Assembly: GCA_017525505.1 (NCBI GenBank)
Contig: JAFXSR010000033.1
Coordinates: 43,531-107,530, forward strand
Source of the DNA: Bacteroidales bacterium
GTDB taxonomy: Bacteria > Bacteroidota > Bacteroidia > Bacteroidales > WCHB1-69
Length of the DNA stretch: 64,000 nucleotides
Reading direction: 5' to 3'
Shown here: positions 1-64,000 of the stretch, one piece after another
Layout of the letters: every line of letters begins with the position of its first letter
Position numbering within the stretch: the first letter of the stretch is position 1
Position numbers and translations under genes: made by a program
The notes under the pieces: model-generated
What the model was told of the DNA's origin: nothing
Databases searched by the model: none
What the model saw: the letters and a program-made list of their open reading frames with translations, nothing else

Positions 1-1365
1 GGTCTTGGGGATGGCGGGGCCGAGTACCTTGTGGCCGTCAGCGGTAATTAGCAAGTCGTCCTCGATGCGGATGCCGCCAAAGTCGCGATATTGCTCCACC
101 TTGTCGTAGTTGATGAACTGTTCGAACTTGTGCTCGTTCTTCCAGTTGTCGATCAGCTGTGGGATGAAATAAATACCTGGTTCGATGGTGACGATGAAGC
201 CGGGTTTCAGCTCGCGGGCCATGCGCAGGGCACTCCAGCCGAAGATGTCGCTGCGGCTCACGGTGTCGTCGTAGCCGACGAAGTTCTCGCCGAGGTCTTC
301 CATGTCGTGCACGTCCAAGCCTAACTGATGGCCTAAGCCGTGGGGCATGAAAAGGGCGTGGGCACCTTGGCGAACGGCCTCGTCCACGTCGCCTTTCATC
401 AGACCCAATTGTGACAGTCCTTGGGCAATGACTTTGCAAGAGAGGGTATGCAGTTCTTTGTTATATACGCCAGGGTGTGCGGCATTGATGGCATCCACAT
501 TGGCTTTCAGCACAATCTCATAGACTTCCTGCTGTTTTTGGGTGAAACGGCCGCCCACAGGCAGGGTGCGGGTATTGTCGGAGCAATAGTTCATCAGGTT
601 TTCGGCGCCGGCGTCCATCAGCAGCATGTTGCCCTCCTGAAGGATGGCCTCATGGCCGTGGTTGTGCAAGGTTTCGCCGTGCTGTGACAGGATGATGGGG
701 AAGGACACGCCATTGCCGTACGACAGGGTGATGCCTTCTGCCAGACCTGCCAGCTCCAGTTCGGGCACGCCGGCCACGCAGCGGCGCATCACGGCAGTAT
801 GCATCTTATAGCCAATCTCGCATGCGTTCTCCATCTGCTCTATTTCGCAGTCTTCCTTGGCGGAGCGCAGGTTCACAATGCCCTTGATCAACTCTGCCGA
901 GGCGTGGTTGCGGATGTCGTTCACATTGATACCGGTGAGGTTGGACAGCCAGATTTTGTTGTCGCCACGGTAGGGTGGGGTGAAGTGAACCTTGCGGCCG
1001 GCAGTTTGGGCGGCATGGATGTATTCGCTCAGCTTGGCCATGGGCATCACCTCTTTCACACCCACTTTCTCGGCCAGGGATGCCAGCGTGGGCTGGTTGC
1101 CCATCCAGATGATGTCGTCAATCTCGAAGTCATTGCCGAAAATGATGTCGCGGTTCTCGTCAAAATCGATGACGGCGGCGATGTCGGCAATAGAGAGACC
1201 GAAGAAATACAGGAAATTGCTGTCCTGACGGTATTTATAGGTGTTGGAAGGATAGTTCATGGGGGCTTCGCTGTTGCCTAAAAAGACGGCGATGCCGCTT
1301 TTCACGGCTTTCTTCAATTGGGTGCGGCGGTTCTGATATACTTCCGCTTTAAATAATGGATTCAT
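1..1365 (-). CDS. Xaa-Pro aminopeptidase / M24B metallopeptidase (C-terminal end runs off the window start)
   Basis: Absent from the ORF track because it is open to the window edge. My reverse-strand translation from the ATG (cat at 1363-1365) reads MNPLFKAEVYQNRRTQLKK... It carries M24 motifs HGLGHQLGLDVHD, TIEPGIYF and GGIRIEDD. A TATCTTTG box lies at 1387-1394 (minus). Confidence 0.85.
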   Translation of the reverse strand, partial: MNPLFKAEVYQNRRTQLKKAVKSGIAVFLGNSEAPMNYPSNTYKYRQDSNFLYFFGLSIADIAAVIDFDENRDIIFGNDFEIDDIIWMGNQPTLASLAEKVGVKEVMPMAKLSEYIHAAQTAGRKVHFTPPYRGDNKIWLSNLTGINVNDIRNHASAELIKGIVNLRSAKEDCEIEQMENACEIGYKMHTAVMRRCVAGVPELELAGLAEGITLSYGNGVSFPIILSQHGETLHNHGHEAILQEGNMLLMDAGAENLMNYCSDNTRTLPVGGRFTQKQQEVYEIVLKANVDAINAAHPGVYNKELHTLSCKVIAQGLSQLGLMKGDVDEAVRQGAHALFMPHGLGHQLGLDVHDMEDLGENFVGYDDTVSRSDIFGWSALRMARELKPGFIVTIEPGIYFIPQLIDNWKNEHKFEQFINYDKVEQYRDFGGIRIEDDLLITADGHKVLGPAIPKT

Positions 1366-1386
1366 AGTATATATATTTTAGAGGTG

Positions 1387-1394
1387 CAAAGATA
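1387..1394 (-). promoter_or_regulatory. Bacteroidota -7 promoter box (TAnnTTTG) for the aminopeptidase gene
   Basis: The reverse complement of caaagata is TATCTTTG, 22 nt upstream of the ATG. Confidence 0.6.
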
Positions 1395-1555
1395 CACATT
1401 TTTAATGAAATAACAAAACCATTTGGCGATTTGGCGATTTTTCATTTGGAATGTTGTACCACTTTGGCTCATTTCCCGTATAAGCTGGAAATCAACCGCT
1501 AACAATTCATGAAGAAAAAAAATAAAAAAATTAGCACCAAGTCAAAAAAATTGTG

Positions 1556-1563
1556 TATTTTTG
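1556..1563 (+). promoter_or_regulatory. TAnnTTTG promoter box upstream of the giant surface-protein gene
   Basis: TATTTTTG, followed by a roughly 175 nt very A-rich leader (acaaaaaacaaaaaacaat...). Confidence 0.45.
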
Positions 1564-1743
1564 CTACGCAATTATTATGGATTATTATGACGTTGCGAAA
1601 AAGAGAGAAAAAAAATTCAGGTCTTCGTGAGAAGAATTCTAATATATTGTCAATCAAAAAGTTATTAACAAGATATCAACAATAGAAAAACAAGAAACAA
1701 AACAAAAAACAAAAAACAATAGTATTAATCAAAAACAATCAAA

Positions 1744-4700
1744 ATGAAAAAATTTGACACTTTTCAAGCTTTCGCCCGAGGGGCAAAAAGTTTGGTGGCC
1801 ATTTTGCTAGTGATGCTAATGGCAGTGGGAAATTTGTTTGCACAAACAACCTACACTTTTTCAAATTATACTGCAGGAACGCAGTATGCGATTGATGAAC
1901 AGCATGTGTTAGATGATGTATTAACCATCTATACCACAGATTGTCATTTCCGAACAGATCAGCTTCGTATATATTCGAATACTTCACATAATGGATTTTT
2001 CTATTCGAATGCGCTGCCTAATAATATTGACAGTATTTCTTTCAATATTGGTTACAAAGTTGATAATCTATTAGTATATGGAAGTACTGATGGATTGACA
2101 TGGACTTTAGTTGGTTCTATTGCTACAACAGAAAATTATACCGACAGAGGTATAGGATTTGGAAATAATGAATTTAATTATTTTAAATGTGATGTGGAAG
2201 GAGATCAACAGCTTCGTATCACTTCTTTCACAATGTTTTATAAAACTACTCCCGAACCTCCCACACCTATCGTGGTATCTGTTCCTACTTTCACTCCTGA
2301 AGCTGGCACTTATGACGCCGCTCAGAATGTGACGATTGCTTGCGCTACCGATGGTGCCGCTATTTATTATACTCTGGATGGTACTACTCCTACCGCCAAT
2401 TCCACACTTTACGAAAACGCAATCGAAATTACCGAAACTGCTACAATCAACGCCATCGCTTTTGTGGGTGAAACCGCAAGCGATGTGGCTACTGCAACTT
2501 ATACAATCAATGTAACTCCCATCGAACCCGATGAACCCGATGAACCCACAGTTCTGGATTACGACTCTATCGCTACCCTTCCTTATGTTTACAACTTCGA
2601 TGATGGTATTGATCCCTATTTCATGGCCGAGAATGGCGAGGCTGTCAACCAATGGTATGTTGGTCAGGCTCAAACTTTCGATAATAAGAAATTGTATATA
2701 TCATCTAACTTCGGCGTCACTAACAAATACGACGTTACTAAGGCCAGCACCGTGGTCGCTTACCGCGATGTGATGGTTCCGGCAACAGGTGCTGTATTAA
2801 GCTTCGACTACCGTGTGAACGGTCAAGCTGGTTATGACTATCTGCAGGTAAGTTTGGAACATGGCAACGAGGCTGTTCCTGTTGCCCAGTTGTCAGGTGT
2901 AAACGAATGGGCTTCTTTCAGCTATGACATCTCTGGTGAATTGGCTGGTGAGGTTCGTGTTAAATTCACTTGGGTGAACAATGCTACCAATGGTAACCAG
3001 TTCCCCGCCGCTATCGACAATCTTTCTGTTATTGAGACTCCTTGCTCACAGCCTACCGCTTTGACAGCTACCGTTGACAGCACTACCGCTGTGATTACTT
3101 GGACAGCTGTTGAAGGCCAGACCGCTTGGAACTTCCAGTACAGATTGGCTGACTATAGCGAATGGTACACTGTTCCCGCTACCGAAACCACTGTTACCCT
3201 GAATGATCTCCAAGGCAACAGCAACTACGAAATGAGAGTTCAGGCTGTTTGCGGCGAGAACGTGAGCGCATGGACTACTGGTACTTTCGCAGTGGCTTGC
3301 CAGTCGGAAACAGTAGTGACTACACAAGACGATGTTCTTATTGGTAATGGAACAAGCACTAATTCTTATTTGCCGTTCTATGGAACCTATAATTATACTT
3401 ATTCACAGCAGATTATTGATGCCGCTGAAATCAACGCTACAAATGGTAGTGTATATTCAGTAAGTTTCAATTGTTCAAGCGCACCGGCTTCTACATCTAC
3501 TGGTAATATCAAAATCTGGATGGCTAATACTACAAAATCAGTTTTCGATAGCAATACCGATTATATAGATCCAGCAAACTTGACTTTGGTATATGAAGGA
3601 CCTTCTTCATACGCTTATCAAACGGGTTGGAATACTTTCACCTTTGATACTCCGTTTGAATATACTGGTGATAATTTGGTAGTAGCTTATTATGAAGGTA
3701 ATGGTTCATGGAACGGAGGTTCTTTCTATGTTCATTCAACTACTACTAACAAGTCTATTATGCATTACAATGATACTCAATCAGCAGTATCATATACAAG
3801 TCCTGCAACAGCAACTGGTACAAAATACTTCAATATGTATAGAAACAACATGAAGTTGAACATGGATGTTACTGTGGTTACTTGTGACGATCAAATCGCT
3901 TGTGTTGCTCCTACTGGTTTGGAGGTTTCTGATATTACACCCAACAGCGCAGTGTTGACTTGGACTGCCGGTGCTGAAGGTCAGACCAATTTCATCGTGG
4001 AATATCAGGCCGAAGGTGCTACCGAATGGACTTCTGTGGATGTAAATGACACCACTTATACTTTAACTGAATTGGCTCAGCTGACCAACTACTTTGTGAA
4101 AGTAAAAGCCAACTGTGGTGACAATAACTGGAGCGATGTGATTACCGCTTCATTCAGAACAGTAGGTATTTGTCCTCCTGTTACCAATTTGGAAACCTCA
4201 AATGTGTCTAACACTACTACTTTGACTTGGGAACCTGGTGGTGAGGAAAGTGCTTGGTTGGTTCAGTTCAAACCCGCTTCTGAAGGTGGAGACGCTTGGA
4301 CTTCCATCAATGTGAGCTTGCTTCCTATGACTACCTTCGGTGGTTTGGTTGGTAATGTGGACTATGATGTTCGCGTGAAAGCTTTGTGCGATCCCGAAAA
4401 CGAAGAAAACCAGAGCGAATGGGTAAATGCTTCTTTCCATTCAGGTTGTGCCGCATTTGACGTTCCTTTCACCGAAAGCTTTGCTGCTTCTACTATGCCC
4501 ACTTGCTGGGAAAATACAGATTTCCATTTCTCAACAAGCAGTGATGGCTATGCCTATTCAAACACCAATGGTGCAGAATTGATTTCACCGGCTATCAATA
4601 TTCCCGCTGAAAACCCGACTTATTTGTCATTTGAAGTACGTGGATCAGGTGAATATACTGTTCTGGCTTCTTACAGAGGTACCAGAGCTGACCGTTTCGA

Positions 4701-7700
4701 GGTAATTTATACAGGTATTGCTCCTAACCAAAATACAAATGTAGTTGTTGTTCTTGCTGACCAGTACAAAGGTAGAGCCGTTAACTTCAAAGTTGTAAAT
4801 AACAGCACCAACTATCAGTACTTCCATCATCTTACTGTTAACCAGTGTCCGTTCGAAGCCGCTTCTTTGACTACATCCAATGTTACGGGTACTACTGTTG
4901 ATTTGGCTTGGGAAGCTGATGAGGCCGCTGCTAATTTCCAGGTTCAGTATGGTGAACAAGGTTTCACAGTAGGTGAAGGTACCACAGTTGACGTTACCGA
5001 TACTACAGCAGTTACTATCAGCGAGTTGAGCTATGAGACCGCATACGATTTCTACGTAAGAGTTGTTTGTGAAGGTGACAATGGCGCATGGTTTGGTCCT
5101 GTTATCGCAATTACTGCTCCCTCTTGCTCTGATCCTATGAATTTGAGTTTTGATTTCACTTCAGCCCAATTACATTGGAACAATGGTGAATGGGGAACTC
5201 CTGCACAGTATAATGTGAGATACAAAGCAGAGAACGATGCTGAATATAATTATACTTCAGTTATCCCCGTTGATATGCCGGGATACACTCCATTTGCGAC
5301 CATTTCAGGTTTAGCTTCTAATACCACTTACGAAATGGGTGTTCAGTCAGTTTGCGGCGAGAACATGGAGAGCAATTGGGTTACCATCATGGTTACCACT
5401 CCTTGTATGCCAATAGCGGTAACCGCAGAAAATCCGTATATTGAAGGATTTGATGGCGTAGATTTCGTGCCGGAATGCTGGAGCAAAGAGGACAATGGAA
5501 CATACGCTTGGTCAAGATCCACTTCATATGCTCATACAGGATTGGCAAGTGCAAATAGTGGTTATTATGGTGATATTTACTTGAATATGCCAGCCCTTTC
5601 CTTGCCTGCAAATCCCGCACAGTTGTCTTTCTGGTCATTTAATACTTGGCCGGATGACTATGACAAAAACAGTGTGATGATTTCCACAGATGGAATAAAT
5701 TATACAGAAATATGGTCTCCCACATCAGTATCACAGACATGGGTAAAGACAACTATCAGTTTGAGTGCATACGCCAATCAGACGGTTTATATCGCTTTCA
5801 AATACGAAGGCGACAATGCACATGGCTGGTTTGTTGATGATGTGACTGTAGAGGCTCCTTCTTGTTCTGCTCCAGATCTTAGTATAGCAGGACTAACAGC
5901 CACCATCACCCCTGGTAATTTTGGAACTCCTGTTTCATACGATTTGATGATTGGCGAGCAAACTGCTACCGTTACTGAAACCACTGTTGATTTGTCAACT
6001 GTTTTCACTTTGGAAGGCAGCACAACTTATCAAGTAAGCGTACGTGCAAACTGCGGTAATGAAGACTACTCTGATTGGTCAGACGCTGCAAGCTTTACTA
6101 CTCCTTGTATGGCAATAAGTAGCTTACCATGGAACGAAAACTTTGAGGGTTTTGATGCTAGTACAGTACCCAATTGCTGGGACAATAGTGCTTCTACTTC
6201 TTCAACATTAAGCAATTATCCTGAACGTATTTGGGGTGTATATAGCTATAGCGGTAATAAAATGATGCGTATGTACAATTATTATGTACAAAGTGGTACT
6301 GCACTTATCAATTCGCCAGTAATCACTTTGCCAAATACAGGTGTATATGTATTGAAGTTTGACTATTCCCACAGAGCAAGTTGCGGTGCATTCAAGGTAA
6401 ATGTAATAGAACAAGGCACAACACAAGCTGTTGAGTTGGGATCATACACAAGTACTGGTTCTAATGATTATACAAATCCAGGTACATTCACCGAGGCTGA
6501 TCCTATTTCATTGGCAGCATACGCTGGTAAATCTATCATATTGCAGTTCTTCTCTAATGCCAACTATGGTAGTGGTGCAATCTTTGTGGATAATGTTGCA
6601 ATTGAGGAAGCTCCCTCTTGCATGAAACCATCTTCCATTACCGTTGGTACTGTTACTGAAACCACAGCTCAAGTTTCTTGGACTGCAGGTAGTAGCGAAA
6701 CCGAATGGGAAGTTTCTTATACCATTGGTGATCAAACCATCACAGAAACTACTACCGAAAATCCATACACTATTACGGGTTTGTCAGCTTCTACCCACTA
6801 TGTACTGCCATTCAGCGTAAAAGCTATTTGCTCAGCCACTGACGAGTCAGAAGTAGCAAGCACAGAATTAATTATCAACACTGTTTGTGGTTTGGTCGCA
6901 GTTCCTTTCGCAGAGAATTTCGACACTTATACTTCTACAACTACTCAGTCATCCATGGTGATGCCGCTTTGCTGGAATAGAAAATTCACGGGTACTTCAA
7001 CCTCATACGGAGCAGGTATTTACAATAGCTCATCATACGCCGTGAGCGGTACCAACTCATTGAGATTATATAGCTATTGCACTACTTCAACTTCAACTTC
7101 ATATGGTGAAGTGTATGCTGTGTTGCCTCAGATGGACGCCGCAATTAATACCTTGATGATTTCTTTTGATGCAAAAGCATATAATTCAACTTCTGCATAC
7201 TATGGTTCAAGATTGGATGTGGGTGTTGTTACTGACGCTGCTAATCCTGAAACAAGTTTCACCCTTATTCAAACTATTTCTGCTCCTGTTGCAGGTGAAA
7301 GATTTACAATTCCATTGAGTGATTATAGTGGAAATGGTTATATCGCATTCCGTGAAACTAAAGAAAAACCAGAAGGTTATACCAATAGCTATTGGTACAA
7401 TTATACATATGTTGATAATATTTTGGTGGAAGCTATTCCCACTTGCTTCGTTCCTTCATCATTAACTGTTTCAGAAGTTACTGACCATACAGCTGCTGTT
7501 AATTGGGCTGATAGTTATGACCAGGCTGCTTATGCAGTTGAATACATGGCAGAGGGTGATGCTACCTGGACCAGTGTTTCTGTTGACACTACATACACTC
7601 TCCTGAACAACCTCCAGGCTTCAACCAACTACGCTGTTCGTGTAAAGGCCGTTTGTGGTACTGAAGATGAAAGTGAATATACTGATGAAGTGGAATTCAC

Positions 7701-10700
7701 AACTAATTGTGAGCATGGTGTTCAAGTTGAATTTACAGGTACTTCAACTTCAACTTATATTCCAACCTATGGAAATTATAACTATAGTTTCTCACAACAA
7801 ATTTTCAAGAGTTCTGAAATTAATGCTGCTACCACAATTTCTGGTTTTGAAATTGAGGTTAGCAACACCGGTTCAAAAGCAAGAAATATTGACATTTACA
7901 TGATGCATACATCTGCAAACGAAATTACTTCTTGGTTGCCTATGGACAATGCCCAGTTGGTTTATTCAGGTGTTGTTGCTTTCACAGAAGGATGGCAGCA
8001 AATTAATTTCGATACTCCATTTAACTATAATGGAACAGACAACTTGGTGTTGATTGTGGATGATAATACTGGTTCATGGGGTAGCTATCCTACCTTCCGT
8101 ACTCATGCCGGTGGATCAAATATAGCAAGATATTATTATACTGACAGTTATAATGTTGATCCATTCAATCCGGGTGCAACAGCAGCAGGTTCCGCTTATA
8201 CATACAGAAACAACATCAGAATAACCAACTGTCCTGAAGCTACAGATTTGGCTATCACAGACATCAACACTTTCGCAGACGCTTGCGATGTGGAAGGTGC
8301 TGTCACTGTTGGTGTGAAGAATATGGGTTATGAAGGTACCGTTAGCACATTCGAAGCTTACTATCAGGTGAATGAGGAGACTCCGGTTCATGAAACCGTT
8401 ACCTTGGCCACCCCGATTGCATTCAATGAAGCTGCCACCTATACTTTCAACCAGCTTCCTGCTTTCACCACTGGTGAAAACACTTTGACCGCTTGGGTTG
8501 AATTAACAGGCGATGCTGTTGATGCCAACAACACCATTACTTCAGCTCCTATCACTGTTCTGGCTCCTATCGCTGTTCCTTACGAAGAAGCATTCACAGG
8601 TCTGACTATCAACCATGGTTGGAATCCGATCGATGCCAACAACGACGGTGTCACCATGAACCTGAACAACAACATCAACTATACTTTCAACGATTTGGCC
8701 GCTGCTGACGACTGGATGATGTCACCTTGTATTGAAATGGCTGCTGGTACTTATACCATTATCTATGACTATAAGGCTAACAGCTCACTGACCGAATCCT
8801 TCGAAGTATTCTATGGCAATGGCGCACATATCGCCGATATGACCAACGCCGTGGCTACTCATAGCTTCAACAATACTATCAATGAGACAGCTACCACTAC
8901 TATCACTATCGACGCTGACGGTATCTACAACTTCGGCTTCCACGCCACTTCATTGCCTGGCAACTTAGGTTTCAGCATCGATAACTTCAAAGTATATCCT
9001 GTTAACGATGTTATCGTAACTTACAATGAGTTGGGTGGTACAGTTACTCCTAATGACACTATCGCTGTCAACTATGGTGAAGACCTCACCCTGAACCTCG
9101 TTCCGAATCCTATGTACCACGTGGCTGGTGTTTGGGTTGATAATGTACAGGTAGTTCCTGAAGACGGTACAGGCGCTAACTTCATGCTCTATACCTTGGA
9201 GAATGTTACAGAGCCTCATACCGTATTCGTAGATTTCAAACTTGAATTCCATATCTTTAAAACTGTTGAAAACTACAGATCTGACCTCTATAGCGATCTC
9301 GGTGGTAAGTTTGTGAATACAGAATTGCCAGTTGACACTACCATCAATCCTGATCCTTTCACTGTGAACATGGAGGCTGATCCTCACTATTTCTTGACAG
9401 GTTTGACCCTCAGCCCGATGGATCCTGATATGCAGATTGATGTGTTTGCAGACGTTGTTGACAATGGTGATGGTACTTACAGCTATACTATCGATACTTT
9501 GGTCGTGGCCAACTACTATCTGAACGCTACATTCAGAAGAGACACTGTGGCTATCAACTACAATGTTTTGACTGGTAAGGGCTATGCTAATGACAGTGAG
9601 CTGATGACCGCTGGTGACACCTATACTACTTGGGTTGACTACTCAGTAAACAATGATGTTGATACTACCATTGCTTTCTATGCTGATGAAATCGATGGCT
9701 ATCATATTGTGGATGTTATCGTTAATGGTGAGTCTCAAGGCCGTGTTGACAGCTACACCTTTGAAAATGTTACTGAAACTCAAAATGTTGATCTTAAATT
9801 CGGTTACAGAATCGACGCATTCGTAAGCAATTACAATACGTATGACAGTATTACTGACATCATGGGCACTATTATTCCTGATACCCAGTATGTGGCTGAG
9901 TATGATCCTATGATGGTTATTGGTACTGTTGAAGAGCACTTCCACTTGTATCAGTTCTTCGTGAACGGCGTGAACAGAATCGACGAAGTGGTATTCGGTA
10001 GTGATCCTCATTACTACTACTTCACTATGGATTCTATCGCTGAAAACTACACTATCGAAGCAGTTGTTAAGGTTGACACCTTCGCTATCACTTATAACGT
10101 AATGGCTGGCCAGGGTTATGCCGACGCTAGCGACCTCTTGGTTGAGGGTGAAAGCTTCAGTACTGTTGTGAACTATGCTGACAACTGGTATAGCAATATC
10201 ATTCCTGCCACCGGTTATTCTATCGACAATGTTACTTTGGACGGTCAGAACTTATATACCGCCAATAACTATCAGTTCAACTATGTCGAAGAATCTCATG
10301 AATTCTATATCTATTTCGAACCCAATACCTATACTGTTACTACCAATGCATACGGTAACGGTCTTGTAAGTGATGGTATTACTTTCACATACGATCCCGA
10401 CAGCACTGTCAACTATGAATTCAACGCTATGGCAGCCGAGGGTTACCACATTGCTTCTGTGGTGATTAACAATGCTGAAGTTGAAGTTACTGATCCTCAG
10501 ACCTTCGCTTATACTATCGAAAATGTGGCTGACAACTATTTGATCAACGTTTATTTTGCAATCAACACTTACACTATGACTGCTGAAGCTTCACAGGGTG
10601 GTGTGATTACTCCTAACGGTGTTCAGGTGGTGAATTATGGTGACGATGTAGATTACGAAATCGTTGCTAACCAAGGCTGGTACATTGCTCAGACTGTTAT

Positions 10701-12246
10701 TGATGGTGTGGCCACCAACTACACTCAGGCCGACGATGTTGTTACCTTGACTGTTTCTTTCACAGCTATTGATACCAACCATGAAGTTAGTGTTCTCTTC
10801 GACCAGTTCATGTACAACATTACTGGTACTGTTGGCGCTAACGGTACTGTTAACGGTGAGACGACTATCAATGCTACATTGCCTTATGGCAGCAACTATG
10901 GCTTGACTATTACTCCTGCCGATAACTATCAGGTTGCTGATGTGGTTGTTGACGGTGCTAGCGTTGGTGCTGTTAATTTCTACGAATTTATCAATATCAC
11001 TGCTGACCACATTGTGGATGTAACCTTCGAGGCTACCATGTACACCTTGACCGCTACTTCTAACACTGAGGGTTGTACCATCACTCCTGCCACTACTACT
11101 GTTCAGGCTGGTAGCGATGTGAACTATACTTTGACTGTAGCTAACGGTTATCATTTGGAGAATGTTATCGCCAATGACCAGGAAGTTGCTGTGACCAACA
11201 ATGCTTTCACTATCAGCAATGTTCAGAGCGACTACACCATCTTCGCTAACTTCGCACCTAACTATGTGACTGTTACCGTTGATCAGCCCGATCATGCTAC
11301 TATCACTCCTGGTACGATGACATATGCTTACGGTGCTACTCCTTCATACATGATTGTTCCTGAAGTGGGTTATGACATTGTTAGCGTAACCGCTGGCAAC
11401 GCTGTTGTTCCTGTTTCTTACAACAACGGTATCGGTACCTTCATTTTGGATCCTGTACACGGCGATATCACTTTGACTGCCACTACCAGCATTAAGAAGT
11501 TCGAAATCACTGTTACCCAGGGTGAAAACGGTACCATTGCTCCTGGTACTCAGACCAATGTTGAATATGGTTCAAACAAGACCTTCACTATTACTCCTAA
11601 TGACTTCTATGTAATTGCTGACGTTATTGTTGATGGTTCAAGCAGAGGTGCTCTCAGCTCATACACCTTCTACAATGTAACCGGCAACCATACTATTACC
11701 GCTGTATTTGAAGCCAACTGCCAGAATCCGACCAACTTGACAGCTATGAATATCGATACTACATCCGCATTGTTGACCTGGATGGGTACCGCTCCGAGCT
11801 ACGAAGTTCGTTACAGAGCATTTGAATCAGGTATTTATATGAATGAGACTGTTACCACTACTTCACTGCAGCTGACTGACCTGCTTCCTGGCACTATGTA
11901 TGAATATGGTGTTAGAGCTATCTGCGGCGATAACATGACTTCTGATTGGGTTACCAATGTATTCACCACCAGAGCTCTGCCTGTTGGTCCTGTTGATGGT
12001 ATCGCAAACGCTGATATGTCAAGCATCAAAGTTTACAGCTTCCAGAACAATGTTTACATTGTGAATGAAGATGGTATCGATATAAGCAATGTTGACATCT
12101 ATGACATCTATGGCAAACAAGTTTATACCGGCAAGGTGCTGAGCAGCCCCGAAGTGATTTCACTGAACGTGGCTAACGGCAACTATGTGGTGAGACTGGC
12201 TACCGAAAATGGTGTTGGTGTTTACAAAGTCGCTATCGTAAGATAA
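1744..12246 (+). CDS. Giant (3,500 aa) T9SS-sorted cell-surface protein with FN3-like, PxCW beta-sandwich and B-repeat modules
   Basis: Signal peptide MKKFDTFQAFARGAKSLVAILLVMLMAVGNLFAQ. A chitobiase/FN3-associated-like segment reads GTYDAAQNVTIACATDGAAIYYTLDGTTPT. There are 9 Cys-bounded FN3-like modules (for example CSQPTALTATVDSTTAVITWTA...VQAVCG). Interleaved modules carry PxCW motifs (MPTCWEN, VPECWSKE, VPNCWDN, MPLCWNR). Eleven tandem modules of about 80 aa span roughly 9000-11715. The C-terminus is T9SS type-A-like (...IYDIYGKQVYTGKV...NGNYVVRLATENGVGVYKVAIVR). Confidence 0.9.
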   Translation: MKKFDTFQAFARGAKSLVAILLVMLMAVGNLFAQTTYTFSNYTAGTQYAIDEQHVLDDVLTIYTTDCHFRTDQLRIYSNTSHNGFFYSNALPNNIDSISFNIGYKVDNLLVYGSTDGLTWTLVGSIATTENYTDRGIGFGNNEFNYFKCDVEGDQQLRITSFTMFYKTTPEPPTPIVVSVPTFTPEAGTYDAAQNVTIACATDGAAIYYTLDGTTPTANSTLYENAIEITETATINAIAFVGETASDVATATYTINVTPIEPDEPDEPTVLDYDSIATLPYVYNFDDGIDPYFMAENGEAVNQWYVGQAQTFDNKKLYISSNFGVTNKYDVTKASTVVAYRDVMVPATGAVLSFDYRVNGQAGYDYLQVSLEHGNEAVPVAQLSGVNEWASFSYDISGELAGEVRVKFTWVNNATNGNQFPAAIDNLSVIETPCSQPTALTATVDSTTAVITWTAVEGQTAWNFQYRLADYSEWYTVPATETTVTLNDLQGNSNYEMRVQAVCGENVSAWTTGTFAVACQSETVVTTQDDVLIGNGTSTNSYLPFYGTYNYTYSQQIIDAAEINATNGSVYSVSFNCSSAPASTSTGNIKIWMANTTKSVFDSNTDYIDPANLTLVYEGPSSYAYQTGWNTFTFDTPFEYTGDNLVVAYYEGNGSWNGGSFYVHSTTTNKSIMHYNDTQSAVSYTSPATATGTKYFNMYRNNMKLNMDVTVVTCDDQIACVAPTGLEVSDITPNSAVLTWTAGAEGQTNFIVEYQAEGATEWTSVDVNDTTYTLTELAQLTNYFVKVKANCGDNNWSDVITASFRTVGICPPVTNLETSNVSNTTTLTWEPGGEESAWLVQFKPASEGGDAWTSINVSLLPMTTFGGLVGNVDYDVRVKALCDPENEENQSEWVNASFHSGCAAFDVPFTESFAASTMPTCWENTDFHFSTSSDGYAYSNTNGAELISPAINIPAENPTYLSFEVRGSGEYTVLASYRGTRADRFEVIYTGIAPNQNTNVVVVLADQYKGRAVNFKVVNNSTNYQYFHHLTVNQCPFEAASLTTSNVTGTTVDLAWEADEAAANFQVQYGEQGFTVGEGTTVDVTDTTAVTISELSYETAYDFYVRVVCEGDNGAWFGPVIAITAPSCSDPMNLSFDFTSAQLHWNNGEWGTPAQYNVRYKAENDAEYNYTSVIPVDMPGYTPFATISGLASNTTYEMGVQSVCGENMESNWVTIMVTTPCMPIAVTAENPYIEGFDGVDFVPECWSKEDNGTYAWSRSTSYAHTGLASANSGYYGDIYLNMPALSLPANPAQLSFWSFNTWPDDYDKNSVMISTDGINYTEIWSPTSVSQTWVKTTISLSAYANQTVYIAFKYEGDNAHGWFVDDVTVEAPSCSAPDLSIAGLTATITPGNFGTPVSYDLMIGEQTATVTETTVDLSTVFTLEGSTTYQVSVRANCGNEDYSDWSDAASFTTPCMAISSLPWNENFEGFDASTVPNCWDNSASTSSTLSNYPERIWGVYSYSGNKMMRMYNYYVQSGTALINSPVITLPNTGVYVLKFDYSHRASCGAFKVNVIEQGTTQAVELGSYTSTGSNDYTNPGTFTEADPISLAAYAGKSIILQFFSNANYGSGAIFVDNVAIEEAPSCMKPSSITVGTVTETTAQVSWTAGSSETEWEVSYTIGDQTITETTTENPYTITGLSASTHYVLPFSVKAICSATDESEVASTELIINTVCGLVAVPFAENFDTYTSTTTQSSMVMPLCWNRKFTGTSTSYGAGIYNSSSYAVSGTNSLRLYSYCTTSTSTSYGEVYAVLPQMDAAINTLMISFDAKAYNSTSAYYGSRLDVGVVTDAANPETSFTLIQTISAPVAGERFTIPLSDYSGNGYIAFRETKEKPEGYTNSYWYNYTYVDNILVEAIPTCFVPSSLTVSEVTDHTAAVNWADSYDQAAYAVEYMAEGDATWTSVSVDTTYTLLNNLQASTNYAVRVKAVCGTEDESEYTDEVEFTTNCEHGVQVEFTGTSTSTYIPTYGNYNYSFSQQIFKSSEINAATTISGFEIEVSNTGSKARNIDIYMMHTSANEITSWLPMDNAQLVYSGVVAFTEGWQQINFDTPFNYNGTDNLVLIVDDNTGSWGSYPTFRTHAGGSNIARYYYTDSYNVDPFNPGATAAGSAYTYRNNIRITNCPEATDLAITDINTFADACDVEGAVTVGVKNMGYEGTVSTFEAYYQVNEETPVHETVTLATPIAFNEAATYTFNQLPAFTTGENTLTAWVELTGDAVDANNTITSAPITVLAPIAVPYEEAFTGLTINHGWNPIDANNDGVTMNLNNNINYTFNDLAAADDWMMSPCIEMAAGTYTIIYDYKANSSLTESFEVFYGNGAHIADMTNAVATHSFNNTINETATTTITIDADGIYNFGFHATSLPGNLGFSIDNFKVYPVNDVIVTYNELGGTVTPNDTIAVNYGEDLTLNLVPNPMYHVAGVWVDNVQVVPEDGTGANFMLYTLENVTEPHTVFVDFKLEFHIFKTVENYRSDLYSDLGGKFVNTELPVDTTINPDPFTVNMEADPHYFLTGLTLSPMDPDMQIDVFADVVDNGDGTYSYTIDTLVVANYYLNATFRRDTVAINYNVLTGKGYANDSELMTAGDTYTTWVDYSVNNDVDTTIAFYADEIDGYHIVDVIVNGESQGRVDSYTFENVTETQNVDLKFGYRIDAFVSNYNTYDSITDIMGTIIPDTQYVAEYDPMMVIGTVEEHFHLYQFFVNGVNRIDEVVFGSDPHYYYFTMDSIAENYTIEAVVKVDTFAITYNVMAGQGYADASDLLVEGESFSTVVNYADNWYSNIIPATGYSIDNVTLDGQNLYTANNYQFNYVEESHEFYIYFEPNTYTVTTNAYGNGLVSDGITFTYDPDSTVNYEFNAMAAEGYHIASVVINNAEVEVTDPQTFAYTIENVADNYLINVYFAINTYTMTAEASQGGVITPNGVQVVNYGDDVDYEIVANQGWYIAQTVIDGVATNYTQADDVVTLTVSFTAIDTNHEVSVLFDQFMYNITGTVGANGTVNGETTINATLPYGSNYGLTITPADNYQVADVVVDGASVGAVNFYEFINITADHIVDVTFEATMYTLTATSNTEGCTITPATTTVQAGSDVNYTLTVANGYHLENVIANDQEVAVTNNAFTISNVQSDYTIFANFAPNYVTVTVDQPDHATITPGTMTYAYGATPSYMIVPEVGYDIVSVTAGNAVVPVSYNNGIGTFILDPVHGDITLTATTSIKKFEITVTQGENGTIAPGTQTNVEYGSNKTFTITPNDFYVIADVIVDGSSRGALSSYTFYNVTGNHTITAVFEANCQNPTNLTAMNIDTTSALLTWMGTAPSYEVRYRAFESGIYMNETVTTTSLQLTDLLPGTMYEYGVRAICGDNMTSDWVTNVFTTRALPVGPVDGIANADMSSIKVYSFQNNVYIVNEDGIDISNVDIYDIYGKQVYTGKVLSSPEVISLNVANGNYVVRLATENGVGVYKVAIVR
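9000..11715 (+). repeat. Eleven tandem modules of about 75-90 aa (InlB B-repeat-like) inside the giant CDS
   Basis: Recurrent pattern Y[TN][VLMI]T...G[GN]G.[VI].P....V.YG.......P..GY.I..V..[DN]G......Y.F.N[VI]..[DN]H.[IV].V.F. Module starts read YTVTTNAYGNG, YTMTAEASQGG, YNITGTVGANG, YTLTATSNTEGC, VTVTVDQPDHA and FEITVTQGENG. Confidence 0.75.
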
Positions 12247-12257
12247 TAACCTATTCT

Positions 12258-12287
12258 TGTAGAGACTCGTTTAATCGCGTCTCTACA
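12258..12287 (+). terminator. Hairpin downstream of the giant gene
   Basis: tgtagagac...gtctctaca forms a 9 bp stem 12 nt after the stop codon. Confidence 0.5.
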
Positions 12288-12297
12288 AAATATTACA

Positions 12298-12326
12298 CGG
12301 GGTATCGGAAGGTACCCCGTTTTTTT
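12298..12326 (+). terminator. Rho-independent terminator
   Basis: cggggta-tcggaag-taccccg is followed by ttttttt. Confidence 0.7.
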
Positions 12327-12387
12327 ATGGATCAAATATATGCAATAGAACAAATTATGAATTCTAAATTCAAAGTTCATAATTCAA

Positions 12388-12415
12388 TTAGCACATTAGC
12401 ACATTAGCACATTGA
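12388..12415. repeat. 9-nt word array (TTAGCACAT x3)
   Basis: The sequence is attagcacattagcacattagcacattgac. The complementary words aatgtgctaatgtgccaatgg recur at about 38716-38737. Confidence 0.8.
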
Positions 12416-12429
12416 CTAATTATTTTTTG

Positions 12430-12437
12430 TATCTTTG
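12430..12437 (+). promoter_or_regulatory. TAnnTTTG promoter box for typA
   Basis: TATCTTTG lies 30 nt upstream of the ATG at 12467. Confidence 0.6.
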
Positions 12438-12466
12438 CACCCTTAAAAATAATACGTTCTCAGAAG

Positions 12467-14287
12467 ATGCAAAACATTAGAAATATTGCGATTATCGCTC
12501 ACGTTGACCATGGCAAAACCACCTTGGTTGACCGTATTTTATACCAAGCACACCTGTTTCGCGCCAACCAGCAGGTGCAGGAACTGGTACTGGACAACAA
12601 TGACTTGGAAAGAGAAAGAGGTATCACTATCCTTTCCAAGAATGTGTCGGTAAGATACAAGGACTGCAAGATTAATGTCATTGACACTCCGGGACACAGT
12701 GACTTCGGTGGCGAGGTAGAGCGTGTGCTGAACATGGCCGATGGCGTGTTGTTAGTGGTGGACGCTTTCGAAGGCCCCATGCCCCAGACTCGTTTTGTGA
12801 CCCAGAAAGCCATAGAATTGGGCCTCAAACCGATTGTGGTCATCAATAAGGTAGATAAGCCAAACTGCAATCCCGAACTCGCCCAGGAGGCCGTTTTTGA
12901 GCTTATGTTCAATTTGGGTGCCACCGACGACCAGCTGGATTTCCCCACGGTTTATGGTTCGGCCAAACAAGGCTGGATGGGCCCCGACTGGAAAACTCCG
13001 ACCAACGATATTTCTTATTTGTTAGACCAGATTATAGAGCATATTCCTGCCCCCAAAGTGGAAGAGGGTAGCTTGCAGATGATGATTTCCTCTTTGGATT
13101 ATTCCTCTTACGTGGGCCGAATTGCTGTAGGCCGTATCAGAAGAGGTACTCTGGAATGGGGCCAGAATGTGTCGTTGGTGAAACGCGACGGCAACATTGT
13201 TCCTTCAAAAGTCAAAGAATTGTATGTGTTTGAGGGCTTGGGCAAAGAGAAAATAAAAACTCCAGTGGAAGCTGGTGAGTTATGCGCCGTTCTGGGTCTT
13301 GACAATTTTGAGATCGGTGATACGGTGGCCGATGCTTTGGAACCCGAAGGTTTGCCGCCTATCAAGGTGGATGAGCCCACCATGAGCATGTTGTTCACTA
13401 TCAATAATTCCCCGTTCTTTGGAAAAGAAGGCAAATATGTGACTTCAAGACATTTGCGTGACCGTTTGTTCCTTGAGTTGGAGAAAAATTTGGCTTTGCG
13501 TGTGGAAGAGACCGGCTCACCCGATATGCTGAATGTGTTCGGACGTGGTGTTTTGCATCTGTCTGTGCTCATCGAGACCATGCGTCGCGAGGGATATGAG
13601 TTGCAGGTAGGTCAACCTCAGGTTATCATCAAGGAAATAGATGGCCAGAAATGCGAACCAGTGGAGCAGTTGACAGTGTTGGTGCCGGAAGAGTTTTCCA
13701 GCCGTGTCATTGACTTTGTGACCCGTCGCAAGGGTGATTTGATCAATATTGAGACAGTGAACGACCGTGTGCATTTGGATTTCCAGATTCCTTCCAGAGG
13801 TATTATCGGCTTGCGCAACCAGGTGCTGACTGCCACCGAGGGTGAGGCAATTATGTCACACCGTTTTATTGAGTTCCAGCCATGGAAGGGCGAAATCCAG
13901 GGCCGTCATGCGGGTGTGCTCATCGCCATGGAAACAGGCCAGAGTTATCCTTACGCCATCGACAAGCTGCAGGATCGTGGCCGTTTCTTTATCGACCCTA
14001 ACGACCAGGTGTATGCCGGTCAAGTCATTGGAGAACATATCCGTCCCGACGATTTGGTGGTGAATGTGTGCAAGTCGAAAAAACTGTCTAATATGCGTGC
14101 CGCCGGTAGTGACGAGAAAATGCACATTGCTCCTGCCATCAAGATGTCGCTGGAGGAATACATGGAGTACATCGGTCCCGATGAATATTTGGAAATCACT
14201 CCGCAATCACTCCGCCTCCGCAAGATTATTCTGGATGAGACTGAGCGCAAACGCCACAATATCAAGACACAACAACAAGCGCAATAA
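12467..14287 (+). CDS. typA: Translational GTPase TypA/BipA
   Basis: N-terminus NIAIIAHVDHGKTTLVDRIL, DTPGHSDFGGEVER and NKVDK G-motifs. It is 606 aa with an EF-G-like domain layout. Confidence 0.95.
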   Translation: MQNIRNIAIIAHVDHGKTTLVDRILYQAHLFRANQQVQELVLDNNDLERERGITILSKNVSVRYKDCKINVIDTPGHSDFGGEVERVLNMADGVLLVVDAFEGPMPQTRFVTQKAIELGLKPIVVINKVDKPNCNPELAQEAVFELMFNLGATDDQLDFPTVYGSAKQGWMGPDWKTPTNDISYLLDQIIEHIPAPKVEEGSLQMMISSLDYSSYVGRIAVGRIRRGTLEWGQNVSLVKRDGNIVPSKVKELYVFEGLGKEKIKTPVEAGELCAVLGLDNFEIGDTVADALEPEGLPPIKVDEPTMSMLFTINNSPFFGKEGKYVTSRHLRDRLFLELEKNLALRVEETGSPDMLNVFGRGVLHLSVLIETMRREGYELQVGQPQVIIKEIDGQKCEPVEQLTVLVPEEFSSRVIDFVTRRKGDLINIETVNDRVHLDFQIPSRGIIGLRNQVLTATEGEAIMSHRFIEFQPWKGEIQGRHAGVLIAMETGQSYPYAIDKLQDRGRFFIDPNDQVYAGQVIGEHIRPDDLVVNVCKSKKLSNMRAAGSDEKMHIAPAIKMSLEEYMEYIGPDEYLEITPQSLRLRKIILDETERKRHNIKTQQQAQ

Positions 14288-14317
14288 TAGGAGATAGGAC
14301 ATAGTGATTAGGTATAG

Positions 14318-14350
14318 TAGAGACGCACTGCCGTGCGTCTCTAAAAAAAT
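14318..14350 (+). terminator. Rho-independent terminator after typA
   Basis: tagagacgcac-tgcc-gtgcgtctcta is followed by aaaaaaatttt. Confidence 0.6.
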
Positions 14351-14384
14351 TTTCATCATCTATTGCTAATTCAAAAAAAAGTTG

Positions 14385-14392
14385 TACTTTTG
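14385..14392 (+). promoter_or_regulatory. TAnnTTTG promoter box for tRNA-Cys
   Basis: TACTTTTG lies 14 nt upstream of the mature tRNA 5' end. Confidence 0.6.
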
Positions 14393-14405
14393 CAGTCTCA
14401 AAAAA

Positions 14406-14476
14406 GGTCTCTTGGCCGAGTGGCTAGGCGCTGGTCTGCAAAACCATTTACTCCAGTTCGAGTCTGGAAGAGACCT
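14406..14476 (+). tRNA. tRNA-Cys (GCA)
   Basis: Hand-folded 71 nt cloverleaf. The acceptor stem is ggtctct/agagacc, the anticodon loop is ctGCAaa, and the T arm is tccag-ttcgagt-ctgga. The D stem is short (3 bp) and no CCA is encoded. Confidence 0.85.
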
Positions 14477-14484
14477 CTCGAAAA

Positions 14485-14512
14485 AAGGCTGACAATCGAC
14501 AGCCTTTTTTTG
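14485..14512 (+). terminator. Rho-independent terminator after tRNA-Cys
   Basis: aaggctg-acaatcg-acagcctt is followed by tttttt. Confidence 0.7.
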
Positions 14513-14545
14513 TTTTAAATCCATGCATAATTTAGGAAAAATATG

Positions 14546-14553
14546 TACTTTTG
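14546..14553 (+). promoter_or_regulatory. TAnnTTTG promoter box for ftcD
   Basis: TACTTTTG lies 56 nt upstream of the ATG at 14609. Confidence 0.5.
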
Positions 14554-14608
14554 TATTTATAGATTGAATTATCAAGATATTAATAATCAATAAAATAGAA
14601 AAACAACT

Positions 14609-16306
14609 ATGAAACAATTAATCGAATGTGTTCCCAATTTCAGCGAGGGACGTAATTTGGACTTGATCAAACAGATTACCGATGAGATAGAAAAATCGGA
14701 GGGTGTGAAACTGCTGGATGTGGATCCCGGCTTTACTACCAACCGTACGGTGGTGACCTTTGTCGGTACTCCCGACGAGGTGGTGGCAACCGCCTACAAG
14801 GTGATTGCCAAGGCCAAGGAACTGATTGACATGAGAGGCCATCACGGCGACCACCCGCGTTTCGGTGCCACCGATGTGTGCCCCTTGGTGCCTGTTTCCA
14901 ACATCACCATGGAAGAGACCGCTGAATATGCCCGCAAGTTGGCCAAGAAGGTGGGTGAGGAACTCAACATTCCAGTGTTCTGTTACGAGAACGCCGCTTT
15001 CGAACCCAAACGCCGTAACCTGGCCAATTGTCGTCAGGGTGAGTATGAGGCACTGAAGGAGCGTATTGCCAGTGCCGAATGGAAACCCGATTTCGGTCCA
15101 TGCGAGTTCACAGAGGAAGTGGCCAAAAGCGGTGCTTCCGCTATCGGTGCCCGTGACTTCCTCATCGCGGTGAACTACAACCTGAATACCACTTCCACCC
15201 GCCGCGCCAACGCCATCGCTTTCGACGTGCGTGAGAAAGGCCGCCCGAAACGCGAGGGCAATCCGATTACCGGCAAAATCATGAAAGACGAAAACGGCAA
15301 TCCGATTAATATTCCCGGCACATTGAAGGGGACAAAGGCCATTGGCTGGTTTATCAAGGAATACGGTGTGGCTCAGGTATCTATGAACATTACTGACACC
15401 AACGCCACCCCGCTGCATGTGGCTTTCGAGGAGGTGCGCAAAAAAGCTGATGCCCGTGGCATCCGCGTGACCGGTACGGAAATCGTGGGCTTGGTGCCTA
15501 AGAAAACCCTGATAGACGCTGGTAAATACTTCCTGAGAAAACAGCAGCGCTCGTTGGGTATCGACGAGGCCGAAATTATCAAGATCGCCATCAAATCCAT
15601 GGGCTTGGACGACCTGAAACCCTTCATTCCGGAAGAAAAAGTTATTGAATATCTGATTGAGAAAGACAACAAGAGCGAGAAGCTGATGGACATGACCTGC
15701 ACGGGTTTTGCCAATGAGACCGCTTCCGAGAGTCCCGCTCCCGGCGGTGGTTCCATCTCCGCATATATGGGCAGCCTGGGTGCCGCTCTGGGTACGATGG
15801 TGGCCAATCTGTCCTCACACAAACCAGGTTGGGACGAGCGTTGGGAAGAATTCTCACAATGGGCTGAAAAGGGTCAGAAAATCAAAGACGACCTTTTGTG
15901 GCTGGTGGACGAGGACACCCATTCTTTCAATCTGATCATGGAGGCTTTTGGTATGCCCAAGGGCAACGATGCCGAGAAAGCCGCCCGCAAACAGGCTATC
16001 CAGGATGCCACAAAATATGCTATCGAGGTGCCGTACAAAACCATCCAGCGCAGCTTCGATGTGTTTGAGCTTTGCGCCGCCATGATTGAGAAGGGCAATC
16101 CGAATTCTGTGACTGATGCCGGTGTTGGTGTGTTGTGTGCCCGCGCCGCTGTCATGGGGGCCTACCTGAACGTGAAAATCAACGCTTCCAGCTTGGAAGA
16201 CAAAGCTTTTGCGGAAGAAATGGTAAGCAAAGCCCAGGCCTATGTGGTGAAAGCCAAAGAGCTTGAGACCGCATTGATGGCGAAGGTAGAGGAAGTGATC
16301 GGTTAA
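14609..16306 (+). CDS. ftcD: Bifunctional glutamate formimidoyltransferase / formimidoyltetrahydrofolate cyclodeaminase
   Basis: The N-terminus MKQLIECVPNFSEGRN is the hallmark of formiminotransferases. The C-terminal cyclodeaminase segment reads SESPAPGGGSISAYMGSLGAALGTMVANLS. Confidence 0.9.
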   Translation: MKQLIECVPNFSEGRNLDLIKQITDEIEKSEGVKLLDVDPGFTTNRTVVTFVGTPDEVVATAYKVIAKAKELIDMRGHHGDHPRFGATDVCPLVPVSNITMEETAEYARKLAKKVGEELNIPVFCYENAAFEPKRRNLANCRQGEYEALKERIASAEWKPDFGPCEFTEEVAKSGASAIGARDFLIAVNYNLNTTSTRRANAIAFDVREKGRPKREGNPITGKIMKDENGNPINIPGTLKGTKAIGWFIKEYGVAQVSMNITDTNATPLHVAFEEVRKKADARGIRVTGTEIVGLVPKKTLIDAGKYFLRKQQRSLGIDEAEIIKIAIKSMGLDDLKPFIPEEKVIEYLIEKDNKSEKLMDMTCTGFANETASESPAPGGGSISAYMGSLGAALGTMVANLSSHKPGWDERWEEFSQWAEKGQKIKDDLLWLVDEDTHSFNLIMEAFGMPKGNDAEKAARKQAIQDATKYAIEVPYKTIQRSFDVFELCAAMIEKGNPNSVTDAGVGVLCARAAVMGAYLNVKINASSLEDKAFAEEMVSKAQAYVVKAKELETALMAKVEEVIG

Positions 16307-16307
16307 A

Positions 16308-16450
16308 CGTGGAGATGTTAAGACGTGAAGACACTCACTCTGTTCGTTCGTCAAGACACTCGCTTCGCTCGTTCGTGGAGGTGTGAAGGCGGAAAAAACA
16401 GAATGTCGTCTTAACGAATGCACGAAGTGCATGTCTTCACGCCTTCACGT
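16308..16450. repeat. Inverted word-array hairpin downstream of ftcD
   Basis: Forward words (gttaagacgtgaagaca, ggaggtgtgaaggcg) sit at 16308-16392. Their complements (cgtcttaac, tgtcttcacgccttcacgt) sit at 16405-16450, around an aaaaaacagaat loop. Confidence 0.65.
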
Positions 16451-16497
16451 ATAAACGAATAAACAATTAAACATATCAACAATCCAACAAAAAATAG

Positions 16498-16505
16498 TAT
16501 ATTTG
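16498..16505 (+). promoter_or_regulatory. TAnnTTTG promoter box for nusB operon
   Basis: TATATTTG lies 19 nt upstream of the ATG at 16524. Confidence 0.6.
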
Positions 16506-16523
16506 CAGCGCTAAAAGAAAAAC

Positions 16524-17480
16524 ATGGTAAGCAGACGTTATTTGAGAATCAAGGTAATGCAGGCCATCTTCGCCCATCAGATGAATGACAGGGAAGATGT
16601 GGTGGAAGGTGAGAAGAAACTGAACGACGCCATCCAGTCCTGCTATACCCTGTTCATCTATTTTTTCTCCTTGTTCTCGGCTATTTACCGCTATAGGGTA
16701 AATAAACTCGAGGATTTGAAAAACAAGATCAATCCCACCGAGGCGGATCTGAATCCCAATACCAAGTTCGTGGATAATAAGGTAATCTTGCAAATTGATG
16801 AGAATGTTACGCTGAACAAAAAGTTCAAGGAACTGAAAATCAACTGGGCCAACGATGTGGATTTCATTGTGCAGGTGAATCATGAAATAGTTGAATTACC
16901 CGAATATCAGCGCTACATGGCAAATCCTCAGCGAAGCTATAACGAGGATAAGGAATTGGTGCTGGCCATTGTGGAGAAAGTTTTTGTGGAGAGCAAGCTG
17001 ATCCATTGGTTTTTCGAGGAAAAGAATATCCACTGGTTCGACGATTACAACGAGGCTTTGCTGATGTTGTACAAAAATATCCAGCAGTTCAAGGAATCGA
17101 AGAAGGATAATTGCACTATCTCGACTTTGTTCAAGCCGGTGGCAGAAGGGGAAGAGAGTGACATGCAGTTCTATAAATGTCTCTACACCCTGACTTTGGC
17201 GCATAATAACGAGTACGAGGAAAGAATAGAGCAGAAGTTGCAGAACTGGGAGTTGGAGCGTATCATGGAGCTGGATATCATTCTGATGAAAATGGCGCTA
17301 TGCGAATTCACGGAGTTCCCCAGCATCCCGGTGAAAGTGACGATTAATGAGTACATTGAGTTGGCGAAGACCTACAGCTCACAAAAGAGCAAGGTTTTCA
17401 TCAACGGTATGTTGGACAAGATGGCGGTGGACTTGAAGGAAGAAGGGAAGCTGAATAAGATGGGGAGAGGGTTGGTGTGA
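16524..17480 (+). CDS. nusB: Transcription antitermination factor NusB (long Bacteroidota form)
   Basis: N-terminus SRRYLRIKVMQAIFAH. The C-terminal NusB core reads LERIMELDIILMKMALCEFTEFPSIPVKVTINEYIELAKTYSSQKSKVFINGMLDK. Confidence 0.85.
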   Translation: MVSRRYLRIKVMQAIFAHQMNDREDVVEGEKKLNDAIQSCYTLFIYFFSLFSAIYRYRVNKLEDLKNKINPTEADLNPNTKFVDNKVILQIDENVTLNKKFKELKINWANDVDFIVQVNHEIVELPEYQRYMANPQRSYNEDKELVLAIVEKVFVESKLIHWFFEEKNIHWFDDYNEALLMLYKNIQQFKESKKDNCTISTLFKPVAEGEESDMQFYKCLYTLTLAHNNEYEERIEQKLQNWELERIMELDIILMKMALCEFTEFPSIPVKVTINEYIELAKTYSSQKSKVFINGMLDKMAVDLKEEGKLNKMGRGLV

Positions 17481-17550
17481 GTGTAAAGTACATAGTGTAA
17501 AGTACATAGTGTAAAGTACATAGTATAAAGTATATAGTATAAAGTTTAGG
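17481..17550. repeat. 14-nt tandem word array x5 (GTGTAAAGTACATA and variants)
   Basis: It starts at the base after the nusB stop: three exact copies, then gtataaagtatata and gtataaagtttagg. Confidence 0.9.
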
Positions 17551-17559
17551 AGGTTTAAA

Positions 17560-18024
17560 ATGAAAAGAACACTGATAATTTGTACTATTTGCCTAATAAG
17601 CATTTTCTTGGTAGCTTGCGGAGAGAAGAACAACTCTGAGGGCTTTACCACTGCGGATGTGCATAACCCCATGACAGCAGAGGGCCTGTCCAAAAAGGAT
17701 GCCGAGAAGATGCCGGTGCTGACTTTCGAGAACTTGGAATACGATTTCGGCAGGGTTATCAAAGGAGAGAAGCTGAGTTATTCTTTCAAATTCAAAAATA
17801 CCGGTAAATCCAACCTGATTATCTCCAGCGCGCGCTCTTCCTGCGGCTGCACCACTTCAACCCCTCCGCAGGCACCCATCAGACCAGGTGAATCCGGGGA
17901 AATCGGGGTGACTTTCGACTCGAAGAACCAGCATGGAGAGGTGAATAAAATGGTAGTGGTGTCCGCTAACACCTATCCGGTACAAACTACCCTCAGATTA
18001 AAAGCCACTGTAGTTGAACCTTAA
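17560..18024 (+). CDS. DUF1573-family lipoprotein
   Basis: Lipobox LVAC. The characteristic motif is SSARSSCGCTTSTPPQAPIRPGESGEIGVTFD. Confidence 0.75.
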   Translation: MKRTLIICTICLISIFLVACGEKNNSEGFTTADVHNPMTAEGLSKKDAEKMPVLTFENLEYDFGRVIKGEKLSYSFKFKNTGKSNLIISSARSSCGCTTSTPPQAPIRPGESGEIGVTFDSKNQHGEVNKMVVVSANTYPVQTTLRLKATVVEP

Positions 18025-18050
18025 TTAATTATCAATATAAAAAACTGAAA

Positions 18051-18380
18051 ATGAACAATTTATTATTCTTATTAATGGCTCCGGCTGAAGGACAGGGAGC
18101 AGGTGGTGGATCAATGACTTTGATTTTTATCCTTTTGTTGCTTTTGATTTTCTACTTTTTCATGATTAGACCGCAGCAGAAAAAGCAGAAACAGATTGAG
18201 GAATACAGAAGCAAGTTGTCTAAGGGTGACAAAATCATCACAATTGGTGGTTTGCACGGCAAGATTACGGATGTTCAGGAGAAGGTTTTCGTTATCGAAA
18301 TCGCTGACGGTGTGAAGATTACCATCGAAAAAGCGGCTGTGGCTATTGATGAAAACGAAGCCAAAAACGCTCAAAAATAA
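18051..18380 (+). CDS. yajC: Preprotein translocase subunit YajC
   Basis: A single TM helix followed by IRPQQKKQKQIEEYRSKLSKGDKIITIGGLHGKITDV. Confidence 0.85.
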   Translation: MNNLLFLLMAPAEGQGAGGGSMTLIFILLLLLIFYFFMIRPQQKKQKQIEEYRSKLSKGDKIITIGGLHGKITDVQEKVFVIEIADGVKITIEKAAVAIDENEAKNAQK

Positions 18381-18387
18381 TTAGTAT

Positions 18388-18816
18388 ATGCAAATAGAGA
18401 GGCAGCCCAAGCAAGAGCATAAAAACAGGATAAAATTGCCGCCATTGGCTTTCTTGGTATGTTTGATACTGTCGGCCATCGCATGGTTTTTCATCAATTT
18501 CTCCATAGACCAAGAACATACTTTGGAGTATAAGGTGATATGCTCGGAGTTGCCTGACGGGAAGAAAAGTTGCACTTTTTCGGACACCACGCTGCTGTTG
18601 ACATTCAAAACCAGAGGATTGGATTATTTGACTCCGGAATATGCCGAGGAAAACAGAATAGTGAATCTTTCTGTCAAGGAGTTAGTCAAAAACAAGAACA
18701 AACGCAGTGCGTATTCCTTCTCCAACAAGGAGCTTTGCAATTTTCTTGTGGACAATGGCTATCCTGAGTTGATTTCAGTGGAAAAACCCGAGGTGCTAAC
18801 CTTGTATGTGAAATAA
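18388..18816 (+). CDS. Small membrane protein, YbbR-like (hypothetical)
   Basis: It has an N-terminal TM helix (LAFLVCLILSAIAWFFINF). It occupies the conserved position between yajC and coaE. Confidence 0.45.
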   Translation: MQIERQPKQEHKNRIKLPPLAFLVCLILSAIAWFFINFSIDQEHTLEYKVICSELPDGKKSCTFSDTTLLLTFKTRGLDYLTPEYAEENRIVNLSVKELVKNKNKRSAYSFSNKELCNFLVDNGYPELISVEKPEVLTLYVK

Positions 18817-18819
18817 CAG

Positions 18820-19341
18820 ATGAAAAAAATAGCTATTACGGGAGGTATAGGAACAGGTAAAACCTATATCTCCAAGAAGTTTGTGCAGATGGGTATTCCG
18901 GTGTTCTATGCGGACGAGGAAGCTAAAAAATGCTACGAGGACAAGGAAATTGTCGATACGATCCGTTCTTATTTTGGCACAGAGGTTTTTACAGAGGGAA
19001 GACTGGATTTCAGAAAGATGGCACGCTGTGTGTTCCAGAATCCCCAAAAGAGGGAAATTATCAACAAGATGATTCATCCCAGGGTGATGGGAATGTTCGA
19101 TGAGTGGGCCGAGGAGCAACATGCCCCGTCGGTGATGCTGGAATCCGCTATTGTGTACGAGAACGAATTGGAGAAGTTCTTCGATATGGTGATTGTGGTG
19201 GATGCCCCGCTGGAGGTGCGTTTGGAGCGTATCAAAAAACGGAACCCCAGCCTTACGGAGAAGGAAATCACCGACCGTATCAACGCACAGATGCCACAGG
19301 AGGAGAAATGCAGGCGGGCGGATATGGTAATCAAAAATTAG
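18820..19341 (+). CDS. coaE: Dephospho-CoA kinase
   Basis: The P-loop is MKKIAITGGIGTGKTYISKKF. It is 173 aa. Confidence 0.85.
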   Translation: MKKIAITGGIGTGKTYISKKFVQMGIPVFYADEEAKKCYEDKEIVDTIRSYFGTEVFTEGRLDFRKMARCVFQNPQKREIINKMIHPRVMGMFDEWAEEQHAPSVMLESAIVYENELEKFFDMVIVVDAPLEVRLERIKKRNPSLTEKEITDRINAQMPQEEKCRRADMVIKN

Positions 19342-19500
19342 TTGACAGTTGAAAACTGAAAGTTAATTACTCTTCTATTAGAATCGATGAAGGAGCGAGA
19401 GCAGAGACAAAGCACCCTTTGGCTATCCTGAGCGAGGAGGAGAGGGAGACGTAGCCTCCATCGGTAGCCGAAGGGCGGGGTAGTGACGCAAACATTACGG
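19342..19500 (+). repeat. Family-A composite element, copy 1 (word leader plus about 135 bp GC-hairpin module)
   Basis: gttgacagttgaaaactgaaagttaatt is followed by ...gaaggagcgagag...gagcgaggaggag...gtagcctcc...agccgaagggcggggtagtgacgcaaa. I aligned it by eye at about 80% identity to the reverse complement of 44741-44920. Confidence 0.75.
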
Positions 19501-19571
19501 CGAAGCCGTACCTTAGAGAAGAGAATGAGATGCAATTGGCAAGTTACGCACACATAATAAAAAAACCAAAT

Positions 19572-21173
19572 ATGAAAAAATTACTGACCCTTATTTTCAC
19601 TCTGGCCTTTTTTGGGGCTCAGGGCCAGAATTGGTATAGTTCTGGCGAATTTACCGAAGGAATGGAATGCACCAGCGTGACCGTGGGCAAGAAAGCCTCT
19701 GCCGATGGCTCGGTGATGACTTCGCATACCGATGACAGTGGACGTTCGCGCACCAATATCACCGTGGAGAAGGCGGCAGACCATCCGGCAGGTGCCACCG
19801 AAACCTTGTACAAGCGTGTTGCGGCCAAGTCAGAGCCGGGCAGAATGAATCGCTACGACAACATTCCTGTGGGCGAGATTCCGCAAGTGGCACATACCTA
19901 TCAGTTCCTCAACACAGCTTACCCCTGTGTCAACGAGAAACAACTGGCCATTGGTGAATCCACTTTTGGTGGACGCAGCGAGCTAAAATCCGATAGCGGA
20001 CTCATCGATTGTCAGAGACTTTGCCAGCTGATGCTGGAGCGTTGCTCCACAGCGCGCGAGGCCATCAAAATGGCGGGCGAGTTGATGAAAACATACGGCT
20101 GGATTGATGGCGGTGAGTGCTTGACCATCGCTGACAAGAACGAGGTGTGGCATTTGGAGATTGTGGGTCCCGGCAAGGGCAAATTAGGAGCTGTCTGGGC
20201 TGCCCAAAGGGTACCTGACGACCATGTCGCTGTCAATGCCAACGCATCGACTATCAGAGAGATAGACTTGAAAAACAAGGATTATTTCATGGCTTCCGAC
20301 AATGTGTATGCTGTGGCTGAGGAGAATGGCTGGTGGAGCAAAAAAAGCGGCGAGCCTTTCAGATTCGCCTACGCTTATGCGCCAGAGTCACGTATGATGC
20401 TGGCCTGCCGCCGTCGCGAATGGCGTGTGTTCGACCTGCTGGCCCCCTCACTGAAATTGGATCCCAATGCTGAAAATTATCCTTTCTCGGTGAAACCCGA
20501 TTCCTTGGTGAAGTTGTCGGATATGGTACGTGTTTTCCAGGATTATTACGAAGGAACCGAATATGATATGCGTAAAAACCTTACAGTGACCGACAAGGAA
20601 GGAAAGTCCGTCATGTCGCCGCTGGCCAATCCATTCATGAAGTCGGATGAGCTGAAGCTGCATAAGGTGAACGGTGGATGGCACGCCCATGGAGAACGCA
20701 ATATTGCGGTGTGGTTCACGGTGTATGCCACCATTATCCAGTGTCGCAGCGACCTGCCCGATGAGGTGGGTGCCCTGTGCTGGTTTGCCCTCGACAATGT
20801 GGCTTCTTCGGTGTATGTGCCGATTTATGCCAACGTCACTGACTTGCCTTCAGAATACAAAACCTGCGGCCGCGAGACGGGTTTCAGCCGGAAATCCGCC
20901 TGGTGGGCTTTCAATCGTTTGGGCACCTTGGCCTCGCAACGCTGGGGCGATATGCGCAAAGTGATTGACAACACTTGGAAACCGCTGCAGAAGGAGTTTT
21001 TTGATAATCAGCAAAATATTGAGGACAAGGCACTTGCATTGCTTAAAAAGGGACAGCGCGAGGAGGCTCTGAAGTTGCTGACGGACTATACCAACCTGTG
21101 TGGAACCACCGCCATCAATACTGCCTGGGATACCGGTGACTACATTTGGACAGTGTTCGACGGAGCTTGGTAA
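19572..21173 (+). CDS. C69-family dipeptidase (secreted)
   Basis: The start is moved to MKKLLTLIFTLAFFGAQG (signal peptide). The catalytic Cys context is CTSVTVGKKASADGSVMTSHTDDSG. Confidence 0.85.
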   Translation: MKKLLTLIFTLAFFGAQGQNWYSSGEFTEGMECTSVTVGKKASADGSVMTSHTDDSGRSRTNITVEKAADHPAGATETLYKRVAAKSEPGRMNRYDNIPVGEIPQVAHTYQFLNTAYPCVNEKQLAIGESTFGGRSELKSDSGLIDCQRLCQLMLERCSTAREAIKMAGELMKTYGWIDGGECLTIADKNEVWHLEIVGPGKGKLGAVWAAQRVPDDHVAVNANASTIREIDLKNKDYFMASDNVYAVAEENGWWSKKSGEPFRFAYAYAPESRMMLACRRREWRVFDLLAPSLKLDPNAENYPFSVKPDSLVKLSDMVRVFQDYYEGTEYDMRKNLTVTDKEGKSVMSPLANPFMKSDELKLHKVNGGWHAHGERNIAVWFTVYATIIQCRSDLPDEVGALCWFALDNVASSVYVPIYANVTDLPSEYKTCGRETGFSRKSAWWAFNRLGTLASQRWGDMRKVIDNTWKPLQKEFFDNQQNIEDKALALLKKGQREEALKLLTDYTNLCGTTAINTAWDTGDYIWTVFDGAW

Positions 21174-21175
21174 TT

Positions 21176-21268
21176 AGTTGAAAGTTGAAAACGGAAAACT
21201 GAAAGTTGAAATTTAAATTCCCCTTATGTTAGAAGGGGTGTACGGAGGGCAGGGTAGTGATGCGAATA
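21176..21268 (+). repeat. Family-A element, short (internally deleted) copy
   Basis: It keeps the word leader gttgaaagttgaaaacggaaaactgaaagttgaaatttaaattcccctt and the terminus gggcagggtagtgatgcgaatataa. It lacks the roughly 85 bp core. Confidence 0.55.
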
Positions 21269-21281
21269 TAATTCAAATTAA

Positions 21282-21860
21282 ATGGAAACCAAGACCTATA
21301 TACACGAAACTGCAGTGGTGGATGCGCCCTGCCAGATCGGCCGGGGCACCAAGATTTGGCATTTCAGCCATCTGATGGCAAACTGTACCATTGGGGAAGA
21401 TTGCAATCTGGGCCAGAATGTGTTTGTCGCCGCGGGCGTGACCATCGGCAATAGGGTGAAAATACAAAATAATGTTTCTGTATATGAGGGTGTTACTCTT
21501 GAAGATGATGTCTTTGTGGGTCCGTCGGTGGTATTTACCAATGTTGTCAATCCCCGTAGCGGAGTGATTCGGAAAAACGAATATAAACCCACATTGGTTG
21601 GCCAGGGTGCCACCATCGGGGCCAATGCTACCATTGTTTGTGGACACCGGATTGGCCGCTATGCCTTTGTAGGTGCCGGTGCGGTGATTACATGCGATGT
21701 GCGAGATTATGAGTTGGTAACTGGCAATCCCGCCCGCCATGCGGGTTGGATGAGCGAAAACGGTCAGAAATTGCAGTTCAATGCCGAGGGTTTTGCTACT
21801 TGCCCCGCTACAGGAGAAAAATATCAATTGAATGAAAATAAAATAGTTAAAATAAACTAA
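21282..21860 (+). CDS. Left-handed beta-helix N-acetyltransferase, WbpD/WlbB-like
   Basis: Hexapeptide repeats. The stretch IWHFSHLM...[48 protein letters not shown] matches what I remember of WbpD-type UDP-sugar 3-N-acetyltransferases. Confidence 0.7.
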
Positions 21861-21881
21861 TCATCAATAGTCTATTCAAAA

Positions 21882-24002
21882 ATGAAAAAAATTCTGCTTT
21901 CATTGTTGCTGAGTTTCTCATGCATGATACTGTTTTCCCAAATCAATTATATCGATTTGGAAGGCATTTTCAAAGGAAAATACAGTTATGATAATATCAA
22001 AAATCTGTCATGGCGACCTGAAACCCAGCAATATGCTCATATTGAAGATAATACGATGGTACTGACCGATGCCAAGAGCGGCAAAGACCATACTTTCATG
22101 ACCCTTGAGCAACTGGCAAAATCATTGAAAGAGGAAGAGGTGAAACGTTTCCCTTCTTTTTATTGGATTGGCAAGGACAAGCTTTATTTTCCGGCATACG
22201 GCAAAGTGTTGGATCTGACCTCCAATGCGGTCAGCGAAATTGATATGGAGGATGTTTTCGATTACCAATTGGAAAATTTCCTTTTTGTGGCCAAAAGAGA
22301 TGGTAAAGTTTTTGTTCAGAGTATTCTGAATGATTATAAACCGATACTTTTATGTCCTGATACCGGCAAGAACATTGTGTTTGGCGAGAGTGTGCACCGC
22401 AGCGAGTGGGGTATCAACGAGGGTCAGTATTTTTCACCCAAGGGCAATTACATCTGCTTTTACCGCATGGATGAGAGCATGGTGGAGGATTATCCCTTGG
22501 TGAACACTTCTACCCCGATTGCCACGGTGGAAATGATGAAATATCCCATGGCAGGCCGTACCAGCCATGAGGTAAAAGCTGGCATTTTCGATGTGAAAGC
22601 ATCGGTGGACAAGGGCAAGGCGGTGTATCATTACATCAAAACCGATAAGGCCGATGGTGAGTTTTTGACCAATATCACGTTCTCTCCTGATGAAAAATTT
22701 CTGTATATCACTCATCTGAATCGTGCGCAGAATCATGCAAAATTGATTGAGTATGATTTACTTACTGGTAATAAGACCCGAGTGTTGATTGAGGAAAGCG
22801 ACAGTCGCTATGTGGAACCTCAGACTCATCCCATCTTTTTGAAAAACAACAGTTTCCTCTGGCAGACCCGCAGAGATGGCTGGAACCATATTTATCTGTA
22901 TGATCTGAATGCCGGCACCAACACCTTGCTGACCCAGGGCAATTGGGAGGTGAGCGAAGTGCTGGGACTGGATCCGAAAGAGGAGAACATTTTCTTTCTG
23001 GCATCGTTAGATAAACCTGTGGATCAGTATGTTTGCAAGGTGAATATCAAAAGTAAAAAGCTGGAAAACCTGACTCCCGAATCGGGAACCCATACTCCCC
23101 GCTTCTGTTCGGATATGACATATTTCATCGATTATTTCACCAATTTGGAAACCCCTCGTGAAATTTATCTGAAGAGCACTAACGGCAAGATTTCCAAGCT
23201 GTTGAAGGCTTCCAAGAATCCTTTTGCTGACTGCACTATGGGCAAGGTCTCCATTTTCAGCATCAAGAACAAGGCGGGCGATGACTTGTATTGTCGCATG
23301 ATTCTGCCCCCGAATATGGATCAGACCAAGAAATATCCTTGTCTGATTTATGTGTATGGAGGTCCTCATTCACAGTTGGTTACGAATACTTTCATGTCGG
23401 GTGGCACCTTCCTGTACTATATGGCTCAGCAGGGTTATGTGATTTTCACTTTGGACAACCGTGGCACAGCCAACCGTGGTGCGGATTTCGAGAAGTGCAT
23501 CCATCGTCATCTGGGTGATTTGGAGGTGGAAGACCAGATGTGCGGTGTGGAATACCTGAAATCACTGCCTTATATCGATGCGAAGCGTATCGGTTTGGAT
23601 GGCTGGAGCTATGGCGGTTTCATGACCTTGTCGCTGGTGACCCGCCATCCTGAGGTGTTCAAGGCCGCTTCTTGCGGTGGTCCGGTGGTGGATTGGAAAT
23701 GGTACGAGGTAATGTACGGTGAGCGTTACATGGACACTCCCGAAGAGAATCCCGAAGGCTATGCCAAAGCCAGTTTGTTGGACAAAATCAAGAACGTGAA
23801 GTGCGATTTGCTGGTGATGCACGGTTGTCAGGACCACACCGTGGTTTGGCAGCAGTCGTTGGAACTGATGAAAGAGGCGGTGAAAGCTGGCGTTGAGGTG
23901 GATTATTTCCCTTATACCATCCACGACCACAATGTGACGGGTATAGAACGTGTACATTTGTGGAATAAAATCGCCAAATTCCACGAGGAACATTTGAAAT
24001 AA
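21882..24002 (+). CDS. S9-family serine peptidase, dipeptidyl-peptidase IV-like
   Basis: It has a signal peptide and an N-terminal beta-propeller region. The catalytic motif is DGWSYGGFM. The C-terminus reads LLVMHGCQDHTVVWQQS and HDHN. Confidence 0.85.
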   Translation: MKKILLSLLLSFSCMILFSQINYIDLEGIFKGKYSYDNIKNLSWRPETQQYAHIEDNTMVLTDAKSGKDHTFMTLEQLAKSLKEEEVKRFPSFYWIGKDKLYFPAYGKVLDLTSNAVSEIDMEDVFDYQLENFLFVAKRDGKVFVQSILNDYKPILLCPDTGKNIVFGESVHRSEWGINEGQYFSPKGNYICFYRMDESMVEDYPLVNTSTPIATVEMMKYPMAGRTSHEVKAGIFDVKASVDKGKAVYHYIKTDKADGEFLTNITFSPDEKFLYITHLNRAQNHAKLIEYDLLTGNKTRVLIEESDSRYVEPQTHPIFLKNNSFLWQTRRDGWNHIYLYDLNAGTNTLLTQGNWEVSEVLGLDPKEENIFFLASLDKPVDQYVCKVNIKSKKLENLTPESGTHTPRFCSDMTYFIDYFTNLETPREIYLKSTNGKISKLLKASKNPFADCTMGKVSIFSIKNKAGDDLYCRMILPPNMDQTKKYPCLIYVYGGPHSQLVTNTFMSGGTFLYYMAQQGYVIFTLDNRGTANRGADFEKCIHRHLGDLEVEDQMCGVEYLKSLPYIDAKRIGLDGWSYGGFMTLSLVTRHPEVFKAASCGGPVVDWKWYEVMYGERYMDTPEENPEGYAKASLLDKIKNVKCDLLVMHGCQDHTVVWQQSLELMKEAVKAGVEVDYFPYTIHDHNVTGIERVHLWNKIAKFHEEHLK

Positions 24003-24006
24003 AAAA

Positions 24007-24033
24007 GGGGTCGAAATTTTCGACCCTTTTTTT
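24007..24033. terminator. Bidirectional terminator between convergent DPP4-like gene and mutS
   Basis: aaaaaa-ggggtcgaaa/tttcgaccc-ttttttt has A and T runs on either side. Confidence 0.75.
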
Positions 24034-26641
24034 ATTTTTTCTTTTTCGTGAGCAGACTTTTGATATCGTTGAGTTTCATGAGGGCTTCGACGGGGGTGAG
24101 GCTATTGATGTCGAGGTCGATGATCTGGTCTTTGATGTCCAACAGCAGCGGGTCATCGAGGGCGATGAAGCTGAGTTGATAACCAGGTTCTTTTTTCTCC
24201 ACCTTGATGGGGTCGTTGCCACTGCGACTGGCCTCCAGTTGTTTCAGCACCTCTTCGGCGCGTTTCAGCACGGCCTGGGGCATACCTGCCATGCGGGCCA
24301 CATGGATACCGAAGCTGTGCTCGCTGCCGCCTTTTTCCAACTTTCTCAGGAACAGTATTTTATTGTTGATTTCCTTGACGGATACATGGAAATTTTTGAT
24401 GCGTGGGAATTGCGAGGCCATGTCGTTAAGCTCGTGGTAGTGGGTGGCGAAGAGCACCTTGGCGCGGTGGCGCGGGTTCTCGTGCAGGTATTCGGCAATG
24501 GACCAGGCGATGGACACACCGTCGTAGGTGCTGGTGCCGCGGCCAATCTCGTCCAGCAGAATCAGGCTGCGGTTCGACACGTTGTTCAGGATGCTGGCGG
24601 TCTCGTTCATCTCGACCATAAAGGTGGATTCGCCAGTGGAGATGTTGTCGGAGGCGCCCACACGGGTGAAAACCTTATCGACAATGCCGATTTCCGCCTT
24701 CTCCGCAGGCACAAAACAGCCCATTTGAGCCATCAGCACGATGAGGGCGGTTTGTCGCAGCAACGCTGACTTACCCGACATGTTCGGTCCTGTGATGATG
24801 ATAATCTGCTGCCGCTCATTGTCCAGATACACGTCATTGGCGATGTACTTCTCGCCAGGCGGCAGCTGTTTCTCAATGACCGGATGGCGGCCATTCTTGA
24901 TGTTTATCGAGGTGGAATCGTTGACGACAGGGCAGGTGTAGTTGTTTTCCAGCGATACCGCCGCAAAGCATAGCAGCACATCCAGACGGGCGGTGAGACG
25001 GGCATCCAGCTGAATCATAGGGATATAGTCCATCAAACCCAGCACAAAATCATTGAACATACGCGTTTCTATCTCCAGAATCTTGTCTTCCGCACCTAAA
25101 ATCTTGTCTTCCAGTTCTTTCAGCTCCGGAGTGATATATCTTTCGCCGTTGGTCAGTGTTTGCTTGCGAATCCAGTCTTCCGGCACCTTCGATTTATGGG
25201 TGTTGGTCACTTCCAGATAGTAGCCGAACACATTGTTGAAGCCGATTTTCAGGGAAGGAATGCCCGTGCGTTCTGACTCGCGGCGTTGTATGTCGGCCAA
25301 AATCTGCTTGCTGTTGGTAGCCAAAGACGAAAGTGTATCCAACTCATCATCAACACCTTTGGCAAACACACGGCCTTTATTGACGGCTACAGGCGGGTCT
25401 TCCACAATCTCCTTCTCGATGCGCTCGCATACGCTGAGGCAGGGGTTCAACTGCTCGGCAATTTTTTTCAGGGAAGAGAGGTCGGTTTGTTCGCACGTTT
25501 TTTTGATTTTCTCCACAGCGCGAAGGGAGCGGGCCAATTGCACCACCTCTCGGGGGGAAATTTTGCCCGTGGCGATTTTGGACACCAGTCGCTCTACATC
25601 GCCCATTTCTCGCAGGCTGCATTTGATATTATCAGCAATAGACTCATTATCAATAAAATACTTCACCACAGATAGGCGCTCCTCAATCATCACCTTCTCT
25701 TTCAGCGGTAGCACCATCCATTTTTTCAGCATTCGCGCGCCCATCGGAGTGAGGGTCTTGTCCAGAATCTGCAACAAGGTTACCGCATTTTCGTTGGAGG
25801 AGTGTATCAGCTCCAAATTGCGTACTGTAAAGCGGTCGAGCCAAACATACAGTTCTTCTTCAATTCTGTTTAATTTATTGATATGCTGAATCTTATGATT
25901 CTGAGTCTCGTAGAGGTAATGCAAGGCGGCCCCGGCAGCGATGATACCGTATTCCAGTCCATCCACACCGAAACCCTTCAGCGAGGTGGTCTGGAAATGC
26001 TTGGTCAGCAGGTCCATGGCATAATCGGTGGTGAATACCCAGTCGTCGAAGGCGGTGAGCAGTATCTTTTCACCGAATTGTTCCTTGAAGCTGTTGGTTT
26101 TGTTTTTCTGAAGCACAATTTCTGAAGGTTTGAAATTCTGCAGCAGCTTGTCGATATAGGTGGCGTTGCCTTCGGCCACATAAAACTCACCCGTGGAAAT
26201 ATCCACGAAGGAGATGCCGATTTTGCCGTCGGTAAGATGAATACCTGCCAAGAAATTATTTTCTTTTTGTTCCAGCACCTTGTCGTTGGTGGAAACGCCC
26301 GGGGTCACCAGTTCTATGATGCCTCTCTTGACAATGGTCTTGGCCAGTTTAGGGTCTTCCAGCTGTTCGCAGATGGCCACGCGCAGGCCGGCGCGTACCA
26401 GCTTGGGCAAGTAAGTGTCCAGGGCATGGTGAGGAAACCCTGCCAGGTCGATGGACTGGGCGGAGCCGTTGGCGCGCTTGGTCAGCACGATGCCCAAAAT
26501 CTGTGAGGTCTTGATGGCATCGTCTCCAAAGGTCTCGTAAAAGTCACCCACCCTGAACAGGAGAATCGCATCGGGGTGCTGCGCCTTGAACTGGTTATAT
26601 TGCTTGATTAAAGGAGTTTCCGCCATCTTTGCCATGATCAA
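24032..26641 (-). CDS. mutS: DNA mismatch repair protein MutS
   Basis: N-terminus [31 protein letters not shown]. The Walker A motif is [15 protein letters not shown], followed by [17 protein letters not shown]. The start could be M1, M3 or M6. Confidence 0.95.
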
Positions 26642-26651
26642 AAATTTTTGG

Positions 26652-26659
26652 CAAAGATA
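26652..26659 (-). promoter_or_regulatory. TAnnTTTG promoter box for mutS
   Basis: The reverse complement of caaagata is TATCTTTG, just upstream of the mutS start. Confidence 0.55.
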
Positions 26660-26723
26660 AAAAAAATGTGCTAATTACAGGCCTTTGGCATTGAGTTTTC
26701 AGCTATGAGCCATGAGCTTTTTG

Positions 26724-27058
26724 TTTTATGAATTGATTCGCGGCGTCAGCACCAACGTACTTACCCCTCAATGTAGTAGGTGATCAGTCGTGCTGAAAGC
26801 ACGCAATCCTATTAACCCCGCATAAGCGTAGCGCAATGTGGGGTATGCGGCAAACAGCTCTGCTCCTGCGTGCCGTAGGTACGCCACATTGGAGAGGATG
26901 TAGCGTGCTTTCAGCACGCAGACAGGACTTGTCATTGTACGCCCCACACAACAAGTTGTGCGGGGTTAATAGGATATCGTGCCTTTGGCACGCCTCTTTG
27001 TCTTTCAAATTGTTTAATGAATTGATTCGCGGCGTCAACACCAACGTACTCATCCCTC
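26724..27058. repeat. Composite palindromic GC-hairpin element flanked by 45 bp direct repeats
   Basis: The direct repeat tgaattgattcgcggcgtcaRcaccaacgtact occurs at 26727-26770 and 27015-27058. The core has a 17 bp perfect inverted repeat: atcctattaaccccgca (about 26806) and tgcggggttaataggat (about 26961). Nested hairpins include cgtgctgaaagcacg, ccccgcataagcgtagcgcaatgtgggg, gcgtgccgtaggtacgc, gcgtgctttcagcacgc, ccccacacaacaagttgtgcgggg and cgtgcctttggcacg. Confidence 0.8.
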
Positions 27059-27160
27059 ACATCTCCATGCTCACATCTCCATGCTCACATCTCCATGCTC
27101 ACCGCTCACTGCCCACCGCTCATCGCTCATCGCTCACCGCCCACCCCTCATAGCTCATAG
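27056..27160. repeat. Word array (CTCACATCTCCATG x3, then CTCAYYGCY words)
   Basis: Three exact 14-mers are followed by ctcaccgctcactgcccaccgctcatcgctcatcgctcaccgcccacccctcatagctcatagc. The complementary words agctatgagccatgagc lie at about 26700-26716, on the other side of the hairpin element. Confidence 0.85.
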
Positions 27161-27201
27161 CAAAATTTACTAATTAAACGATTTGCTAATCAAAAAAATT
27201 G

Positions 27202-27209
27202 TATTTTTG
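27202..27209 (+). promoter_or_regulatory. TAnnTTTG promoter box for the ArnT-like GT gene
   Basis: TATTTTTG lies inside the ORF-track N-terminal extension, which supports the ATG at 27214 as the true start. Confidence 0.5.
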
Positions 27210-27213
27210 CTGT

Positions 27214-28845
27214 ATGAATAAAGAGGAAAAAAGATTTTACTTGTACCTGCTGATTTGGGTGTTGGCAGATTTGGTGCAGGCGGTGTTCACCAACATGCAC
27301 GCTGATGAGGCGTATTATGCGCTTTACGGGCAGTTTCTGGATTGGGGCTATTACGATCATCCGCCGATGGTGGCTTTGCTGACCTTTCTCAGCCATTTTG
27401 TCGGTACGGGGGCACTGTCGGTGCGGCTTTGTACCGTGTTGCTCCATGGGGCGACAATCTGGCTGGTGTGGAAAACCCTTTCCCGGGTGAATGCGAGTGT
27501 CCGAGATGTCAACGAGTTCTTTCTCATTGCCTTTTCCCTTTTCATGTTTGTGCTCTACGGCTTTATCACCACTCCCGATGCACCTTTGCTTTTCTTCACC
27601 GCTCTGTTTTTCTATCTGTATCAGCAATATCTGAAAAAAGGCTCGTTCCTGCTGGCAATGTTGCTGGGACTTACCATGGCGGGAATGTTGTATAGCAAGT
27701 ACATGGCGGTTCTGGTGATAGGCTTTGTCGTATTGTCGAATTTTAAATTGCTGAAAGACTGGAAATTATGGCTGGCTGTGGTTTTGGCTGCGCTTTTGTT
27801 TCTGCCCCATATCCTGTGGCAGTTCAATCACGACTTTCCGAGCCTGAAATATCATTTTCTGCTTCGCAAAGACCTGTTTTCCTGGGCTTATGTGCTGGAA
27901 TTTCTGCCCAATCAGTTGCTGGTTTTCAATCCGGTATGCTTGTTTCTGGCTTTTTATTTCTGTTGGCAGGAGCGCAAAAACAAAGACCTCTTCACCAGGG
28001 CCTGTGTTTTCACCTGTGTGGGTTTTGTCCTGTTTTTCTGGATGATGACGGTCAACGGCCATGCCGAACCGCACTGGACCATTGCCATCTCGGTACCGAT
28101 GCTGTTTTTGTTGCATAGGAATACTCGTAAAGAATTGTGGCATAAGAGAATAATGAGATATATCCTGCCGATGGCGGTTCTTGTTTTGCTGGTCCGCATA
28201 GGGCTTTGCACACCTTTTGTCCCCGACATCACGGGTTTTGGCGATTACCAGCCGGCCATGGAGGCCATTCATCAACAGGCTGGAAACAAGCCGGTTGTGT
28301 TTTACACGTCTTTCCAGAAACCCTCGCTGTACCGCTATCACACAGGCGGGAACGGCATGGCGCTGAGTTCTCTGTATAACCGCCAGACGCAATACGATAT
28401 CTTGCAGTTCGACAAGGACATACAGGGAAAACAGGTGCTGGCGGTGTCCACGATTCCTGATGATGAATATACCCAGGTCGGGAAGTATGGTTTTTATGGT
28501 CATGAATTTGCTCATTTCCAGGGAACCAACAGGATAGAGGTGCTGGTGGAGCGTCAACGGATAGAGGCGGACTCTGTGGTGTTAGAGGTGACCATCGACA
28601 ATCCCTACGCTGTTCCCTTTGATTTTGCGCATCCGGAATTGCCTGTGAGGATTTTCGCTGCTTATCTTCAAGGGGATCAGTATCATTTTGAAGAATGTGA
28701 AGGTATTGATATACAAGTAATTCCAGCTAATGACAAGGTCAAGACACAGTTGAGGTTCAAGTATATCCCTGAACAGGTATGTGTCATTTGTCTGGCCAAT
28801 TCCAGTAACATTTCTGTCAATAGTCAAGCGGTAAGCTTTGAGTAA
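27214..28845 (+). CDS. Polytopic membrane glycosyltransferase, ArnT/PMT-like (GT39/GT83 type)
   Basis: The N-terminal motif HADEAYYALYGQFLDWGYYDHPPMVALL is typical of the family. There are at least 10 predicted TM helices and then a soluble C-terminal domain of about 200 aa. Confidence 0.7.
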   Translation: MNKEEKRFYLYLLIWVLADLVQAVFTNMHADEAYYALYGQFLDWGYYDHPPMVALLTFLSHFVGTGALSVRLCTVLLHGATIWLVWKTLSRVNASVRDVNEFFLIAFSLFMFVLYGFITTPDAPLLFFTALFFYLYQQYLKKGSFLLAMLLGLTMAGMLYSKYMAVLVIGFVVLSNFKLLKDWKLWLAVVLAALLFLPHILWQFNHDFPSLKYHFLLRKDLFSWAYVLEFLPNQLLVFNPVCLFLAFYFCWQERKNKDLFTRACVFTCVGFVLFFWMMTVNGHAEPHWTIAISVPMLFLLHRNTRKELWHKRIMRYILPMAVLVLLVRIGLCTPFVPDITGFGDYQPAMEAIHQQAGNKPVVFYTSFQKPSLYRYHTGGNGMALSSLYNRQTQYDILQFDKDIQGKQVLAVSTIPDDEYTQVGKYGFYGHEFAHFQGTNRIEVLVERQRIEADSVVLEVTIDNPYAVPFDFAHPELPVRIFAAYLQGDQYHFEECEGIDIQVIPANDKVKTQLRFKYIPEQVCVICLANSSNISVNSQAVSFE

Positions 28846-28924
28846 GGTAGCGTGATGTGCATCTCCGCCTTGCGTATTTTTTGCAGAAATTTTCAGAAAT
28901 CTGTATATTTTCTGATATTTTTTG

Positions 28925-28932
28925 TAACTTTG
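28925..28932 (+). promoter_or_regulatory. TAnnTTTG promoter box
   Basis: TAACTTTG lies 17 nt upstream of the ATG at 28949. Confidence 0.55.
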
Positions 28933-28948
28933 CCCAAAAATATGGAAA

Positions 28949-30400
28949 ATGAGAAAAATAGTTCTTTCTTTATCCTATATGTTTCTTTTTATTGCAGTTT
29001 TAAATGCGTCTGTTTTAGAAAGTTATGATGATTATTTTTGGAACAGTCTCAGCAAAAAAGAAAAGGTTCATAAAGAGAAACAACCCAAAGACAGCATCCG
29101 CAGGGGCTGGACTTTTGGCATCTTGCCCAGTGTGGCTTACGATGCCGACAAGGGTTTCCAGGGGGGAGTGCTGTCCAATGTCTATTATTTCGGTGATGGC
29201 AGCACCTATCCGGAGTATCTTCATTCTTTTTATGTCGAGTTGGCATACACTACCAAGCATTGTGGCATTTTCCGTTTCAATTATGATTCCAAGTATTTGA
29301 TTCCCAAGCATCGACTTACGGTTGACATTTCTTATCTGCCCGATGCTATTTGCGATTTTTATGGTTACAATGGCTACCAAACGGTGCTGAACAAGGAGTG
29401 GATTAATAATAAAAAGTATCCGGACACTTACATTAGCAGGGCTTTTTACCGCAGCCGACGCGATATGTTGCGTATTGCGGCGGATATTTCCGGAAAAATC
29501 TCCGGAAACTGGTACTGGAATGCCGGTTTGGGTGTCTATTGGTTTAAAATCGGCAGTGTGAACCTCGATATGATCAACAAAGGCAAAAAAGAAGAAAACA
29601 AATTGCCGACAGGTGTGGAGGGTATGTACGAAAAGTATGTGAAATGGGGCATTATAAGTGCAGAAGAGGCCAATGGAGGCTGGCATCCTTATTTGCGTGG
29701 CGGTGTCACTTACGACAGCCGTGACCGCCAGCAGAATCCCAACAAGGGTATTTATGCCGATGCATTCTTGACTTATACCGCCGCTTTTGGTGCATTAAAG
29801 TCTTATAATAACTTGAAATTTAATTTTGATTTCAGACATTATGTGCCTGTATATAAGGATTATGTACTTTTTGCCTATCGTTTGTCTTTGCAGCTGAACA
29901 CTGCGGGGAAAAGTCCTTTCTACCAGAATAATATCTGGAATACTTTGCATATCCAGCGTGTGTCTTACGAGGTGCTGGGAGGCGGCAACACCACCCGTGG
30001 CATTGCCCGTCACCGCGGCACGGCCAATGGCTTTGCCTTTGCCAATGTGGAATTCCGTTTCAAACTGTGCAAGTTCGCCATCAAAAAAGAACAGTTTTAT
30101 ATTGGTCTGAACCCCTTCTTCGACGGAGCTATCATATTGCAGCCCTATAAGTTAGACAAAGATGAAATTATCAGAAATATCGAACAGAATGATCCAGAAT
30201 TCGATTTTGCAACCTTGGATCAGTACCTGAATTTTGACAATCCCCAGATTTATCGTCCGCATTTGTCGGCTGGTTTGGGTTTGAAAATCGCCATGAACGA
30301 CAATTTTGTGCTGTCGGTGGACTGGGCCGTTCCTTTCGATAAAAGAGACAATGCCAATCAATTCTCGAATTTCTATGTGAAGATGAATTACATGTTCTGA
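28949..30400 (+). CDS. Omp85/BamA-like outer-membrane beta-barrel protein (hypothetical)
   Basis: It has a signal peptide and an alternating aromatic/glycine beta-strand pattern. The C-terminal barrel signature is LSAGLGLKIAMNDNFVLSVDWAVPF...YVKMNYMF, with a terminal F. Confidence 0.5.
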   Translation: MRKIVLSLSYMFLFIAVLNASVLESYDDYFWNSLSKKEKVHKEKQPKDSIRRGWTFGILPSVAYDADKGFQGGVLSNVYYFGDGSTYPEYLHSFYVELAYTTKHCGIFRFNYDSKYLIPKHRLTVDISYLPDAICDFYGYNGYQTVLNKEWINNKKYPDTYISRAFYRSRRDMLRIAADISGKISGNWYWNAGLGVYWFKIGSVNLDMINKGKKEENKLPTGVEGMYEKYVKWGIISAEEANGGWHPYLRGGVTYDSRDRQQNPNKGIYADAFLTYTAAFGALKSYNNLKFNFDFRHYVPVYKDYVLFAYRLSLQLNTAGKSPFYQNNIWNTLHIQRVSYEVLGGGNTTRGIARHRGTANGFAFANVEFRFKLCKFAIKKEQFYIGLNPFFDGAIILQPYKLDKDEIIRNIEQNDPEFDFATLDQYLNFDNPQIYRPHLSAGLGLKIAMNDNFVLSVDWAVPFDKRDNANQFSNFYVKMNYMF

Positions 30401-30420
30401 CAAATCTAAATACAACTATC

Positions 30421-31128
30421 ATGAAAAAAGGCGAACTATACGAAAAAGACGACCGTATCTTGGCAGATGCCATGCATACCATGAAAAACAGGATCTCCCC
30501 GATCATAGCTTATTCGGAGATGATTCAGTATGGGCATGTGGAGCCGGAGAAAATACCGGAAGTGGCGAGAAAAATCGGCATGTGTGCCAGCAGTGTAAAC
30601 CAAGTGTGTTCAGAGTTGACGGATATTTACAGTATTCGTGGAAATTTGGTGAACAAGACTGTGGAAAAGGTTTTCCCGTATGAAGTCTTGCAGGAATGTT
30701 TTTGTACGATTGAAAGTAATATGAACCCGAAAAAAATCAAATTGGTCAATCGTCTTGACAAGTCTGCGTCGGTATTGTTCAATGTCAGAATGCAGAGTTC
30801 TATTTTCATGAAGTTGATCAACAATTCCATGAAATTCTCACCTGCGGGAAGTACCATTGAGGTTTCGGGCAAAATTGTGGATGGGAATACGTATGAGATT
30901 AGTGTGAAAGACGAAGGTGTGGGGATTGATGAGGCCAAGGTTGAGGATAAGTTGAAAAACAACACGGATTACTCTACCTTGAGTTTAGAAAATGAAGTGG
31001 GTACGGGACTGGGTTTGTTATTGGTGAAGATTATTCTGGACAAACATCAGGGAACTATCAGGGCCTACAACAATAAAAACAAAGGTTCCACGTTTGTATT
31101 TACCCTCCCTTTGTATAAGGAAAATTGA
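30421..31128 (+). CDS. Sensorless cytoplasmic histidine kinase core (HisKA + HATPase_c only)
   Basis: H-box ADAMHTMKNRISPIIAYSEMI, N-box KLINNSMKFSP, G1 VKDEGVGID, G2 GTGLGLLLVKIILDKHQGTI. There is no TM or sensor domain, and no response regulator in the window. Confidence 0.75.
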   Translation: MKKGELYEKDDRILADAMHTMKNRISPIIAYSEMIQYGHVEPEKIPEVARKIGMCASSVNQVCSELTDIYSIRGNLVNKTVEKVFPYEVLQECFCTIESNMNPKKIKLVNRLDKSASVLFNVRMQSSIFMKLINNSMKFSPAGSTIEVSGKIVDGNTYEISVKDEGVGIDEAKVEDKLKNNTDYSTLSLENEVGTGLGLLLVKIILDKHQGTIRAYNNKNKGSTFVFTLPLYKEN

Positions 31129-31131
31129 TTT

Positions 31132-32298
31132 ATGAAGTTGTTGGTTGTCCTGTCCCGTTTTCCCTATCCCCTCGAAAAAGGGGACAAGTTGCGTGCGTAT
31201 CACCAGATCAGGGTGTTGTCGCGTCAGCACGACATTTATTTGTTCGCCTTGTCCGACAATGAAGTGCCGCTCGCTTCGATGGAGGCCATGAAGCCTTTCT
31301 GCCAAGAAATAAGGGTGGGGCGTTTCTGTTGGTGGACCAAGTTGACCAACAGTTTGCGGGCTTTCTTCAAGGGCTGGCCCATACAGTGCGGTTATTTTTA
31401 CAGTCGCGAGGCGAAAAAGGCTTTGCGGCAGTTTGCCGATGAGGTGAAGCCTGATATGGTTTATGCCCAGTTGGTGAGGACGGTGCCTTACGTTCAGGAG
31501 TTGGAGGGAGAGAAAACAATTGATTATCAGGATGTTTTCTCACAAGGCATGTTACGGCGCGCTCAGCGGGCCCCGTTCTGGAAGAGGCCATTCTTCAAGA
31601 TGGAGTCCCGACGCCTGCGTCGTTATGAGGCGGAGGTTTTCCCTTTGTTCCAGCACCATACCATTATCACGGAGGTGGATCGCGACCTGATGCCTGTGAA
31701 AGAAAAAGACAAGATACGCATCGTGGGCAACGGGGTTGATTTTGAGCAATACAGATATGAGGGGCAGGAGAAAAACTACGATTTGATATTCGCTGGAAAC
31801 ATGAGTTATGCACCCAATGTGGATGCAGCTGAATTTATTGTGAAACAGATACTTCCGAGATTATTGCCGCAGTTCCCGAACTTGCGTTTGGTTTTGTGTG
31901 GCACCGACCCGGCCCCGAGGGTGCGGGCCTTGCAGGGACCACATGTCACCGTCACCGGCTGGGTGGAGTCTATCGCTGAGTATTACGCCCAGTCGCGAAT
32001 TTTTTTGGCTCCGATGCGCTTGGGCACAGGTCTGCAAAACAAGCTCTTGGAGGCCATGGCCACACAGTTGCCCTGCGTTACCTCGCCCTTAGCCGGCAAA
32101 CCCCTCAAAGGCATTACCGATCAGCACGACATCTTGATTTGTGACAAGGTGGAGGAATATGTGGAGGCGATTACCCAATTACTTACGGATAATGTTTATT
32201 ATCAACAAATTTCGCAGCAAGGCTACCAGTATGTGCAACAGCGCTATTCGTGGGAGGCGGCGACGGAGCCATTGTTGCAGTTGACAATTGATAGTTGA
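31132..32298 (+). CDS. Glycosyltransferase family 4 (GT-B)
   Basis: N-terminus KLLVVLSRFPYPLEKGDKLRAYH. The C-terminal GT1/GT4 core reads IFLAPMRLGTGLQNKLLEAMA. It starts 3 nt after the kinase stop. Confidence 0.75.
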   Translation: MKLLVVLSRFPYPLEKGDKLRAYHQIRVLSRQHDIYLFALSDNEVPLASMEAMKPFCQEIRVGRFCWWTKLTNSLRAFFKGWPIQCGYFYSREAKKALRQFADEVKPDMVYAQLVRTVPYVQELEGEKTIDYQDVFSQGMLRRAQRAPFWKRPFFKMESRRLRRYEAEVFPLFQHHTIITEVDRDLMPVKEKDKIRIVGNGVDFEQYRYEGQEKNYDLIFAGNMSYAPNVDAAEFIVKQILPRLLPQFPNLRLVLCGTDPAPRVRALQGPHVTVTGWVESIAEYYAQSRIFLAPMRLGTGLQNKLLEAMATQLPCVTSPLAGKPLKGITDQHDILICDKVEEYVEAITQLLTDNVYYQQISQQGYQYVQQRYSWEAATEPLLQLTIDS

Positions 32299-32354
32299 CA
32301 GTTATTCTTTTCAGGTGAGAAGGTGAGAGGGTTTTATCCAGTTGACAGTTGACA

Positions 32355-32495
32355 ACTGTATGCAGGCCGTAGGTCTGCATGGCTTGGTAGCCCAGGGCAA
32401 CGCCCTGGGGAAATGGTGGATACGAGTGTGTGTTCGCGGCATGGGATGCGTCTGCCCTGATGATGGAACCACGCTGCCGCGAAAGGGTATCGTTA
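32355..32495 (-). repeat. Family-B GC-hairpin element, copy 3 (inverted relative to copies 1 and 2)
   Basis: tgcaggccgtaggtctgca...cccagggcaacgccctggg...ttcgcggcatggg...tgccctgatgatgg...ctgccgcgaaaggg aligns by eye to the reverse complement of 35330-35465. Confidence 0.7.
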
Positions 32496-32527
32496 CAGCC
32501 AATGAAAAATTTCATGTAGTAGCCGTG

Positions 32528-32680
32528 AGTTACACGGTTACGTGGTTACACGGTGAGAAGGTTAAGGGATTTAGAAGGTTTACAAGGTTTAGGAGGTTGA
32601 AGGAGATAAACTTCCTAAACCTCATAAACTACTAACCGTGTAACCGCGTAACCGAGTAAACTTCCAAAGTTCCCCATTGC
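32528..32680. repeat. Long imperfect hairpin built from inverted word arrays (no cargo)
   Basis: The left arm is gagttacacggttacgtggttacacggtgagaaggttaagg...aaggtttaggagg. The right arm is ttcctaaacctcataaactactaaccgtgtaaccgcgtaaccgagtaaac. The ends are complementary: cggttacgYggttacacgg and aggtttagga. Confidence 0.75.
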
Positions 32681-32747
32681 TTGTGCCCTTATAATTTGTT
32701 TTTTATAAAAAACACTTTTACATTGTTTTTGTTCTTTAAAAAAAACG

Positions 32748-32755
32748 TATCTTTG
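32748..32755 (+). promoter_or_regulatory. TAnnTTTG promoter box for xseA
   Basis: TATCTTTG lies 6 nt upstream of the ATG, so the transcript has a very short leader or is near-leaderless. Confidence 0.55.
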
Positions 32756-32760
32756 CAAGC

Positions 32761-34155
32761 ATGGAAAAACAACGAGAGACTTTCAACGACCGTCCGGTAT
32801 ATAGCTTGTCGGAACTCACTGGCAGCATCAAGGCTGTGATCAACAAGACCTATACCCGTGCTTACTATGTCAAGGCGGAGATTATACGGCTGAACAAGTA
32901 CCCCCATTCAGGGCACTGTTACCCTGAATTGGTGGAGAAAGAGGGCGACCGGATTGTGACCCAGATGCGGGCGGTCATTTGGAAAACGCAGGTGGAAGAG
33001 ATTAACGCGAAGTTCCTGAAAATCACCGGTGAACCCCTCAAAGACAACATCAGCATCCTGTGTCTGGCCACCATCGAGTTCAGTCCGCAGTATGGCTTGG
33101 CTCTTTATATCCAGGACATTGAGCCGAGCTATACCTTGGGAGAGCTGATGAGGAACAAGATGGCCGTCATCGCCCGCCTGAAGAAAGAAGGCGTTTTCGG
33201 GGCCAACAAGCGTTTGGAGCTGCCTTTGCTGCCCAAACGCATTGCGGTTATTTCGGTGGAGACCAGCAAAGGTTACAGCGATTTCATGGTGACCCTGCAA
33301 GAGAACAGCTGGAACTATTGCTTTGAGTGTGAGCTGTTTCCGTCCATCCTGCAGGGCGACAAAGCCATAACAACAATCACGGCGCAGCTGGAGGCCATCG
33401 CCAAACGGCAGAAAGATTTCGACTGTGTGGTCATCATCCGTGGCGGAGGCGGTGATGTGGGTTTGAGCTGCTACGATGACTACAGTTTGTCGCACAAAGT
33501 GGCCACTTTTCCGCTGCCAATTATCTCTGGCATAGGACACTCCACTAACGAAAGTGTCACCGACATGGTGTCGTATGCCAACAAAATCACCCCAACCGAG
33601 GTGGCCTATTTTCTGATTCAGCAGTTCCACAATTTCGCCATCCAGCTGGAAGAGGCTCAGGACAAGATCATCCGCTATGTGGAAATGCTGTTCACCCGCG
33701 AAAAATACCAGATTGAACAGATAGAGCACAATTATCTGCTGTTAGCCACCCAGTTGCTGACCAAGGAAAAACAACGGATAGCGCAAATCGAGCAGGATTA
33801 TCTCCTCACCGCCACCCGCTCGCTTACCCGCGAGAAGCATCAGATTGAGCAGCTGGAACAGCGTTGCAAGCTCAATGCCACGCATCGTCTTTCACAGGAG
33901 AAAAATGTGATGGAGAACCTCTACAAGATGATGCAACTTTCTTCAAAACAGTTGTTTGTCATCAAAAACAAGGAGTTGGAGAATTTGGAGGAGAAAATCC
34001 GTCTGCTTCATCCGCATAACGTGCTGAAGCGCGGCTATTCCATCACAAGGTTGAATGGCAAAGCCCTCACCAGGCCTGCTGATGTGAAGGAAGGAGATGT
34101 GCTGGTGACGGAGTTGAGTGAGGGAGAAGTGGTGAGTGAGGTGAGGAGATTGTAG
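32761..34155 (+). CDS. xseA: Exodeoxyribonuclease VII large subunit
   Basis: The OB-fold N-terminus reads YSLSELTGSIKAVINKTYTRAYYVKAEI and the catalytic core VIIRGGGGDVGLSCYDD. The C-terminal coiled coil has 3 tandem units of about 21 aa (REKYQIEQIEHNYLL / KEKQRIAQIEQDYLL / REKHQIEQLEQRCKL). Confidence 0.9.
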   Translation: MEKQRETFNDRPVYSLSELTGSIKAVINKTYTRAYYVKAEIIRLNKYPHSGHCYPELVEKEGDRIVTQMRAVIWKTQVEEINAKFLKITGEPLKDNISILCLATIEFSPQYGLALYIQDIEPSYTLGELMRNKMAVIARLKKEGVFGANKRLELPLLPKRIAVISVETSKGYSDFMVTLQENSWNYCFECELFPSILQGDKAITTITAQLEAIAKRQKDFDCVVIIRGGGGDVGLSCYDDYSLSHKVATFPLPIISGIGHSTNESVTDMVSYANKITPTEVAYFLIQQFHNFAIQLEEAQDKIIRYVEMLFTREKYQIEQIEHNYLLLATQLLTKEKQRIAQIEQDYLLTATRSLTREKHQIEQLEQRCKLNATHRLSQEKNVMENLYKMMQLSSKQLFVIKNKELENLEEKIRLLHPHNVLKRGYSITRLNGKALTRPADVKEGDVLVTELSEGEVVSEVRRL

Positions 34156-34268
34156 TGGCTAGTCATACCCCTATACTCCGCTATCGCTCCGTATGGAGTT
34201 ACAGAGAGGCGGCCTCTCCGAGGCCGGGGCCAAAACAGGTGTCTTGCAGTAAAGAGTGTCAGACTACC

Positions 34269-35276
34269 TTACCGGGTAATGTCTCGAAGAGACATCCTCT
34301 CTGTAACCCCACATAAGGCCGTAGGCCGCAGTGTGGGGTTCATAACCTGCAGCACCTTCTCAACGGCAATTTCCGCATGTCTCCGTTCCGCCTCAAGGGT
34401 TTGGCCACCGACGTGGGGCGTGAGGAGCACGCTGTCGTTCTCGGCCAACTCGCGCAGCACCGCGTCCCACTCTTCTTTGGAAGGAATCTGCAAACGTGAG
34501 GTCTCATATTCCAGCACATCAAAACAGGCATATATGATTTTCCCTTCTTTGATAGCGGTGAGCACATCGGCCGTATTCACCGCCCAACCCCTGGAAGTGT
34601 TGAGGAAGATGAAGGGATGTTTGATTTTCTGAATCACATCTTTATTGATAAAGTAATGGTTTTCAGGAAGGTAATTGATATGCAAAGATATCACATTGCA
34701 CTGCTCAAACAACTCTTCCAAAGTCACGGCTGTGGCATTTTCATCCTCATAATTTTGGCGATAGCGATCGTAGCACAAGACCTTGCAGCCCAAGGCTTTC
34801 AGCAGTTTGGCAAAAGCTGGACCCGTGTGTCCGTAGCCAATAATACCCACGGTATGGGAGGCCAACTCTGTGCCTTTGTTTTTCTCGCGCAACCACTGGC
34901 CCTTACGGACCTCATCATTGGCAGTAGTCACATGCCGCAAAGCGGCTAGCAGGAGGGTGAGGCACAGTTCCGCCACCGCATTGGCGTTGCCTTCGGGCGT
35001 ACTCAAACAGTGAACCCCCTTGCTTTCAGTGTACTGAGTGTCAATATTTTCCATACCAGATCCAATACGCACCACAAAACGCAAATGAGGCTTGGAATCG
35101 ATAGCAGATGCATCCACCGCAAAACGGCTTCGGATAATCAGCCCGTCGTATTCATCGGGTAATGCCACAAAGCCATCGTGGGTTAGTTCTCTATTCGTCT
35201 CGCAGTGGTAGCCGTGGGTTTCCAGTTGTTCCGCAAGGAGCGGGTGAACTCTGTCAACAATCAATATCTTATGCAT
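34269..35276 (-). CDS. D-isomer-specific 2-hydroxyacid dehydrogenase (phosphoglycerate dehydrogenase-like)
   Basis: The NAD-binding motif is VGIIGYGHTGPAFAKLLKALGCKV and the catalytic region is TPHVGGQT. The start is moved to MHKILIV because a TATTTTTG box (35292-35299, minus) overlaps the longer ORF. The last roughly 25 aa are encoded by a repeat hairpin. Confidence 0.8.
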   Translation of the reverse strand: MHKILIVDRVHPLLAEQLETHGYHCETNRELTHDGFVALPDEYDGLIIRSRFAVDASAIDSKPHLRFVVRIGSGMENIDTQYTESKGVHCLSTPEGNANAVAELCLTLLLAALRHVTTANDEVRKGQWLREKNKGTELASHTVGIIGYGHTGPAFAKLLKALGCKVLCYDRYRQNYEDENATAVTLEELFEQCNVISLHINYLPENHYFINKDVIQKIKHPFIFLNTSRGWAVNTADVLTAIKEGKIIYACFDVLEYETSRLQIPSKEEWDAVLRELAENDSVLLTPHVGGQTLEAERRHAEIAVEKVLQVMNPTLRPTALCGVTERMSLRDITR

Positions 35277-35291
35277 ACAGACTATTTTTTG

Positions 35292-35299
35292 CAAAAATA
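35292..35299 (-). promoter_or_regulatory. TAnnTTTG promoter box for the dehydrogenase gene
   Basis: The reverse complement of caaaaata is TATTTTTG, 16 nt upstream of the ATG at 35276. Confidence 0.55.
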
Positions 35300-35329
35300 C
35301 GATTTTTTTCCGTGATATGATTCTGTAAC

Positions 35330-35500
35330 CTCACGCCATCCTTTCGTGGCAGGGTAATGTCATCATCGGGGCAAACGTCACCCGTGCCGCGAGGGTGTAT
35401 ATGTGCGGTCCTGTCCCAGGGGCTTTGCCCCTGTCTGTAGTCTGGTCGGCCCTACGGGCCTTGTCTCGTCACAGTAGTACATGCGTGATGATGGACGAGT
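35330..35500 (+). repeat. Family-B GC-hairpin element, copy 1
   Basis: ctttcgtggcagg...cacccgtgccgcgagggtg...caggggctttgcccctg tctgtagtctggtc ggccctacgggcc is colinear with 37316-37480. Confidence 0.75.
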
Positions 35501-35536
35501 AACGGGAAATGATCCCATCAAAAAGTATGGGAAAAA

Positions 35537-36331
35537 TTATACCGCGACATCAGCTTTAATATGTGGGTCGGGATTGTAATTTTCCAAAGTAAAATCCTCA
35601 TACTTGAAATCAAAAATCGACTTCACCTCGGGATTGATCCGCATCGTTGGTAACGCCTTCGGGGTGCGGGTGAGCTGTAATTTCGCTTGTTCCACATGGT
35701 TGGAGTAGATGTGGGCATCACCGAAGGTATGCACAAACTCCTTGGCCTTGAGGCCGCACACTTGGGCTACCATCATCAGCAGGAGCGAGTAAGAGGCGAT
35801 GTTGAAGGGCACGCCCAGGAACACATCCGCGCTGCGCTGGTACAGCTGGCAGGAGATTTCCCCGTTGTTCACGTAAAACTGGAACAGCACATGGCAGGGT
35901 GGCAGGGCCATTTGGGGCACCTCGCCCACATTCCAGGAGCACACCATCAGCCGGCGCGAGTCGGGGTTGGTCTTGATCTGTTCGATGAGGTCCGAAATCT
36001 GGTCCACACTGCGGCCGTCGGCAGTTGCCCACGAACGCCACTGCTTGCCATAGACGGGTCCCAGGTCGCCGTTTTCGTCGGCCCACTCGTCCCAAATGGA
36101 TACTCCGTTGTCTTTCAGGTACTTGATATTGGTGTCGCCCTTCAGAAACCAGAGCAGTTCGTAGATGATGGAGCGCAGGTGCAGTTTTTTGGTGGTGAGC
36201 ACAGGGAAGCCGTCGGCCAAGTTGAAACGCATCTGGTGGCCGAAAACACTGTAGGTGCCGGTCCCGGTGCGGTCGCTCTTGAAGCTGTTTTCGTCTAAAA
36301 TCCGCTGTAAAAGGTCAAGATATTGTCGCAT
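35537..36331 (-). CDS. thyA: Thymidylate synthase
   Basis: [15 protein letters not shown]...[17 protein letters not shown]...[12 protein letters not shown]... is unmistakably ThyA. The start is moved to the canonical MRQYL. Confidence 0.95.
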
Positions 36332-36352
36332 GGTGATTGCCGTTAAAAGTTG

Positions 36353-36360
36353 CAAAGATA
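36353..36360 (-). promoter_or_regulatory. TAnnTTTG promoter box for thyA
   Basis: The reverse complement of caaagata is TATCTTTG, 22 nt upstream of the ATG at 36331. Confidence 0.6.
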
Positions 36361-36495
36361 CAATTTATTCCGATACAAAAAATCAAATTTTTGGAAAATG
36401 TTCGGGAAGAGGGAAGAAAAAAATGAAATTTTCAAAAAGTGGAAAAATTTGTAAAATTTGTTGACTTTTTTCTTGCTTTTCTCAAAATAAAAGTT

Positions 36496-36503
36496 TAATT
36501 TTG
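36496..36503 (+). promoter_or_regulatory. TAnnTTTG promoter box of the capsule (upxY) operon
   Basis: TAATTTTG is followed by a roughly 175 nt leader with several hairpins (ctttgc...gcaaag, atgggg...ccccat, cctgc...gcagg). Confidence 0.5.
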
Positions 36504-36686
36504 CCTTGCGAAAAATTTGTTTTTCCGAAAGGAGGGCGGTCACCTTTGCTTGGGTTCAGGCAAAGTCCGTATGGGGCTGAAAGAAAAGAAGTTCAACCCC
36601 CATAAATCACCTCCGGTTCCCTGCTGGTTTCCTACTGGCAGGAAAGAATGGTTTTAAATAAATTTTCGCAATAATTTATTGACAAT

Positions 36687-37211
36687 ATGACAGATGTGGG
36701 AAAGGCATGGTTTGCAATGAAAGTGTTTCAAAACAAGGTTTTTGAAATCGAAAGCTATTTGCAAGCCAAGGACACCGAGACTTATTTTCCGGTACGCTAT
36801 GAGGAGAAAACGATAGGTGGGGTGAAGAAAACGGTGCGCAAGCCGGTCATCACATCTCTGATTTTCTTCCGAACTTATTCCGAAAATCTGGCAGAAATTG
36901 AGAAGGACTTGAGTTCCAAGGTGGCCTTGTATCGCTATAGGAAATCACATCAGGTGGCTGTCATCCCCGATCGGGAGATGGATATCTTCAAGATGGTGAC
37001 CTCGGTGAGCAACAACAACTGGGATTATGTGGATGTGGCGGCCATGAGCTTCCGTCCCGAGGACCGTGTGCGGGTGATCGATGGGGAATTCAAGGGTGCC
37101 GAGGGCTATATCAAGCGCATCAAGGGCAACCGCCGACTCGTAGTTGCCATTGAGGGCGTCGTTGCCGTCGCCACTGCGTACATCCCGTCGTGCTACTTGG
37201 AGAAGTTGTGA
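36687..37211 (+). CDS. UpxY-family (NusG-like) capsule-operon transcription antiterminator
   Basis: The NGN-like N-terminus reads WFAMKVFQNKVFEIESYLQ...YFPV. The KOW motif is RVRVIDGEFKGAEGYIKRIKGNRRLVV. It is the first gene of the polysaccharide locus. Confidence 0.8.
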   Translation: MTDVGKAWFAMKVFQNKVFEIESYLQAKDTETYFPVRYEEKTIGGVKKTVRKPVITSLIFFRTYSENLAEIEKDLSSKVALYRYRKSHQVAVIPDREMDIFKMVTSVSNNNWDYVDVAAMSFRPEDRVRVIDGEFKGAEGYIKRIKGNRRLVVAIEGVVAVATAYIPSCYLEKL

Positions 37212-37315
37212 TAGGTTTGGGTTGCTCTCACCCCACACTTACGTGCGGGGTTACTGAGATATCGCCTCTTCGAGGCTCAAGCGGAACGGCTTCGCCGTAA
37301 TGTATATATCACAGT

Positions 37316-37480
37316 GTCACCCTTTCGCGGCAGGCACAATACAACATCAGGGCAAGAGTACCCCGTGCCGCGAGGATATATGTGGCATCCCGTACCAGGG
37401 GTTTCACCCCTGTCTGTAGTCTGGTTGGCCCTACGGGCCTCGACTCGCCCGGCAATGCATGTGTGCGGGAAGATAGGCAC
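37316..37480 (+). repeat. Family-B GC-hairpin element, copy 2
   Basis: cctttcgcggcagg...ccccgtgccgcgagg...caggggtttcacccctg tctgtagtctggtt ggccctacgggcc. Further hairpins sit upstream at 37215-37300 (ccccacacttacgtgcgggg, gcctcttcgaggc). Confidence 0.75.
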
Positions 37481-37550
37481 ACGGAGGCAAAAAGCTATGG
37501 CGCTGCGTGCGGTGGCCATGCCGATTGGCGAGGAGCCTGTGCGGTGGCAC

Positions 37551-37640
37551 AACAGTTGACAGTTAACAGTTGACAGTTAACAGTTGACAATTGACAGTTG
37601 ACAATTGACAGTTGAAAACTGAAAACTGAAAGTTGACAGG
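37551..37640 (+). repeat. Word array (GTTGACAG / TTAACAG / TTGAAAAC / TGAAAG)
   Basis: The sequence is gttgacagttaacagttgacagttaacagttgacaattgacagttgacaattgacagttgaaaactgaaaactgaaagttgacagg. Confidence 0.9.
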
Positions 37641-37660
37641 ATTCAAGTTTCAGGTTACAG

Positions 37661-37861
37661 TTCAAAATCCATAATCCATAATCCAAAATCTCTTCTAACC
37701 TTCTCACCCTCTCACCTTCCTAACCCTCCTCACCTTCCTAACCCTCCTCACCTTCCTAACCCTCCTCACCTTCCTCACCTTCCTAACCCTCCTAACCCTC
37801 CTAACCTTTACCCCCTCCTAACCCTCCTAACTTTAACCCCCCCCTACCCCCACCCCCTCCC
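37661..37861 (+). repeat. 201-nt G-free, C-rich word array (CCTYCTMAC units) upstream of wza
   Basis: I read it base by base and found no G between 37661 and 37861. Only one G (37862) occurs before the wza ATG. The units read ccttcctaaccctcctcac... Confidence 0.9.
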
Positions 37862-37883
37862 GAAATAAAAAAAACACCATATC

Positions 37884-38714
37884 ATGAAAAAACACCTATT
37901 CTTTATCATTGCCGCAGTGATGCTGCTGGCATCGTGCAACACCACGAAGAAGATCACTTATTTTCAGGATATCCAGAATTATACGGACACGACCAAGTCA
38001 GTGGCGCCTCCGGCTCCGGAAATCCGCTTGCGTCCTGATGACAAGATTTCAGTCATCGTCAACAGCAGAGACCCCGAGTTGACGAATATGTTCAATTTGG
38101 CCTATGTGACGCGTACATTGGGAAGTACAAGTGAAAACATTTCAACGGGAACACAGCATGGAACCTCCGGCTATGTTGTCAAAAGAGACGGTACCATCGA
38201 TTTTCCTGTATTGGGTTCGATAATAGCCGCGGGCAAAACCCGCGAAGAGCTCTCGGCTTATATCAAAAACGAGTTGATTAGCCAGGGTTTGGTCAGCGAT
38301 CCTATTGTGACGGTGGAGTTTATCAACCTGCAGTTTTCCGTAATGGGTGAGGTGAAAAAGCCAGGTTCTTACAATATTAACCGAGATTACATTACCCTTC
38401 TGGATGCTTTGTCCATGGCTGGAGATATGACCATCAGCGGTAAGCGTGAGAATGTGCTGGTATTACGCCCGGACTCTATAGGCAAGCTCACTGCTTATAC
38501 GGTGGATATGCGTTCTTTTGCCGAGGTCCAGAATTCACCGGTTTATTATATCCATCAGAACGATTACATCTATGTGGAGCCTAACAGGAAGAAAGCCAAC
38601 GAGTCAACAGTCAATGCCAACACGGTTCAGTCCGCCGCGTTCTGGATTTCCGTCGCTTCTTTCCTCGCCTCTATCGCCTCCACGATTTCCGTCATCGTGA
38701 CGAGAGCAAAATAA
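37884..38714 (+). CDS. wza: Polysaccharide export outer-membrane lipoprotein (Wza-like)
   Basis: The lipobox is LLASCNT. The Poly_export motif region reads LRPDDKISVIV...DGTIDFPVLGSI.AAGKT..EL, followed by an SLBB-like segment. Confidence 0.85.
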   Translation: MKKHLFFIIAAVMLLASCNTTKKITYFQDIQNYTDTTKSVAPPAPEIRLRPDDKISVIVNSRDPELTNMFNLAYVTRTLGSTSENISTGTQHGTSGYVVKRDGTIDFPVLGSIIAAGKTREELSAYIKNELISQGLVSDPIVTVEFINLQFSVMGEVKKPGSYNINRDYITLLDALSMAGDMTISGKRENVLVLRPDSIGKLTAYTVDMRSFAEVQNSPVYYIHQNDYIYVEPNRKKANESTVNANTVQSAAFWISVASFLASIASTISVIVTRAK

Positions 38715-38804
38715 TTAATGTGCTAATGTGCCAATGGAATTAGTTAATTAGCAAATGAATTTTAATCTGTCAATTGTCAACTGTCAATTATCAATTAAAT
38801 AAAA

Positions 38805-41330
38805 ATGCAAGAAAATCAAAACGCAACAGCGAACAACATTGAACAGCAAGGAGAGCAGGCCATAGACTTGAAGGCGATATTTTACCTTTGCCTTTCCAAT
38901 TGGTACTGGTTTCTGATTTCAGTCATCTTGTGTCTGGCCATAGCCACTTTTTATCTGAAGAAAACCATCCCGGTCTATACCCGTTCAGCCAAAGTGCTGG
39001 TGAAATCCGACAACAAGGGTCACTCAGCCATGAATGTCAGCGATTTCTCGGACCTGGGGCTTTTCAGCAGTGGGGTCAGCATCAACAATGAGCTGCTCAC
39101 CATCCAATCCCTCGACAATGTGGAGGAGGTGGTGCTCCGTTTGCAATTGGATAAAAACTACACTTCCGACGGTCTGCTTCATCCTGTTTTGTTGTACGGA
39201 GAAAATTTGCCCGTCAAGGTGGAGATGCCCGGCATTGACGATCAGGCGGTTCTTTCCTTTGATATTAAACTCCAGGGAACCAAGTTCACCCTTTCCGAAT
39301 TCATGTTGGGTAAGGAAGAGAAAACGGGCTCCGTTACCGCCAAGCTGGGCGATACTGTTGCCACACCGGTGGGTGTTCTTTGTGTGGTTCCCACAGAGTT
39401 TTTCAATCCCAAAAGTCAGTACAAAACCATTCACGTACAGCGTTCCTCTATTGGAAGTACGGCACGAACCTACGTTGGCAAGCTTACGGTGGCGTTGGCG
39501 GCCAAACAGACCGATGTGATGAGCTTGACGGTGAATGACATTTCCAAACAAAGGGCCGACGATTTTATCAATATGCTCATTGCCGTGTATAATGGCAATT
39601 GGCTGAAAGACAAGAACCAGGTAATGGTGAGTACTTCCATGTTTATCAATGACCGTTTGCAGATCATTGAAAAGGAATTGGGCTCGGTGGACGATGACAT
39701 TTCCTCATACAAAAGTGCCAATCTCATGCCCGATGTGGGAGCGGTATCCAGCATCTGGTTGAATCAGAACACGGTTACGACCAACCGAATTCAGGATTTG
39801 AACAACCAGATTGCCATGACCCGCTATGTGCGCAACTATCTGATCAATATGAAGAAGAAAGACCAGCTTCTGCCGGTAAACTCGGGTATTGGCAGTGGAC
39901 AGATCGAAGGTCAGTTAGCGGAATATAACGCCATGATGCTGAAAAGAAACAACCTGGTGGCCCATAGTAGCGAGCAAAGTCCTTTGGTGCTCGAAATGGA
40001 TGACAAGCTGGCCACTATGCGCCAGGCCATCGTTGCCACACTCGACAGCCAGTTGGAAAGCCTCAACACCCTCTTGCAGAGTTTCCAAGGCACTGGACGA
40101 CAAATCAACTCCCGCCTGGCTGCCAGCCCGGGACAGGCCAAGTACTTGTTGTCGGTGGAACGTCAGCAGAAGGTGAAGGAGTCGCTGTATTTGTTCCTCT
40201 TGCAGAAACGTGAGGAAAACGAGTTGTCGCAGGCTTTTACCGCTTACAATACCCGTGTGATTGAGAAACCCAATGGCTCTCCCAATCCTACCAAGCCCAA
40301 AAAGTCTCTCATCCGTTTGGTTGCTGTCATCCTGGGTTTGGCTATTCCGGGCTTTATCCTCTTTATGATCGATTACCTGAACACCACCGTGCGTAGCCGC
40401 AAGGATTTGGAGAAACTGAGTGTGCCGCTCGTTGGCGAGATTCCGTTGGTCTATAATCCGGAGGATGCCAAGAAAAACAGAAAGAAGAAAAAAGAGATAC
40501 GGCATAATGGACAGAGCAATCCTGAGGGTTTCGCCAAGACCGTGGTGGTGAAACATGGCAGCCGTAATGTCATTAACGAGGCTTTCCGTGTGTTCCGTAC
40601 CAATCTGGAGTTCATGACCAAGAACAAGGAGAACAATGTCTTTATGTTCACCTCCTTCAATCCGGGTTCCGGTAAGTCTTTTATCGCCATCAACTCGGCC
40701 ATCAGCTTGGCCATCAAAAAGCGCAAAGTGCTGGTTATCGACGGTGACTTGCGCCATGCCTCCCTGTCCGCCTACATTTTCTCCCCAAAGAAGGGTATCG
40801 CCAATTATTTGGGTCGCCAGGAGGAGGATGTTCATAAATTGATTATCCAGAGTGATGATTATCCTTGTCTGAGCTACCTGCCCGTGGGTACCATTCCGCC
40901 TAACCCCACTGAGTTGCTAGAGGATGAGCGTTTCGGTGAGTTAATCAAAATATTGAAGCAGGAGTATGACTATGTGATGATTGACTGTCCGCCTATCGAC
41001 ATTGTGGCCGACCCGCAGATTATCAACAAGTATGTAGATCGTACCGTCTTCGTGGTGCGTGCCGGTTTGATGGAGCGCAGCCTTATTCCCGAACTGGAGA
41101 AATTATACACGCAGCACAAATATGTCAACTTGTGCATGTTGCTCAACGGCACTACCAGCTCCGATGGCCGCTATGGCTACCGTTACGGTTACCGCTATGG
41201 CTATCGTTATGGTTACCGCTATGGCTACAAGTACGGCTATGGCTATCACAATGCCTACGGCAAGCACAGCGCCTACGGTGGGTATTATCATGAGGATGAT
41301 GAGACGGAGGAGGGGGGAAGTGGAAAGTAG
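38805..41330 (+). CDS. wzc: Polysaccharide co-polymerase / tyrosine autokinase (Wzc-like)
   Basis: It has a Wzz-type N-terminal TM helix and periplasmic coiled coil. The Walker A is TSFNPGSGKSFIAINSA and the Walker B is VMIDCPP. The C-terminal Tyr cluster is GRYGYRYGYRYGYRYGYRYGYKYGYGYHNAYGKHSAYGGYY. Confidence 0.9.
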   Translation: MQENQNATANNIEQQGEQAIDLKAIFYLCLSNWYWFLISVILCLAIATFYLKKTIPVYTRSAKVLVKSDNKGHSAMNVSDFSDLGLFSSGVSINNELLTIQSLDNVEEVVLRLQLDKNYTSDGLLHPVLLYGENLPVKVEMPGIDDQAVLSFDIKLQGTKFTLSEFMLGKEEKTGSVTAKLGDTVATPVGVLCVVPTEFFNPKSQYKTIHVQRSSIGSTARTYVGKLTVALAAKQTDVMSLTVNDISKQRADDFINMLIAVYNGNWLKDKNQVMVSTSMFINDRLQIIEKELGSVDDDISSYKSANLMPDVGAVSSIWLNQNTVTTNRIQDLNNQIAMTRYVRNYLINMKKKDQLLPVNSGIGSGQIEGQLAEYNAMMLKRNNLVAHSSEQSPLVLEMDDKLATMRQAIVATLDSQLESLNTLLQSFQGTGRQINSRLAASPGQAKYLLSVERQQKVKESLYLFLLQKREENELSQAFTAYNTRVIEKPNGSPNPTKPKKSLIRLVAVILGLAIPGFILFMIDYLNTTVRSRKDLEKLSVPLVGEIPLVYNPEDAKKNRKKKKEIRHNGQSNPEGFAKTVVVKHGSRNVINEAFRVFRTNLEFMTKNKENNVFMFTSFNPGSGKSFIAINSAISLAIKKRKVLVIDGDLRHASLSAYIFSPKKGIANYLGRQEEDVHKLIIQSDDYPCLSYLPVGTIPPNPTELLEDERFGELIKILKQEYDYVMIDCPPIDIVADPQIINKYVDRTVFVVRAGLMERSLIPELEKLYTQHKYVNLCMLLNGTTSSDGRYGYRYGYRYGYRYGYRYGYKYGYGYHNAYGKHSAYGGYYHEDDETEEGGSGK

Positions 41331-41383
41331 ATAGTAGAAAGTATAAAGTATAAAGTAGATAGTAGAAAGTAGAAAGTAGATGG
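41328..41383 (+). repeat. 7-nt word array AGTAKAW x8
   Basis: The array agtagat agtagaa agtataa agtataa agtagat agtagaa agtagaa agtagat begins within the wzc stop codon. Confidence 0.9.
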
Positions 41384-41384
41384 G

Positions 41385-41771
41385 TTAGGGGGTGGATAGT
41401 TGATTGTTCAATTTTTTGCGAAGGCCTGAGAGCATTTTTGCTATTTCAGTTATCTGTGGACGCAATTCGTTGAGTTGCGCTTCAGTTATGTAAGCCAGGT
41501 CCGCTGCTGTTTGTAGTTCGCTAAAGACTTCCATTAACGAGCCAAATGATATCTCAAGAAAGTGTATTTTTTCTTTGACAGATTGGCGTCCGCTTCCTTC
41601 CGCAAGATTAGCTGTAATGGAAATAGCTGCTCTACGCACCTGATTTCCAAGTCCATAACGCTCTTCAATAGGGAATATACGCTGCAAGCGATAAACATCT
41701 GCAACCAAAGATCTACATTTCTTATAAACTTCTAACCTTTCAAAAGCAAAACTTCTCATAGAATTCATCAT
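41385..41771 (-). CDS. Four-helix-bundle protein (23S rRNA intervening-sequence / Avd family)
   Basis: FERLEVYKKCRSLVADVYRL...FPIEERYGLGNQVRRAAISITANLAEGSGRQSVKEKIHFLEISFGSLMEV is the family signature. The start is moved to MMNSMRSF. It is antisense to the capsule operon. Confidence 0.85.
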   Translation of the reverse strand: MMNSMRSFAFERLEVYKKCRSLVADVYRLQRIFPIEERYGLGNQVRRAAISITANLAEGSGRQSVKEKIHFLEISFGSLMEVFSELQTAADLAYITEAQLNELRPQITEIAKMLSGLRKKLNNQLSTP

Positions 41772-41825
41772 ATACCAAAATGTAATAAACCAAACTATAA
41801 ACGAAATAAAACAAAAAAAATTATA

Positions 41826-41893
41826 AACCATAAACAAAAAAATCTATAAACCATAAACTATAAACTATATACTATATACTATATACTTTACAA
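41826..41893 (+). repeat. 7-nt word array (CCATAAA / CTATAAA / CTATATA), approximate complement of 41328-41383
   Basis: The sequence is aaccataaacaaaaaaatctataaaccataaactataaactatatactatatactatatactttacaac. Confidence 0.8.
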
Positions 41894-41894
41894 C

Positions 41895-42572
41895 ATGTTA
41901 TTCTCCAAACCAATCAACACCTACCTCAAAGGCTTCACCGACCATCACTCCCATATATTGCCCGGAGTGGATGATGGAGTGAAGAAGATGGAGGTATCCC
42001 TGCAGGTGCTGGAAAAGTACGAGCAGTTGGGTATCGCTGAGGTGTGGTGTACCCCGCATACCATGGAAGATATTCCCAATACTACGGAAGGTCTCAAAAG
42101 CCGTTTTGCGGAGCTGTGCGAGGCCTACAAGGGTCCCATCAAGCTGCATCTGGCTTCTGAATATATGATGGACGGCCTTTTCGAGGAACGTCTGGAAGAG
42201 GGTAATCTGCTGACTTTGGGCGAGGAGGGCAACCAGCTTTTGGTGGAGACCTCTTATTTCACTCCGCCCATCGATATGGACACTATCTTGCGCCGCATCC
42301 GTCAGAAGGGTTATTTCCCAGTGCTGGCTCATCCCGAGCGTTATATATACATGGATAAAGAACAGTATCATGAACTCAAGGACGAGGGTATCCGTTTTCA
42401 GCTCAACCTATCTTCCATTGCCGGTGCTTACGGTCCCGATGTCAAAGCCAAGGCCCTCTGGCTCCTCAAGAAACAATACTACGACCTTGCCGGCTCCGAT
42501 CTCCACTCGCTGAGAAACGTTTCCTTCTGGGAGGCACGAGCTCCGCGGGCCCTGAGGAAGTTTTTGGGATAG
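41895..42572 (+). CDS. PHP-family protein-tyrosine phosphatase (CpsB/YwqE-like)
   Basis: The N-terminal metal motif is DHHSHILPGVDDG, with LAHPERY later. It sits next to the Wzc-like kinase. Confidence 0.85.
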   Translation: MLFSKPINTYLKGFTDHHSHILPGVDDGVKKMEVSLQVLEKYEQLGIAEVWCTPHTMEDIPNTTEGLKSRFAELCEAYKGPIKLHLASEYMMDGLFEERLEEGNLLTLGEEGNQLLVETSYFTPPIDMDTILRRIRQKGYFPVLAHPERYIYMDKEQYHELKDEGIRFQLNLSSIAGAYGPDVKAKALWLLKKQYYDLAGSDLHSLRNVSFWEARAPRALRKFLG

Positions 42573-42632
42573 AAGGATAGAAGGTTAGAAAGGTTAGAAA
42601 GGTTAGGAGGGTTAGGAGGGTTAGGAGGGTTA
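42573..42632 (+). repeat. 8-9-nt word array GGWTAGRAR x8 (part of a 98 nt C-free tract, 42553-42650)
   Basis: The array ggatagaa ggatagaa ggttagaaa ggttagaaa ggttaggag x4 begins at the phosphatase stop. It supplies the last codons of the antisense gene. Confidence 0.9.
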
Positions 42633-43004
42633 GGAGGGTAAAGTGTTTAGCTTTTTTTTGAAAGATGCTCTTAATCCTATTAGCATTTTAGATACATATT
42701 CGAATTCAGGCTTCATTTTGTTTACATTACTGATCGAGATATAATTCAAATCAACAGCTATTAGTAATTGACAATAGCATTCCATTAAAGAACCATAAGC
42801 AATTTCTATAAAGTGGATTTTTTCTTTAACTGATGTTCTACCACTTCCTTCTGCAATATTTGATGGAACAGAAACTATTGACCTTCTGATTTGATCGCAT
42901 AACGCATACCGTTCTATAGACGGAAATTCTTTTAAGGTATCATACACTGAAACAACAAGCTTTTTGGATACTTGCCAAACTTCTAAACTTTCAAACGAGA
43001 ACAT
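42630..43004 (-). CDS. Four-helix-bundle protein (23S rRNA intervening-sequence / Avd family), second copy
   Basis: The family signature is FESLEVWQVSKKLVVSVYDTLKEFPSIERYALCDQIRRSIVSVPSNIAEGSGRTSVKEKIHFIEIAYGSLMEC. Its own TATTTTTG box is at 43040-43047 (minus). Confidence 0.85.
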   Translation of the reverse strand: MFSFESLEVWQVSKKLVVSVYDTLKEFPSIERYALCDQIRRSIVSVPSNIAEGSGRTSVKEKIHFIEIAYGSLMECYCQLLIAVDLNYISISNVNKMKPEFEYVSKMLIGLRASFKKKLNTLPS

Positions 43005-43039
43005 ACTTTCTAAATTTTCAAATGAATAATAAATAATTG

Positions 43040-43047
43040 CAAAAATA
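43040..43047 (-). promoter_or_regulatory. TAnnTTTG promoter box for the second four-helix-bundle gene
   Basis: The reverse complement of caaaaata is TATTTTTG, 36 nt upstream of the ATG at 43004. Confidence 0.5.
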
Positions 43048-43065
43048 CAAAAAAATAAAAATAAC

Positions 43066-43212
43066 CCTCCTAACCCTCCTAACCTTTCTAACCTTCCTAA
43101 CCTTCCTAACCCTCCTAACCCTCCTAACCCTCCTAACCTTCCTAACCTTCCTAACCTTCCTAACCCTCCTAACCCTCCTAACCCTCCTAACCTTCCTAAC
43201 CCTCCTAACCCA
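43066..43212 (+). repeat. 9-nt word array CCTYCTAAC x about 17, inside a 204-nt G-free tract (43040-43243)
   Basis: The units read ccctcctaaccctcctaacctttctaaccttcctaacc.... It is the reverse complement of the arrays at 42573-42632, 44607-44730 and 45825-45912. There is no G until the ugd ATG. Confidence 0.9.
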
Positions 43213-43241
43213 TAAACACTAAACTATAAACATCAAACAAT

Positions 43242-44609
43242 ATGAAAATCTCCGTCGCAGGTACCGGCTATGTGGGTATGAGCATCGCCACTCTACTCGC
43301 TCAACATAATGAAGTAACCGCTGTGGACGTGGTTCCAGAGCGTGTTGACATGGTGAACCATAAAAAGTCTCCTATCCAGGATGACTATATTGAAGACTTT
43401 TTGGCCCACAAACCCTTGACTATCAGTGCTACCCTTGACCAGGAGGCGGGCTACCGCGAGGCCGACTTTGTGGTCATTGCGGCCCCTACCAATTACGACC
43501 CCCAGAAGAATTTCTTCGACACCTCGGCAGTAGAGGCGGTCATTGATGCCGTGCTGAAGGTGAACCCCGATGCGGTTATGGTCATCAAGAGCACCATTCC
43601 GGTGGGATATACCCGTTCGCTGTATGTCAAATATTACAGGCAAGGGGCTAAGAAATTCAACCTGTTGTTCAGCCCCGAGTTCCTGCGCGAGAGCAAGGCC
43701 CTGTACGATAACCTTTATCCCTCTCGTATCATTGTGGGTACCCCGAAAATGATGAAGGGCAAGGACTATGAGGAGGAAAACGAAGCTATCAAGGCACTCA
43801 CCGATATCGACTGGATCAGCCAGAAAGCCCATCAGTTTGCCGGTCTTCTTGTGGAAGGCGCCATCGGCCCCTCTCCAGACACCTGCTCACCCTCTAACCC
43901 TCTCACGCCCTCTCAACCCAACAAAGGCATTTCCGTCCTCTTCATGGGCATGAAGGAAGCCGAGGCGGTGAAGCTTTTCGCCAACACTTACCTGGCTCTC
44001 CGTGTAAGCTATTTTAATGAGTTAGATACCTATGCCGAGGTAAAAGGTCTTGACCCTCAGTCTATTATAGAAGGGGTTGGGCTCGATCCCCGTATTGGTT
44101 CGCATTACAACAACCCCAGTTTCGGTTATGGCGGCTACTGTTTGCCCAAGGATACCAAGCAGCTGCTGGCCAACTATGCCGATGTGCCTCAGAACATGAT
44201 GAGCGCCATCGTGGAAAGCAACAGAACCCGCAAGGACTTTATTGCCGACCAAGTGCTCAAGATGGCAGGTTATTACGCTTATAGCGAGAATAATCAATTC
44301 AAAAATCAGGGTTCAGAATTCAAAGTTCCCACCATTGGTGTCTTTAGATTGACGATGAAATCTAACAGCGACAATTTCCGTCAGTCGGCCATCCAGGGCA
44401 TCATGAAGCGCATCAAGGCCAAGGGGGCCAACGTTATCATCTACGAGCCCACTTTGGAGAACGGTACCATGTTTTTTGGCAGCCTTATTATCAACGACCT
44501 TGTCCAGTTCAAAACCCAGAGCCAGGCTATCATCGCCAACCGTTACGATGCCTGCCTGGATGATGTGAAAGAGAAGGTTTATACGAGGGATATTTTCAAA
44601 AGGGATTAG
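43242..44609 (+). CDS. ugd: UDP-glucose 6-dehydrogenase
   Basis: The Rossmann N-terminus is [21 protein letters not shown]. The catalytic Cys context is [18 protein letters not shown], with [28 protein letters not shown] nearby. Confidence 0.9.
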
Positions 44610-44730
44610 GTTAGAGAGGTTAGGAAGGTTAGGAAGGTTAGAGGGTGAGAAGGTGAGAAGGTTAGAAAGGTTAGGAAGGTTAGAAAGGTTAGGAAGGTTA
44701 GGAAGGTTAGGAAGGTTAGAAGAGATTATG
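44607..44730 (+). repeat. Word array GGTTAGRAR / GGTGAGAA (part of a 154 nt C-free tract, 44598-44751)
   Basis: ggttagagaggttaggaaggttaggaaggttagagggtgagaaggtgagaaggttagaaagg... begins at the ugd stop codon. Confidence 0.9.
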
Positions 44731-44740
44731 GTTTATATTT

Positions 44741-44920
44741 GCGTCACTACCCCGGCCTTCGGCCACCCGTTGGAGGCTACGCCTCCTTTCTCCTCCTCGC
44801 TCGGGAAAGCTCAATCAAGCTTGGCTTTCCTCTCGCTCCTTCGTCGAATCTAAAAGAAGGGGAATTAACTTTCAGTTTTCAGTTTTCAACTGTCAACTGT
44901 CAATTATCAACTATCAACTA
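44741..44920 (-). repeat. Family-A composite element, copy 2 (inverted), including its word leader
   Basis: tttgcgtcactaccccggccttcggccacccgttggaggctacgcctcc...ctcctcgctc...ctctcgctccttcgtcgaatc...aattaactttcagttttcagttttcaactgtcaac is the reverse complement of the copy-1 pattern. Confidence 0.75.
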
Positions 44921-44922
44921 AT

Positions 44923-45813
44923 ATGAAAGGCATCGTTCTCGCCGGAGGTTCCGGCACCAGGTTATATCCTATTACCAAGGGTGTGAGCAAACAGTTGCTG
45001 CCCATTTACGATAAACCTATGGTATATTATCCTATCAGTGCGTTGATGCTGGCGGGGATTAGGGATATTCTGATTATCAGCACCCCTTATGATTTGCCCG
45101 GTTTCAAACGGCTTTTGGGTGATGGCAGCGACTACGGTGTGCATTTCGAGTATGCCGAGCAGCCCAGTCCCGACGGTTTGGCTCAGGCTTTCATCATTGG
45201 CGAGAAGTTCATCGGTGACGATTGTGCCTGCCTGGTGTTGGGTGACAATATATTCTATGGTAACGGCTTTACGACATTGTTGCTCAATGCCGTAAAAGAC
45301 GCGGAGCACAACAAAAAGGCTACCGTTTTTGGCTACTGGGTGGCCGATCCCGAACGCTACGGTGTGGCGGAGTTTGACAAGCAGGGCAATTGCCTGAGTA
45401 TCGAGGAGAAACCGAAAGAACCTAAGAGCAACTATGCCGTGGTGGGGCTCTACTTCTATCCCAACAAGGTGGTGAATGTGGCCAAGACCATCAAACCTTC
45501 CGCGCGTGGCGAGTTGGAGATTACCACCGTCAACCAGCGTTTTCTGGAAGATGGAGAGTTGAAGGTGCAGGTCTTTGGTCGTGGTTTTGCCTGGCTGGAC
45601 ACGGGTACGCATGATTCATTGGCCGAGGCTTCCATTTTTGTGGAGACCATCGAGAAACGTACAGGATTGAAAATCGCCTGCCTTGAGGGCATCGCCTACC
45701 GCAACGGCTGGATCAGCGAGGAAAAGATGCGTCAGCTGGCCCAGCCGATGCTGAAGAACCAATACGGCCAGTACCTGCTGAAGGTGATTGACGAGATGAG
45801 CAGTGAGCGGTGA
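44923..45813 (+). CDS. rfbA: Glucose-1-phosphate thymidylyltransferase
   Basis: [37 protein letters not shown] is the canonical RmlA N-terminus. Confidence 0.95.
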
Positions 45814-45955
45814 GCGGTGAGGCCTGAGGTTAGGAGGGTTAGGAGGGTTAGGAGGGTTAGGAAGGTTAGGAAGGTTAGGAAGGTTAGGAAGGTTAGGAAG
45901 GTTAGGAGGTTACACGGTTAGAAGGTTAGAAGGTGAAAGGGGTTTAGGAGGTTTA
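45814..45955 (+). repeat. Word array (GTGAGCG, GGTTAGGAR x12, GGTTAGAA, GGTTTAGGA)
   Basis: The words start inside the last rfbA codons (agtgagcggtgagcggtgagg). A C-free stretch spans 45825-45912. Confidence 0.9.
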
Positions 45956-45990
45956 GATGGCAAGTGCTTCCTCAAGGATGTGAATGCTAC
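45956..45990 (+). pseudogene. Orphan 35-bp fragment of a nucleotide-sugar dehydrogenase gene (DGKCFLKDVNA)
   Basis: gatggcaagtgcttcctcaaggatgtgaatgct matches ggtggcaaatgcttccctaaggatgtgaacgct at 47846-47878 at 28 of 33 positions. The differences are mostly at third codon positions. Confidence 0.6.
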
Positions 45991-46007
45991 TAATATATAA
46001 TATTAGA

Positions 46008-47675
46008 ATGAAAGGTATACAAAATACTATTACAGGAAATTTTAGCTCAATTATCAGCAATAGCCGGCGTTTTGTTGTCCCGAAATTCCAAAGAGACTAT
46101 TCGTGGAGTAGTGAGCAGTGGGATGATCTGTGGCAAGATATTGAGACGATGATAGAGGAGCATGATGAACATTACATGGGTTATCTTGTTCTTCAGACTC
46201 AAGACGATAAGCTTTTTTACATAATAGATGGACAGCAGCGCTTTACTACGGTATTGATTCTTATTTATGCTGCAATAAAGTGCGTGCAGAGACAGATTGC
46301 CCAGGGTGTGGATGTTGAGGACAATAGGCGTCGATGCGAATCTTTGAAGAATTTGTACATAGGGAAAGAGGATCCTGTAACATTAGACTATGACAACCTC
46401 TTAACTTTGAACAGGAATAATAACGCTTATTTCTGTGACTATATCTTGAAATTGGGTGATTTGAAGGCACGAAATCTTACAGCAACAGAAAAACTGATGC
46501 GTAGCTGCTTTGAGTATTATGAGCAAAGGCTTATTGGCAAGTTCAATAGTGGAAAAGAGTATGCTTCTTTCATCCAGACAGTTGCAGATGGTTTGCATTT
46601 TACGCAAATCGTGGTCAATGATGAGATGAATGCATTCCGTGTATTTGAGACTCTGAATGCACGTGGCGTTCAATTGTCATCTGCAGACTTGTTAAAGAAT
46701 TATTTGTTCTCTAAAGTTGATAGCGAAACCACTCATAGTAGCCGTATAGATACGTTAGAGCGCAAATGGAGCAAGCTCACCGATAATATTAAGGCCGAGA
46801 AGCTTCCAGAGTTTCTTCGCTATTATTGGAATATGCAGCACAAAACAATTCGTGCCAATGCCGTATATAAAACTATTCGTCAGGAGATTAAGGAAGATAA
46901 GCAAGTGTTCCTTTTGTTGGATGACCTCATCTCTTATAGTGATATTTATATGGCATTGACTGATGAGAATGATGAAATGTGGACAGATTCGGAGGTTAAG
47001 GATAATGTGGCTCTGCTTAATCTTTTCCGCCTGAAACAGCCTTTCTCATTGCTTATGGCTGCCAAGAAGAGTTTGACGGACAATGAGTTCAAACGGGTGC
47101 TGAAGACTGTTATCATGGTGTGTTTTCGCTATAATGTAATCTGCGATAGAAATCCCAATGACCAAGAAACTCCATTTAATGCGCTTGCTCAATCTATAAG
47201 CCATAATAATCTTGTTGATTTGAAGGAGCTTTCATCGATCATGGTGGATGATGCTGAGTTCAAGAGTGCATTTAAAGAAAAGACTTTCCCTTATAACTCG
47301 CGTAATGCCAAAGTTATGAGGTACATATTGGGAAAGATAGAGCATTTCAAAGGCTCTGCCCAGGCAGTTCGTTTTGATGATGAGAACGCATCTATAGAAC
47401 ATGTTTATCCCCAGAATCCTTCTGAAGAGTGGGATTTGGACGAATCTAAGATGCAACGTTTTGTTTTTCGACTTGGAAACATCTGCCTTTTGGAAAAAGG
47501 ATTGAATAGGGATTTGCAAAATGCAAGTTTCGCAGAAAAGGTTTCAGTTTATAAAAAGTCATCATTTTATTATGCTCAAAAAATATCATCAGAATATAAT
47601 GAATGGAATGATAGCGCTATAATAAAGCTTCAGACCGAGATGGCAAACGCTGCTGTATCTATTTGGCGAGTATAA
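46008..47675 (+). CDS. DUF262 + DUF1524 protein (GmrSD-like type IV restriction / nucleotide-targeting defence enzyme)
   Basis: The N-terminal DUF262 motifs are FVVPKFQRDYSWSSEQWDDLWQDI and IIDGQQRFTT. The C-terminal His-Me/DUF1524-like motifs are IEHVYPQNP...GNICLLEKGLNRDLQNASFAEK. The start is moved to MKGIQNT. Confidence 0.8.
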   Translation: MKGIQNTITGNFSSIISNSRRFVVPKFQRDYSWSSEQWDDLWQDIETMIEEHDEHYMGYLVLQTQDDKLFYIIDGQQRFTTVLILIYAAIKCVQRQIAQGVDVEDNRRRCESLKNLYIGKEDPVTLDYDNLLTLNRNNNAYFCDYILKLGDLKARNLTATEKLMRSCFEYYEQRLIGKFNSGKEYASFIQTVADGLHFTQIVVNDEMNAFRVFETLNARGVQLSSADLLKNYLFSKVDSETTHSSRIDTLERKWSKLTDNIKAEKLPEFLRYYWNMQHKTIRANAVYKTIRQEIKEDKQVFLLLDDLISYSDIYMALTDENDEMWTDSEVKDNVALLNLFRLKQPFSLLMAAKKSLTDNEFKRVLKTVIMVCFRYNVICDRNPNDQETPFNALAQSISHNNLVDLKELSSIMVDDAEFKSAFKEKTFPYNSRNAKVMRYILGKIEHFKGSAQAVRFDDENASIEHVYPQNPSEEWDLDESKMQRFVFRLGNICLLEKGLNRDLQNASFAEKVSVYKKSSFYYAQKISSEYNEWNDSAIIKLQTEMANAAVSIWRV

Positions 47676-47691
47676 TTGAATAAAGATAATT

Positions 47692-47974
47692 ATGATCAAC
47701 GTCGGAATCATCGGCTGCGGCTTCGTGGGTGGAGCCCTCAAGGAGTGGTTGGAACACAACAATCCTGAATGCAAGCTTTTCATCAGCGACCCCGCCAAGG
47801 GCTACACACACCCATGTTCCGGGTCCCGACGGCAAGTACGGTTATGGTGGCAAATGCTTCCCTAAGGATGTGAACGCTTTCGCCAAGATGACGGAAGGCA
47901 CATCCCTTGGAACTCTTCTGGAACACCTCCACGAGCTTAATGTCCATTTCCGTGGGGAGGAAGAGCATATCTGA
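47692..47974 (+). pseudogene. Remnant of a nucleotide-sugar dehydrogenase gene (internal deletion plus frameshift)
   Basis: Frame 1 reads MINVGIIGCGFVGGALKEWLEHNNPECKLFISDPAKGY, a Rossmann N-terminus, and then becomes junk. Frame 2 from about 47815 reads VPGPDGKYGYGGKCFPKDVNAFAK..., the catalytic-Cys motif. Hundreds of codons are missing between the two. Confidence 0.75.
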
Positions 47975-48017
47975 AACCTATAAAAAGCGTACTAGAACAC
48001 AAATATAGCAAAACATT

Positions 48018-48446
48018 ATGGGTGTTTACGAAGAACAAATAGTGCCAATCAAGATTTCGCGCTTGGCAGAATATGTGTCCAGGAGGAAGCATATTGCTCT
48101 GGAGGATGCCCTTGTGTACATATATTCCAATCCTATGTACGACCGGTTATATGACGAAGGGGCCAAGTGGTGGTATCTTAGTACTGAAGCGCTTTATGAT
48201 GAGTTTGAGACGGCACGCAATACCGAAAGTAAGAGCGTAACGCATGAGGAATTTGAGTTCTACACTTATTGTTTGGAAAAATATGCTTTGTCAAAAGGTC
48301 TTACAGGTCTTCAAACTCTTGCACTACTGAAGCGTTACGGTGCAGATGATTATCTGATTGACCATTATGGTCTTCTTCATACACAAGGCACCGATTATGT
48401 AATTGATGAGTTAGATCGCTATATTCAGAGGAGGAAAAGAGGATGA
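48018..48446 (+). CDS. DUF3791-domain protein (candidate partner/antitoxin)
   Basis: The C-terminal half EFYTYCLEKYALSKGLTGLQTLALLKRYGADDYLIDHYGLLHTQGTDYVIDELDRYI matches my memory of the DUF3791 consensus. Its stop overlaps the next start (ATGA). Confidence 0.7.
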   Translation: MGVYEEQIVPIKISRLAEYVSRRKHIALEDALVYIYSNPMYDRLYDEGAKWWYLSTEALYDEFETARNTESKSVTHEEFEFYTYCLEKYALSKGLTGLQTLALLKRYGADDYLIDHYGLLHTQGTDYVIDELDRYIQRRKRG

Positions 48447-48826
48447 TAGTGTATCACGGTTCAAATGTTAGGGTTCGCAAGCCCAGTTTGCGTATGAGCA
48501 GGAAGAAGACCGATTTTGGACGCGGCTTTTATACAACAACCCAGAAGGAGCAGGCCGAGCACTGGACCTCCATCAAGATAGATAGGGCAAAAACAGGCCG
48601 CAGAGTCGTGTCGGTTTTTGAGATTGACGACGAACTTCTAACTAATCCTGAACTGAAAATTCGCGAGTTTCATGGCCCTGATGAGGACTGGTTGAATTTC
48701 GTGGTTGACAGTCGTAAAGGTGTGGAGCACGACTACGATCTTGTGTTTGGACCCGTAGCCAATGACAAAGTGTTCACCGTGGTGAACCTTTATGAAAGCG
48801 GTGTTCTAGTATTTTGTAACATCTAA
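48443..48826 (+). CDS. DUF3990-domain protein, possible ADP-ribosyltransferase-fold enzyme; 3' end altered by IS insertion
   Basis: MIVYHGSNVRVRKPSL...TDFGRGFYTTTQKEQAEHW has an HGS...G.G.Y pattern. The present C-terminus ...ESGVLVFCNI* reads into the IS630 inverted repeat. Confidence 0.7.
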   Translation: MIVYHGSNVRVRKPSLRMSRKKTDFGRGFYTTTQKEQAEHWTSIKIDRAKTGRRVVSVFEIDDELLTNPELKIREFHGPDEDWLNFVVDSRKGVEHDYDLVFGPVANDKVFTVVNLYESGVLVFCNI

Positions 48827-48852
48827 AACTTTAATAATTGAAATATTTTTTG

Positions 48853-48860
48853 TATCTTTG
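48853..48860 (+). promoter_or_regulatory. TAnnTTTG promoter box inside IS630 left end
   Basis: TATCTTTG lies 27 nt upstream of the transposase ATG at 48887. Confidence 0.55.
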
Positions 48861-48886
48861 CCGCCGGATATTCAAAGACAGGCATT

Positions 48887-49372
48887 ATGGCAGAGTACAG
48901 AAAATTAAGAATCAAGCTGTCCGAAGAACAGCGCAAATCGTTTGAACAAATTGTCCGCAAAGGCGTTTCAGGGGCAATGGAGATACGCCGTGCCAACGTG
49001 CTGTTGCTCGCCGACGAGGCCGGTGACAGGAAACGCCAGAAGGACGTTGTAATAGCAGGCATGCTCCAAATCACGCCGCAGGCGGTCCACGACATCAAGC
49101 TCAAGTTTCTGGAGAGGAAGGACACCGTCCCCGACGAGCCGAGCTGCGGTATACGCAGGAAGAAGAGGGAGACCCCTCCTGTCCAGCCGAAATGCACGGG
49201 TGATGTGGAAGCGAAAATAACAGCCATCGCCTGCAGCTCCCCTCCCGAAGGTCGTAGCCGCTGGAACCTGCGGCTCATCGCCGACAAGGCTGTCGAATTG
49301 GAGATTGTGGACTCAATTTCACACACACAGGTCGGCCGTATTCTAAAAAAAACCAATATAAGCCTCACTTGA
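48887..49372 (+). CDS. IS630 transposase, N-terminal HTH part (orfA)
   Basis: Helix-turn-helix-like segments read EEQRKSFEQIVRKG...RRANVLLLADEAG and RWNLRLIADKAVE. It ends just after the A8 run. Confidence 0.8.
   Translation: MAEYRKLRIKLSEEQRKSFEQIVRKGVSGAMEIRRANVLLLADEAGDRKRQKDVVIAGMLQITPQAVHDIKLKFLERKDTVPDEPSCGIRRKKRETPPVQPKCTGDVEAKITAIACSSPPEGRSRWNLRLIADKAVELEIVDSISHTQVGRILKKTNISLT
49345..49352 (+). promoter_or_regulatory. A8 slippery run: candidate -1 frameshift (or transcriptional slippage) site fusing orfA and orfB
   Basis: In cta aaa aaa acc, reading one base back gives cta aaa aaa aac caa tat aag cct cac ttg aag aag aca tgg. That translates as LKKNQYKPHLKKTWCIPP, which joins the two ORFs without a stop. 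Confidence 0.55.
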
Positions 49373-50058
49373 AGAAGACATGGTGCATACCTCCCCAGCA
49401 GAATGCCGCTTTCGTGGCAAACATGGAAGATGTGCTGGAAGTCTATGCAAGGCCGTATGACCCTCTCGCCCCTGTGGTTTGCATGGACGAACAACCCATC
49501 GAGCTGCATTATGACAGCAGGGAGACCATTCACTTGTCGGAGAGCAACCATACTGAAAAGGTTGACCACGAATACACAAGGAACGGGACATGCTGCGGCT
49601 TCATGTTCACCGAGCCTCTTGGAGGCTGGAGAAGAGTGACCATTCTGGAACATCGCTGCAAGACAGACTGGGCGCAGCAGATAAAACGCCTTGTCGACGA
49701 AGACTTCCCTGACGCTGAAAAAATAGTTCTGGTGTGTGACAACCTGAACACGCACAACATATCGTCGCTGTATGAAACCTTTGAACCGGCAGAGGCGAGA
49801 CGCATCTGGGAGCGTCTCGAAATGCATCACACCCCGAAACATGGCTCGTGGCTTGACATGGCAGAGACTGAACTTTCCGTGTTTACACGGGAATGCTTGC
49901 GCAGAAGAATCGGAGACATGGAGGTCCTGAAAGCCGAGGCAGAAGCATGGTGCGTTGACCGTAATGCACGGCAGAAAGGCATTGACTGGCATTTTACCAC
50001 GGGAGATGCGAGAATCAAACTCAAACATTTGTATCCTGTTATAAAACTAAAAGATTAG
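49369..50058 (+). CDS. IS630 transposase, DDE catalytic part (orfB)
   Basis: KKTWCIPPQQNAAFVANMEDVLEVY...VCMDEQP...LVCDNLNTH...HHTPKHGSWLDMAE is a DD(E) triad of the Tc1/IS630 type. It has no ATG of its own; the track start is TTG. Confidence 0.85.
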   Translation: MKKTWCIPPQQNAAFVANMEDVLEVYARPYDPLAPVVCMDEQPIELHYDSRETIHLSESNHTEKVDHEYTRNGTCCGFMFTEPLGGWRRVTILEHRCKTDWAQQIKRLVDEDFPDAEKIVLVCDNLNTHNISSLYETFEPAEARRIWERLEMHHTPKHGSWLDMAETELSVFTRECLRRRIGDMEVLKAEAEAWCVDRNARQKGIDWHFTTGDARIKLKHLYPVIKLKD

Positions 50059-50145
50059 ATGTTACAGTGTACTAGTATGGTTTTGAAAAGTGAACAGTGT
50101 CTACAAAAAATAGAAAAATAATGTTCGTGGAATGAAAATTATTAT

Positions 50146-50153
50146 TACTTTTG
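50146..50153 (+). promoter_or_regulatory. Orphan TAnnTTTG promoter box
   Basis: TACTTTTG has no credible CDS downstream. A terminator hairpin follows about 75 nt later. Confidence 0.45.
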
Positions 50154-50159
50154 CAGTGT

Positions 50160-50258
50160 TGTTATGCCATACAGCGCAGGCATGTAAAATTACCAGCGAC
50201 AACGATTTTGGTAATTTCAATCGCTTTAACCCACATCTTTTTTTTGATGTGGGTTTTT
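50160..50258 (+). ncRNA. Candidate small RNA (about 100 nt) defined by promoter box, internal hairpins and an intrinsic terminator
   Basis: The hairpins are atgcc...ggcat (about 50164-50184) and aaattacca-13 nt-tggtaattt (50187-50217). The terminator is aacccacatc-t8-gatgtgggtt plus ttt (50228-50258). The longest ATG ORF after the predicted TSS is 7 codons. Confidence 0.3.
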
Positions 50259-50570
50259 GGATAAATCAAAAGCAGTTAATATCCATTGTTTGTCCAGTCC
50301 AAATGCTTTGCGTTCAATAATTACTCTAAAATAATTTGATTCCAGTAAATATTCTTCACCAGTTTTAGTTATCGATAATTCACCAAATTGCACAACTATC
50401 GGGATAAAATCCTCAATTTCAAATCCTAAAGCTTTAATGCTGTTCCCATGCTTCTCATAAATGTGTTTTAACCCAAATCCCTTGTTGGTTTCGGGTTCAT
50501 TTTCTCCCCACACGATGTCAATATAGCCAATATCCTCCTTGCGATGACCTGCTATAACTGACGCAACAAG
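50226..50570 (-). pseudogene. 5'-truncated gene remnant (conserved KGFGLKHIYEKHG motif; possibly nuclease/toxin-like)
   Basis: The frame stays open upstream of the track's GTG start (..LVASVIAGHRKEDIGYIDIVWGENEPETNKGFGLKHIYEKHG..). No start codon occurs before an in-frame TGA, which abuts the terminator of the upstream gene. Confidence 0.4.
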
Positions 50571-50574
50571 TCAA

Positions 50575-50602
50575 GAAAGGCGAGCCAATTGGCTCGCCTT
50601 TC
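50575..50602. terminator. Perfect 28-bp palindrome downstream of the anti-sigma-like gene
   Basis: gaaaggcgagcc-aatt-ggctcgcctttc lies 20 nt after the stop codon of the minus-strand CDS 50622-51584. Confidence 0.65.
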
Positions 50603-50621
50603 TCTTATTCTTTCACTAGTT

Positions 50622-51584
50622 TTACCGCCGGATGAGGATAACGCCTTTGCGCATCTCGTTGATATTGTTGATGCTGTAGCTGAACTGGTAATAATAACTG
50701 CCGTTGGGCAGGTTGGCACCATCCCAGTTGTTGTCGTAGCGATTACTCTGGAATACAGTCTGGCCTTTCTGGTCTTTCACGATTAGCATGCGCTTTTCAC
50801 AATTCTCCAAGCCCTTGATAACAAAGAGGTCGTTTACTCCGTCGCCATTGGGTGTGAAAATGTTCGGGATCTCTATGACAACAGGGCGCGAGTAGGCGAA
50901 ATCATCAGGATTAATGCTGGTCTCCGAAGTGTTTTCTGTTACGTTGTCCGTGCTTTCCTCCGTCTTGCTGTTGCGCTGGTTTGTTTGAGGAGTAGCATTG
51001 ACTGTATTATTTTGTGTTAGAGTGTTTTGCGTATTGTTGGCGGAGCTTGGCGATGAGCTTGGAGTTGGGCTGACGGCAGTGTTTGAGGAAGTTGTGGGAG
51101 TCGTGGGAACAGAATGGGATGGGGTAGAAGCCAGGTCAGCTGTATTGCTTGAATTAGAGGCGTTTACGACAGGTTGTTCGTCCTCCTTATGGGATTTGTC
51201 GCTGAGAGGTGCGTTCTGGATTGGAGTTTGGTTTTCGGTCTCGTTTTCTACTACATAGATGTCAGTATTATCTGCTGATATACTTGAAATACTGTCGCTT
51301 ACGCTTATTTCTGTTTGATTGCTGCTGGTAGGTTGGCTTTCGGTAGCGGGTTCATGGGTGAGAATGGCGATGGTTGTGCCGGTGACAATAGCCACTACGG
51401 CGCTGGCCGAACCGATAATGGCGGCCAACTTACCTGCCGACATGGCGCCTTTGGCGGCGGTGGCAGCGGCGCTTCCTCCTGAGCCGGCCCCTGCGGCAGG
51501 CAGCTGGGAGGCAATGCTTTCCCAACACCGCGGAGAGGGGGTCTCCTGAATCTGTTCCATGATATCCTTGATGTTCATCTTCAT
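50622..51584 (-). CDS. Anti-sigma-like single-pass membrane protein with C-terminal T9SS type-B (CHU_C / gliding-motility) sorting domain
   Basis: The N-terminus is MKMNIKDIMEQIQETPSPRCWESIASQL and the TM helix is LAAIIGSASAVVAIVTGTTIAILT. A roughly 150 aa S/T/N/P-rich linker follows. The C-terminus is IPNIFTPNGDGVNDLFVIKGLENC...NNWDGANLPNGSYYYQFSYS. It starts 9 nt downstream of the ECF sigma gene. Confidence 0.7.
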   Translation of the reverse strand: MKMNIKDIMEQIQETPSPRCWESIASQLPAAGAGSGGSAAATAAKGAMSAGKLAAIIGSASAVVAIVTGTTIAILTHEPATESQPTSSNQTEISVSDSISSISADNTDIYVVENETENQTPIQNAPLSDKSHKEDEQPVVNASNSSNTADLASTPSHSVPTTPTTSSNTAVSPTPSSSPSSANNTQNTLTQNNTVNATPQTNQRNSKTEESTDNVTENTSETSINPDDFAYSRPVVIEIPNIFTPNGDGVNDLFVIKGLENCEKRMLIVKDQKGQTVFQSNRYDNNWDGANLPNGSYYYQFSYSINNINEMRKGVILIRR

Positions 51585-51592
51585 ATCTTATG

Positions 51593-52123
51593 CTATTTTA
51601 TTTCTTCCGTAATCCAGTTTTTGGCTCTCATAAAGTAAACCCGCGCCGTGTTCTCCGTGATGTTCAGTGCTTGCCCGATTTCCTTGAAAGAGTATTCCTC
51701 AAGCACTCGCAAACTGAAGACCATTCTTTGTATTTCAGGCATCTTTTGCATGAGCTTCAATATCTCTTTTGCGGTCAGGTGGGTTTCGATATTGGCAGTT
51801 TCGTCAGCGATTTCCACCTGTTCGTCGATAATATCGTAACCGTAGCGTTTATGGTTGTTGCGGAAATTCGAGATGGCTTTGTTGACCATAATCTGCCTGA
51901 TCCAATGTTCCAAAGAGCCTTGGCCAAGATATTTGTCAAGATGGGTAAAAACTTGCATAAACCCTTCTATCATAACATCTTCTGCCTCATGCTTGGTGGC
52001 CGCATAATACATGCATACCGCCAGCATTTTTGGTGCGAAAAGATTGTACAATGCCTGTTGGCTTTTTCTGTCATTACGCAGACAGCCATCAATCAGGTCA
52101 CTATGATTATACAATTCTTCCAC
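51593..52123 (-). CDS. ECF-type RNA polymerase sigma-70 factor
   Basis: Region 2 reads DLIDGCLRNDRKSQQALYNLFAPKMLAVCMYYAATKHEAEDVMIEGF. The region 4 HTH reads VFSLRVLEEYSFKEIGQALNITENTARVYFMRAKNWI. Confidence 0.85.
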   Translation of the reverse strand: MEELYNHSDLIDGCLRNDRKSQQALYNLFAPKMLAVCMYYAATKHEAEDVMIEGFMQVFTHLDKYLGQGSLEHWIRQIMVNKAISNFRNNHKRYGYDIIDEQVEIADETANIETHLTAKEILKLMQKMPEIQRMVFSLRVLEEYSFKEIGQALNITENTARVYFMRAKNWITEEIK

Positions 52124-52176
52124 ACCTACATGACGCTTTAAACTGCGAAAACGTTACAAAGAAAAGGAATTTTTTT

Positions 52177-53154
52177 TTAGCGGAGGGATTTCACGATGGC
52201 TTCCACTTCCCGGAGATAGTTTCTCTTGTCTTCTTGCGGGGCATAGACAAAGCCATCCACAGTGATACAATGTTGTCCGTCAGGGCTTTTGAAAGTGAAG
52301 CTGTAAAAGGGACCTCCCATGTAGTCTCCGATGCTTTCCCATAAACCTCTCATTTCCATACCTTTTTTATTGCCAATCTGGTATGTGTTCACGATGGGGA
52401 AACCTGCTTTCCGGGCGATGACAGGGTAGGCGTTTTTCACAGCTCCGGGAATGTATTTCTTGGTGATGCTGTCACGCATGGCCATGACATTCTCTTCGGT
52501 AAGTTCGTAAGCGGGCAGCTTATAAACCATGATGAAACGGTCGTTTTTGGTGGTTCTGAAGCGTAACCACAGGAAATCATCGGTCTTGTTGGCAATGAAA
52601 TAATGCATGGGCACGCTGAGTGTGATGCCGAACATTTCTTTCAGGTTTTTTTGGATGGTGGGTTCCAACTCGCGGTTATAAGCGTATTGAACACGCTTCA
52701 AGTCATTGTCATACAGCAGGTCGATGATGGTATCCGCATGAGTTCTGAACAGATTCATGCAAGAATCCGCATCATAGCCTTTGATTTTGATATATACTTG
52801 AGGGTTGGACCAGGCATTACGGTCGAAAACAATGCTGTTGCTGTTGTATTTCGGACTGAAATCAAAGTGGACGATGTTGCGATGCCTTACAAATTTGGAG
52901 GTGAAGTCTTTGCTTTGCAGGTGCAGAATGTCAAACATTGGTTCATTCTGGTTGATAGCGGGCTGTGGCTGCTGCAAACTGTCAGTCACTTCCTGCAACT
53001 GACTTTCAGTGAAGAAGTTATCATCCATTACCAGCAACATTTCCCCGGCTTTGCCATTAGAGAAGTTATCGACTTTGAAGGAGCCCACACTTTTGTGGCC
53101 GCATGATGCCAGCACAAAGGCCACTGCCAAGATGGCGAAGAATATTTTTTTCAT
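52177..53154 (-). CDS. Lipoprotein of unknown function (possibly DUF4837-like)
   Basis: The start is moved to MKKIFFAILAVAFVLASCG (lipobox). I recognise no catalytic motif. Confidence 0.6.
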   Translation of the reverse strand: MKKIFFAILAVAFVLASCGHKSVGSFKVDNFSNGKAGEMLLVMDDNFFTESQLQEVTDSLQQPQPAINQNEPMFDILHLQSKDFTSKFVRHRNIVHFDFSPKYNSNSIVFDRNAWSNPQVYIKIKGYDADSCMNLFRTHADTIIDLLYDNDLKRVQYAYNRELEPTIQKNLKEMFGITLSVPMHYFIANKTDDFLWLRFRTTKNDRFIMVYKLPAYELTEENVMAMRDSITKKYIPGAVKNAYPVIARKAGFPIVNTYQIGNKKGMEMRGLWESIGDYMGGPFYSFTFKSPDGQHCITVDGFVYAPQEDKRNYLREVEAIVKSLR

Positions 53155-53173
53155 GATTATATGTTTTGATGGG

Positions 53174-54469
53174 TTATTCTCCAAAAACACGTTTGTAAAT
53201 CAGATCCACGTTCTTGAGGTAGTATTCCAGGGTAAAGCAGCTGTCCAACTCGCTTTTGCTAAGGTATTTACAAACTTCTTCATTTTGTTCGAGCAGTTCC
53301 TTGTAGTCTTTGCCGTCGAACCAGGCGGTCATGGCGATGGGTTGTACGAGGTCGTAAGCGTTTTCGCGTGACAGGCCTTTGCCGATGAGGGTAGTCATGA
53401 CACGCTGGGCGAAGATGACTTTATGGGTCAAGTATATGTTTTTCAGCATATTTTCCGGAAAGACGACGAGGTTTTCGAGGATGCCGCTGAAGCGGTTGAG
53501 CATGTAGTCGAGCAGGATGGTGGCGTCGGGCAGGATGATACGTTCGGCGGAGGAGTGGGAGATGTCGCGTTCGTGCCACAGGGCGATATCCTCGTAAGAA
53601 GTGATCATATAGCCTCGGAGCACGCGGGCGCAGCCGCACATGTTTTCGCTGCTGATGGGATTACGCTTGTGGGGCATGGCGGAGGAACCTTTCTGTCCTT
53701 TGCCGAATTTTTCCTCGGCCTCACGCAGCTCAGTACGTTGCCAGTGACGTACTTCTGTGGCCATTTTCTCGATGCAGGCGCCAATCAGGGCCAACGTGGC
53801 GATGTAGTGGGCATGGCGGTCGCGTTGCAGGGTTTGGGTGGAGATTTTGGCGGAATTGATACCCAATTGTTCACATACATAGTCCTGCACAAAAGCAGGG
53901 GCATTGGCGAAATTGCCTACGGCACCGCTTACTTTGCCGCATTCCACATCGGCGGCGGCATCCTCAAAGCGGGCGATATTGCGCTGCATGTCCTCGAACC
54001 ACAGGGCCCATTTGAGACCCAGCGAGGTGATGTCGGCATGCACGCCATGGGTACGGCCGATGCAGGGGGTGTCTTTGAATTCGTAAGCCCGCTTTTTCAG
54101 GATGGCGGACATGCGTTGCAGGTCTTCCCGCAAGATTTTGTTGGCCTGCTTGAGCAGATAGCCGTTGGCGGTGTCCACCACGTCGGTGGAAGTCATGCCG
54201 TAGTGCACCCATTTTTTCTCTTCTCCCAGGCTTTCGCTTACGGTACGGGTGAAGGCCACAATGTCGTGCTTGGTCTCTTTTTCTATTTCGTAGATGCGCT
54301 GGATGTCGAAGCGGGCGTTCTGGCGCAACAGTTCCACGTCGTGTTCGGGAATCACGCCTAACTTACTCCATGCGGCGGCGGCTTCAATCTCAACTTTCAG
54401 ATAGCTGTTGAATTTGTTCTCTTCAGTCCAAACGGCGCTCATCTCGGGGCGCGAATATCTTGGTATCAT
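53174..54469 (-). CDS. purB: Adenylosuccinate lyase
   Basis: MIPRYSRPEMSAVWTEENKF...GMTSTDVVDT...GSSAMPHKRNP is the fumarate-lyase signature. Confidence 0.95.
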   Translation of the reverse strand: MIPRYSRPEMSAVWTEENKFNSYLKVEIEAAAAWSKLGVIPEHDVELLRQNARFDIQRIYEIEKETKHDIVAFTRTVSESLGEEKKWVHYGMTSTDVVDTANGYLLKQANKILREDLQRMSAILKKRAYEFKDTPCIGRTHGVHADITSLGLKWALWFEDMQRNIARFEDAAADVECGKVSGAVGNFANAPAFVQDYVCEQLGINSAKISTQTLQRDRHAHYIATLALIGACIEKMATEVRHWQRTELREAEEKFGKGQKGSSAMPHKRNPISSENMCGCARVLRGYMITSYEDIALWHERDISHSSAERIILPDATILLDYMLNRFSGILENLVVFPENMLKNIYLTHKVIFAQRVMTTLIGKGLSRENAYDLVQPIAMTAWFDGKDYKELLEQNEEVCKYLSKSELDSCFTLEYYLKNVDLIYKRVFGE

Positions 54470-54475
54470 AGTGCT

Positions 54476-55087
54476 TTATTTTATTTTGAAATCTAAAAAT
54501 TTTTCTTCTCCGATAAAACCTTGCAGGCGGTCGTTGATGGCCACTTTGCCAACGCCTTCAGGGGTTCCTGTGAAAATGATGTCCCCGATTTTCAGGGTCA
54601 TGAATTTCGACACGTGGCAGATGATCTCGTCAATGGTGAACAGCATGTCCTTGCTGTTGCCATGTTGGACGCAGTGGTCATTCAGCATCAGCTTGAAATC
54701 CAGATTTTTGAGATCTCCGAAGTGCTCTTTTTCCACAAATTTGCTGATGACGGCGGAGCCGTCGAAGGCTTTGGCAATCTCCCAAGGGTTGCCTTCCGCC
54801 ACACATTTCCGTTGCAAGTCCCTGGCTGTAAAGTCGATACCCAAGCCGATAGCGTCATAATAAGTATGGGCGAATTTGGGCTGGATGCACTTTCCCACTT
54901 TGCAAATGCGGAAAAGGAGTTCCACCTCATGATGAATCTCCTCCGAAAAATCCGGCAGAAAGAAGGGCCGATTGCGGATAATGATGGACGAGTCGGGTTT
55001 CAGGAAAAACACCGGCTCGGTGGGCCGTTGTCTGTCCAGTTCCTGAATATGTTTCAGATAATTCTTGCCGACACAAATGATTTTCAT
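54476..55087 (-). CDS. Fumarylacetoacetate hydrolase (FAH) family protein
   Basis: MKIICVGKNYLKHIQEL...HHEVEL...GDIIFTGTPEGVG is typical of YcgM/FAHD-type enzymes. Confidence 0.8.
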   Translation of the reverse strand: MKIICVGKNYLKHIQELDRQRPTEPVFFLKPDSSIIIRNRPFFLPDFSEEIHHEVELLFRICKVGKCIQPKFAHTYYDAIGLGIDFTARDLQRKCVAEGNPWEIAKAFDGSAVISKFVEKEHFGDLKNLDFKLMLNDHCVQHGNSKDMLFTIDEIICHVSKFMTLKIGDIIFTGTPEGVGKVAINDRLQGFIGEEKFLDFKIK

Positions 55088-55096
55088 GCCTGAACA

Positions 55097-55951
55097 TTAA
55101 AAATATAAGCCAAAAAGAATCTCAACAGTTCCAATGGCGGCTTTCTCTTGTACCCCGGTTCTGCTGTTTTTGGCGTTTTTGGAGAAATAATTGTTGAGAG
55201 ACTGGGCGTAGTTGATGTAAAGTTTGCCTCTGAGGTGTCTTTTGATGACATATTCAACGCCCAAGCCGGCGAAAATAGACTCTTTGAACAAGGCTGTCTC
55301 ATTGTCTTTGGCCCAATCGGTAGTGACGTAGTTGATGGTTTCCTTGTCGGTTTCTCTTGCGCTTGGGTCGATCTGGAATCGGGATTGGTATCGGGAATAC
55401 AGATTGAAGCTATGGTAAAAACCGATATTGCCACCAATGATAAAATGGTTGAAACTGGGAGTTCTCAATGTGATGGCTGTGGGGATAGTAAAGTAAATAC
55501 TCTTGTATTTGCGGTCAATATTGGTGTTTTCCAGGGTTTTGTCAACCAGATAGATATTATCATTAAAGTTGAGGCTGCCGCCTGTATGCTCGATAAGAAC
55601 ACCAGTGGAGACATAGAAGTTTTTGGACTTGGTGAGGTCAATATCCAGGTTGACACCATAGCGGAGTCCCAGCTTCACGCTTTCGTGGGCAGAACGCTCA
55701 TAGCCTGCAGGGGCTACTTTGTGGTTTTTCCAGTTCATCCAGTTGAAGGAAGGACCGAAGGTAATACCGACAACTACCCTGCGGGCCTCCAATTCATTGT
55801 AACGGTCCACTTTGTAGTCACTATCTTTTTTTTCTTTTGCGTCTTTTTTGTTGGTATTGTCAGTGGAAGAAGAGCTGTTGGTATAGTAATTTTGTGAGAA
55901 GGCGCAGGCCATCATGGCTATCATACTGATAAAACAAATAAATTTTTTCAT
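55097..55951 (-). CDS. Outer-membrane beta-barrel protein (hypothetical)
   Basis: It has a signal peptide (MKKFICFISMIAMMACAFSQ), an alternating amphipathic strand pattern and a C-terminal ...VEILFGLYF. Confidence 0.5.
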   Translation of the reverse strand: MKKFICFISMIAMMACAFSQNYYTNSSSSTDNTNKKDAKEKKDSDYKVDRYNELEARRVVVGITFGPSFNWMNWKNHKVAPAGYERSAHESVKLGLRYGVNLDIDLTKSKNFYVSTGVLIEHTGGSLNFNDNIYLVDKTLENTNIDRKYKSIYFTIPTAITLRTPSFNHFIIGGNIGFYHSFNLYSRYQSRFQIDPSARETDKETINYVTTDWAKDNETALFKESIFAGLGVEYVIKRHLRGKLYINYAQSLNNYFSKNAKNSRTGVQEKAAIGTVEILFGLYF

Positions 55952-55977
55952 GGGATGGTATTTTTGATGTGATAATT

Positions 55978-57003
55978 TTAAAACAACATAGGTTGTTGGT
56001 CGTTTAGTCTCAATTTGCCAAGATGGGCGAAGCCTAAGTCGGTAACTTCCCTTCCCCTTGGGGTTCTCATCAGGTAGCCTTCCTGTATCAGGAAGGGTTC
56101 GTACACTTCCTCAAGGGTGCCACGGTCTTCACCCACAGCGGTGGCGATGGTGGAGATGCCAACGGGACCGCCTTTGAATTTATCAACGATAGTGGAGAGT
56201 ATTTTATTGTCCATTTCGTCTAAACCGTGTTTATCGACATTCAGGGCGGCCAGGGCCACCTGGGTGATGTCGTAGGTGATGGTGCCGTCGCCCTTGATTT
56301 GTGCAAAGTCGCGCACACGGCGCAGCAACAGGTTGGCGATACGGGGTGTGCCACGGCTACGGCGGGCAATTTCGAAGGCGGCGTCATCTTTGATGGGAAT
56401 GTTGAGGATGGAGGCCGAGCGTTTCAGAATTTGCGACAATGTCTCTGCATCATAATATTGCAGTCGCAGGTTGATGCCAAATCGCGAGCGCAAAGGAGCG
56501 GTCAACAAGCCTGAACGGGTGGTGGCTCCCACCAAAGTGAAGGGGTTGAGGGAGATCTGCACACTACGGGCGTTGGGACCGCTATCTATCATGATGTCAA
56601 TACGATAGTCCTCCATGGCGGAATACAGATACTCTTCCACGATGGGAGACAGACGGTGGATTTCATCGATGAACAGCACATCGTTAGGCTCCAGGTTGGT
56701 GAGCAGGCCAGCCAGTTCACCAGGCTTGTCGATGACTGGGCCGGAGGTGATTTTCATGTTCACTCCCATTTCGTTGGCGATGATGTGGGAGAGTGTGGTT
56801 TTTCCCAGTCCTGGAGGGCCGTGCAGCAGCACATGGTCCAGGGCCTCCCCACGGGCTTTGGCCGCGCGCACAAAGACAATGATGTTGTCAATAACCTGCT
56901 CTTGCCCATGGAAATTGGCAAAGTCCGTTGGCCGTATGGCTTTTTCGAATTCCTTTTCGGCAGCGGAAAGTCTCGCGGAATTGGGATCCAGATTATTATT
57001 CAT
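55978..57003 (-). CDS. ruvB: Holliday junction branch-migration helicase RuvB
   Basis: [11 protein letters not shown]...[13 protein letters not shown]...[11 protein letters not shown]. The start is moved to MNNNLDP (cat at 57001-57003) because the longer ORF overlaps the upstream TPR gene. Confidence 0.95.
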
Positions 57004-57011
57004 GTTTGCGC

Positions 57012-58034
57012 TTATTTCATTTTGTCCAGTCTGTTCAGGCCTACAACAGCGGGTTCGTAATTTGGCAGTATTTTCAGGGCAGTGTTGTAGGCTTCCCGGG
57101 CTTCTTCCAAACGGCCGGTGCATTCGAAGCAGACTCCGCGGTTGCAATGGGCTTCCACGCAGTTCGGCTCCACGGCAATGGCCCGGTCGAACATGGTCAT
57201 TGCTTCGTCGTATTTGTCCTGATCTACCATATAGACGTAGCCCAGGTTGTTGAGGGCAGGCAGGTGGGTGTCCTTGAGTTGCAGCACGATTTTGTATTGT
57301 TCCACCGCCTGTTCTATCTGATCATCATCTTGATTTTTTTCTCCCAAATCCTGCAGAAGTTTCGCCAGGTTGAAATTGATTTCAATATTGTTGGGGTCGG
57401 CTTGCAGGGCGTTCTGATAGTAGCTGATGGCGATGGGGTCGAGTTTTTGCTGGTAGTAATAACCCAGTTCCAGAAATGCCCTTATTTCAGTCGGATTCTG
57501 GTCGATGCACAGCTGGAACATACGCATGGCGCCCACCGTATCCTGCATTTCCTTCAGGCAGAAGCCTCTGATCAAATGGGCTTTGGGGTTGAATTTCTCT
57601 TGTTCCAGAGCGGCGTCTAAGGTACTGTTGCATTCCGGGAACATTCTGAGGTGGAAATACAATTCGGCCAGTTTCAGCCGCGCCTCGTTATTGGCAGGAT
57701 CCAAGGCGATGGCGCGTTCCAGCATCTCCTCAGTTTCATCGGTTTCTTTCTCCGCAAAGTAGATGTCCGACATCAGCACGTAGTATTTGGAGGTCTTGTC
57801 GTCCAGCTTCAGGCACTCGAACATATCCAGTTTCGCTTCGTCGATAAAGCCGCGGTTGTAGTAATAGACGGCTCTGGCATAGCGTGCCTCCGCATCTTTC
57901 GGATGCTTGTCGATGGCTTTGCTCAGTTTTGCCAGATCCGGTGGCATGTTGGCATACTGCTTGCTGTTATGGCCGCAGGCCATCAGCATCGCCACCAGGG
58001 AGAAGAGAATCAGTCTGACGAAATAGTGTTTCAT
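57012..58034 (-). CDS. Tetratricopeptide-repeat lipoprotein
   Basis: The lipobox is LVAMLMACG. There are at least 7 TPR-like 34-aa units (for example [31 protein letters not shown]). Confidence 0.7.
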
Positions 58035-58046
58035 AATAGAGGTGGA

Positions 58047-59057
58047 TTATTGTTTTTTCTCGGCGACAGCCTCACGGATTTTCGTTTCCAGTTCCTCCAT
58101 CAGTTCGGGATTGTCGTTCAGCAGCTGTTTCACGGCGTCGCGGCCCTGAGCCAGCTTGCTGTCGTTGTAAGAGAACCAGGAGCCTGATTTCTTGATGATG
58201 TTGTAATCCACGCCCAGGTCGATGATTTCACCGGTTTTGGAGATCCCTTCGCCGAAGAGAATGTCGAACTCGGCGGTGCGGAAAGGAGGCGCCACCTTGT
58301 TTTTCACCACTTTCACTTTGACACGGTTACCGGCGGCCAGGTCGCCGTCTTTCAACTGTGAGGTACGGCGGATGTCGAGACGCACGGAAGCATAGAATTT
58401 CAGGGCGTTACCGCCAGTGGTGGTTTCGGGATTGCCGAAGAGGACACCGATTTTCTCACGCAGCTGGTTGATGAAGATGCAGCAGCAGCCGGTTTTGCTG
58501 ATGGTTGCAGTCAGTTTTCGGAGGGCCTGTGACATCAGTCGGGCCTGCAGACCCATCTTGGAGTCGCCCATGTCGCCTTCAATCTCGCTCTTGGGGGTCA
58601 AAGCCGCCACAGAGTCGATGACGATGATGTCGATGGCGCCGGAACGGATCAGGTTGTCGGCGATTTCGAGGGCCTGCTCGCCGTTGTCGGGCTGCGAAAC
58701 CAGCAGGTCGGCAGTGTTCACGCCCAATTTCTCGGCGTAGGAGCGGTCGAAAGCGTGCTCGGCGTCGATGAAAGCCGCAATGCCACCGGCTTTCTGGGCC
58801 TCGGCGATGGCATGGATGGCCAAGGTGGTTTTACCGGAAGACTCGGGACCGTAGATTTCGATGATTCTTCCTTTCGGGAGACCGCCAACACCCAAAGCCA
58901 AGTCAAGGGTCAATGAGCCGGTAGAGATTACGTCGATATCTTCAACAGGAGTGTCACTCAAGCGCATGATGGCTCCCTTGCCAAAGGTCTTTTCCAATTT
59001 TTCCAGGGTGGAATTCAGCACTTTAAGTTTTTCCTCATTCATTTTTTCTTTTTCCAT
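58047..59057 (-). CDS. recA: Recombinase RecA
   Basis: FGKGAIMRL...[16 protein letters not shown]...IVIDSVAAL. The start is moved to [12 protein letters not shown]. Confidence 0.95.
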
Positions 59058-59183
59058 AGGACAGTTTTTTTCAAGATTAAACAAACTACAAAAATACAAA
59101 TATTTTTTCATTTCTCGTCCAACAGACACGGAATATTTTTCTGCGCAACCGCATCTGTTGCAGAGAAGGAAATTTTATCGTTG

Positions 59184-59191
59184 CAAAGATA
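59184..59191 (-). promoter_or_regulatory. TAnnTTTG promoter box upstream of recA
   Basis: The reverse complement of caaagata is TATCTTTG, about 125 nt upstream of the chosen start. Confidence 0.45.
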
Positions 59192-59308
59192 TAAAATTAT
59201 CCAATATAAAAGTAAAAATTACAAAAATATTTTTACATTATTTTAATCAGGAATTGATAAGATGTCTGGAAAGAGATTTTACATTAGACTAAAAGGAACA
59301 TTTTCCTT

Positions 59309-61528
59309 CTATTTTTTCACCACTTTATGATAAGAGTTTTTTCCGTCAGTTATCAGTTTCAATATATATACTGAAGGACTTAAAGAATTGATATTGAGCT
59401 GGTATAAGCGACCTATAAACTTGGTTTCCAATATTTTGCGACCGGTAAGGTCAAAAACCTGCACTTGGGTAATGTCATCGTTCGTCGTTTCGATGTGGAG
59501 GATGTCGGTGGCGGGATTGGGGTAACATTTGGCAGTTGTGCTTTCCGTTTCGTTAATGCTGACGGGAATGCCGGTTCTGCCTTCAAAGTAGGCGAATCCG
59601 CCGGCATAGTTGCCCACGATGAGGTCGGGATAATTGTCGTTGTTCAGTTCTCCTACGGCAACTCCCACCCGGATGCCTTCTTGTATGGGCAGATGTTGAG
59701 TTCCAGTTTGTTCAGGCAGCCATGTGGTTTGCAGGGAGAAACTTCCGCTGAGGTTGTTGTCTATATTGTTGTAAAGGAACAGTTTGCCCTGCTCGTTGCC
59801 GCAAAGCAGCAGGGTTTCGTTGTTTTGTCTGAAAAAGCAGGGAGTGGCAAAGCCGAAATAGGAGAGGGTATAATCACGTACATCAACGTTGCCCAGGTTG
59901 CTGGTCTCCAATTGAAAACTACTGTTTTCATTGGTGGAAATGTTTCTGTAATAGGATATTTGCCCACGGCGGTTGCCGATAAGCAGATCTATTTTGCCGT
60001 CCCGGTCGAGGTCGAACAGTTGGGGAGTGGCAAAATCGCCGGCCTCAATATTCAGGAAATTCTCCGTTATCTGTCCGTTTTTTGCCTTTATGAGAGAGCC
60101 ATCACTGCATCCGCATATCATTTCTGTTTGTCCGTCACCGTCCAGGTCCCCGAAAGTGGGGAAGAGGGCTTGTTTGTTGAGTTGGCGCAGGTTGCCGAAA
60201 TCGGGATTCATCAGTCGAAAGGCGGGTTGAGAAGCTGTGCCGATATTCTCGAAGTAGGCAATGGAGGAGGAGTAATACGAGGTGAGGAAGCCGTTGTAAT
60301 AGGCGGAACTGTCGTAGTAGCCGTAGTTTCCGGCGAACAAATCCAGCAGTCCGTCACCGTTCCAGTCGTAGAGCACGGGGTAACAGCCGGAGCCTAAGTT
60401 CACCATTTGCTCTTGCAAAAATTTCTGTGTAACCAGACTGTAATTTTGCAACAGACTGTCGTATTCGTACAGCCATACACTGTTGACATTCTGTGATTTA
60501 TTCAAAGAAGGGTCGGCGGGGGAAACCAGTAGTTCCGGGATGTTGTCTCCATTTAAATCCGTTGAAGAGACCAGCGGCATGGAGTATAAGGAGATGGGGT
60601 TGACGGCATTGGGGACGGCGGAAGTTTGCGCCACCATCAGGGCTTCGGACAAGAAGCCCCCGTTGGTCAGAAGCACGACCTGTGCATAGTCAATATCGCC
60701 CAAAATAAGATCTTCCAAGCCGTCGTGGTTGAAGTCGGTCATGGTCATGGTGGAGCCGACATGGCGGTTAGGTTCTTCATTCTTGCTTTGGCAATAGCTC
60801 AGCAAGGTAATCTCGTTGTTGTCGGCCCCTTCGGAAAACTTTCCCCAGCACTCGTCCTCCAGTCGGAAGTCCAGCCAGCCGTTGGCAAGGTTGTTTTCTA
60901 GGGCATAATTTCGTTGATAATGAACGTATTTTCCTAATACCCAAAAGTTTAGTATATCCATATCGCCATCATGGTCCACATCGGCAACCACCAGGTTGTC
61001 ATCGGGCGAGGCGTAGATATTGCTGTAACTGGTATAGTAAAAGGAGGTAAGTTGGTCGGTTACCAAGCTGAATGAAAGCTGTTCCTGCGAGCTGTTTCTG
61101 AAGACTCTGATTCCCGCGAGACCGTATGTAAAAATGTCTTTTTTACCGTCGTTGTCATAGTCTTTCAGGATAAGCCAGTCGTGCAGTCCGGGGAAGCAAT
61201 GCCGGTATTCGGGGGCATATAGCCATTGCTGGCCATGCCGCAAAAAGGGAAGCAGACGGTTGCCGTGCTTTTCAAAGGCCAGCAGGTCATCGGTGCCGTC
61301 GAGGTCAAGGTCGATGTTGAAAAACGCAAGGTTGCTCATGCCTCCCGCCCAAGCCAGGGACAGGGTGTCATTGCCCGTTAGCACGAGGATGCTCTGGTTT
61401 CGTTGAAAAGCAGGAATGTATGTGGTTTGGGCTGAAAGTTGAAAACTGAAAGTTGAAAACTGAAAGTTGAAAATTACAAGCAGGAGTATTCTTAGTGATA
61501 ACTTCCGAAAAAACATTCTTTTTTTCAA
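59309..61528 (-). CDS. FG-GAP/VCBS-repeat protein with T9SS type-A C-terminal sorting domain
   Basis: There are multiple D.D.DG..D[LI] calcium-loop repeats (DLDLDGTDDLL, DVDHDGDMDIL, DFNHDGLEDLIL, DLDGDGQTEMI, DLDRDGKIDLLI). The C-terminus is CYPNPATDILHIE...VFDLTGRKI...SVYILKLITDGKNSYHKVVKK. Confidence 0.85.
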   Translation of the reverse strand: MKKRMFFRKLSLRILLLVIFNFQFSTFSFQLSAQTTYIPAFQRNQSILVLTGNDTLSLAWAGGMSNLAFFNIDLDLDGTDDLLAFEKHGNRLLPFLRHGQQWLYAPEYRHCFPGLHDWLILKDYDNDGKKDIFTYGLAGIRVFRNSSQEQLSFSLVTDQLTSFYYTSYSNIYASPDDNLVVADVDHDGDMDILNFWVLGKYVHYQRNYALENNLANGWLDFRLEDECWGKFSEGADNNEITLLSYCQSKNEEPNRHVGSTMTMTDFNHDGLEDLILGDIDYAQVVLLTNGGFLSEALMVAQTSAVPNAVNPISLYSMPLVSSTDLNGDNIPELLVSPADPSLNKSQNVNSVWLYEYDSLLQNYSLVTQKFLQEQMVNLGSGCYPVLYDWNGDGLLDLFAGNYGYYDSSAYYNGFLTSYYSSSIAYFENIGTASQPAFRLMNPDFGNLRQLNKQALFPTFGDLDGDGQTEMICGCSDGSLIKAKNGQITENFLNIEAGDFATPQLFDLDRDGKIDLLIGNRRGQISYYRNISTNENSSFQLETSNLGNVDVRDYTLSYFGFATPCFFRQNNETLLLCGNEQGKLFLYNNIDNNLSGSFSLQTTWLPEQTGTQHLPIQEGIRVGVAVGELNNDNYPDLIVGNYAGGFAYFEGRTGIPVSINETESTTAKCYPNPATDILHIETTNDDITQVQVFDLTGRKILETKFIGRLYQLNINSLSPSVYILKLITDGKNSYHKVVKK
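61431..61475. repeat. Word array (TGAAAGT TGAAAAC) inside the signal-peptide coding region
   Basis: gctgaaagttgaaaactgaaagttgaaaactgaaagttgaaaatt encodes, on the minus strand, ...VIFNFQFSTFSFQLSAQ. Confidence 0.9.
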
Positions 61529-61597
61529 TTCTATATCCTTAAAAACAACTACTACCTATTCGTGACCCCTGCAACCTGTAACCTGACCCCTGTAAAC

Positions 61598-62548
61598 CTA
61601 CCTGACTCTCAGTCTCTGACCTTCCCGGATAAAGTCGCTTCTCAGGCCATTCAGTTTCTTGAGGGTGGACACGTAGGTATGGTATTTTTTGGCGATGGAG
61701 CCCAAGGTTTCGCCGCGTCGCACTTTATGGTAAACGGTACTGGAGGACGAAGCTGTGGCTTTGGCATCGTTGGCGGTTTTTTCCGCCATCAGGCTTTTGG
61801 AAGTTACCTCGAAACCGCTGGTGTAGAGGGTATCGACTTTCAATTTAAAATTCTCGAAGTCAATGATTTTGGTAGGATTGAAATCATAGCCGAGGTATCG
61901 GGTTTCGAAATGAAGGTGAGGACCGGTGGAACGACCGGTGCTGCCGCCCAGGGCGATGGTGTCACCGGCATGGACTGTCTGTCCCGGGTTGACCAATCGC
62001 TGGGAGAGGTGTCCGTAATAGGTTTCCAATTTATTGTTGTGGCGGATAACGATGAGTTGTCCGTAGCCGCCGGCGTTAGCCTTGGAGACGCGCACCATTC
62101 CGTCGAAGGCGGCCACCACGGGTGTGCCTGTGGGATAGGCCAAATCCACGCCGCGGTGCATTCTGCGGCGGCGCATACCGTATTTGGAATAAATCTTATA
62201 GGGTGCGGGATGGCAATATTTTCCCAAAACCAGGGTGTCGGGGCGTGCGCTGGTGTGGTGCCTGTAATGGACTGCCGCAATATTGAAATCCTCGTAAATG
62301 CCGTAGCCGGGCATCCATTTAAGGTACATGAACAAAACAGGTTCCACATTTTTGTCAATCTTGTCATAGTAGCTCATTTCCACACTGTCCATCATAATGC
62401 CGATGGTGTCAAACACCATTTCCTCATCCATGTAGGGTATGCCGTTGTAGGTGTTGAAATTCAATGAATTATCATTCTGTGCGTGAACCAGAGAGACAAG
62501 GCACAGCAGAAAAGAGCAAAGTATAAGTCGATGAAATTTTATTTTCAT
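61598..62548 (-). CDS. M23-family metallopeptidase with C-terminal LysM domain
   Basis: The M23 motifs are HRGVDLAYPTGTPVVAAFDGMV and GSTGRSTGPHLHFE. The LysM segment is YHKVRRGETLGSIAKKYHTYVSTLKKLNGL. Confidence 0.9.
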   Translation of the reverse strand: MKIKFHRLILCSFLLCLVSLVHAQNDNSLNFNTYNGIPYMDEEMVFDTIGIMMDSVEMSYYDKIDKNVEPVLFMYLKWMPGYGIYEDFNIAAVHYRHHTSARPDTLVLGKYCHPAPYKIYSKYGMRRRRMHRGVDLAYPTGTPVVAAFDGMVRVSKANAGGYGQLIVIRHNNKLETYYGHLSQRLVNPGQTVHAGDTIALGGSTGRSTGPHLHFETRYLGYDFNPTKIIDFENFKLKVDTLYTSGFEVTSKSLMAEKTANDAKATASSSSTVYHKVRRGETLGSIAKKYHTYVSTLKKLNGLRSDFIREGQRLRVR

Positions 62549-62579
62549 ATAAGTAACAGATAATTAATAAGATAAAAGA

Positions 62580-62822
62580 TTACGGATTGTATCTTTTACG
62601 AGGTTTTTGTTTTTTGATGTAGTAGGTGGTAGAGGTGGAAGTGGTGGTATTCCAGCGAGGTTGTTTCACTTTCACACGCCGGTAAGAGGAACGTTTGTGT
62701 TCTGTTTGTCCGTAATGTTTTGAAGAGGAGCAGGAGGAGAATCCCGCCGCCAACATTACCACAGCCAGCAGGAGGGTAATCAGACGAAAGAACTTATGCT
62801 GAAATAATCCGTTGTTTTTCAT
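62580..62822 (-). CDS. Small basic lipoprotein (hypothetical)
   Basis: The lipobox is AAGFSSCSS and the C-terminus is Lys/Arg-rich. A TATCTTTG box lies at 62843-62850 (minus). Confidence 0.5.
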   Translation of the reverse strand: MKNNGLFQHKFFRLITLLLAVVMLAAGFSSCSSSKHYGQTEHKRSSYRRVKVKQPRWNTTTSTSTTYYIKKQKPRKRYNP

Positions 62823-62842
62823 ACCAAAGCCATTTTAAACCG

Positions 62843-62850
62843 CAAAGATA
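62843..62850 (-). promoter_or_regulatory. TAnnTTTG promoter box
   Basis: The reverse complement of caaagata is TATCTTTG, 21 nt upstream of the ATG at 62822. Confidence 0.55.
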
Positions 62851-62922
62851 CAAAAAAATATCCGAACCAAGAATGCTTTTCGGATATTTTTTGCGTAAAA
62901 AGAGAGCGGTTTGTCTTATAAT

Positions 62923-63921
62923 CTATTGACTATTAGTTGGATTACACACATCTGTCCGATAAGTGCCATTTTCATCATAAATGAAGATGCAAGTGAGTTC
63001 GGGATGCGATTTTAGGAATGTTTTGGTCTTGTCAATGCCCATCACCATAAAGGCGGTGGCGTAGGCGTCGGCTTCCACACAACGGTCAGCTATCACGGTG
63101 ACACTCAGCAATTTGCTTTTTTCGGGTCTGCCGGTTTTCGGGTTGATGATGTGTGCATAGCGTTGACCGTTTTCCTCAAAATAGTTGCGATAGTTGCCGG
63201 AGGTGGCCACGGCGCGGTCGCACAGGTGAAAGGTCTCTTCGGCGCGCATTTCCCCGTCGGGGGTGCGGGTGGGTGTCTGCAGACCGATGTTCCACTCCTG
63301 GTCGTGGTATTTCTTGCCTTTTGCCACAATCTCGCCGCCGATATCGACCACACAGTCCTTGTATCCGTTTCTCACTAAATAATCTGCCACTTTATCCACG
63401 GCATAACCTTTCGCTATCGCATTGAAATTCAGCTGGATATTAGGATTATCTTTGATGATGCTGTTATTTTCGAGATGGATTTTCCAATAGCCGGTGAGGG
63501 ACTGTACCGAGTCAATTTCCGCTTGGGAAAGGTCCAGTTTCCGCTCGTCTTTGCCAAAGCCCCATAGGTTGACCAGCGGACCGATGGTCATTTCCAGGGC
63601 TCCGTCTGTTTCACGGCCTATCCGTTGCGCGACATTGAAAACCTCAATAAAATCTTCATTCAACACGACTTCTTGATTATCATTGATTTTTGAAATGACA
63701 GAAGCAGAGTTGAAAATGGAGAAAGTCTCGTTGATGGAGTTCAGGATGGAGTCCACCCCTTTCTGCAAAGAGGAATTTTCCACTCCTTTGTAGGTGACGG
63801 CGTAATAAGTACCCAAAGCCCCACCTTCAAATTTGTGGAATTGCATATTACCGCATGAGATGAGGAGGAGTATGCAAAGTACTAAGCCGCAAATTTTCTG
63901 AAAAAAACAGGAATATTTCAT
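62923..63921 (-). CDS. apbE: FAD:protein FMN transferase (ApbE family) lipoprotein
   Basis: GALGTYYAVTY...AIAKGYAVDKVADYL...VDIGGEI...AVATSGNYRNYF...HIINPKTG. The start is moved to MKYSCFF... with lipobox LISCGN. Confidence 0.85.
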   Translation of the reverse strand: MKYSCFFQKICGLVLCILLLISCGNMQFHKFEGGALGTYYAVTYKGVENSSLQKGVDSILNSINETFSIFNSASVISKINDNQEVVLNEDFIEVFNVAQRIGRETDGALEMTIGPLVNLWGFGKDERKLDLSQAEIDSVQSLTGYWKIHLENNSIIKDNPNIQLNFNAIAKGYAVDKVADYLVRNGYKDCVVDIGGEIVAKGKKYHDQEWNIGLQTPTRTPDGEMRAEETFHLCDRAVATSGNYRNYFEENGQRYAHIINPKTGRPEKSKLLSVTVIADRCVEADAYATAFMVMGIDKTKTFLKSHPELTCIFIYDENGTYRTDVCNPTNSQ

Positions 63922-63940
63922 TTTTTGAGAGTTTGAAATG

Positions 63941-63948
63941 CAAACATA
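63941..63948 (-). promoter_or_regulatory. TAnnTTTG promoter box for apbE
   Basis: The reverse complement of caaacata is TATGTTTG, 20 nt upstream of the ATG at 63921. Confidence 0.5.
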
Positions 63949-63991
63949 CAAAAAAATTATTTTTTCAGGATGAATATTCCGTAAAAATATG

Positions 63992-63999
63992 TATCTTTG
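63992..63999 (+). promoter_or_regulatory. TAnnTTTG promoter box for a plus-strand gene beyond the window end
   Basis: TATCTTTG occupies the last bases of the window. Confidence 0.45.
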
Positions 64000-64000
64000 C

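Follow-up and report, generated by a model that had tools for sequence, protein, structure and literature searches.

Large intervening sequences (IVSs) in 23S rRNA are among the closest known counterparts of the spacers described here. Those with an S23p/PF05635 ORF that we compared are from Coxiella, Leptospira and Xanthomonas, together with one from the Azospirillum lipoferum plasmid AZO_p2 (locus L187). In Coxiella, the protein ORF sits in the loop, a 28-bp terminal stem is cut by RNase III, and two to three tandem GACAGAT heptamers vary in number between strains (PMC4990558).

The window, meaning the whole stretch of 64,000 nucleotides of Bacteroidales contig JAFXSR010000033.1 analysed here, contains cassettes with a similar anatomy. 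The same protein family occupies the loop, complementary termini would close into a stem, and purine-rich tandem heptamers stand 5' of the ORF, as GACAGAT does in Coxiella (PMC4990558) and as GGACGGA and TGACAGA do in Azospirillum, which also has a complementary 3' arm. A sporadic distribution and a heptamer copy number that is variable between strains (PMC4990558) are further shared traits. The cassettes differ from rRNA IVSs in lying between protein-coding genes, mostly in polysaccharide operons, and not in rRNA helices. Instead of a unique stem of ~28 bp they have arms made of long tandem arrays, which reach 17 units; they occur in both orientations relative to the host operon, and derivatives without a gene are far commoner than the complete form. 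Cutting by RNase III, documented for rRNA IVSs, is for the cassettes here a conjecture.

Intergenic TAACTGA repeats have been described in Beggiatoaceae, cyanobacteria and a few Bacteroidetes (MacGregor 2015, PMC4679880). Together with long simple-sequence repeats and the short tandemly repeated repetitive (STRR) heptamers of cyanobacteria, they share with our arrays tandem units of 7-9 nt, a strongly intergenic location, several word families per spacer, the same taxa, and an orientation that is biased with respect to the start codon downstream, the array often stopping 1-3 nt 5' of it. TAACTGA also has the core AACTG in common with the TCAACTG words of the window. These repeats are described as direct repeats in one orientation, with no tie to complementary partner arrays or PF05635 genes. 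In our comparison, cyanobacterial plasmid PF05635 genes are placed between such arrays.

Small inverted-repeat elements are numerous between the genes of operons in enterobacteria (REP/BIME) and in Neisseria (Correia elements). These are mosaics of few motifs in alternating orientation that fold in mRNA and affect transcript stability, and Correia elements are cut by RNase III. The cassettes resemble them as small intergenic inverted-repeat elements, with no sequence relation. REP/BIME and Correia elements consist of unique palindromes or terminal inverted repeats and not of tandem word arrays, and they have neither a PF05635 gene nor the rule of a G-rich first and a C-rich last arm. Finally, Avd, the accessory protein of diversity-generating retroelements, is a nucleic-acid-binding pentamer with a four-helix-bundle fold homologous to that of the two PF05635 proteins of the window, IVP1 and IVP2; neither a reverse transcriptase nor a template/variable repeat pair was found next to the IVP1 and IVP2 genes.

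The intergenic spacers concerned are long quasi-palindromes built like 23S rRNA IVSs, and the arrays form their two arms. On either strand, the arm read first has purine/G-rich words (G-type, e.g. GGTTAGGAR, GTTGACA, AGTAGAA, TGAGCGG), and the arm read last has their reverse complements, G-poor and C-rich (C-type). In the complete form, a small PF05635/TIGR02436 four-helix-bundle gene (IVS protein, Avd-like) lies between the arms, and gene and arms evolve and move as one unit. This links three poorly understood features, namely intergenic repeat words, 23S rRNA-IVS-like cassettes and Avd-like four-helix-bundle genes; in the literature, we found no published description of an association between such arrays and PF05635/IVS-like cassettes.

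Tandem Repeats Finder and direct reading of the letters gave about 20 tandem arrays in the window, with periods of 7, 8, 9 or 14 nt. The real window has 29 Tandem Repeats Finder rows scoring at least 50, which cover 1279 nt, far above its local shuffles (n=20, mean 0.2 rows and 7 nt). The intergenic short-word arrays of the original prediction are real at most of their coordinates, as is the recurrence of few word families in complementary orientations, with each family found in both. Their reading as neither CRISPR nor ordinary microsatellites, and their concentration in the capsule locus, also stand. Two of the predicted sites (19342-19370 and 26700-26716) hold no more than two to three related words and were not called by Tandem Repeats Finder at its threshold, and a third (16308-16450) is mainly a quasi-palindrome, with arms at 16317-16357 and 16408-16448, and not a word array. 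The original prediction did not include the pairing of opposite-type arms inside one spacer, the two small minus-strand genes that such arms enclose, or the tie to 23S rRNA IVSs.

Arrays had been predicted in or at the stops of nusB, wzc, cpsB, ugd and rfbA; all are overlapped or abutted, and so are those of coaE, a C69 peptidase gene, a glycosyltransferase gene and wza. The AGTGTAAAGTACAT 14-mer (x4.7, 17480-17545, +) is G-type, begins within the nusB TGA stop and fills a 79-nt spacer. Immediately 3' of the coaE stop there are G-type TTGACAG/TGAAAAC/TGAAAGT words (19342-19363, +), and next an interspersed hairpin, element A. G-type AGTTGAA x5.1 (21176-21211, +) starts 2 nt past the C69 peptidase stop. 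GTTGACA x4.4, AGGTGAGA x2.5 and CAGTTGA x2.3 (32274-32354, +) are all G-type, the first of them spanning the glycosyltransferase stop and the 8 codons before it. Past the wza stop by 1 nt lies G-type TAATGTGC x2.6 (38716-38736, +). The G-type array AGGTTAGAA x13 (44608-44721, +) has no C, begins within the ugd TAG stop and is followed by a conserved junction, AGAGATTATGG, and then by element A. TGAGCGG x3.6, which includes the rfbA TGA stop, and AGGTTAGGA x12.4 (45797-45934, +) are both G-type.

Before starts, ATTAGCAC x3.4 (12387-12413, -), C-type (G-poor) on the + strand, lies 5' of the typA promoter and start; its word is the reverse complement of the 38716 word. Three families, CTCACATCTCCATG x3.4, GCTCACC x7.7 and CTCATAG x2 (27056-27161, -), C-type on the + strand, stand 5' of the promoter and start of a PMT_2 gene. 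The upxY-wza spacer has G-type ACAGTTG x9.1 and TGAAAAC x2.7 in its first portion (37552-37631, +), and then C-type AATCCAT x3.6 and CTAACCTTC x15.6 (37661-37861, repeats 37666-37831, -). C-type TGTCAAT x4.1 (38767-38796, -) ends 8 nt 5' of the wzc start, and C-type TTTCAGT x2.7 and TCAACTA x5 (44870-44920, -) end 2 nt 5' of the rfbA start. Read in the direction of the divergent mutS, the two copies of CTATGAGC-type words (26700-26716, +) are C-type. In several spacers of the window, the G-arm and C-arm come from different word families and are unable to pair locally.

Orientation is non-random with respect to gene ends: G-rich arrays outnumber C-rich ones by 65 to 43 after stops, and C-rich arrays outnumber G-rich ones by 79 to 28 before starts (odds ratio 4.3, p = 6e-7). 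Among the 133 after-stop arrays in 358 kb of related rumen Bacteroidales DNA, 59 overlap the stop or begin at most 5 nt from it. With purine/G-rich words after stops and their G-poor, C-rich reverse complements before starts, long quasi-palindromic spacers result.

A gene-less hairpin at 32529-32659 (unstranded) has a G-type arm (GGTTACACGG, GGTTTAGAAGG, 32529-32598) and a complementary C-type arm (CCTAAACC, CCGTGTAACC, 32606-32659). The quasi-palindromic spacer 3' of the FTCD stop (16308-16482, unstranded) continues after its palindrome with A-rich, G-poor ATAAACA-type words and then the nusB promoter.

Inverted arrays flank both IVP1 and IVP2. IVP1 (41385-41765, -) is a PF05635/TIGR02436 four-helix-bundle gene ("23S rRNA intervening-sequence protein", Avd-like). 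On one side is AAGTAGA x9 (41318-41380, +), G-type on the + strand and overlapping the wzc stop, which in the sense of IVP1 is the pyrimidine-type arm 3' of the gene. On the other are AAACTAT/TATACTA words (41792-41887, -), C-type on the + strand and ending 8 nt 5' of the cpsB start, which form its purine-type 5' arm. IVP2 (42630-43004, -), the second PF05635/TIGR02436 gene, is 48% identical to IVP1. Its downstream arm, GAAGGTTAG x7.7 (42567-42639, +; TAACCCTCC on the minus strand), runs over the cpsB stop and takes in the stop of IVP2 as well. The upstream arm (43062-43242, -) is TAACCCTCC x16.7 (43062-43211) and then ATAAACA x4.4, all within a G-free run of 204 nt. A promoter-like TATTTTTG motif for IVP2 lies at 43040-43047 on the minus strand. 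RNA of the IVP2 cassette (42560-43245) is predicted to fold into a long-range stem of ~60 bp (-180 kcal/mol, z = -10.7), and the IVP1 arms are AU-rich, with a fold no better than shuffles (z = -0.25). In terms of protein models, both genes match TIGR02436/PF05635 best and not the Avd equivalog; the NCBIfam Avd model matches weakly, below its cut-off (E 2e-8 and 1e-5).

The same layout, a G-type array, a PF05635 gene and a C-type array beginning in the TAA stop of the gene, is seen in other genomes. A Saprospiraceae contig has two such cassettes, one with GGTTAGAAG x7.8 before and CTAACCCCT x4.8 after the gene, the other with GAGATTAG before and CTTCTAAT x7 after it. For 78 metagenomic PF05635 genes, we compared flanks with the ORF interior: GGTTA density is 1.2 per 50 nt just upstream versus 0.05 in the ORF, and TAACC density is 1.7 per 50 nt just downstream versus 0.09 inside. 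At least three G-type words upstream plus at least three C-type words downstream are present in 43 of the 78, with the opposite polarity in 2; the stop is TAA in 67 and reads TAACC in 41. Upstream of most cyanobacterial plasmid PF05635 genes (n=13) stand purine-type heptamers, and downstream their pyrimidine-type complements; the genuine Azospirillum 23S rRNA IVS has the same arrangement 5' and 3'. The architecture spans Bacteroidota, Cyanobacteria and the alphaproteobacterial rRNA IVS with unrelated words, and is also present in cas operons, between ribonucleotide reductase genes and in rRNA. In our sample, biased in that loci were picked by likeness to the proteins or words of the window, cassette neighbours are enriched in polysaccharide genes (sugar-nucleotide, glycosyltransferase), and a PF05635 gene is present in none of ~35 other array-bearing rumen Bacteroidales loci. 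Most arrays of this lineage have no gene, and the complete form is far outnumbered by gene-less ones, whether hairpins or single arms.

Array length changes between relatives. The IVP2 upstream array is 54 nt (6 units) longer in two strain contigs, from strains 99.9% identical. The upxY-wza spacer of a related species (L088) keeps the word order with 1-3 copies, where the window has 9-15, so that content at this orthologous spacer is not unrelated. Both observations are expected of ordinary long simple-sequence repeats, accumulated neutrally by replication slippage between genes where selection is weak. The shared words would then reflect a slippage-prone bias of the polymerase in this lineage, and small genes would lie in long spacers by chance. 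Such an origin also agrees with the lack of a gene at most arrays, with arm mismatches that have no RNA-specific signature, and with scattered lineages in which repeats of 5-11 nt abound, most of them heptamers and most between genes (Mrazek 2007, as relayed in PMC4679880). However, slippage does not predict the cassette-specific inverted arm pairing, the 43:2 polarity around PF05635 genes, the orientation bias relative to gene ends, the shared architecture with unrelated words across Bacteroidota, Cyanobacteria and the alphaproteobacterial rRNA IVS, or composite junctions such as GGTTAGAAGAGATTATGG, which are conserved in both orientations. As a complete explanation, neutral slippage is largely refuted on these grounds, and we consider it very unlikely.

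Arms of one cassette are more complementary to each other than arms of different cassettes (median 15.5 vs 9.0), and the own arm is the best match in 16 of 62 cassettes (permutation p < 1e-4). Word families change with the protein, and the two arms remain complementary. Word family follows protein similarity (Mantel r = 0.38, p = 0.0005), with IVP2 paired with GGTTAGGAR, IVP1 with AGTAKAW and the L171/L174 type with TTGACAR. Two cassettes at different junctions in two species, with proteins 93% identical (pN/pS 0.05, pS 0.67), have both kept TTGACAR/YTGTCAA arms.

Such coupling could mean that the arrays are iterated recognition sites, in DNA or RNA, of a cognate pentameric four-helix-bundle nucleic-acid binder of the Avd/XCC0516 family. 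Each protein subtype would bind its own word, regulating or mobilising its cassette and the gene-less arrays elsewhere, and arm complementarity would be a by-product of symmetric binding sites. The words were kept although synonymous sites are saturated and the protein is strongly constrained, the IVP2 G-array lies upstream of the promoter-like motif, a place expected for a regulator, and the closest solved structure, XCC0516 (PDB 2GSC), is a homopentamer (PMC4990558). On the other side, co-inheritance of gene and flanks accounts for the correlation equally well, and TTGACAR-type arrays are plentiful in the window, yet the matching protein subtype is not encoded there. Nor is any Avd-family protein known to have sequence specificity, and we regard recognition sites as a possible but unlikely explanation. 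As for RNA pairing, arm mismatches have no G.U-compatible excess on either strand (34 vs 33 of 237 non-Watson-Crick positions), and complementarity could therefore be kept by DNA-level processes, for example template switching in quasi-palindromes, or by common descent, and not by RNA selection.

At gene junctions shared with related species, cassette presence, orientation and word family differ. At the wzc|cpsB junction, L169 has a hairpin without a gene and L171 a cassette on the plus strand, built from other words, whereas the cassette of the window is on the minus strand. With arrays flanking PF05635 cassettes that are present, absent, inverted or replaced at shared junctions, the footprint of a mobile process is the best supported of the four roles originally proposed. 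A role as recombination substrate rests on one ambiguous junction: in contig L001, the gene upstream of ugd is a different one, and the breakpoint falls exactly inside the C-type array. If the arrays were portable DNA homology, recombination within a family would shuffle, delete, invert or import polysaccharide gene cassettes and so diversify the capsule. Array density peaks in the capsule locus, neighbours are enriched in sugar-nucleotide and glycosyltransferase genes, and genes between arrays vary, such as a glucosamine isomerase present in L171 and L173 and absent from the window and L169; the GmrSD defence gene and pseudogene fragments beyond the last array point the same way. But the L001 junction is possibly an assembly chimera, four other strain contigs have no inversion of segments between inverted arrays, and shuffling is not expected in cas operons, ribonucleotide reductase genes or rRNA, where the architecture also occurs. 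We find this role improbable.

The reading we favour, with slightly better than even confidence, is that of IVS-like cassette arms tolerated in operons, with RNA pairing and Rho-type insulation. Arrays would lengthen and shorten by slippage up to the adjacent stop and start codons, at times into them. When the whole spacer is read through, the G-arm and C-arm would form a long double-stranded stem, the kind of substrate cut by RNase III in rRNA IVSs; by this analogy, the arms probably pair in read-through RNA. The G-array abuts the PF05635 ATG in 29 of 51 cassettes, which implies that most of these genes depend on read-through transcripts with both arms. A transcript starting inside the cassette and running outward, on either strand, would contain only an unpaired, untranslated, G-free C-rich tract, the RNA type that loads Rho. 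These outward-facing tracts may thus load Rho, and with only the C-rich tract exposed the cassette would be self-insulating and tolerated within operons. Differences in arm copy number could tune read-through into the next gene. We infer this mechanism from the anatomy and from rRNA IVSs. The two remaining proposed roles, transcript insulation and Rho loading, are compatible with array polarity and with G-free tracts of ~200 nt. Outward flanks of 59 cassettes are also richer in C and poorer in G (22-25% C, 12-14% G) than control 3' flanks (19% C, 22% G), but with an average of only 22-25% C the resemblance to Rho sites is weak in many cassettes.

Long G-free runs stand just 5' of two capsule genes, one of 201 nt (37661-37861) ending 22 nt 5' of the wza start and one of 204 nt (43040-43243) ending at the ugd start, with 45-56% C. 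A C-rich, G-poor tract 5' of wza is kept in four species with different words and copy numbers, and a UpxY-family NusG paralogue is encoded at 36687-37211. These tracts could be Rho-dependent attenuators in the capsule operon leader, countered by UpxY, with all other arrays as unrelated by-products. This would leave the G-type arrays, the arm pairing and the PF05635 genes unexplained, and the same polarity is seen at loci without UpxY. We consider this reading unlikely.

The array predicted inside a CDS exists and is translated: the CTGAAAGTTGAAAA 14-mer x3 (61432-61473, +), C-type in the sense of a minus-strand gene, encodes part of the signal peptide, its hydrophobic core FNFQFSTFSFQLS, of a type IX-secreted (T9SS) FG-GAP protein. 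Lastly, a GmrSD defence gene and fragments of a dehydrogenase pseudogene follow the last array.

The original prediction placed arrays of degenerate words in many intergenic regions, most densely in the capsule locus, and Tandem Repeats Finder recovered nearly all of them, with periods of 7, 8, 9 or 14 nt and up to 16.7 copies. The word families it named, and their occurrence in both orientations, hold on direct reading of the sequence. Two of its sites (19342-19370 and 26700-26716) do contain the words, but only 2-3 each, and 16308-16450 is mostly a quasi-palindrome rather than a word array. With a score of at least 50, 29 rows are found in the window (1279 nt), against 0.2 in local shuffles.

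In terms of class, the units of 7-14 nt are contiguous, and some 14-nt units are two heptamers. Like the LSSR/STRR-type repeats, the arrays repeat a 5-11-nt unit head to tail beyond chance length and are predominantly intergenic. Of the arrays in 358 kb of related loci (78% coding), 302 fall between genes or at gene edges and 79 within ORFs, a ratio that is indicative only, since the loci were picked for having arrays. An Rfam scan of the whole window returned tRNA-Cys alone, with no rRNA and no curated-family match for the arrays or hairpin elements. Domain content (Pfam, NCBIfam) marks the genome as Bacteroidota, with type IX secretion domains, DUF1573 and the UpxY-led capsule genes. A 3500-residue protein with many fibronectin type III domains is encoded at 1744-12246.

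Arrays reach into annotated gene ends, where stop codons and one signal peptide are affected. As had been proposed, an array lies in or next to the stop codon of nusB, wzc, cpsB, ugd and rfbA; further stops overlapped or abutted are those of coaE, a C69 peptidase, a glycosyltransferase and wza. The array said to lie inside a CDS is indeed in coding sequence (61432-61473, 14 nt x3), where it forms the hydrophobic core of a signal peptide. It is translated as the h-region FNFQFSTFSFQLS of a T9SS FG-GAP protein, and was thus absorbed into the gene's 5' end.

The capsule genes are ordered UpxY antiterminator, then wza, wzc, cpsB, ugd and rfbA. In all capsule-operon spacers with two kinds of words, purine- and G-rich words (G-type) come first after the stop, and their G-poor, C-rich reverse complements (C-type) close the spacer ahead of the following start codon. 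This order is seen in upxY-wza, wza-wzc, wzc-cpsB, cpsB-ugd, ugd-rfbA and the spacer before xseA. G-free runs of 204 nt and 201 nt stand directly upstream of ugd and wza, respectively. Composite modules are found in both orientations; when 37551-37861 is reverse-complemented, its word order equals that of 44608-44920, namely (GGTTAGG)n, AGAGATT, (ATGGATT)n, a spacer, (TTTCAGT)n and (CAACTGT)n.

The same orientation bias relative to gene ends is seen in the 358 kb of related loci, with 65 G-rich and 43 C-rich arrays after stops, and 28 G-rich and 79 C-rich arrays before starts (odds ratio 4.3, p = 6e-7). This array-level test was used in place of the GC skew of spacer halves, a crude measure that is significant in the pooled rumen set only (window alone, n = 20, p = 0.35). 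After-stop arrays tend only weakly to carry stop codons in every reading frame (odds ratio 1.8, p = 0.03). A high-threshold search for local inverted repeats in the spacers gave almost no matches, because the arms are degenerate and a gene splits the spacer; its k-mer version gave a weak polarity signal (24 vs 13).

The only two minus-strand genes of the capsule operon, IVP1 (41385-41765, between wzc and cpsB) and IVP2 (42630-43004, between cpsB and ugd), both belong to PF05635/TIGR02436. This family, a four-helix bundle with homology to Avd, goes by the name “23S rRNA intervening-sequence protein”. Profile scores are E 1e-34 for PF05635 and 114-115 bits for TIGR02436 (cut-off 24), and the closest solved structure is XCC0516 (PDB 2GSC, E 2e-17). 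PADLOC gave no anti-phage defence match for the two proteins. Each gene is exactly flanked by one inverted array pair. On the gene's own strand, a purine-type array stands upstream and a pyrimidine-type array starts within the TAA stop. We call such a gene between two complementary array arms a cassette. A diversity-generating retroelement, in which a reverse transcriptase and a template/variable repeat pair adjoin the Avd gene, was rejected on the neighbours (wzc, cpsB, ugd) and on the lack of a reverse transcriptase domain among the scanned window ORFs.

Cassettes recur outside the window. A Saprospiraceae contig, fetched by chance in a word scan, carries two of them with differing words, and the layout is found again among 78 complete metagenomic homologues. 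Here GGTTA is enriched ~20-fold just upstream of the gene and TAACC ~20-fold just downstream. At least three words of the expected type are present on both sides in 43 of the 78 cassettes, with the reverse arrangement in 2. The stop codon is TAA in 67 of these 78 genes, 41 times as TAACC. A first measure, which compared inverted with direct flank similarity (p = 0.09), was confounded because some cassettes also carry upstream C-type arrays, and was superseded by counting words by position and by comparing own with cross arm pairs.

The layout is also present at 13 PF05635 genes of cyanobacterial plasmids, inserted at cas6/cas4, at cmr2/cmr3, between ribonucleotide reductase subunits and elsewhere. 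In three of these plasmid loci (L175, L180 and L181) the gene and its arrays sit inside the cas6/cas4 or cmr2/cmr3 junction; tandem arrays beside cas genes could pass for degenerate CRISPR arrays. A CRISPR array needs repeats of ~24-48 nt and unique spacers of similar length, and was ruled out for the 7-14-nt, spacer-less units described here.

As for the 23S rRNA intervening sequence (IVS), an Azospirillum plasmid holds a genuine one, with GGACGGA/TGACAGA heptamer arms and their complements. The cassettes resemble the published Coxiella IVS, whose loop encodes the protein and whose terminal stem is cleaved by RNase III; 2-3 tandem heptamers precede the ORF there, in a number that varies among strains (PMC4990558). 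Both capsule cassettes have a PF05635 ORF in the loop, as in an IVS of the large type, and complementary termini that pair into an enclosing stem in the predicted fold. They are not insertions into helix 25 or 45 of 23S rRNA, since they sit among wzc, cpsB and ugd, in a window where Rfam finds no rRNA.

Gene and arms behave as one unit. Cassettes use many word families (GGTTAAA, GGTTATT, GTTTAAG, CGATAA, GTGAGTTA, GTAGGGA, AGGAGTC and others), and despite these differing words, complementarity between a cassette's own arms exceeds that across cassettes (p < 1e-4, 62 cassettes). Word similarity tracks protein similarity (r = 0.38, p = 0.0005). Two cassettes with 93% identical proteins occupy different junctions in two species, with TTGACAR/YTGTCAA arms in both; this protein pair has a pN/pS of 0.05 (strong purifying selection) and saturated synonymous sites.

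The contents of a junction also turn over. Three related species differ at the orthologous wzc-cpsB junction: in the window it holds a cassette on the minus strand with AGTAKAW arms, at locus L171 one on the plus strand with TTGACAR arms, and at locus L169 a hairpin without a gene, (GGTTAG)3-loop-(CCTCCTAA)3. Locus L088 comes from isolate RGIG10078 and is the orthologue of window 32757-40090 (80-90% identity); its upxY-wza spacer keeps the word order with 1-3 copies, vs 9-15 in the window. The exact ugd protein is on five metagenome contigs, 99.9% identical to the window. One array shows a six-unit difference between near-identical strains, which is uncertain, since short reads do not assemble a 150-nt array with full reliability. 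On a 263-kb metagenome contig (L001 9780-10000, compared with window 43005-43241), ugd-rfbA-GmrSD is joined to a different upstream gene, for a metallophosphatase, and the switch point falls within the C-type array, which has 3.5 units there. The junction reflects either a genuine rearrangement at the array or a chimeric assembly.

In terms of folding, RNA across the IVP2 cassette forms a long-range stem of ~60 bp (z = -10.7). For the gene-less L169 hairpin, too, the fold beats that of shuffled sequence (z = -3.1). The AU-rich arms of the IVP1 cassette pair in the minimum-energy fold, which is no better than shuffles. Arm mismatches, searched for a G.U wobble asymmetry as evidence of RNA-level selection, have no excess of wobble-compatible pairs, which counts against an RNA-level constraint on the arms. 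Template switching at the DNA level could keep the arms complementary equally well. An intrinsic terminator was rejected, as the C-type arms run into A-rich sequence and a start codon, with no T run; a classical terminator is found elsewhere in the window, at 24003-24031.

Outward cassette flanks contain 22-25% C and 12-14% G; for control 3' flanks the corresponding values are 19% and 22%. C-rich, G-poor RNA is of the kind that loads Rho. A transcript that starts inside the cassette and runs outward would, on either strand, carry a G-poor, C-rich untranslated tract. One entering from outside would make the G-arm first, which could sequester the C-arm. The fixed polarity would thus have a strand-symmetric effect on outward vs entering transcripts. 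By analogy with the rRNA IVS, the arm stems may be RNase III substrates. We infer from composition and layout that the cassette may be self-insulating, which would account for the polarity, the pairing and the tolerance within operons. Differences in arm copy number would then act as a tuning knob. The arrays sit in capsule loci, where it matters biologically how expression differs from strain to strain.

Nearly all PF05635 genes examined lie within such arrays. The converse does not hold, with only four of ~20 arrays in the window adjoining a PF05635 gene, and no PF05635-type protein found in ~35 other rumen Bacteroidales loci that bear arrays. Hairpins without a gene and single arms may derive from cassettes, much as miniature elements derive from transposons. 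Alternatively, they may be a more general element in which genes settle. A MITE would have terminal inverted repeats, a target-site duplication and many near-identical copies. Inverted arms and many copies are present here, while comparison of filled with gene-less junctions yielded no definable target-site duplication or fixed element ends.

A search for three GGTTAGRAR units in 185,579 species genomes returned 83 stretches. These are concentrated in ruminant-gut Bacteroidales genomes, with ~10 loci each in three of them, and single matches are scattered over many other phyla. Betaproteobacterial loci L020, L043 and L070 match the GGTTAGGAA pattern, yet were set aside as a separate conserved element. 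It is found in Nitrosomonas, Thauera and a Pseudomonadales MAG (L020 2390-2525, L043 1490-1650 and L070 3430-3590), and consists of (TTCCTAACC)3 and (GGTTAGGAA)3 around a ~80-nt G+C-rich core, with further single copies close by. It looks iteron-like and conserved between genera, and seems unrelated to the Bacteroidales arrays.

Intergenic heptamer arrays are present in cyanobacteria, giant sulfur bacteria and some Bacteroidetes. The meaning of these arrays, the origin and mobility of the IVS and the function of PF05635/TIGR02436 proteins have been unexplained for decades. Our evidence puts all three into one architecture across at least three phyla. Intergenic heptamer arrays, IVS with S23p (PF05635) ORFs (PMC4990558), and PF05635 genes within cas operons are each described in the literature. 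In open-access full text we found no paper linking PF05635/S23p genes to flanking inverted tandem arrays and no description of IVS-like cassettes between protein-coding genes; an earlier account is possible. A far-reaching reading, to which we give a rather low probability, is that PF05635 proteins and heptamer/nonamer arrays make up one widespread, mobile, self-insulating intercistronic element. It would have subtype-specific word recognition and spread in gene-carrying and gene-less form, with the 23S rRNA IVS and part of the cyanobacterial STRR/TAACTGA-type repeats as special cases. On the practical side, array spacers break short-read assemblies and risk being confused with CRISPR-like or noise repeats.

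Other elements are found nearby. Element A is a hairpin-rich interspersed element of ~155 nt, with inverted copies at 19340-19495 and 44735-44891 (82% identical) and a partial one at 21215-21270. Each full copy is attached to a TTGACAG/TGAAAAC array, and none has an Rfam match. A second interspersed element, B, is at 35337-35487 and 37318-37465 (77% identical), and also in L088 (3150-3260 and 5380-5440) and L169 (2100-2200). Its hairpins, CCAGGGG(C/T)TT(T/C)(G/A)CCCCTGTCTGT, are tandemly multiplied in related species.

A structured element of ~238 nt at 26776-27010 is 93% identical to a copy in Bacteroidales MAG RGIG9334 (L009 307-543). It is flanked by 50-nt direct repeats (26721-26770 and 27010-27059, 92% identical). 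The whole, 26721-27059, has the appearance of an insertion accompanied by a long duplication.

Finally, a GmrSD-type defence nuclease follows the last capsule-locus array, within 45956-47975 (PADLOC HEC-06/Orf5, E 4e-203). Pseudogene fragments resembling UDP-glucose dehydrogenase stand on either side of it (DGKCFLKDV at 45956-45983; MINVGIIGCGFVGG... and ...GGKCFPKDV... at 47692-47974). Downstream of the capsule locus, an IS630-like transposase is present in two ORFs (48887-50058), with HTH_32 and DDE_3 domains according to the gene calls of L001.

Follow-up and report, generated by a model that had tools for sequence, protein, structure and literature searches.

A REPIN-like hairpin doublet between mutS and a glycosyltransferase gene in a rumen Bacteroidales, with a probable link to Y1 transposases

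The mutS–glycosyltransferase spacer

The stretch of DNA analysed here, 64,000 nucleotides long and referred to as the window, belongs to a metagenome-assembled genome (MAG) of a rumen Bacteroidales (G000; 2.74 Mb in 85 contigs, 88% complete). In this window, mutS and a PMT_2/ArnT-like glycosyltransferase gene are separated by a spacer of about 580 nucleotides, while the equivalent spacer measures only about 52 nucleotides in three species of the genus that are more distantly related. An earlier reading of the letters alone (hereafter the original prediction) had placed a cluster of nested hairpins with long flanking direct repeats between mutS and an ArnT-like glycosyltransferase, and this location is borne out. 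The features of the locus are listed below, together with two other modules of the same family found further along the window. 'Empty site' denotes the orthologous spacer of two sister species, G001 and G002.

24032-26641, minus strand: mutS (open reading frame; start taken as the ATG at 26635; NCBIfam MutS, 1032 bits)
26701-26717: left array of heptamer-type words; context, outside the insert; found unaltered at both empty sites
26721-26770, plus strand: left copy of the 50-bp target duplication (repeat search; single copy in G001 and G002)
26771-27009, plus strand: 239-nucleotide inserted element, a REPIN-like doublet of two inverted modules and two inner hairpins; absent at the orthologous site of G001 and G002
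26789-26843, plus strand: left module, in folding orientation (nhmmer match to C57:70317-70374, E = 1e-17)
26789-26803, plus strand: P1 hairpin of the left module, 6 bp with a GAA triloop
26804-26815, plus strand: linker of the left module, CAATCCTATTAA
26816-26823/26836-26843, plus strand: P2 stem of the left module, with a G.T pair
26826-26834, plus strand: P3 hairpin of the left module, nested in P2
26868-26884, plus strand: inner hairpin GCGTGCC-GTA-GGTACGC, with a G.T pair on the plus strand
26903-26919, minus strand: inner hairpin, inverted partner of the former, reading GCGTGCT-GAA-AGCACGC on the minus strand
26942-26992, minus strand: right module, an inverted copy (nhmmer match to C57:70524-70472, minus, E = 4e-15; inverted repeat)
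26978-26992, 26966-26977 and 26942-26965, minus strand: P1', linker and P2'/loop of the right module
27010-27059, plus strand: right copy of the 50-bp target duplication, matching the left one at 46/50 positions
27056-27161: right tandem arrays, a 14-mer repeated 3.4 times and then 7-mers; context, outside the insert; related arrays at the empty sites
27214-28845, plus strand: PMT_2/ArnT-like glycosyltransferase gene
34281-34339, plus strand: second module, of a diverged subfamily, with P1 GTCTC-GAA-GAGAC, a linker ending in GTAACCCC and a two-level P2/P3 hairpin
37228-37275, minus strand: third module variant, with P1 GCCTC-GAA-GAGGC, a linker ending in AGTAACCCC and a P2 with a GTAA loop

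Six small hairpins can be read in the cluster (26789-26803, 26826-26834, 26868-26884, 26903-26919, 26942-26965 and 26978-26992), in agreement with the 'at least five' GC hairpins first counted. The perfect 17-mer inverted repeat described with them is real and forms the core of 40-nucleotide arms (26786-26825 and 26956-26995) that are 83% complementary. These 17-nucleotide perfect arms are paired in the minimum free energy fold and, taken as single-stranded DNA, the whole insert folds with z-scores of -7.1 (plus strand) and -8.3 (minus strand) against shuffled sequences. The two-level hairpin at 34305-34340, singled out earlier as a recurrence of the same design, is a genuine relative with its own GTCTC-GAA-GAGAC hairpin ahead of it, at 34281-34293.

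An insertion flanked by duplicated target DNA

The direct repeats of 44-45 nucleotides reported at 26727 and 27015 also exist, and are contained in a 50-nucleotide pair (26721-26770 and 27010-27059) with 92% identity (46/50) and a start-to-start spacing of 289, for which the chance expectation is about 1e-17. The last four nucleotides of the right copy are the start of the 14-mer array. Alignment with G001, the closest relative (92% flank identity to the window), and with G002 (89%) shows an orthologous spacer with one 50-mer and no hairpin cluster, in which the 50-mer directly adjoins the sequence that comes after the right copy in the window. Base by base, the window arrangement is colinear with the flanks on both sides. 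The original prediction had proposed looking in other strains for an empty site with a single copy of the repeat, and two sister species have one. Given an empty site with one 50-mer, the cluster is an insertion and the direct repeats are duplicated target DNA, a target duplication and not an att site. The prediction also proposed a genome search for the repeat, and this found no second 50-mer locus.

The complementary word arrays said to bracket the unit are present (26701-26717 and 27097-27161). Both sister genomes have them at their empty sites too, so the arrays are older than the insertion and do not form part of the inserted unit. The 14-mer of the right array is repeated 3.4 times in the window and occurs once in G001. 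The spacer as a whole is rich in tandem words prone to slippage. A partial tandem duplication, offered originally as an alternative origin of the repeats, was discarded because the 50-mer directly adjoins the right flank at the empty site and the bracketing arrays predate the insertion.

The two 50-nucleotide copies differ at four of 50 sites, which is about the divergence between G000 and G001 and indicates that the duplication event is old. It is possible that the element was lost from G001 and G002 through recombination between the repeats, instead of gained in the lineage of the window, but parsimony favours a gain. Two scans of JGI metagenome contigs, one with the right junction and one with the 50-mer core, gave no match. 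The other filled/empty pairs that we found by comparing G000 with G001, G002 and G007 were all replacements in hypervariable spacers, without clean junctions.

A family of two-hairpin modules

Alignment of the end matches of related copies defines a module of 55-75 nucleotides made up of P1, a linker, P2 and P3. P1 is a 6-bp hairpin, with the triloop GAA in 39 of 57 sequences; the conserved linker reads (A/T)ATCCTATTAA; P2 is a stem of the form CCCCRCAY/RTGTGGGG; and P3, a hairpin inside P2, varies in length and sequence and is absent in some modules. Covariation was assessed on a non-redundant set of 57 modules, drawn from the window and other species. In this set, 94.4% of P1 and P2 cells are paired and 8 of the 14 P1/P2 pairs show changes on both sides, values reached by none of 500 shuffles; when the partners are slid by one to three columns, pairing falls to 32-54%. 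One P2 position (position 5) is a G.T pair in 35 of the 57 modules and A-T in 12. The frequency of G.T at this position implies that the module has a preferred folding strand. As to the nature of the folded molecule, the covariation of the stems fits single-stranded DNA and RNA alike.

A search of the window's own genome with the region returned about 73 matches; every one of them lies in the core, and the 50-mer has no match. Over 225-241 nucleotides, about ten copies reach 85-95% identity and about ten more 68-73%, while many matches of 30-60 nucleotides are confined to the element ends. Most of the close copies share additional arms of about 65 and 75 nucleotides that the window copy lacks, so that the latter is an internal segment of a longer family unit. 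We considered whether the outer arms of these copies of about 380 nucleotides constitute an independent repeat, and rejected the idea since they occur only beside cores. The ends of the element are not sharply defined. By profile search, the genome has 111 module matches. Only 6 of 78 strong modules lie inside long open reading frames, though these make up 85% of the genome. We counted 29 convergent doublets, 22 of which span 205-224 nucleotides, and head-to-tail arrays exist as well, for instance with an 84-nucleotide period at G000:C83:122-387.

Of nine other genomes of the genus, seven have the core, which occurs in one further genus of the family as well; its copy number within the genus ranges from 0 to more than 40 matches. 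An exact scan for the linker plus P2 in 185,579 species genomes (one genome each) gave matches only in 13 MAGs, all from uncultured Bacteroidales of the rumen or gut of cattle, yak, buffalo and deer.

Association with Y1 transposase genes

Genes of the Pfam Y1_Tnp family occur in every genome of the genus. One clade of them encodes proteins of 150-151 amino acids with at least 69% mutual identity, and each gene of this clade has a module on the plus strand to its left and a module on the minus strand to its right, in either gene orientation. We found such genes in G001, G002, G004, G006, G007 (two paralogues) and G009, and also in Tb.RUG.328, RUG360 and RUG348; the latter two have arrays of five to seven modules, with a 123-124-nucleotide period, next to the Y1 gene. 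There are one or two module-associated Y1 genes per genome, and Y1 genes are the only genes regularly bracketed by modules. A GCGTGCC-GNA-GGCACGC hairpin followed by TAC, the same as the inner hairpins of the window element, lies between module and Y1 gene. With modules and inner hairpins in common, the doublet resembles a Y1 locus minus its gene. The two paralogues differ in the subtype of their modules (linker ATCCTATTAACCCC in one, ATCTRCATAACCCC in the other). In the three module-poor genomes of the genus, the Y1 homologues are more distant (47-57% identity) but still flanked by hairpin-linker-TAACC structures.

The module-linked proteins have the HUH motif DHIH and the tyrosine motif YI.RQKEHH. 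Their Y1 domain scores 71 bits with PF01797 (cut-off 23). The NCBIfam model for IS200/IS605 (NF033573) gives a borderline 52-64 bits for a cut-off of 55, and the RAYT model (NF047646, REP_Tyr_transpos) gives 24-40 bits, far under its cut-off of 80. The closest solved structures are those of IS200/IS605 transposases (2F4F, 2EC2 and 2A6M). The Y---Q--HH signature matches that of subclass 1.2 of the TnpA_Y1 proteins (PMC6006769).

Looking more widely, Y1 homologues were present in 94 genomes out of a sample of 200 from the order (the window's own counted). A hairpin-N5-16-WAACC motif with P1 outermost was found at 20 of 48 Y1 gene flanks against 16 of 334 control segments, an enrichment (Fisher P-value of 3e-11) obtained with a crude motif on loci that are not phylogenetically independent.

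The module-linked clade has a single member in the window's own genome, C18:16689-17015, and this gene is truncated. It is 97% identical to its G007 orthologue over residues 1-109, and a deletion cuts it before the catalytic tyrosine and has removed most of the flanking modules, leaving hairpin remnants. Another Y1 gene, C45:157-609 (38% identity), falls in a separate clade and has a hairpin repeat of another kind at its flanks. An intact cognate Y1 gene was not found in this 88%-complete assembly, and the module family may now be immobile in this genome.

Relation to known repeat systems

REP, BIME and REPIN repeats and their RAYT (TnpA_REP) genes have been described in the 'REPtron' of E. 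coli and in the REPIN-RAYT systems of Pseudomonas (PMC3116915, PMC3337134, PMC6006769). The present family shares much with them: short extragenic palindromic units in about 100 copies, found singly, in clusters and as inverted doublets whose fold is one long hairpin; a Y1 HUH gene in low copy number with inverted units on either side (in the window's own genome, the truncated gene only); different gene paralogues paired with different unit subfamilies; and a lineage-restricted, largely vertical distribution. There are also clear departures. The unit here has 55-75 nucleotides, with two hairpins and a conserved linker of 10-12 nucleotides, whereas REPs are single hairpins of 20-40 nucleotides; no conserved tetranucleotide precedes P1, in contrast to the 5' GTAG/CGTC tag of REPs; doublets span 205-240 nucleotides against about 100 for REPINs; the enzyme carries the class 1 (IS200-like) Y---Q--HH motif, unlike class 2 RAYTs; and, unlike in REPIN-RAYT systems, the window copy has a 50-bp target duplication. 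What we observe is thus a REP/REPIN-like repeat paired with an IS200-like, subclass 1.2 Y1 gene, a variant of the known REPIN-RAYT arrangement.

Subclass 1.2 of the TnpA_Y1 proteins, as described by Quentin et al. in 2018, is low-copy, mostly found in Cyanobacteria and Bacteroidetes, and generally devoid of terminal hairpins, with no REP listed (PMC6006769). The proteins found here agree with that description in length (about 150 amino acids), in their DH[IV]H HUH and Y---Q--HH motifs, in low copy number and in occurring in Bacteroidetes; the genes, however, are flanked by hairpin-linker-hairpin modules amplified genome-wide, which the published account of the subclass does not include (PMC6006769).

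The family also has points in common with IS200/IS605 elements and their gene-less derivatives (PATEs), namely a Y1 HUH enzyme that scores over the PF01797 threshold and has both the HUH motif and the tyrosine. In IS608, subterminal hairpins are recognised as single-stranded DNA. However, the end hairpins of IS200/IS605 elements are in direct orientation, whereas the flanks here are inverted, and the gene here is low-copy. Y1 elements canonically create no target duplication, in contrast to the window copy. Long, variable direct repeats, with target duplications from tens up to hundreds of base pairs, are reported for IS1634 and IS1549. The window copy resembles these elements in the length of its duplication; they are autonomous DDE elements that make long repeats regularly, while ours is one event in a non-coding, Y1-linked family.

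A last point of comparison lies among RNAs. The Acido-Lenti-1 motif (RF01687) was proposed as an RNA of unknown function in Acidobacteria and Lentisphaerae (Weinberg et al. 2010, PMC2864571). Like our modules it has two hairpins and a linker, including a hairpin of the GTGCC-GAA-GGCAC type on the opposite strand. All our matches to it score below 37 bits, however, and come from other phyla, and the evidence here favours a DNA-level repeat tied to a transposase.

Folded DNA sites or RNA?

We propose that the 239-nucleotide cluster is a non-autonomous, REPIN-like element, whose modules are most likely folded single-stranded DNA sites recognised by a small Y1 HUH transposase of the IS200/IS605 superfamily, with the signature of subclass 1.2; we regard this reading as probable. 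The Y1 enzyme would bind and cleave the folded modules, and thereby spread or maintain them. C-GNA-G triloops form very stable DNA mini-hairpins. Together with the symmetric placement of modules at Y1 genes, their occurrence as inverted doublets and arrays, and the swings in copy number, such triloops fit single-stranded DNA handled by an HUH enzyme better than an RNA gene.

Could the modules instead be small structured RNA genes or domains related to Acido-Lenti-1, and the doublet a multi-copy sRNA locus? The stem covariation and the conserved pair of G.U type would suit an RNA, and RF01687 gives some modules 23-36 bits, just below its 37-bit threshold, on the strand opposite to the module orientation (the best match in the genome has 35.9 bits and the window's module 16.7, for a gathering score of 37). 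But in that orientation the conserved G.T would become a C.A mismatch, and no Rfam family reaches its threshold between positions 26000 and 28000 (E <= 10). Other observations also speak against an RNA gene: modules are found as solos, inverted doublets and head-to-tail arrays, they flank Y1 genes symmetrically whichever way the gene points, and their matches go from none to more than 40 inside one genus. There is also no excess of promoters or terminators in the region under a sigma-70 model, which does not cover Bacteroidetes promoters. We thus give the RNA interpretation little chance.

Terminal inverted repeats and a duplicated target would also suit a classical MITE, moved by a DDE transposase that would read the 40-nucleotide terminal inverted repeats as double-stranded DNA, the 50-bp repeat then resulting from an unusually long staggered cut of the kind reported for IS1634 and IS1549. 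This is very improbable in view of what the family looks like: target duplications that are short and regular occur at none of the copies; a longer element that has these ends and a DDE transposase gene was not found (a 2.7-kb module pair that was checked flanks a NAGLU gene); only Y1 genes are regularly bracketed by modules; and the arms show compensatory stem changes, for which double-stranded protein-binding sites have no need.

Origin of the 50-bp duplication

Is the long duplication a property of the family? We searched for flanking repeats in the 26 close copies and in 103 doublets, from the own genome and from the relatives' loci. No long flanking repeat of non-element DNA was present in any of the 26 close copies or of the 102 other doublets; two further matches were tandem arrays of doublets. 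The duplication is not a family property but one event in 103 doublets, so that the family offers no guide to its mechanism.

An assembly chimera of two strains that carry the element on different sides of the 50-mer, or unequal recombination between such alleles, would also leave two copies of the repeat. The genome is a metagenome-assembled draft in 85 contigs and, among the four of 50 sites at which the copies differ, there is one where copy 1 matches G001 and copy 2 matches G002. Such a history would need two independent insertions of the same 239-nucleotide segment, in the same orientation and 50 bp apart; no allele of that kind was seen among the relatives, and the colinearity of the arrangement with both flanks speaks against it too, so that a chimera seems most improbable to us. 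The original prediction suggested site-specific integration with the repeats as att-like sites, in which case they would be attL and attR, made by an integrase from an attP on the element, and long direct repeats with a single-copy empty site are indeed what att recombination leaves; but the element would need to carry the 50-mer, which is absent from the 26 close copies and the 102 other doublets, the 239-nucleotide insert has no gene and no integrase ORF, the neighbours are mutS and the PMT_2 glycosyltransferase gene with no integrase adjacent, and the family is tied to a Y1/HUH transposase, which together rule out an att-type mechanism for practical purposes.

We thus return to the REPIN-like, Y1-linked element, which would have entered the mutS–glycosyltransferase spacer in the lineage of the window. 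Its 50-bp duplication may stem from a non-canonical event, for which we favour a copy-choice process with two template switches. The nascent strand would leave the target after ...CCCTCA, 239 nucleotides would be copied from the internal segment of a longer family member, and a second switch would return synthesis to a point 50 nucleotides upstream of the first. What target and donor have in common with the junctions is limited to CA on the left and T on the right. The nature of the window copy as an internal segment, these CA and T microhomologies and the slippage-prone words of the spacer fit a copy-choice event. Insertion between strand-specific nicks 50 nucleotides apart is a less likely alternative. 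The target sequence beside which the element inserted, ACCCCTCA|C, bears a resemblance to the linker/P2 junction of Y1-flanking modules (AACCCCTCAC); we do not count this resemblance as evidence, because the same word recurs in the heptamer vocabulary at 27139-27147.

Implications for Y1 proteins and their repeats

To our knowledge, the movement of a REPIN has never been observed directly. The locus described here makes a filled/empty pair available at base resolution for one insertion. The 50-bp duplication itself, as a single event, is a curiosity, not a rule. At the scale of the lineage, the elements and the heptamer arrays account for large differences in intergenic spacers between close species of this rumen group, and they probably add to the breaks in metagenome assemblies.

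The modules also offer a defined candidate DNA substrate for the Y1 proteins of subclass 1.2, which have none assigned and have so far been described as orphans that neither behave like IS elements nor have a REP partner. We know of no biochemical evidence that enzymes of this subclass cut or move anything. The likeness to Acido-Lenti-1 suggests, in addition, that this 'RNA' motif of Rfam, so far uncharacterised, may be a DNA repeat linked to a transposase. One may go further and speculate that subclass 1.2 Y1 proteins are the partners of compound, two-hairpin, REP-like single-stranded DNA elements of about 70 nucleotides across the Bacteroidales, that Acido-Lenti-1 is an element of the same kind in other phyla, and that the 50-bp duplication reflects a non-canonical route, be it copy-choice or nicks 50 nucleotides apart. 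This broader view is tentative, and we hold it to be rather doubtful as a whole. If its reading of subclass 1.2 is true, orphan Y1 proteins would gain REP-like partner elements.

The mutS-glycosyltransferase spacer and a second site

The spacer between mutS and the glycosyltransferase gene is a repeated landing site. The orthologous spacer of G007, a genome of the same genus (L035:2037-2555), differs in content from that of the window, with long arrays of 7-mers of the GGTTAGA type. It also holds an independent insertion of another subtype of the module (the 55-75-nt hairpin repeat unit), GTCTC-GAA-GAGAC ... GTAACCCC ..., similar to the sequence at 34200-34340 of the window. At 27056-27102 of the window, the 14-mer CTCACATCTCCATG is repeated 3.4 times, versus a single copy at the orthologous position in G001, also of the same genus; this is a recent tandem expansion adjoining the insertion point.

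At the site matching window 1460-1489 (G000:C57:44990-45019), G001 carries a module doublet of about 230 nt, whose place in the window is taken by unrelated sequence about 33 nt long. This difference is a replacement and no clean insertion.

Y1 transposase genes and their hairpin repeats

In the window's own genome, the module-linked Y1 gene is truncated (L022:1381-1773, contig C18), with one end of the truncation within the conserved module linker (…GGCATCTA|) and, on the other side, a single hairpin left of several collapsed modules. The collapse is due to recombination between repeated copies of hairpin plus linker.

The same genome has a second Y1 gene:

L021 (G000:C45:1-2094), 154-609, minus strand: Y1 transposase gene of another clade, 38% identity

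Both its flanks carry a hairpin repeat unlike the module, GCCCC-N3/4-GGGGC inside a unit of about 37 nt, two copies of which lie on the left. Gene and repeat may form a second REPtron-like pair.

Modules also form head-to-tail arrays, two of them in other rumen MAGs.

Head-to-tail module arrays
RUG360, L101:4232-5044: 7 modules, 123-124-nt period, directly adjoining a Y1 gene
RUG348, L137:5885-6453: 5 modules, 123-124-nt period, directly adjoining a Y1 gene
G000, C83:122-387: 84-nt period, close to the contig end

Across the order, a flanking hairpin whose loop is GAA, GAAA or GTA accompanies many Bacteroidales Y1 homologues (loci L161-L190; 35-53% identity), and an ATAACC lies 10-12 nt beyond that hairpin. 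The complete genome G138 contains about 19 copies of the gene, which thus acts as an IS there.

Resemblance to Acido-Lenti-1

In Solibacter usitatus, about 600 hairpin copies accompany class 3 Y1 genes (PMC6006769). Five modules, at G000:C71:10498-10544 and four other places, score 23-36 bits on the Rfam Acido-Lenti-1 model (threshold 37); the Acido-Lenti-1 motif itself is therefore possibly a transposase-linked DNA repeat.

Follow-up and report, generated by a model that had tools for sequence, protein, structure and literature searches.

What is conserved in the three diverged, hairpin-rich copies of one element that lie in a 64,000-nucleotide stretch of Bacteroidales DNA (the whole stretch that was analysed, in the following the window)? 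A preliminary description placed these copies at 35330-35500 (+), 37316-37480 (+) and 32355-32495 (inverted), where all three are indeed present, and ascribed them to selection on structure, either in a REP/BIME-like DNA element or in a structured RNA motif. According to the analysis presented here, the locus probably harbors a composite repeat of the BOX/BIME/BrickBuilt kind, which is restricted to a lineage, was spread by recombination and contains constrained hairpins or protein-binding boxes.

The three copies are located inside 5 kb of the 64 kb window, each in the gap that separates the end of a gene from the promoter of the following one. An nhmmer search with a 5'-module profile detected them in the window at E = 1e-15 to 7e-17, and beyond them no match better than E = 2. 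Two motifs, CCTTTCGYGGCAG and CCCRTGCCGCGA, occur exactly three times each at a constant distance of 28 nt. A MAFFT alignment of the copies spans ~130 nt, and copies 1 and 2 share 75% identity over 67 nt and 85% over 71 nt. The GC content of the element is 59-62% compared to 46.5% for the window. The following features were assigned:

35341-35460, plus strand: copy 1, whole element, found by motif search and nhmmer
35341-35392, plus strand: P1 module of copy 1, boxes 1-3 with V1 and V2 between them
35341-35352, plus strand: box 1 of copy 1, CTTTCGTGGCAG
35353-35360, plus strand: V1 of copy 1 (variable)
35361-35372, plus strand: box 2 of copy 1, CATCATCGGGGC
35373-35381, plus strand: V2 of copy 1 (variable)
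35382-35392, plus strand: box 3 of copy 1, CCGTGCCGCGA
35344-35351 paired with 35385-35392, plus strand: P1 stem of copy 1, with one U.G pair
35393-35460, plus strand: 3' half of copy 1, consisting of linker GGGTGTATATGTGCGGTCCTGTC, P2 module CCAGGGGCTTTGCCCCTGTCTGT (35416-35438) and P3 GGCCCTACGGGCC (35448-35460)
37228-37320, plus strand: extra 5' modules M6-M8 of copy 2, starting 17 nt past the stop codon of the UpxY-like gene
Plus strand: M6 hairpin of copy 2, CCCCACAC-TTAC-GTGCGGGG
37262-37277, plus strand: M7 hairpin of copy 2, GCCTC-TTC-GAGGC
37286-37314, plus strand: M8 of copy 2, ACGGCTTCGCCGTAATGTATATATCACAG
37322-37439, plus strand: core of copy 2, with box 1 (37322-37333), box 3 (37363-37373), linker, P2 CCAGGGGTTTCACCCCTGTCTGT (37395-37417) and P3 (37427-37439)
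37440-37550, plus strand: tail modules of copy 2, two G-rich modules of M5 type (CGCCCGGCAATGCATGTGTGCGGG; ATGGCGCTGCGTGCGG at 37497-37512) and an M9-like end
32358-32486, minus strand: copy 3 (type B), with P1 from box 1 (32485-32474) to box 3 (32444-32434)
32410-32386, minus strand: P2B hairpin of copy 3, CCCAGGGC-GTT-GCCCTGGG
32382-32358, minus strand: P3B hairpin of copy 3, ATGCAGACC-TAC-GGCCTGCAT, with an A.C mismatch on the minus strand that is a G.T pair on the plus strand

The most conserved part of the element is P1, an 8-bp stem (UCGYGGCA / UGCCGCGA; arms CTTTCGCGGCA / TGCCGCGAGG) that closes a 33-nt loop. The first two motifs of the preliminary description, ctttcgYggcag and ccRtgccgcga, are complementary to each other and form this stem, which was overlooked there. 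P1 is composed of box 1 (CTTTCGCGGCAG), V1, box 2 (CATCATCAGGGC), V2 and box 3 (CCCGTGCCGCGA), and boxes 1 and 3 are inverted repeats of one another. The spacers V1 and V2 are hypervariable in sequence and fixed in length at 8 and 9 nt, respectively, so that the box centers are ~20 and 20.5 nt apart, approximately two helical turns, in a strictly fixed spacing. P1 is followed by a linker with the core TATATGTG, by one to three tandem copies of the P2 hairpin (CCAGGGGYTTYRCCCCTGTCTGT) with a period of 24 nt, and by the P3 hairpin (GGCCC-TAC-GGGCC). The G-rich M5, M5b, M9 and M10 are optional, as are M6 (CCCCAGAC-TCAC-GTCTGGGG across copies), M7 (GCCTC-TTC-GAGGC) and M8 on the 5' side. In most copies, GTAG follows the last P2 stem at a distance of 3 nt on its 3' side; others have GTGATC, GTCC or GTAC, while CGTC is present in some box 2 variants only. 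A lone M8 hairpin (ACGGC-TTC-GCCGT, with AATGT) and no P1 was observed in a GC-rich intergenic stretch at 19492-19509 (-).

In copy 3 and in the related contig L003, P2 and P3 are replaced by a type-B 3' half, CCCAGGGC-GWT-GCCCTGGG followed by ATGCAGACC-TAC-GGCCTGCAT. The colinear set of motifs described for all three copies therefore applies to copies 1 and 2, whereas copy 3 has only P1 in common with them and lacks tctgtagtctggt, which had been listed as a shared motif. The letters given for hairpin 1 (P2) are correct, namely caggggC-ttt-Gcccctg in copy 1, caggggT-ttc-Acccctg in copy 2 and cagggc-gtt-gccctg in copy 3, but the stem of copy 3 is actually longer and comprises 8 bp (cccagggc/gccctggg). 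Hairpin 2 (P3) likewise reads ggccc-tac-gggcc in copies 1 and 2 and tgcaggcc-gta-ggtctgca on the window plus strand in copy 3. The G.T pair pointed out for copy 3 does exist on the plus strand, but this strand is opposite to the element's own sense, in contrast to the U.G pair in P1 of copy 1, which is on the sense strand.

Copy 2 is part of a longer mosaic (~37228-37550), the tail of which abuts a TTGACAG 7-mer array at 37552-37615. Tandem arrays of the element with a period of 137-143 nt occur in the related contigs L016, L027 and L029. Contig L010 contains 1.1 units, where a second, shortened box 1 after the unit gives rise to a 16-nt direct repeat, ACTTTCGCGGCAGTCA. The most divergent P1 copies (L025 1664-2251 and L005 3134-3523) have other 3' modules and a terminal GCTGYGTGCGKGGG. 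They are located just downstream of a truncated RhuM-like gene and an antirepressor-like C-terminal fragment, a hint that remnants of mobile elements carry P1 at their edges, too.

In total, 26 P1 copies were found in at least five related lineages of uncultured rumen Bacteroidales; the dehydrogenase genes of the element-bearing lineages are 85-96% identical. A pattern scan of 185,579 species genomes, which required boxes 1 and 3 (P2 and P3 were in no search pattern), identified the element in no genomes other than three Bacteroidales MAGs of yak and cattle rumen origin (RGIG9334, RGIG10078 and RUG14804), the remaining matches being chance hits in unrelated high-GC genomes. Four further contigs came from a loop-anchored scan of JGI metagenomes. 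The copy number is three per 64 kb in the window and at most ~8 strict pattern matches per related MAG, and the majority of copies are found in the same 10-kb neighborhood. In the window, the neighboring genes are mutS, a PMT_2 glycosyltransferase gene, an Omp85-like, a histidine-kinase-like and a GT4 glycosyltransferase gene, xseA, a D-2-hydroxyacid dehydrogenase gene, thyA, and the genes for a NusG-like UpxY, Wza, Wzc and further capsule functions. No transposase or recombinase is found among the annotated neighbor genes of the window copies. A cis element specific for UpxY is ruled out by the copies at dxr, folD, xseA, thyA and glycosyltransferase boundaries. A coding element is ruled out, since a search of 5.8 billion proteins gave no homologue for the ORFs that run through it and the reading frame is disrupted by module indels; a phage, plasmid or virus origin is ruled out by the lack of any match to the element in the viral, phage and plasmid collections searched.

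Several other observations concern the same neighborhood. Arrays of 7-mers (ACAGTTG / TTGACAG type) and of 9-mers (TAACCCTCC / AGGTTAGGA type, containing TTAGGG) fill intergenic regions, especially in the capsule locus (37552-37615, 37695-37831, 42572-42639, 43062-43211, 44608-44721, 45827-45934 and others). These arrays, found on both strands, make up long inverted repeats and directly adjoin the mosaic elements at their ends. A cyanobacterial origin, to which the heptamer repeats had first pointed, was rejected, since the neighboring genes and the related loci are those of Bacteroidales. Two 23S_rRNA_IVP genes (bAvd-like four-helix bundle) at 41385-41831 (-) and 42630-43004 (-) are located among the capsule genes and are flanked by 9-mer arrays. 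The Wzc-like protein has a tyrosine-rich C-terminal tail, RYGYRYGYRYGYRYGYKYGYGY, which originates from 12-nt tandem repeats at 41168-41246. A GmrSD restriction endonuclease gene is found at 45984-47675, and a single ORF of ~3500 codons with internal repeats at 1744-12246 (+). Downstream of xseA, relatives carry a second hairpin repeat, GGGGAGTCTCGCAC-TTC-GTGCTCGAGGGG (L004 4402-4430, L013 1692-1720, L016 1376-1404 and L005 1120-1148), of which blastn-short found no occurrence in the window.

Lineages with 85-91% identity differ in gene order exactly where the copies are located. Inverted copies, whose 5' ends point inward, lie on both sides of the dehydrogenase gene, and in L003, L004 and L016 this gene is flipped relative to xseA compared to L013. 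Since the V-region haplotypes stay with the outer flanks, the breakpoint of this inversion is at box 1. The thyA-UpxY segment, which lies between direct copies, is present in some lineages and absent in others; in L004 and L027, copies of the copy 1 and copy 2 type are adjacent with no such segment between them. One site is empty in the window and filled in relatives:

28846-28881, no strand: empty site, ~27 unrelated bases in the window, 1.1 units in L010 and a complex array in L012

A comparison of the filled sites in L010 and L012 with this empty site revealed neither a target-site duplication nor terminal inverted repeats. With interchangeable modules of varying number, tandem arrays and copies at synteny breakpoints, the interpretation as a REP/BIME-like DNA element is supported.

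All three copies are unchanged in eight same-species contigs from other samples (99.5-100% identity). Consequently, there is no sign of present-day mobility, and mobility at the strain level was rejected. Both orientations of the dehydrogenase gene occur in MAG RGIG10078. The respective contigs are only 91% identical and thus belong to different lineages, which excludes an inversion within a population. Compared to the window, the same-species contig L033 differs by a single gap, by which the UpxY-Wza interval is 36 nt shorter (637 vs 673 nt). Contig L036 (1-910) encodes an identical UpxY-like protein and diverges upstream of window position 36084 (inside thyA), where it has other genes; this contig represents either a rearranged strain or a chimeric assembly. 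Window positions 34206-34339, comprising the last ~29 dehydrogenase codons and an adjacent hairpin (cggcctc-tcc-gaggccg), show no homology to the orthologue in L013 and match an intergenic segment of L010 (5141-5272) with 84% identity. The segment is another shuffled module that replaced the 3' end of the dehydrogenase gene.

At four-fold degenerate sites of thyA, xseA and the UpxY-like gene, the window and L013 are 64-73% identical. The P2 stems, the P3 stems and the three P1 boxes, in contrast, are identical in all of the at least five lineages, and the view that the copies are not simply decaying junk is therefore supported. The invariance of boxes 1 and 3 is partly due to ascertainment, because the genome scan required them; six copies found by nhmmer alone have both boxes intact, too. 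Decayed solo or truncated boxes also exist, such as a 3' remnant in L012 (CCCTTCCGCGCAGGCAGG) and positions 2745-2780 of L004. These data support a constraint on the sequence itself, beyond mere pairing. The fixed spacing of invariant boxes is the pattern that would be expected for recognition by a protein. The spacers behave differently: V1 is identical at only 2 of 8 positions at orthologous sites, which is below the neutral expectation, and the same V1 allele, GCACAATA, is found at different sites in different lineages. Variants of V1, V2, linker and tail occur in many combinations among the copies. This reassortment indicates that copies exchange segments, with crossovers in the invariant boxes.

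Presumably, the element spread and was reshuffled locally by recombination between its invariant boxes, for which unequal crossing-over, gene conversion and template switching at hairpins are conceivable routes, and a cut-and-paste transposase would not take part. As a by-product, the repeats may supply homology for inversions and deletions between neighboring genes. Purifying selection holds the boxes and stems, most likely because the hairpins, or a protein that binds the boxes, have a function at gene boundaries. Like REP/BIME and BOX, they may terminate or insulate transcription, or shield the 3' ends of transcripts from upstream. Some observations do not fit a composite repeat so well. 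The copy number is far below that of classic REP or BOX families, no mobilizing enzyme or mechanism is demonstrated, and the constancy of the copies among same-species contigs gives no evidence of ongoing activity. Moreover, a specific protein or RNA function could account equally well for the strict sequence conservation of both stem arms at fixed spacing.

Whether an RNA structure is selected was addressed with RNAalifold on 19 distinct type-A copies. Of 23 predicted pairs, 19 never vary and one is changed on both sides, with a covariation term of -0.22 kcal/mol. This pair closes the P2 loop and is U-A in 12 copies, C-G in 5 and a broken C.A in 2. The 26 P2 modules comprise two main alleles, T-TTC-A (n = 12) and C-TTT-G (n = 9), and five intermediates. 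The compensatory change from C-G to T-A, given among the paired changes in the preliminary description, is hence real, but it represents a single event propagated by copying. An alignment of 21 P1 copies contains no compensatory pairs. An inner helix between V1 and V2 is ruled out, because their variants assort independently and RNAalifold leaves both unpaired. Folding z-scores favor neither strand (sense -1.2, -0.5 and -2.8; antisense -3.1, -1.8 and -1.4). In Rfam 15, a search of the whole window at the gathering threshold yielded only tRNA-Cys, and in the region 31500-38500 no match with E up to 10 overlaps any copy. Copies 1 and 3 have the same orientation relative to local transcription, as stated in the preliminary description, both being antisense to the flanking genes. 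At intergenic sites between tandem genes, four copies are sense and two to three antisense, so that no orientation bias is apparent; the others lie between convergent genes or adjoin a divergent promoter. The Bacteroidetes -7 motif TAnnTTTG is found upstream of xseA, the dehydrogenase gene, thyA and the Omp85-like gene, and is absent upstream of copies 1 and 3 in their own orientation. Upstream of copy 2, TAGGTTTG at 37212-37219, directly past the UpxY-like stop codon and ~10 nt before the long form of this copy, fits the -7 motif. If it were a real promoter, the copy 2 mosaic would be the 5' leader of a Wza/Wzc transcript. With one of 23 pairs changed on both sides, no orientation bias, no Rfam match and no conserved promoter, the reading as a structured RNA receives almost no support from the larger alignment.

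A more specific form of this reading is a paralogous family of small RNAs, or a processed tandem array of them, with P2 and P3 as stabilizing or terminator hairpins. Its seed would be the P1 loop CAUCAUCAGGGC, pairing for example to UGAUGAUG around start codons. Such a family would account for box 2 being conserved in the loop amid variable flanks and for stems conserved above neutral expectation. It would also explain that the only three changes in the P1 stem, all one-sided, are C-to-U and keep U.G pairs on the sense strand. At 9 of 11 sites a co-directional gene is situated on the 5' side of the element, and sense read-through is therefore possible. We nevertheless consider small RNAs unlikely, given the covariation in a single pair, the lack of strand preference in folding, the mixed orientation and the absence of an Rfam match. 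The type-B P3 and M6 of the window contain A.C mismatches on the sense strand, which are G.U pairs on the opposite strand. Copies 1 and 3 lack TAnnTTTG upstream, and from site to site the copies have unrelated 5' flanks; with ~20 nt between units, the arrays offer no space for a promoter. Finally, no hairpin with a U-tract was found at the ends of the element, and without U-tracts the hairpins are not canonical intrinsic terminators.

The remaining explanations assume that a protein acts on the DNA. A sequence-specific DNA protein (for instance a recombinase, a nucleoid-associated protein or gyrase) might use P1 for binding or crossover, and the repeats would then serve programmed shuffling by the capsule locus. 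Invariant boxes separated by spacers of fixed length and variable sequence, the mutual inverted repeat of boxes 1 and 3, and the clustering of copies beside the UpxY/Wza/Wzc capsule locus agree with this idea, as do the dehydrogenase inversion breakpoints, which fall between the 5' flank and V1, i.e. within or at box 1. Still, it seems quite improbable: there is no recombinase gene near the copies in the window, both orientations are seen only between lineages that are 91% identical and never in one strain, and the geometry is unlike attC or the core sites known for tyrosine and serine recombinases. The copies could also represent a non-autonomous transposable element (a MITE, an IS200/IS605-type PATE, or a REPIN mobilized in trans), which would be intergenic, hairpin-rich and interspersed, with presence varying between lineages, as is the case here. 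The P1 arms (CCTTT..GCA / TGC..AGG) weakly resemble the IS5-type terminal inverted repeats of BrickBuilt, and the distant copies in L005 and L025 adjoin genes typical of mobile elements, a RhuM-like gene being truncated by one of them. We give this origin very little credence, because the whole element is not surrounded by terminal inverted repeats or a target-site duplication, GTAG is unconserved and on the wrong side of the stem, copies are very few and locally clustered, no viral, phage or plasmid match was found, and no polymorphism exists at the strain level. Extremely unlikely, in our estimation, is P1 as a programmable recognition module, in the form of RNA or a folded DNA strand, for a recombinase or nuclease encoded in trans, again as a shuffling system by the capsule locus. 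The invariant 8-bp stem and the loop box CATCATCAGGGC would then provide the scaffold, and V1 and V2 would specify the partners. Unless the hypervariable P1 segments of fixed length prove functional, the element does not represent a new class of system.

A composite repeat thus remains our preferred interpretation. Good descriptions of composite hairpin repeats exist for Firmicutes and Proteobacteria and, within Bacteroidales, for Porphyromonas gingivalis. To our knowledge, they are essentially undescribed in uncultured rumen Bacteroidales, which are dominant in ruminant guts. Since the present family marks gene-order breakpoints by a capsule locus and its boxes are conserved far above neutral expectation, it is a useful marker, which in rumen MAGs could serve for the detection of assembly errors, strain typing and the analysis of rearrangements. 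In addition, the repeat may mark boundaries between genes, in the role of terminator, insulator or protein-binding site.

Among known systems, REP sequences carry GTAG or CGTC at the 5' foot of a palindrome of 20-40 nt, are present in hundreds of copies and are accompanied by a cognate RAYT; termination, mRNA stabilization and protein binding have been proposed as roles of REP/BIME. The element shares with REP/BIME of Enterobacteria and REPIN of Pseudomonas the extragenic, GC-rich palindromes arranged in mosaics and conserved above neutral expectation, the location at gene 3' ends and between convergent genes, and the property of being a substrate for rearrangements. It differs in its low copy number, does not follow the GTAG/CGTC tag rule and has no sequence similarity to REP; no RAYT is among the annotated genes of the window. 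Integron attC sites have the R''/R' consensus RYYYAAC ... GTTRRRY and are found in the same orientation at the 3' ends of cassettes. The P1 arms are off this consensus and the copies occur in both orientations between housekeeping genes (xseA, thyA), so that attC was rejected. The bridge RNA of IS110 and the seekRNA of IS1111 lie at the end of an element that carries a DEDD recombinase gene, and their guide loops match target and donor. They were likewise rejected, as no such gene adjoins any copy; V1 and V2 have no excess of matches to the flanking DNA. Retrons and type III antitoxin repeats were dismissed for lack of fitting anatomy and of a partner gene.

The BOX element of S. pneumoniae and S. 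suis has the structure boxA-boxB(n)-boxC, with terminal inverted repeats, target-site duplications and more than 100 copies, and in S. suis several module types are combined in permutations (PMC3049150). In contrast to BOX, the present element is without terminal inverted repeats and target-site duplication, does not exceed ~10 locally clustered copies per genome, is GC-rich, belongs to another phylum and has no sequence similarity. The likeness is in the plan: a 5' module, a variable number of tandem internal hairpins and a 3' module. In both, the internal module folds independently, so that its number can vary, and both are intergenic, form predicted stem-loops and are apparently dormant within species.

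BrickBuilt (and MITE464/PgRS) from Porphyromonas gingivalis is a MITE with IS5-type terminal inverted repeats (GAGACCTTTGCA / TGCAAAGGTCTC), in which a leader and a tail enclose spacerless tandem units of 23 nt, up to 22 in number (PMC4596501). The element of the window has one to three units instead, each a perfect GC hairpin, and no sequence similarity to BrickBuilt. It lacks IS5-type ends; only CCTTT..GCA in the P1 arms resembles them, and the GAG prefix is unconserved. The correspondence nevertheless extends from the host order, Bacteroidales, to the plan of leader, tandem units and tail, with the 24-nt period of P2 next to the 23-nt units of BrickBuilt. Both are low-copy (~10-20 per genome), always intergenic, restricted to their hosts and often partial or mosaic.

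Follow-up and report, generated by a model that had tools for sequence, protein, structure and literature searches.

Proteobacteria contain short intergenic repeats, the REP/BIME, ERIC and Correia-type elements, which are dispersed copies of a fixed palindromic unit. They are transcribed together with the operons in whose spacers they lie, can fold into hairpins and influence how the mRNA is terminated, processed or kept stable. Within the Bacteroidales, a minisatellite termed BrickBuilt is carried by a MITE of Porphyromonas gingivalis and has a single 23-nt unit, leader and tail subunits that are defined, and small inverted ends (PMC4596501). A general survey has reported a high short-tandem-repeat density for Bacteroidota (PMC12699852). 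At the RNA level, a Rho entry site is described by an abundance of YC dimers, the absence of G, and an excess of C over G that is sustained for longer than 78 nt (PMC6144790). A long stem enclosing a gene is known from the 23S rRNA of Coxiella burnetii, where RNase III excises the intervening sequence, a stem-loop that contains an S23p ORF (PMC4990558). Translation initiation in Bacteroidia is described as blind to Shine-Dalgarno sequences and as tuned both by structure and by upstream adenines, with AUG depleted near starts (PMC7797042, PMC13000453, PMC6847099).

The window analyzed here, a 64,000-nt stretch of a Bacteroidales genome, contains a small locus with the gene order upxY-wza-wzc-cpsB-ugd-rmlA. 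The gene heading the locus, upxY (36687–37211, plus strand), encodes a UpxY-family NusG paralogue, as the first-pass annotation had proposed; its product scores 144 bits against NF033644, for which the cut-off is 100. No UpxZ-sized ORF is present after upxY. The remaining genes are wza (37884–38714), wzc (38805–41330), the cpsB-type phosphatase gene (41895–42572), ugd (43242–44609) and rmlA (44923–45813), beyond which lie a GmrSD nuclease gene, DUF3791 and DUF3990 genes, and then the housekeeping genes purB, ruvB and recA. A search for the pattern TAnnTTTG, which yields candidate promoter boxes only, returned TAATTTTG (36496–36503, plus strand), a candidate -7 box for the operon approximately 185 nt upstream of upxY. 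A sigma-70 promoter and terminator scan, a model ill-suited to Bacteroidetes, gave counts near the shuffle expectation. The long G-free and C-free tracts of this locus are extreme members of a system of mosaic arrays that extends across the lineage and fills the spacers in a group of ruminant-gut Bacteroidales.

The two longest G-free runs of the window are located in front of wza and ugd. The first lies on the plus strand of the upxY-wza spacer (37661–37861, 201 nt); from 37661 up to the wza ATG, G occurs just once, at position 37862. The second, also on the plus strand, spans 204 nt before ugd (43040–43243), and the first G after 43039 is that of the ugd ATG itself. In 200 shuffles of the sequence the longest G-free run had a mean length of 36 nt and a maximum of 50 nt. 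Our recount and the shuffles thus bear out both runs as annotated, including the single G ahead of the wza ATG and the absence of any ahead of the ugd ATG. The annotated C content of about 50% is accurate for the wza tract (52%); the ugd tract contains 41% C overall and reaches 50% only in its array core. The third-longest G-free run (41804–41896, 93 nt, plus strand) is composed of (AAACTAT)/(CTATATA) units, contains 59% A and 15% C, and ends at the G of the cpsB ATG. All three G-free leaders of the window are devoid of alternative start codons, and past each tract no more than one G comes before that of the genuine ATG. An A occupies position -3 of wza, cpsB, ugd and rmlA.

Tracts of the opposite composition follow the stop codons. 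Just after the cpsB stop codon is a C-free purine array on the plus strand (42553–42650; GAAGGTTAG/GGTTAGGAGGG), and a C-free array follows ugd (44598–44741, plus strand; (AGGTTAGRA)13). The array after the rmlA stop codon occupies 45825–45960 on the plus strand ((AGGTTAGGA)12) and contains an exact C-free run at 45825–45912. The limits previously assigned to the first and last of these runs are exact; the tract after ugd had been extended to 44751, past a C at 44742. The annotation did not include a fourth C-free tract of 103 nt, (AAGTAGA)9, which follows the wzc stop codon (41306–41408, plus strand). All seven tracts of at least 88 nt in the window are found inside the UpxY locus, so a local enrichment in capsule loci is possible.

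Both sense tracts are minisatellites, in which Tandem Repeats Finder (TRF) detects approximately 16 copies of TAACCYTCC; the tracts lack G because the repeat unit itself is G-free. AGGTTAGRA, the unit found in the C-free arrays, is the complementary unit of this repeat according to TRF. The core array of the wza tract (37695–37831, plus strand) has a period of 9 and 15.6 copies, with the unit CTAACCTTC or, as an 18-nt unit, ACCTTCCTAACCCTCCTC. That of the ugd tract (43062–43211, plus strand) contains 16.7 copies of TAACCCTCC at a period of 9 with 94% matches. The units of the core arrays are arranged head-to-tail with no spacers, and matches range from 78 to 94% (TRF). The earlier description of the tracts as built from CCTYCTAAC-type words was therefore correct but understated, as these are true period-9 tandem arrays. 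A CRISPR array was ruled out, since the units are contiguous and without unique spacers.

The wza tract is the last module of a mosaic with the order (ACAGTTG)9, (TGAAAAC)n, (AATCCAT)n, (CCTAACCYT)n. The modules upstream of the tract (37552–37690, plus strand) consist of (ACAGTTG)9, (TGAAAAC)2.7 and (AATCCAT)3.6. An inverted copy of this mosaic fills the ugd-rmlA spacer: the C-free array after ugd is an inverted copy of the wza-tract modules, and the (TTTCAGT)/(TCAACTR) arrays before the rmlA ATG (44862–44920, plus strand) are an inverted copy of 37582–37634, with 91% identity over 53 nt. We observed no fixed termini at the ends of the arrays, which span from just past the upstream stop codon, or from a GC-rich element, to approximately 20–30 nt before the ATG. 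A search of Rfam (gathering threshold or E≤1) returned no known RNA family for the arrays, only a tRNA elsewhere and one match at chance level. Elsewhere in the window, a pyrimidine array at 27032–27165 is positioned upstream of a promoter-like box and may be outside the mRNA of its gene. The arrays also give rise to spurious ORFs, for example at 26836–27153.

Scanning one genome per species for three repeat units returned 56 loci, approximately 26 of which belong to MAGs of Bacteroidales from the rumen or gut; a single genome often carries several of them. The 9-mer array is accompanied in these MAGs by numerous other modules, arrays of period 7–9 with units such as cctgtaat, ttgacaat, gaaaact, ttcaaaa, atccata and gtgctaat. 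The module order of the wza mosaic is found again at unrelated loci of other MAGs, with 75% identity over 195 nt in front of a YggS-like gene (L029). A metagenome scan for at least six units returned four contigs, all from unrelated organisms.

We assembled the window and 26 loci of related rumen/gut Bacteroidales MAGs into a data set of 255 kb, in which 244 arrays of period 6–10 were found. Of these arrays 88% are intergenic though approximately 79% of the sequence is coding, with genes called crudely as the longest ORFs. The arrays are polar with respect to gene ends. Among arrays no more than 120 nt from a start codon, 54 of 66 are richer in C than in G on the sense strand (p=2e-7) and 29 of 67 are G-free; after stop codons the sense strand contains more G than C in 68 of 97 arrays (p=9e-5). 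These figures are to be read knowing that the loci were picked via one repeat family and that arrays within a locus are not independent. With the CTAACC/GGTTAG family used to find the loci removed, the polarity is still seen in 40 of 51 arrays at starts and 46 of 65 at stops. In all four gene-orientation classes purine skew tends to lie in the left half of a spacer and pyrimidine skew in the right; the polarity is strong where genes are convergent or co-directional (++), and weaker where they are divergent or co-directional on the minus strand. The aggregate base composition of whole intergenic halves yields a weak signal, the polarity being clear only in the arrays. A G-free run of at least 20 nt directly precedes the ATG of 31 of 168 genes, compared with 0 of 181 internal ATG controls. 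Because the arrays after stop codons are richer in G than in C on the sense strand, antisense RNA across them would be C-rich. The mirror-image logic of the first-pass annotation, in which C-free tracts would provide C-rich RNA to antisense transcripts, hence generalizes to the 68 of 97 post-stop arrays.

Comparison of the locus among relatives revealed rapid turnover of the arrays. In contigs 99.9% identical to the window, the sole structural change over 10 kb is a 54-bp, six-unit loss in the ugd array, which reduces the tract to 150 nt, with the proviso that short-read assemblies can collapse repeats and so affect copy-number differences between strains. Given this six-unit difference, the similar length of the two sense tracts (201 and 204 nt), to which the annotation had drawn attention, is a coincidence. 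The orthologous locus of a sister species (L059 and L023, approximately 85% nucleotide identity in the genes) is without IVP genes and has a G-free stretch of just 63 nt before wza. Its wza-wzc spacer contains a purine/pyrimidine 9-mer dyad, where the window has a 90-nt spacer, and its cpsB-ugd spacer is built from other, G-containing units (TGAGCAA/GCTCATA). In a third relative, L067, IVP genes occupy three slots, two of them sense-oriented, and the units are again different. Nearly every spacer of the locus retains an array in three diverged relatives, with changed sequences. The presence of arrays is therefore conserved at almost every spacer, whereas the arrays themselves change in sequence, length and position.

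This turnover invites the reading that the arrays are neutral or selfish repeat DNA, functionless, arising by slippage and spread by recombination, with the polarity reflecting the removal of orientations that harm neighbouring genes. The rapid change in unit, length and position, the many unrelated unit families, and a module order shared by unrelated loci, which suggests copying, are all consistent with it, as is the high short-tandem-repeat density reported for Bacteroidota (PMC12699852). We nevertheless consider this reading rather unlikely: the polarity is strong at both gene ends, including in convergent spacers far from any start codon, and an array persists in nearly every spacer of the locus across the three diverged relatives.

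The first-pass annotation missed two small minus-strand genes that lie between purine and pyrimidine arrays of the locus. IVP gene 1 (41385–41831, minus strand; PF05635/TIGR02436) is antisense to the operon and has the C-free tract after wzc as its left flank; alignment to IVP gene 2 places its real start probably near 41759. IVP gene 2 (42630–43004, minus strand) encodes a four-helix-bundle/23S rRNA intervening-sequence protein (PF05635, E=4e-36; TIGR02436). The cpsB-ugd spacer thus comprises, in order, the purine array, the antisense IVP gene 2, its candidate -7 box, the pyrimidine array and the ugd ATG. The box, TATTTTTG (43040–43047, minus strand), is of the Bacteroidetes type and lies approximately 36 nt before the ATG of IVP gene 2, a pattern match that makes it a candidate promoter. 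This spacer is predicted to form a stem of approximately 70 bp, with z-scores of -11.3 for the plus strand and -7.2 for the minus strand. The purine array at 42553–42650 provides the 5' arm and the ugd tract the 3' pyrimidine arm, with IVP gene 2 in the loop. As the arms are unequal (approximately 75 versus 150–204 nt), more than 100 nt of the ugd tract are left unpaired in any register. A stem of this length would probably be a substrate for RNase III. No rRNA is present in the window, and the element with IVP gene 2 sits between cpsB and ugd in an mRNA operon.

Complementary arrays bracket seven of the eight IVP genes of the lineage, with flank complementarities of 18.5–45, compared with a maximum of 17 in 68 ordinary spacers. 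The values are 45 for IVP gene 2 and 18.5 for IVP gene 1 of the window, 43.5, 23 and 7.5 for those of L067, 21.5 in L074, 36 in L076 and 26.5 in L075. Prevotella-type IVP genes have flank complementarities of 6.5–9.5. The presence of an antisense IVP gene next to cpsB is conserved in several relatives. A genome-wide tie between arrays and IVP genes was rejected, as none of the 56 loci with the 9-mer pattern has a PF05635 homologue. The IVP family itself is large, with 4,669 relatives returned in one search.

These findings bear on the possibility that the primary role of the arrays is to form a long purine/pyrimidine stem, in RNA or in DNA, whose cleavage by RNase III would separate cistrons and cut out the antisense IVP region. 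The strongly folded cpsB-ugd spacer, the bracketing of the lineage's IVP genes, and arms that share matching unit families which differ from spacer to spacer are what such a role would lead one to expect, and the RNase III excision of the S23p-containing intervening sequence in Coxiella (PMC4990558) offers a parallel. The property is not general, however. For ordinary spacers, complementarity is no higher within a spacer than between spacers (median 8 vs 7.5, p=0.22), and a purine/pyrimidine hairpin in every spacer was rejected on this basis. The spacer of IVP gene 1, between wzc and cpsB, likewise lacks a significant stem (fold z-scores of only -0.1 and -0.8). The wza tract is solitary, with no complementary array upstream in its transcript, and the unequal arms leave more than 100 nt of the ugd tract single-stranded. 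A stem-forming role as the primary one therefore appears rather unlikely to us.

Single-stranded RNA of this composition is what Rho is known to engage. When compared with the descriptors of Rho entry sites (PMC6144790), the rut-like composition that had been attributed to both tracts was confirmed: C exceeds G by at least 35% in 78-nt windows across 37654–37915 and 43040–43250, two of four such plus-strand regions in the window, and CC and TC dimers occur in every 9-nt unit. The composition of both tracts would make them excellent entry sites for Rho. The wza tract is also predicted to be unpaired in the MFE and centroid folds of 37205–37900.

The first-pass annotation had gone further in proposing that the two sense tracts are dedicated rut sites, passage of which requires an RNA polymerase carrying the locus's own UpxY. 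NusG paralogues such as RfaH are known to counter Rho (PMC7819879), and the confirmed family membership of UpxY, the ideal composition of the tracts, the unpaired state predicted for the wza tract, the confinement of all tracts of at least 88 nt in the window to this locus, and the shorter, 63-nt G-free stretch before wza in the sister species are all compatible with such a device. G-free tracts of 49–151 nt are, however, also found directly before def (peptide deformylase), the YggS-like gene, nadA and metH, with no NusG paralogue nearby, and directly upstream of an AhpC/TSA lipoprotein gene and a flavodiiron-type gene. Among the 56 repeat-bearing loci, a UpxY homologue occurs in the orthologous locus only. 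Long G-free tracts in loci without a NusG paralogue, which the annotation had itself named as evidence against its proposal, are thus largely what we find, and this spread of similar tracts to housekeeping genes argues against a UpxY-specific device. A dedicated link to UpxY is also hard to reconcile with the orthologous locus of the sister species, where the arrays differ in position, unit and length, the 9-mer dyad being in the wza-wzc spacer and G-containing units preceding ugd. Furthermore, near-identical strains differ by six units in the ugd tract, and since this tract supplies the 3' arm of the stem that encloses antisense IVP gene 2, it would not be free RNA throughout. Passages of two papers place UpxY action at pause sites in the leader upstream of upxY, and those passages contain no description of UpxY acting on Rho (PMC7819879, PMC11213015). 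Taken together, we regard a dedicated UpxY-dependent role for the tracts as very unlikely.

A role at the level of DNA was also considered, in which G-rich non-template arrays after genes give rise to G-quadruplexes or R-loops, or in which shared arrays serve as recombination substrates that shuffle capsule-gene cassettes. The purine arrays have GG/GGG runs 2–6 nt apart, some arrays are outside likely transcripts, the same arrays occur at several spacers of the locus in both orientations, and long arrays are concentrated in the polysaccharide locus of the window. Units such as AAACTAT, ACAGTTG, TTCAAAA and many others, on the other hand, have no G-quadruplex potential, and the polarity follows gene ends and not any direction of replication. 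We find a DNA-level role highly improbable.

Considering that the unit, copy number and position of the arrays change quickly but their polarity stays the same, we favour, with middling confidence, the interpretation that they are generic, fast-evolving, polar spacers or insulators that are gated by translation, and are not a device specific to UpxY. With C in excess of G (often with no G) before starts and G in excess of C (often with no C) after stops, RNA entering a gene, whether sense or antisense, carries a G-poor pyrimidine stretch. The orientation of the arrays may have been filtered by selection acting on this RNA. A G-free leader excludes ATG, GTG and TTG codons, Shine-Dalgarno-like GGAGG sequences, and G-C and G-U pairs, and would suit the ribosomes of Bacteroidia, which ignore Shine-Dalgarno sequences. 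Where the RNA of a tract is not translated, as in antisense transcription, read-through or read-out from an IVP gene, the same stretch could act as an ideal Rho entry site. Loading of Rho would then be a plausible consequence of the composition in which UpxY need not take part. It is these properties of G-free leaders, the Rho descriptors and the mirror polarity at gene ends that together lead us to favour generic, translation-gated insulators. The ugd tract may have a second role, forming with 42553–42650 a stem around the antisense IVP gene in the manner of a 23S rRNA intervening sequence.

Several observations delimit this interpretation. The translation logic accounts for the missing G; it does not account for 40–50% C or for arrays that reach to -230, far past the initiation region. 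The G-rich polarity after stop codons also falls outside the translation logic, and only the Rho/antisense or the DNA-level reading accounts for it. The array at 27032–27165, upstream of the promoter-like box, is not covered by the favoured interpretation either.

If the polarity is functional, the arrays would represent a simple, sequence-independent means of gene insulation and of transcription-translation coupling in a phylum without Shine-Dalgarno-guided initiation, and the tracts would be defined natural substrates for Bacteroidota Rho. The array-bracketed IVP genes provide a clue to a protein family that is very widespread and whose function is unknown, and tie the rRNA-intervening-sequence context of that family to mRNA spacers. 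In practice, the arrays are hypervariable markers and a hazard for short-read assembly. One may go further and envisage a gene-boundary code in this group of ruminant-gut Bacteroidales, written genome-wide in expandable minisatellites. RNA entering genes would be G-free and C-rich, so that it would offer ribosomes an open landing pad devoid of start codons when translated and would admit Rho when untranslated; RNA leaving genes would be C-free and G-rich, and the array-bracketed IVP genes would be mRNA-borne counterparts of rRNA intervening sequences. In this full form we consider the proposal decidedly unlikely.

No account of these mosaics was found in the searchable literature, where the nearest element is BrickBuilt of P. 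gingivalis. With BrickBuilt (PMC4596501) the arrays share their restriction to Bacteroidales, strictly intergenic location, lack of spacers, presence at multiple loci and variable copy number; they differ in comprising many unit families of 7–9 nt in mosaics, in having no evident defined termini and in being polar to gene ends. The REP/BIME, ERIC and Correia-type repeats lack the two features that set the present elements apart, namely their organization as expandable tandem arrays and their strand-asymmetric composition. Like the rut sites of Rho-dependent leader attenuators in E. coli and Salmonella (PMC6144790), the tracts are C-rich, G-poor, YC-rich, unstructured and untranslated over more than 78 nt ahead of a gene. 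Known rut sites are irregular, whereas the tracts are perfect minisatellites that precede many unrelated genes, vary in length by strain and in half of the cases have a complementary partner, and their Rho dependence is putative. The cpsB-ugd element, finally, resembles the 23S rRNA intervening sequence with a PF05635 (S23p/IVP) ORF of C. burnetii (PMC4990558) in that the gene occupies the loop of a long stem and the whole is embedded in a larger host transcript. Here, a spacer of a capsule operon mRNA takes the place of helix 45 of 23S rRNA as the host, the arms consist of tandem arrays, RNase III cleavage is putative, and the gene occurs in either orientation, apparently with a promoter of its own.

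GC-rich repeat elements of approximately 50–160 nt are scattered through the intergenic spacers of the window, adjoining the period 7–9 tandem arrays. Three pairs of copies were found: 44735–44891 with 19340–19495, in inverted orientation, 37318–37447 with 35337–35468, and 27010–27059 with 26721–26770. These elements are also present at loci from other genomes (L004, L024) and at the orthologous locus of the sister species (L059), and a search of Rfam with them returned no match. One of the elements carries a conserved hairpin, whose sequence in the MAGs is gggtgcccgaagggcggggtagtgac; the same element contains a terminator-like stem at 44772–44786.

The 105-residue ORF at 26836–27153 on the forward strand consists mostly of a GC-rich repeat element (26721–27059), and its 3' end is formed by pyrimidine arrays (27032–27165). 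This ORF is almost certainly spurious. The spacer between the divergent mutS and PMT_2 genes holds these pyrimidine arrays and, downstream of them at approximately 27200, a TATTTTTG box.

The unit of the Bacteroidales arrays, (CCCTCCTAA)n, is also present in unrelated phyla, at loci that were picked by this repeat, where the G-free runs it forms reach 167 nt. These loci belong to Patescibacteria (L042), a cyanobacterium (L007), Acidobacteriota (L015, L054, and L056), and four metagenome contigs with a GC content of 51–56% (L070–L073). The runs often end just upstream of an ATG. The complement of the unit, TTAGGAGGG, is made up of a stop codon and a perfect Shine-Dalgarno core, and the CCCTCCTAA sense RNA therefore mimics the 16S rRNA tail that carries the anti-Shine-Dalgarno sequence.

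A conserved element bearing no relation to the Bacteroidales arrays was observed in proteobacterial MAGs, for the most part betaproteobacteria, that include Nitrosomonas, Thauera, and Thiobacillus (L006, L008, L010, L019, L026, L028, L036, L047, and L048). It has a GC-rich core of approximately 100 nt flanked by the inverted repeats (CCTAACCTT)3 and (AAGGTTAGG)3, with additional GGTTAGGAA/GGTTGGGAA boxes outside them, and looks like either mobile-element ends or an iteron-type origin. In the Proteobacteria MAG SZAS-76 (L022), a CRISPR array of 99 repeats is located at approximately 4827 on the reverse strand. One of its spacers is unusually long, at 44 nt, and is composed of (CCTAACCTT)n, indicating that this CRISPR sampled an invader with the CCTAACCTT repeat.

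Elsewhere in the window, a gene on the forward strand (1744–12246), which includes a 60-nt run free of C (2146–2205), encodes a 3500-residue protein that combines several fibronectin type III domains with a chitobiase/hexosaminidase C-terminal domain. The polysaccharide locus closes directly after rmlA with a small defence-like island (45984–48826), in which a gene for a GmrSD-type restriction nuclease is accompanied by a DUF3791/DUF3990 pair. Within that locus, an internal tandem 12/24-nt repeat at the 3' end of wzc (41168–41228) encodes a Tyr/Gly-rich tail (YGYRYGY...), which is the C-terminal tyrosine cluster expected for a BY-kinase.

Two PF05635/TIGR02436 genes lie antisense within the capsule operon, both on the reverse strand: one between wzc and cpsB (41385–41831), the other between cpsB and ugd (42630–43004). 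Relatives likewise pair cpsB with an antisense gene of this type, an arrangement conserved at protein identities of 65–85%. Both products are four-helix-bundle proteins of the 23S rRNA IVS protein, bAvd-like family, and the solved structure closest to them by sequence is 2gsc (XCC0516).
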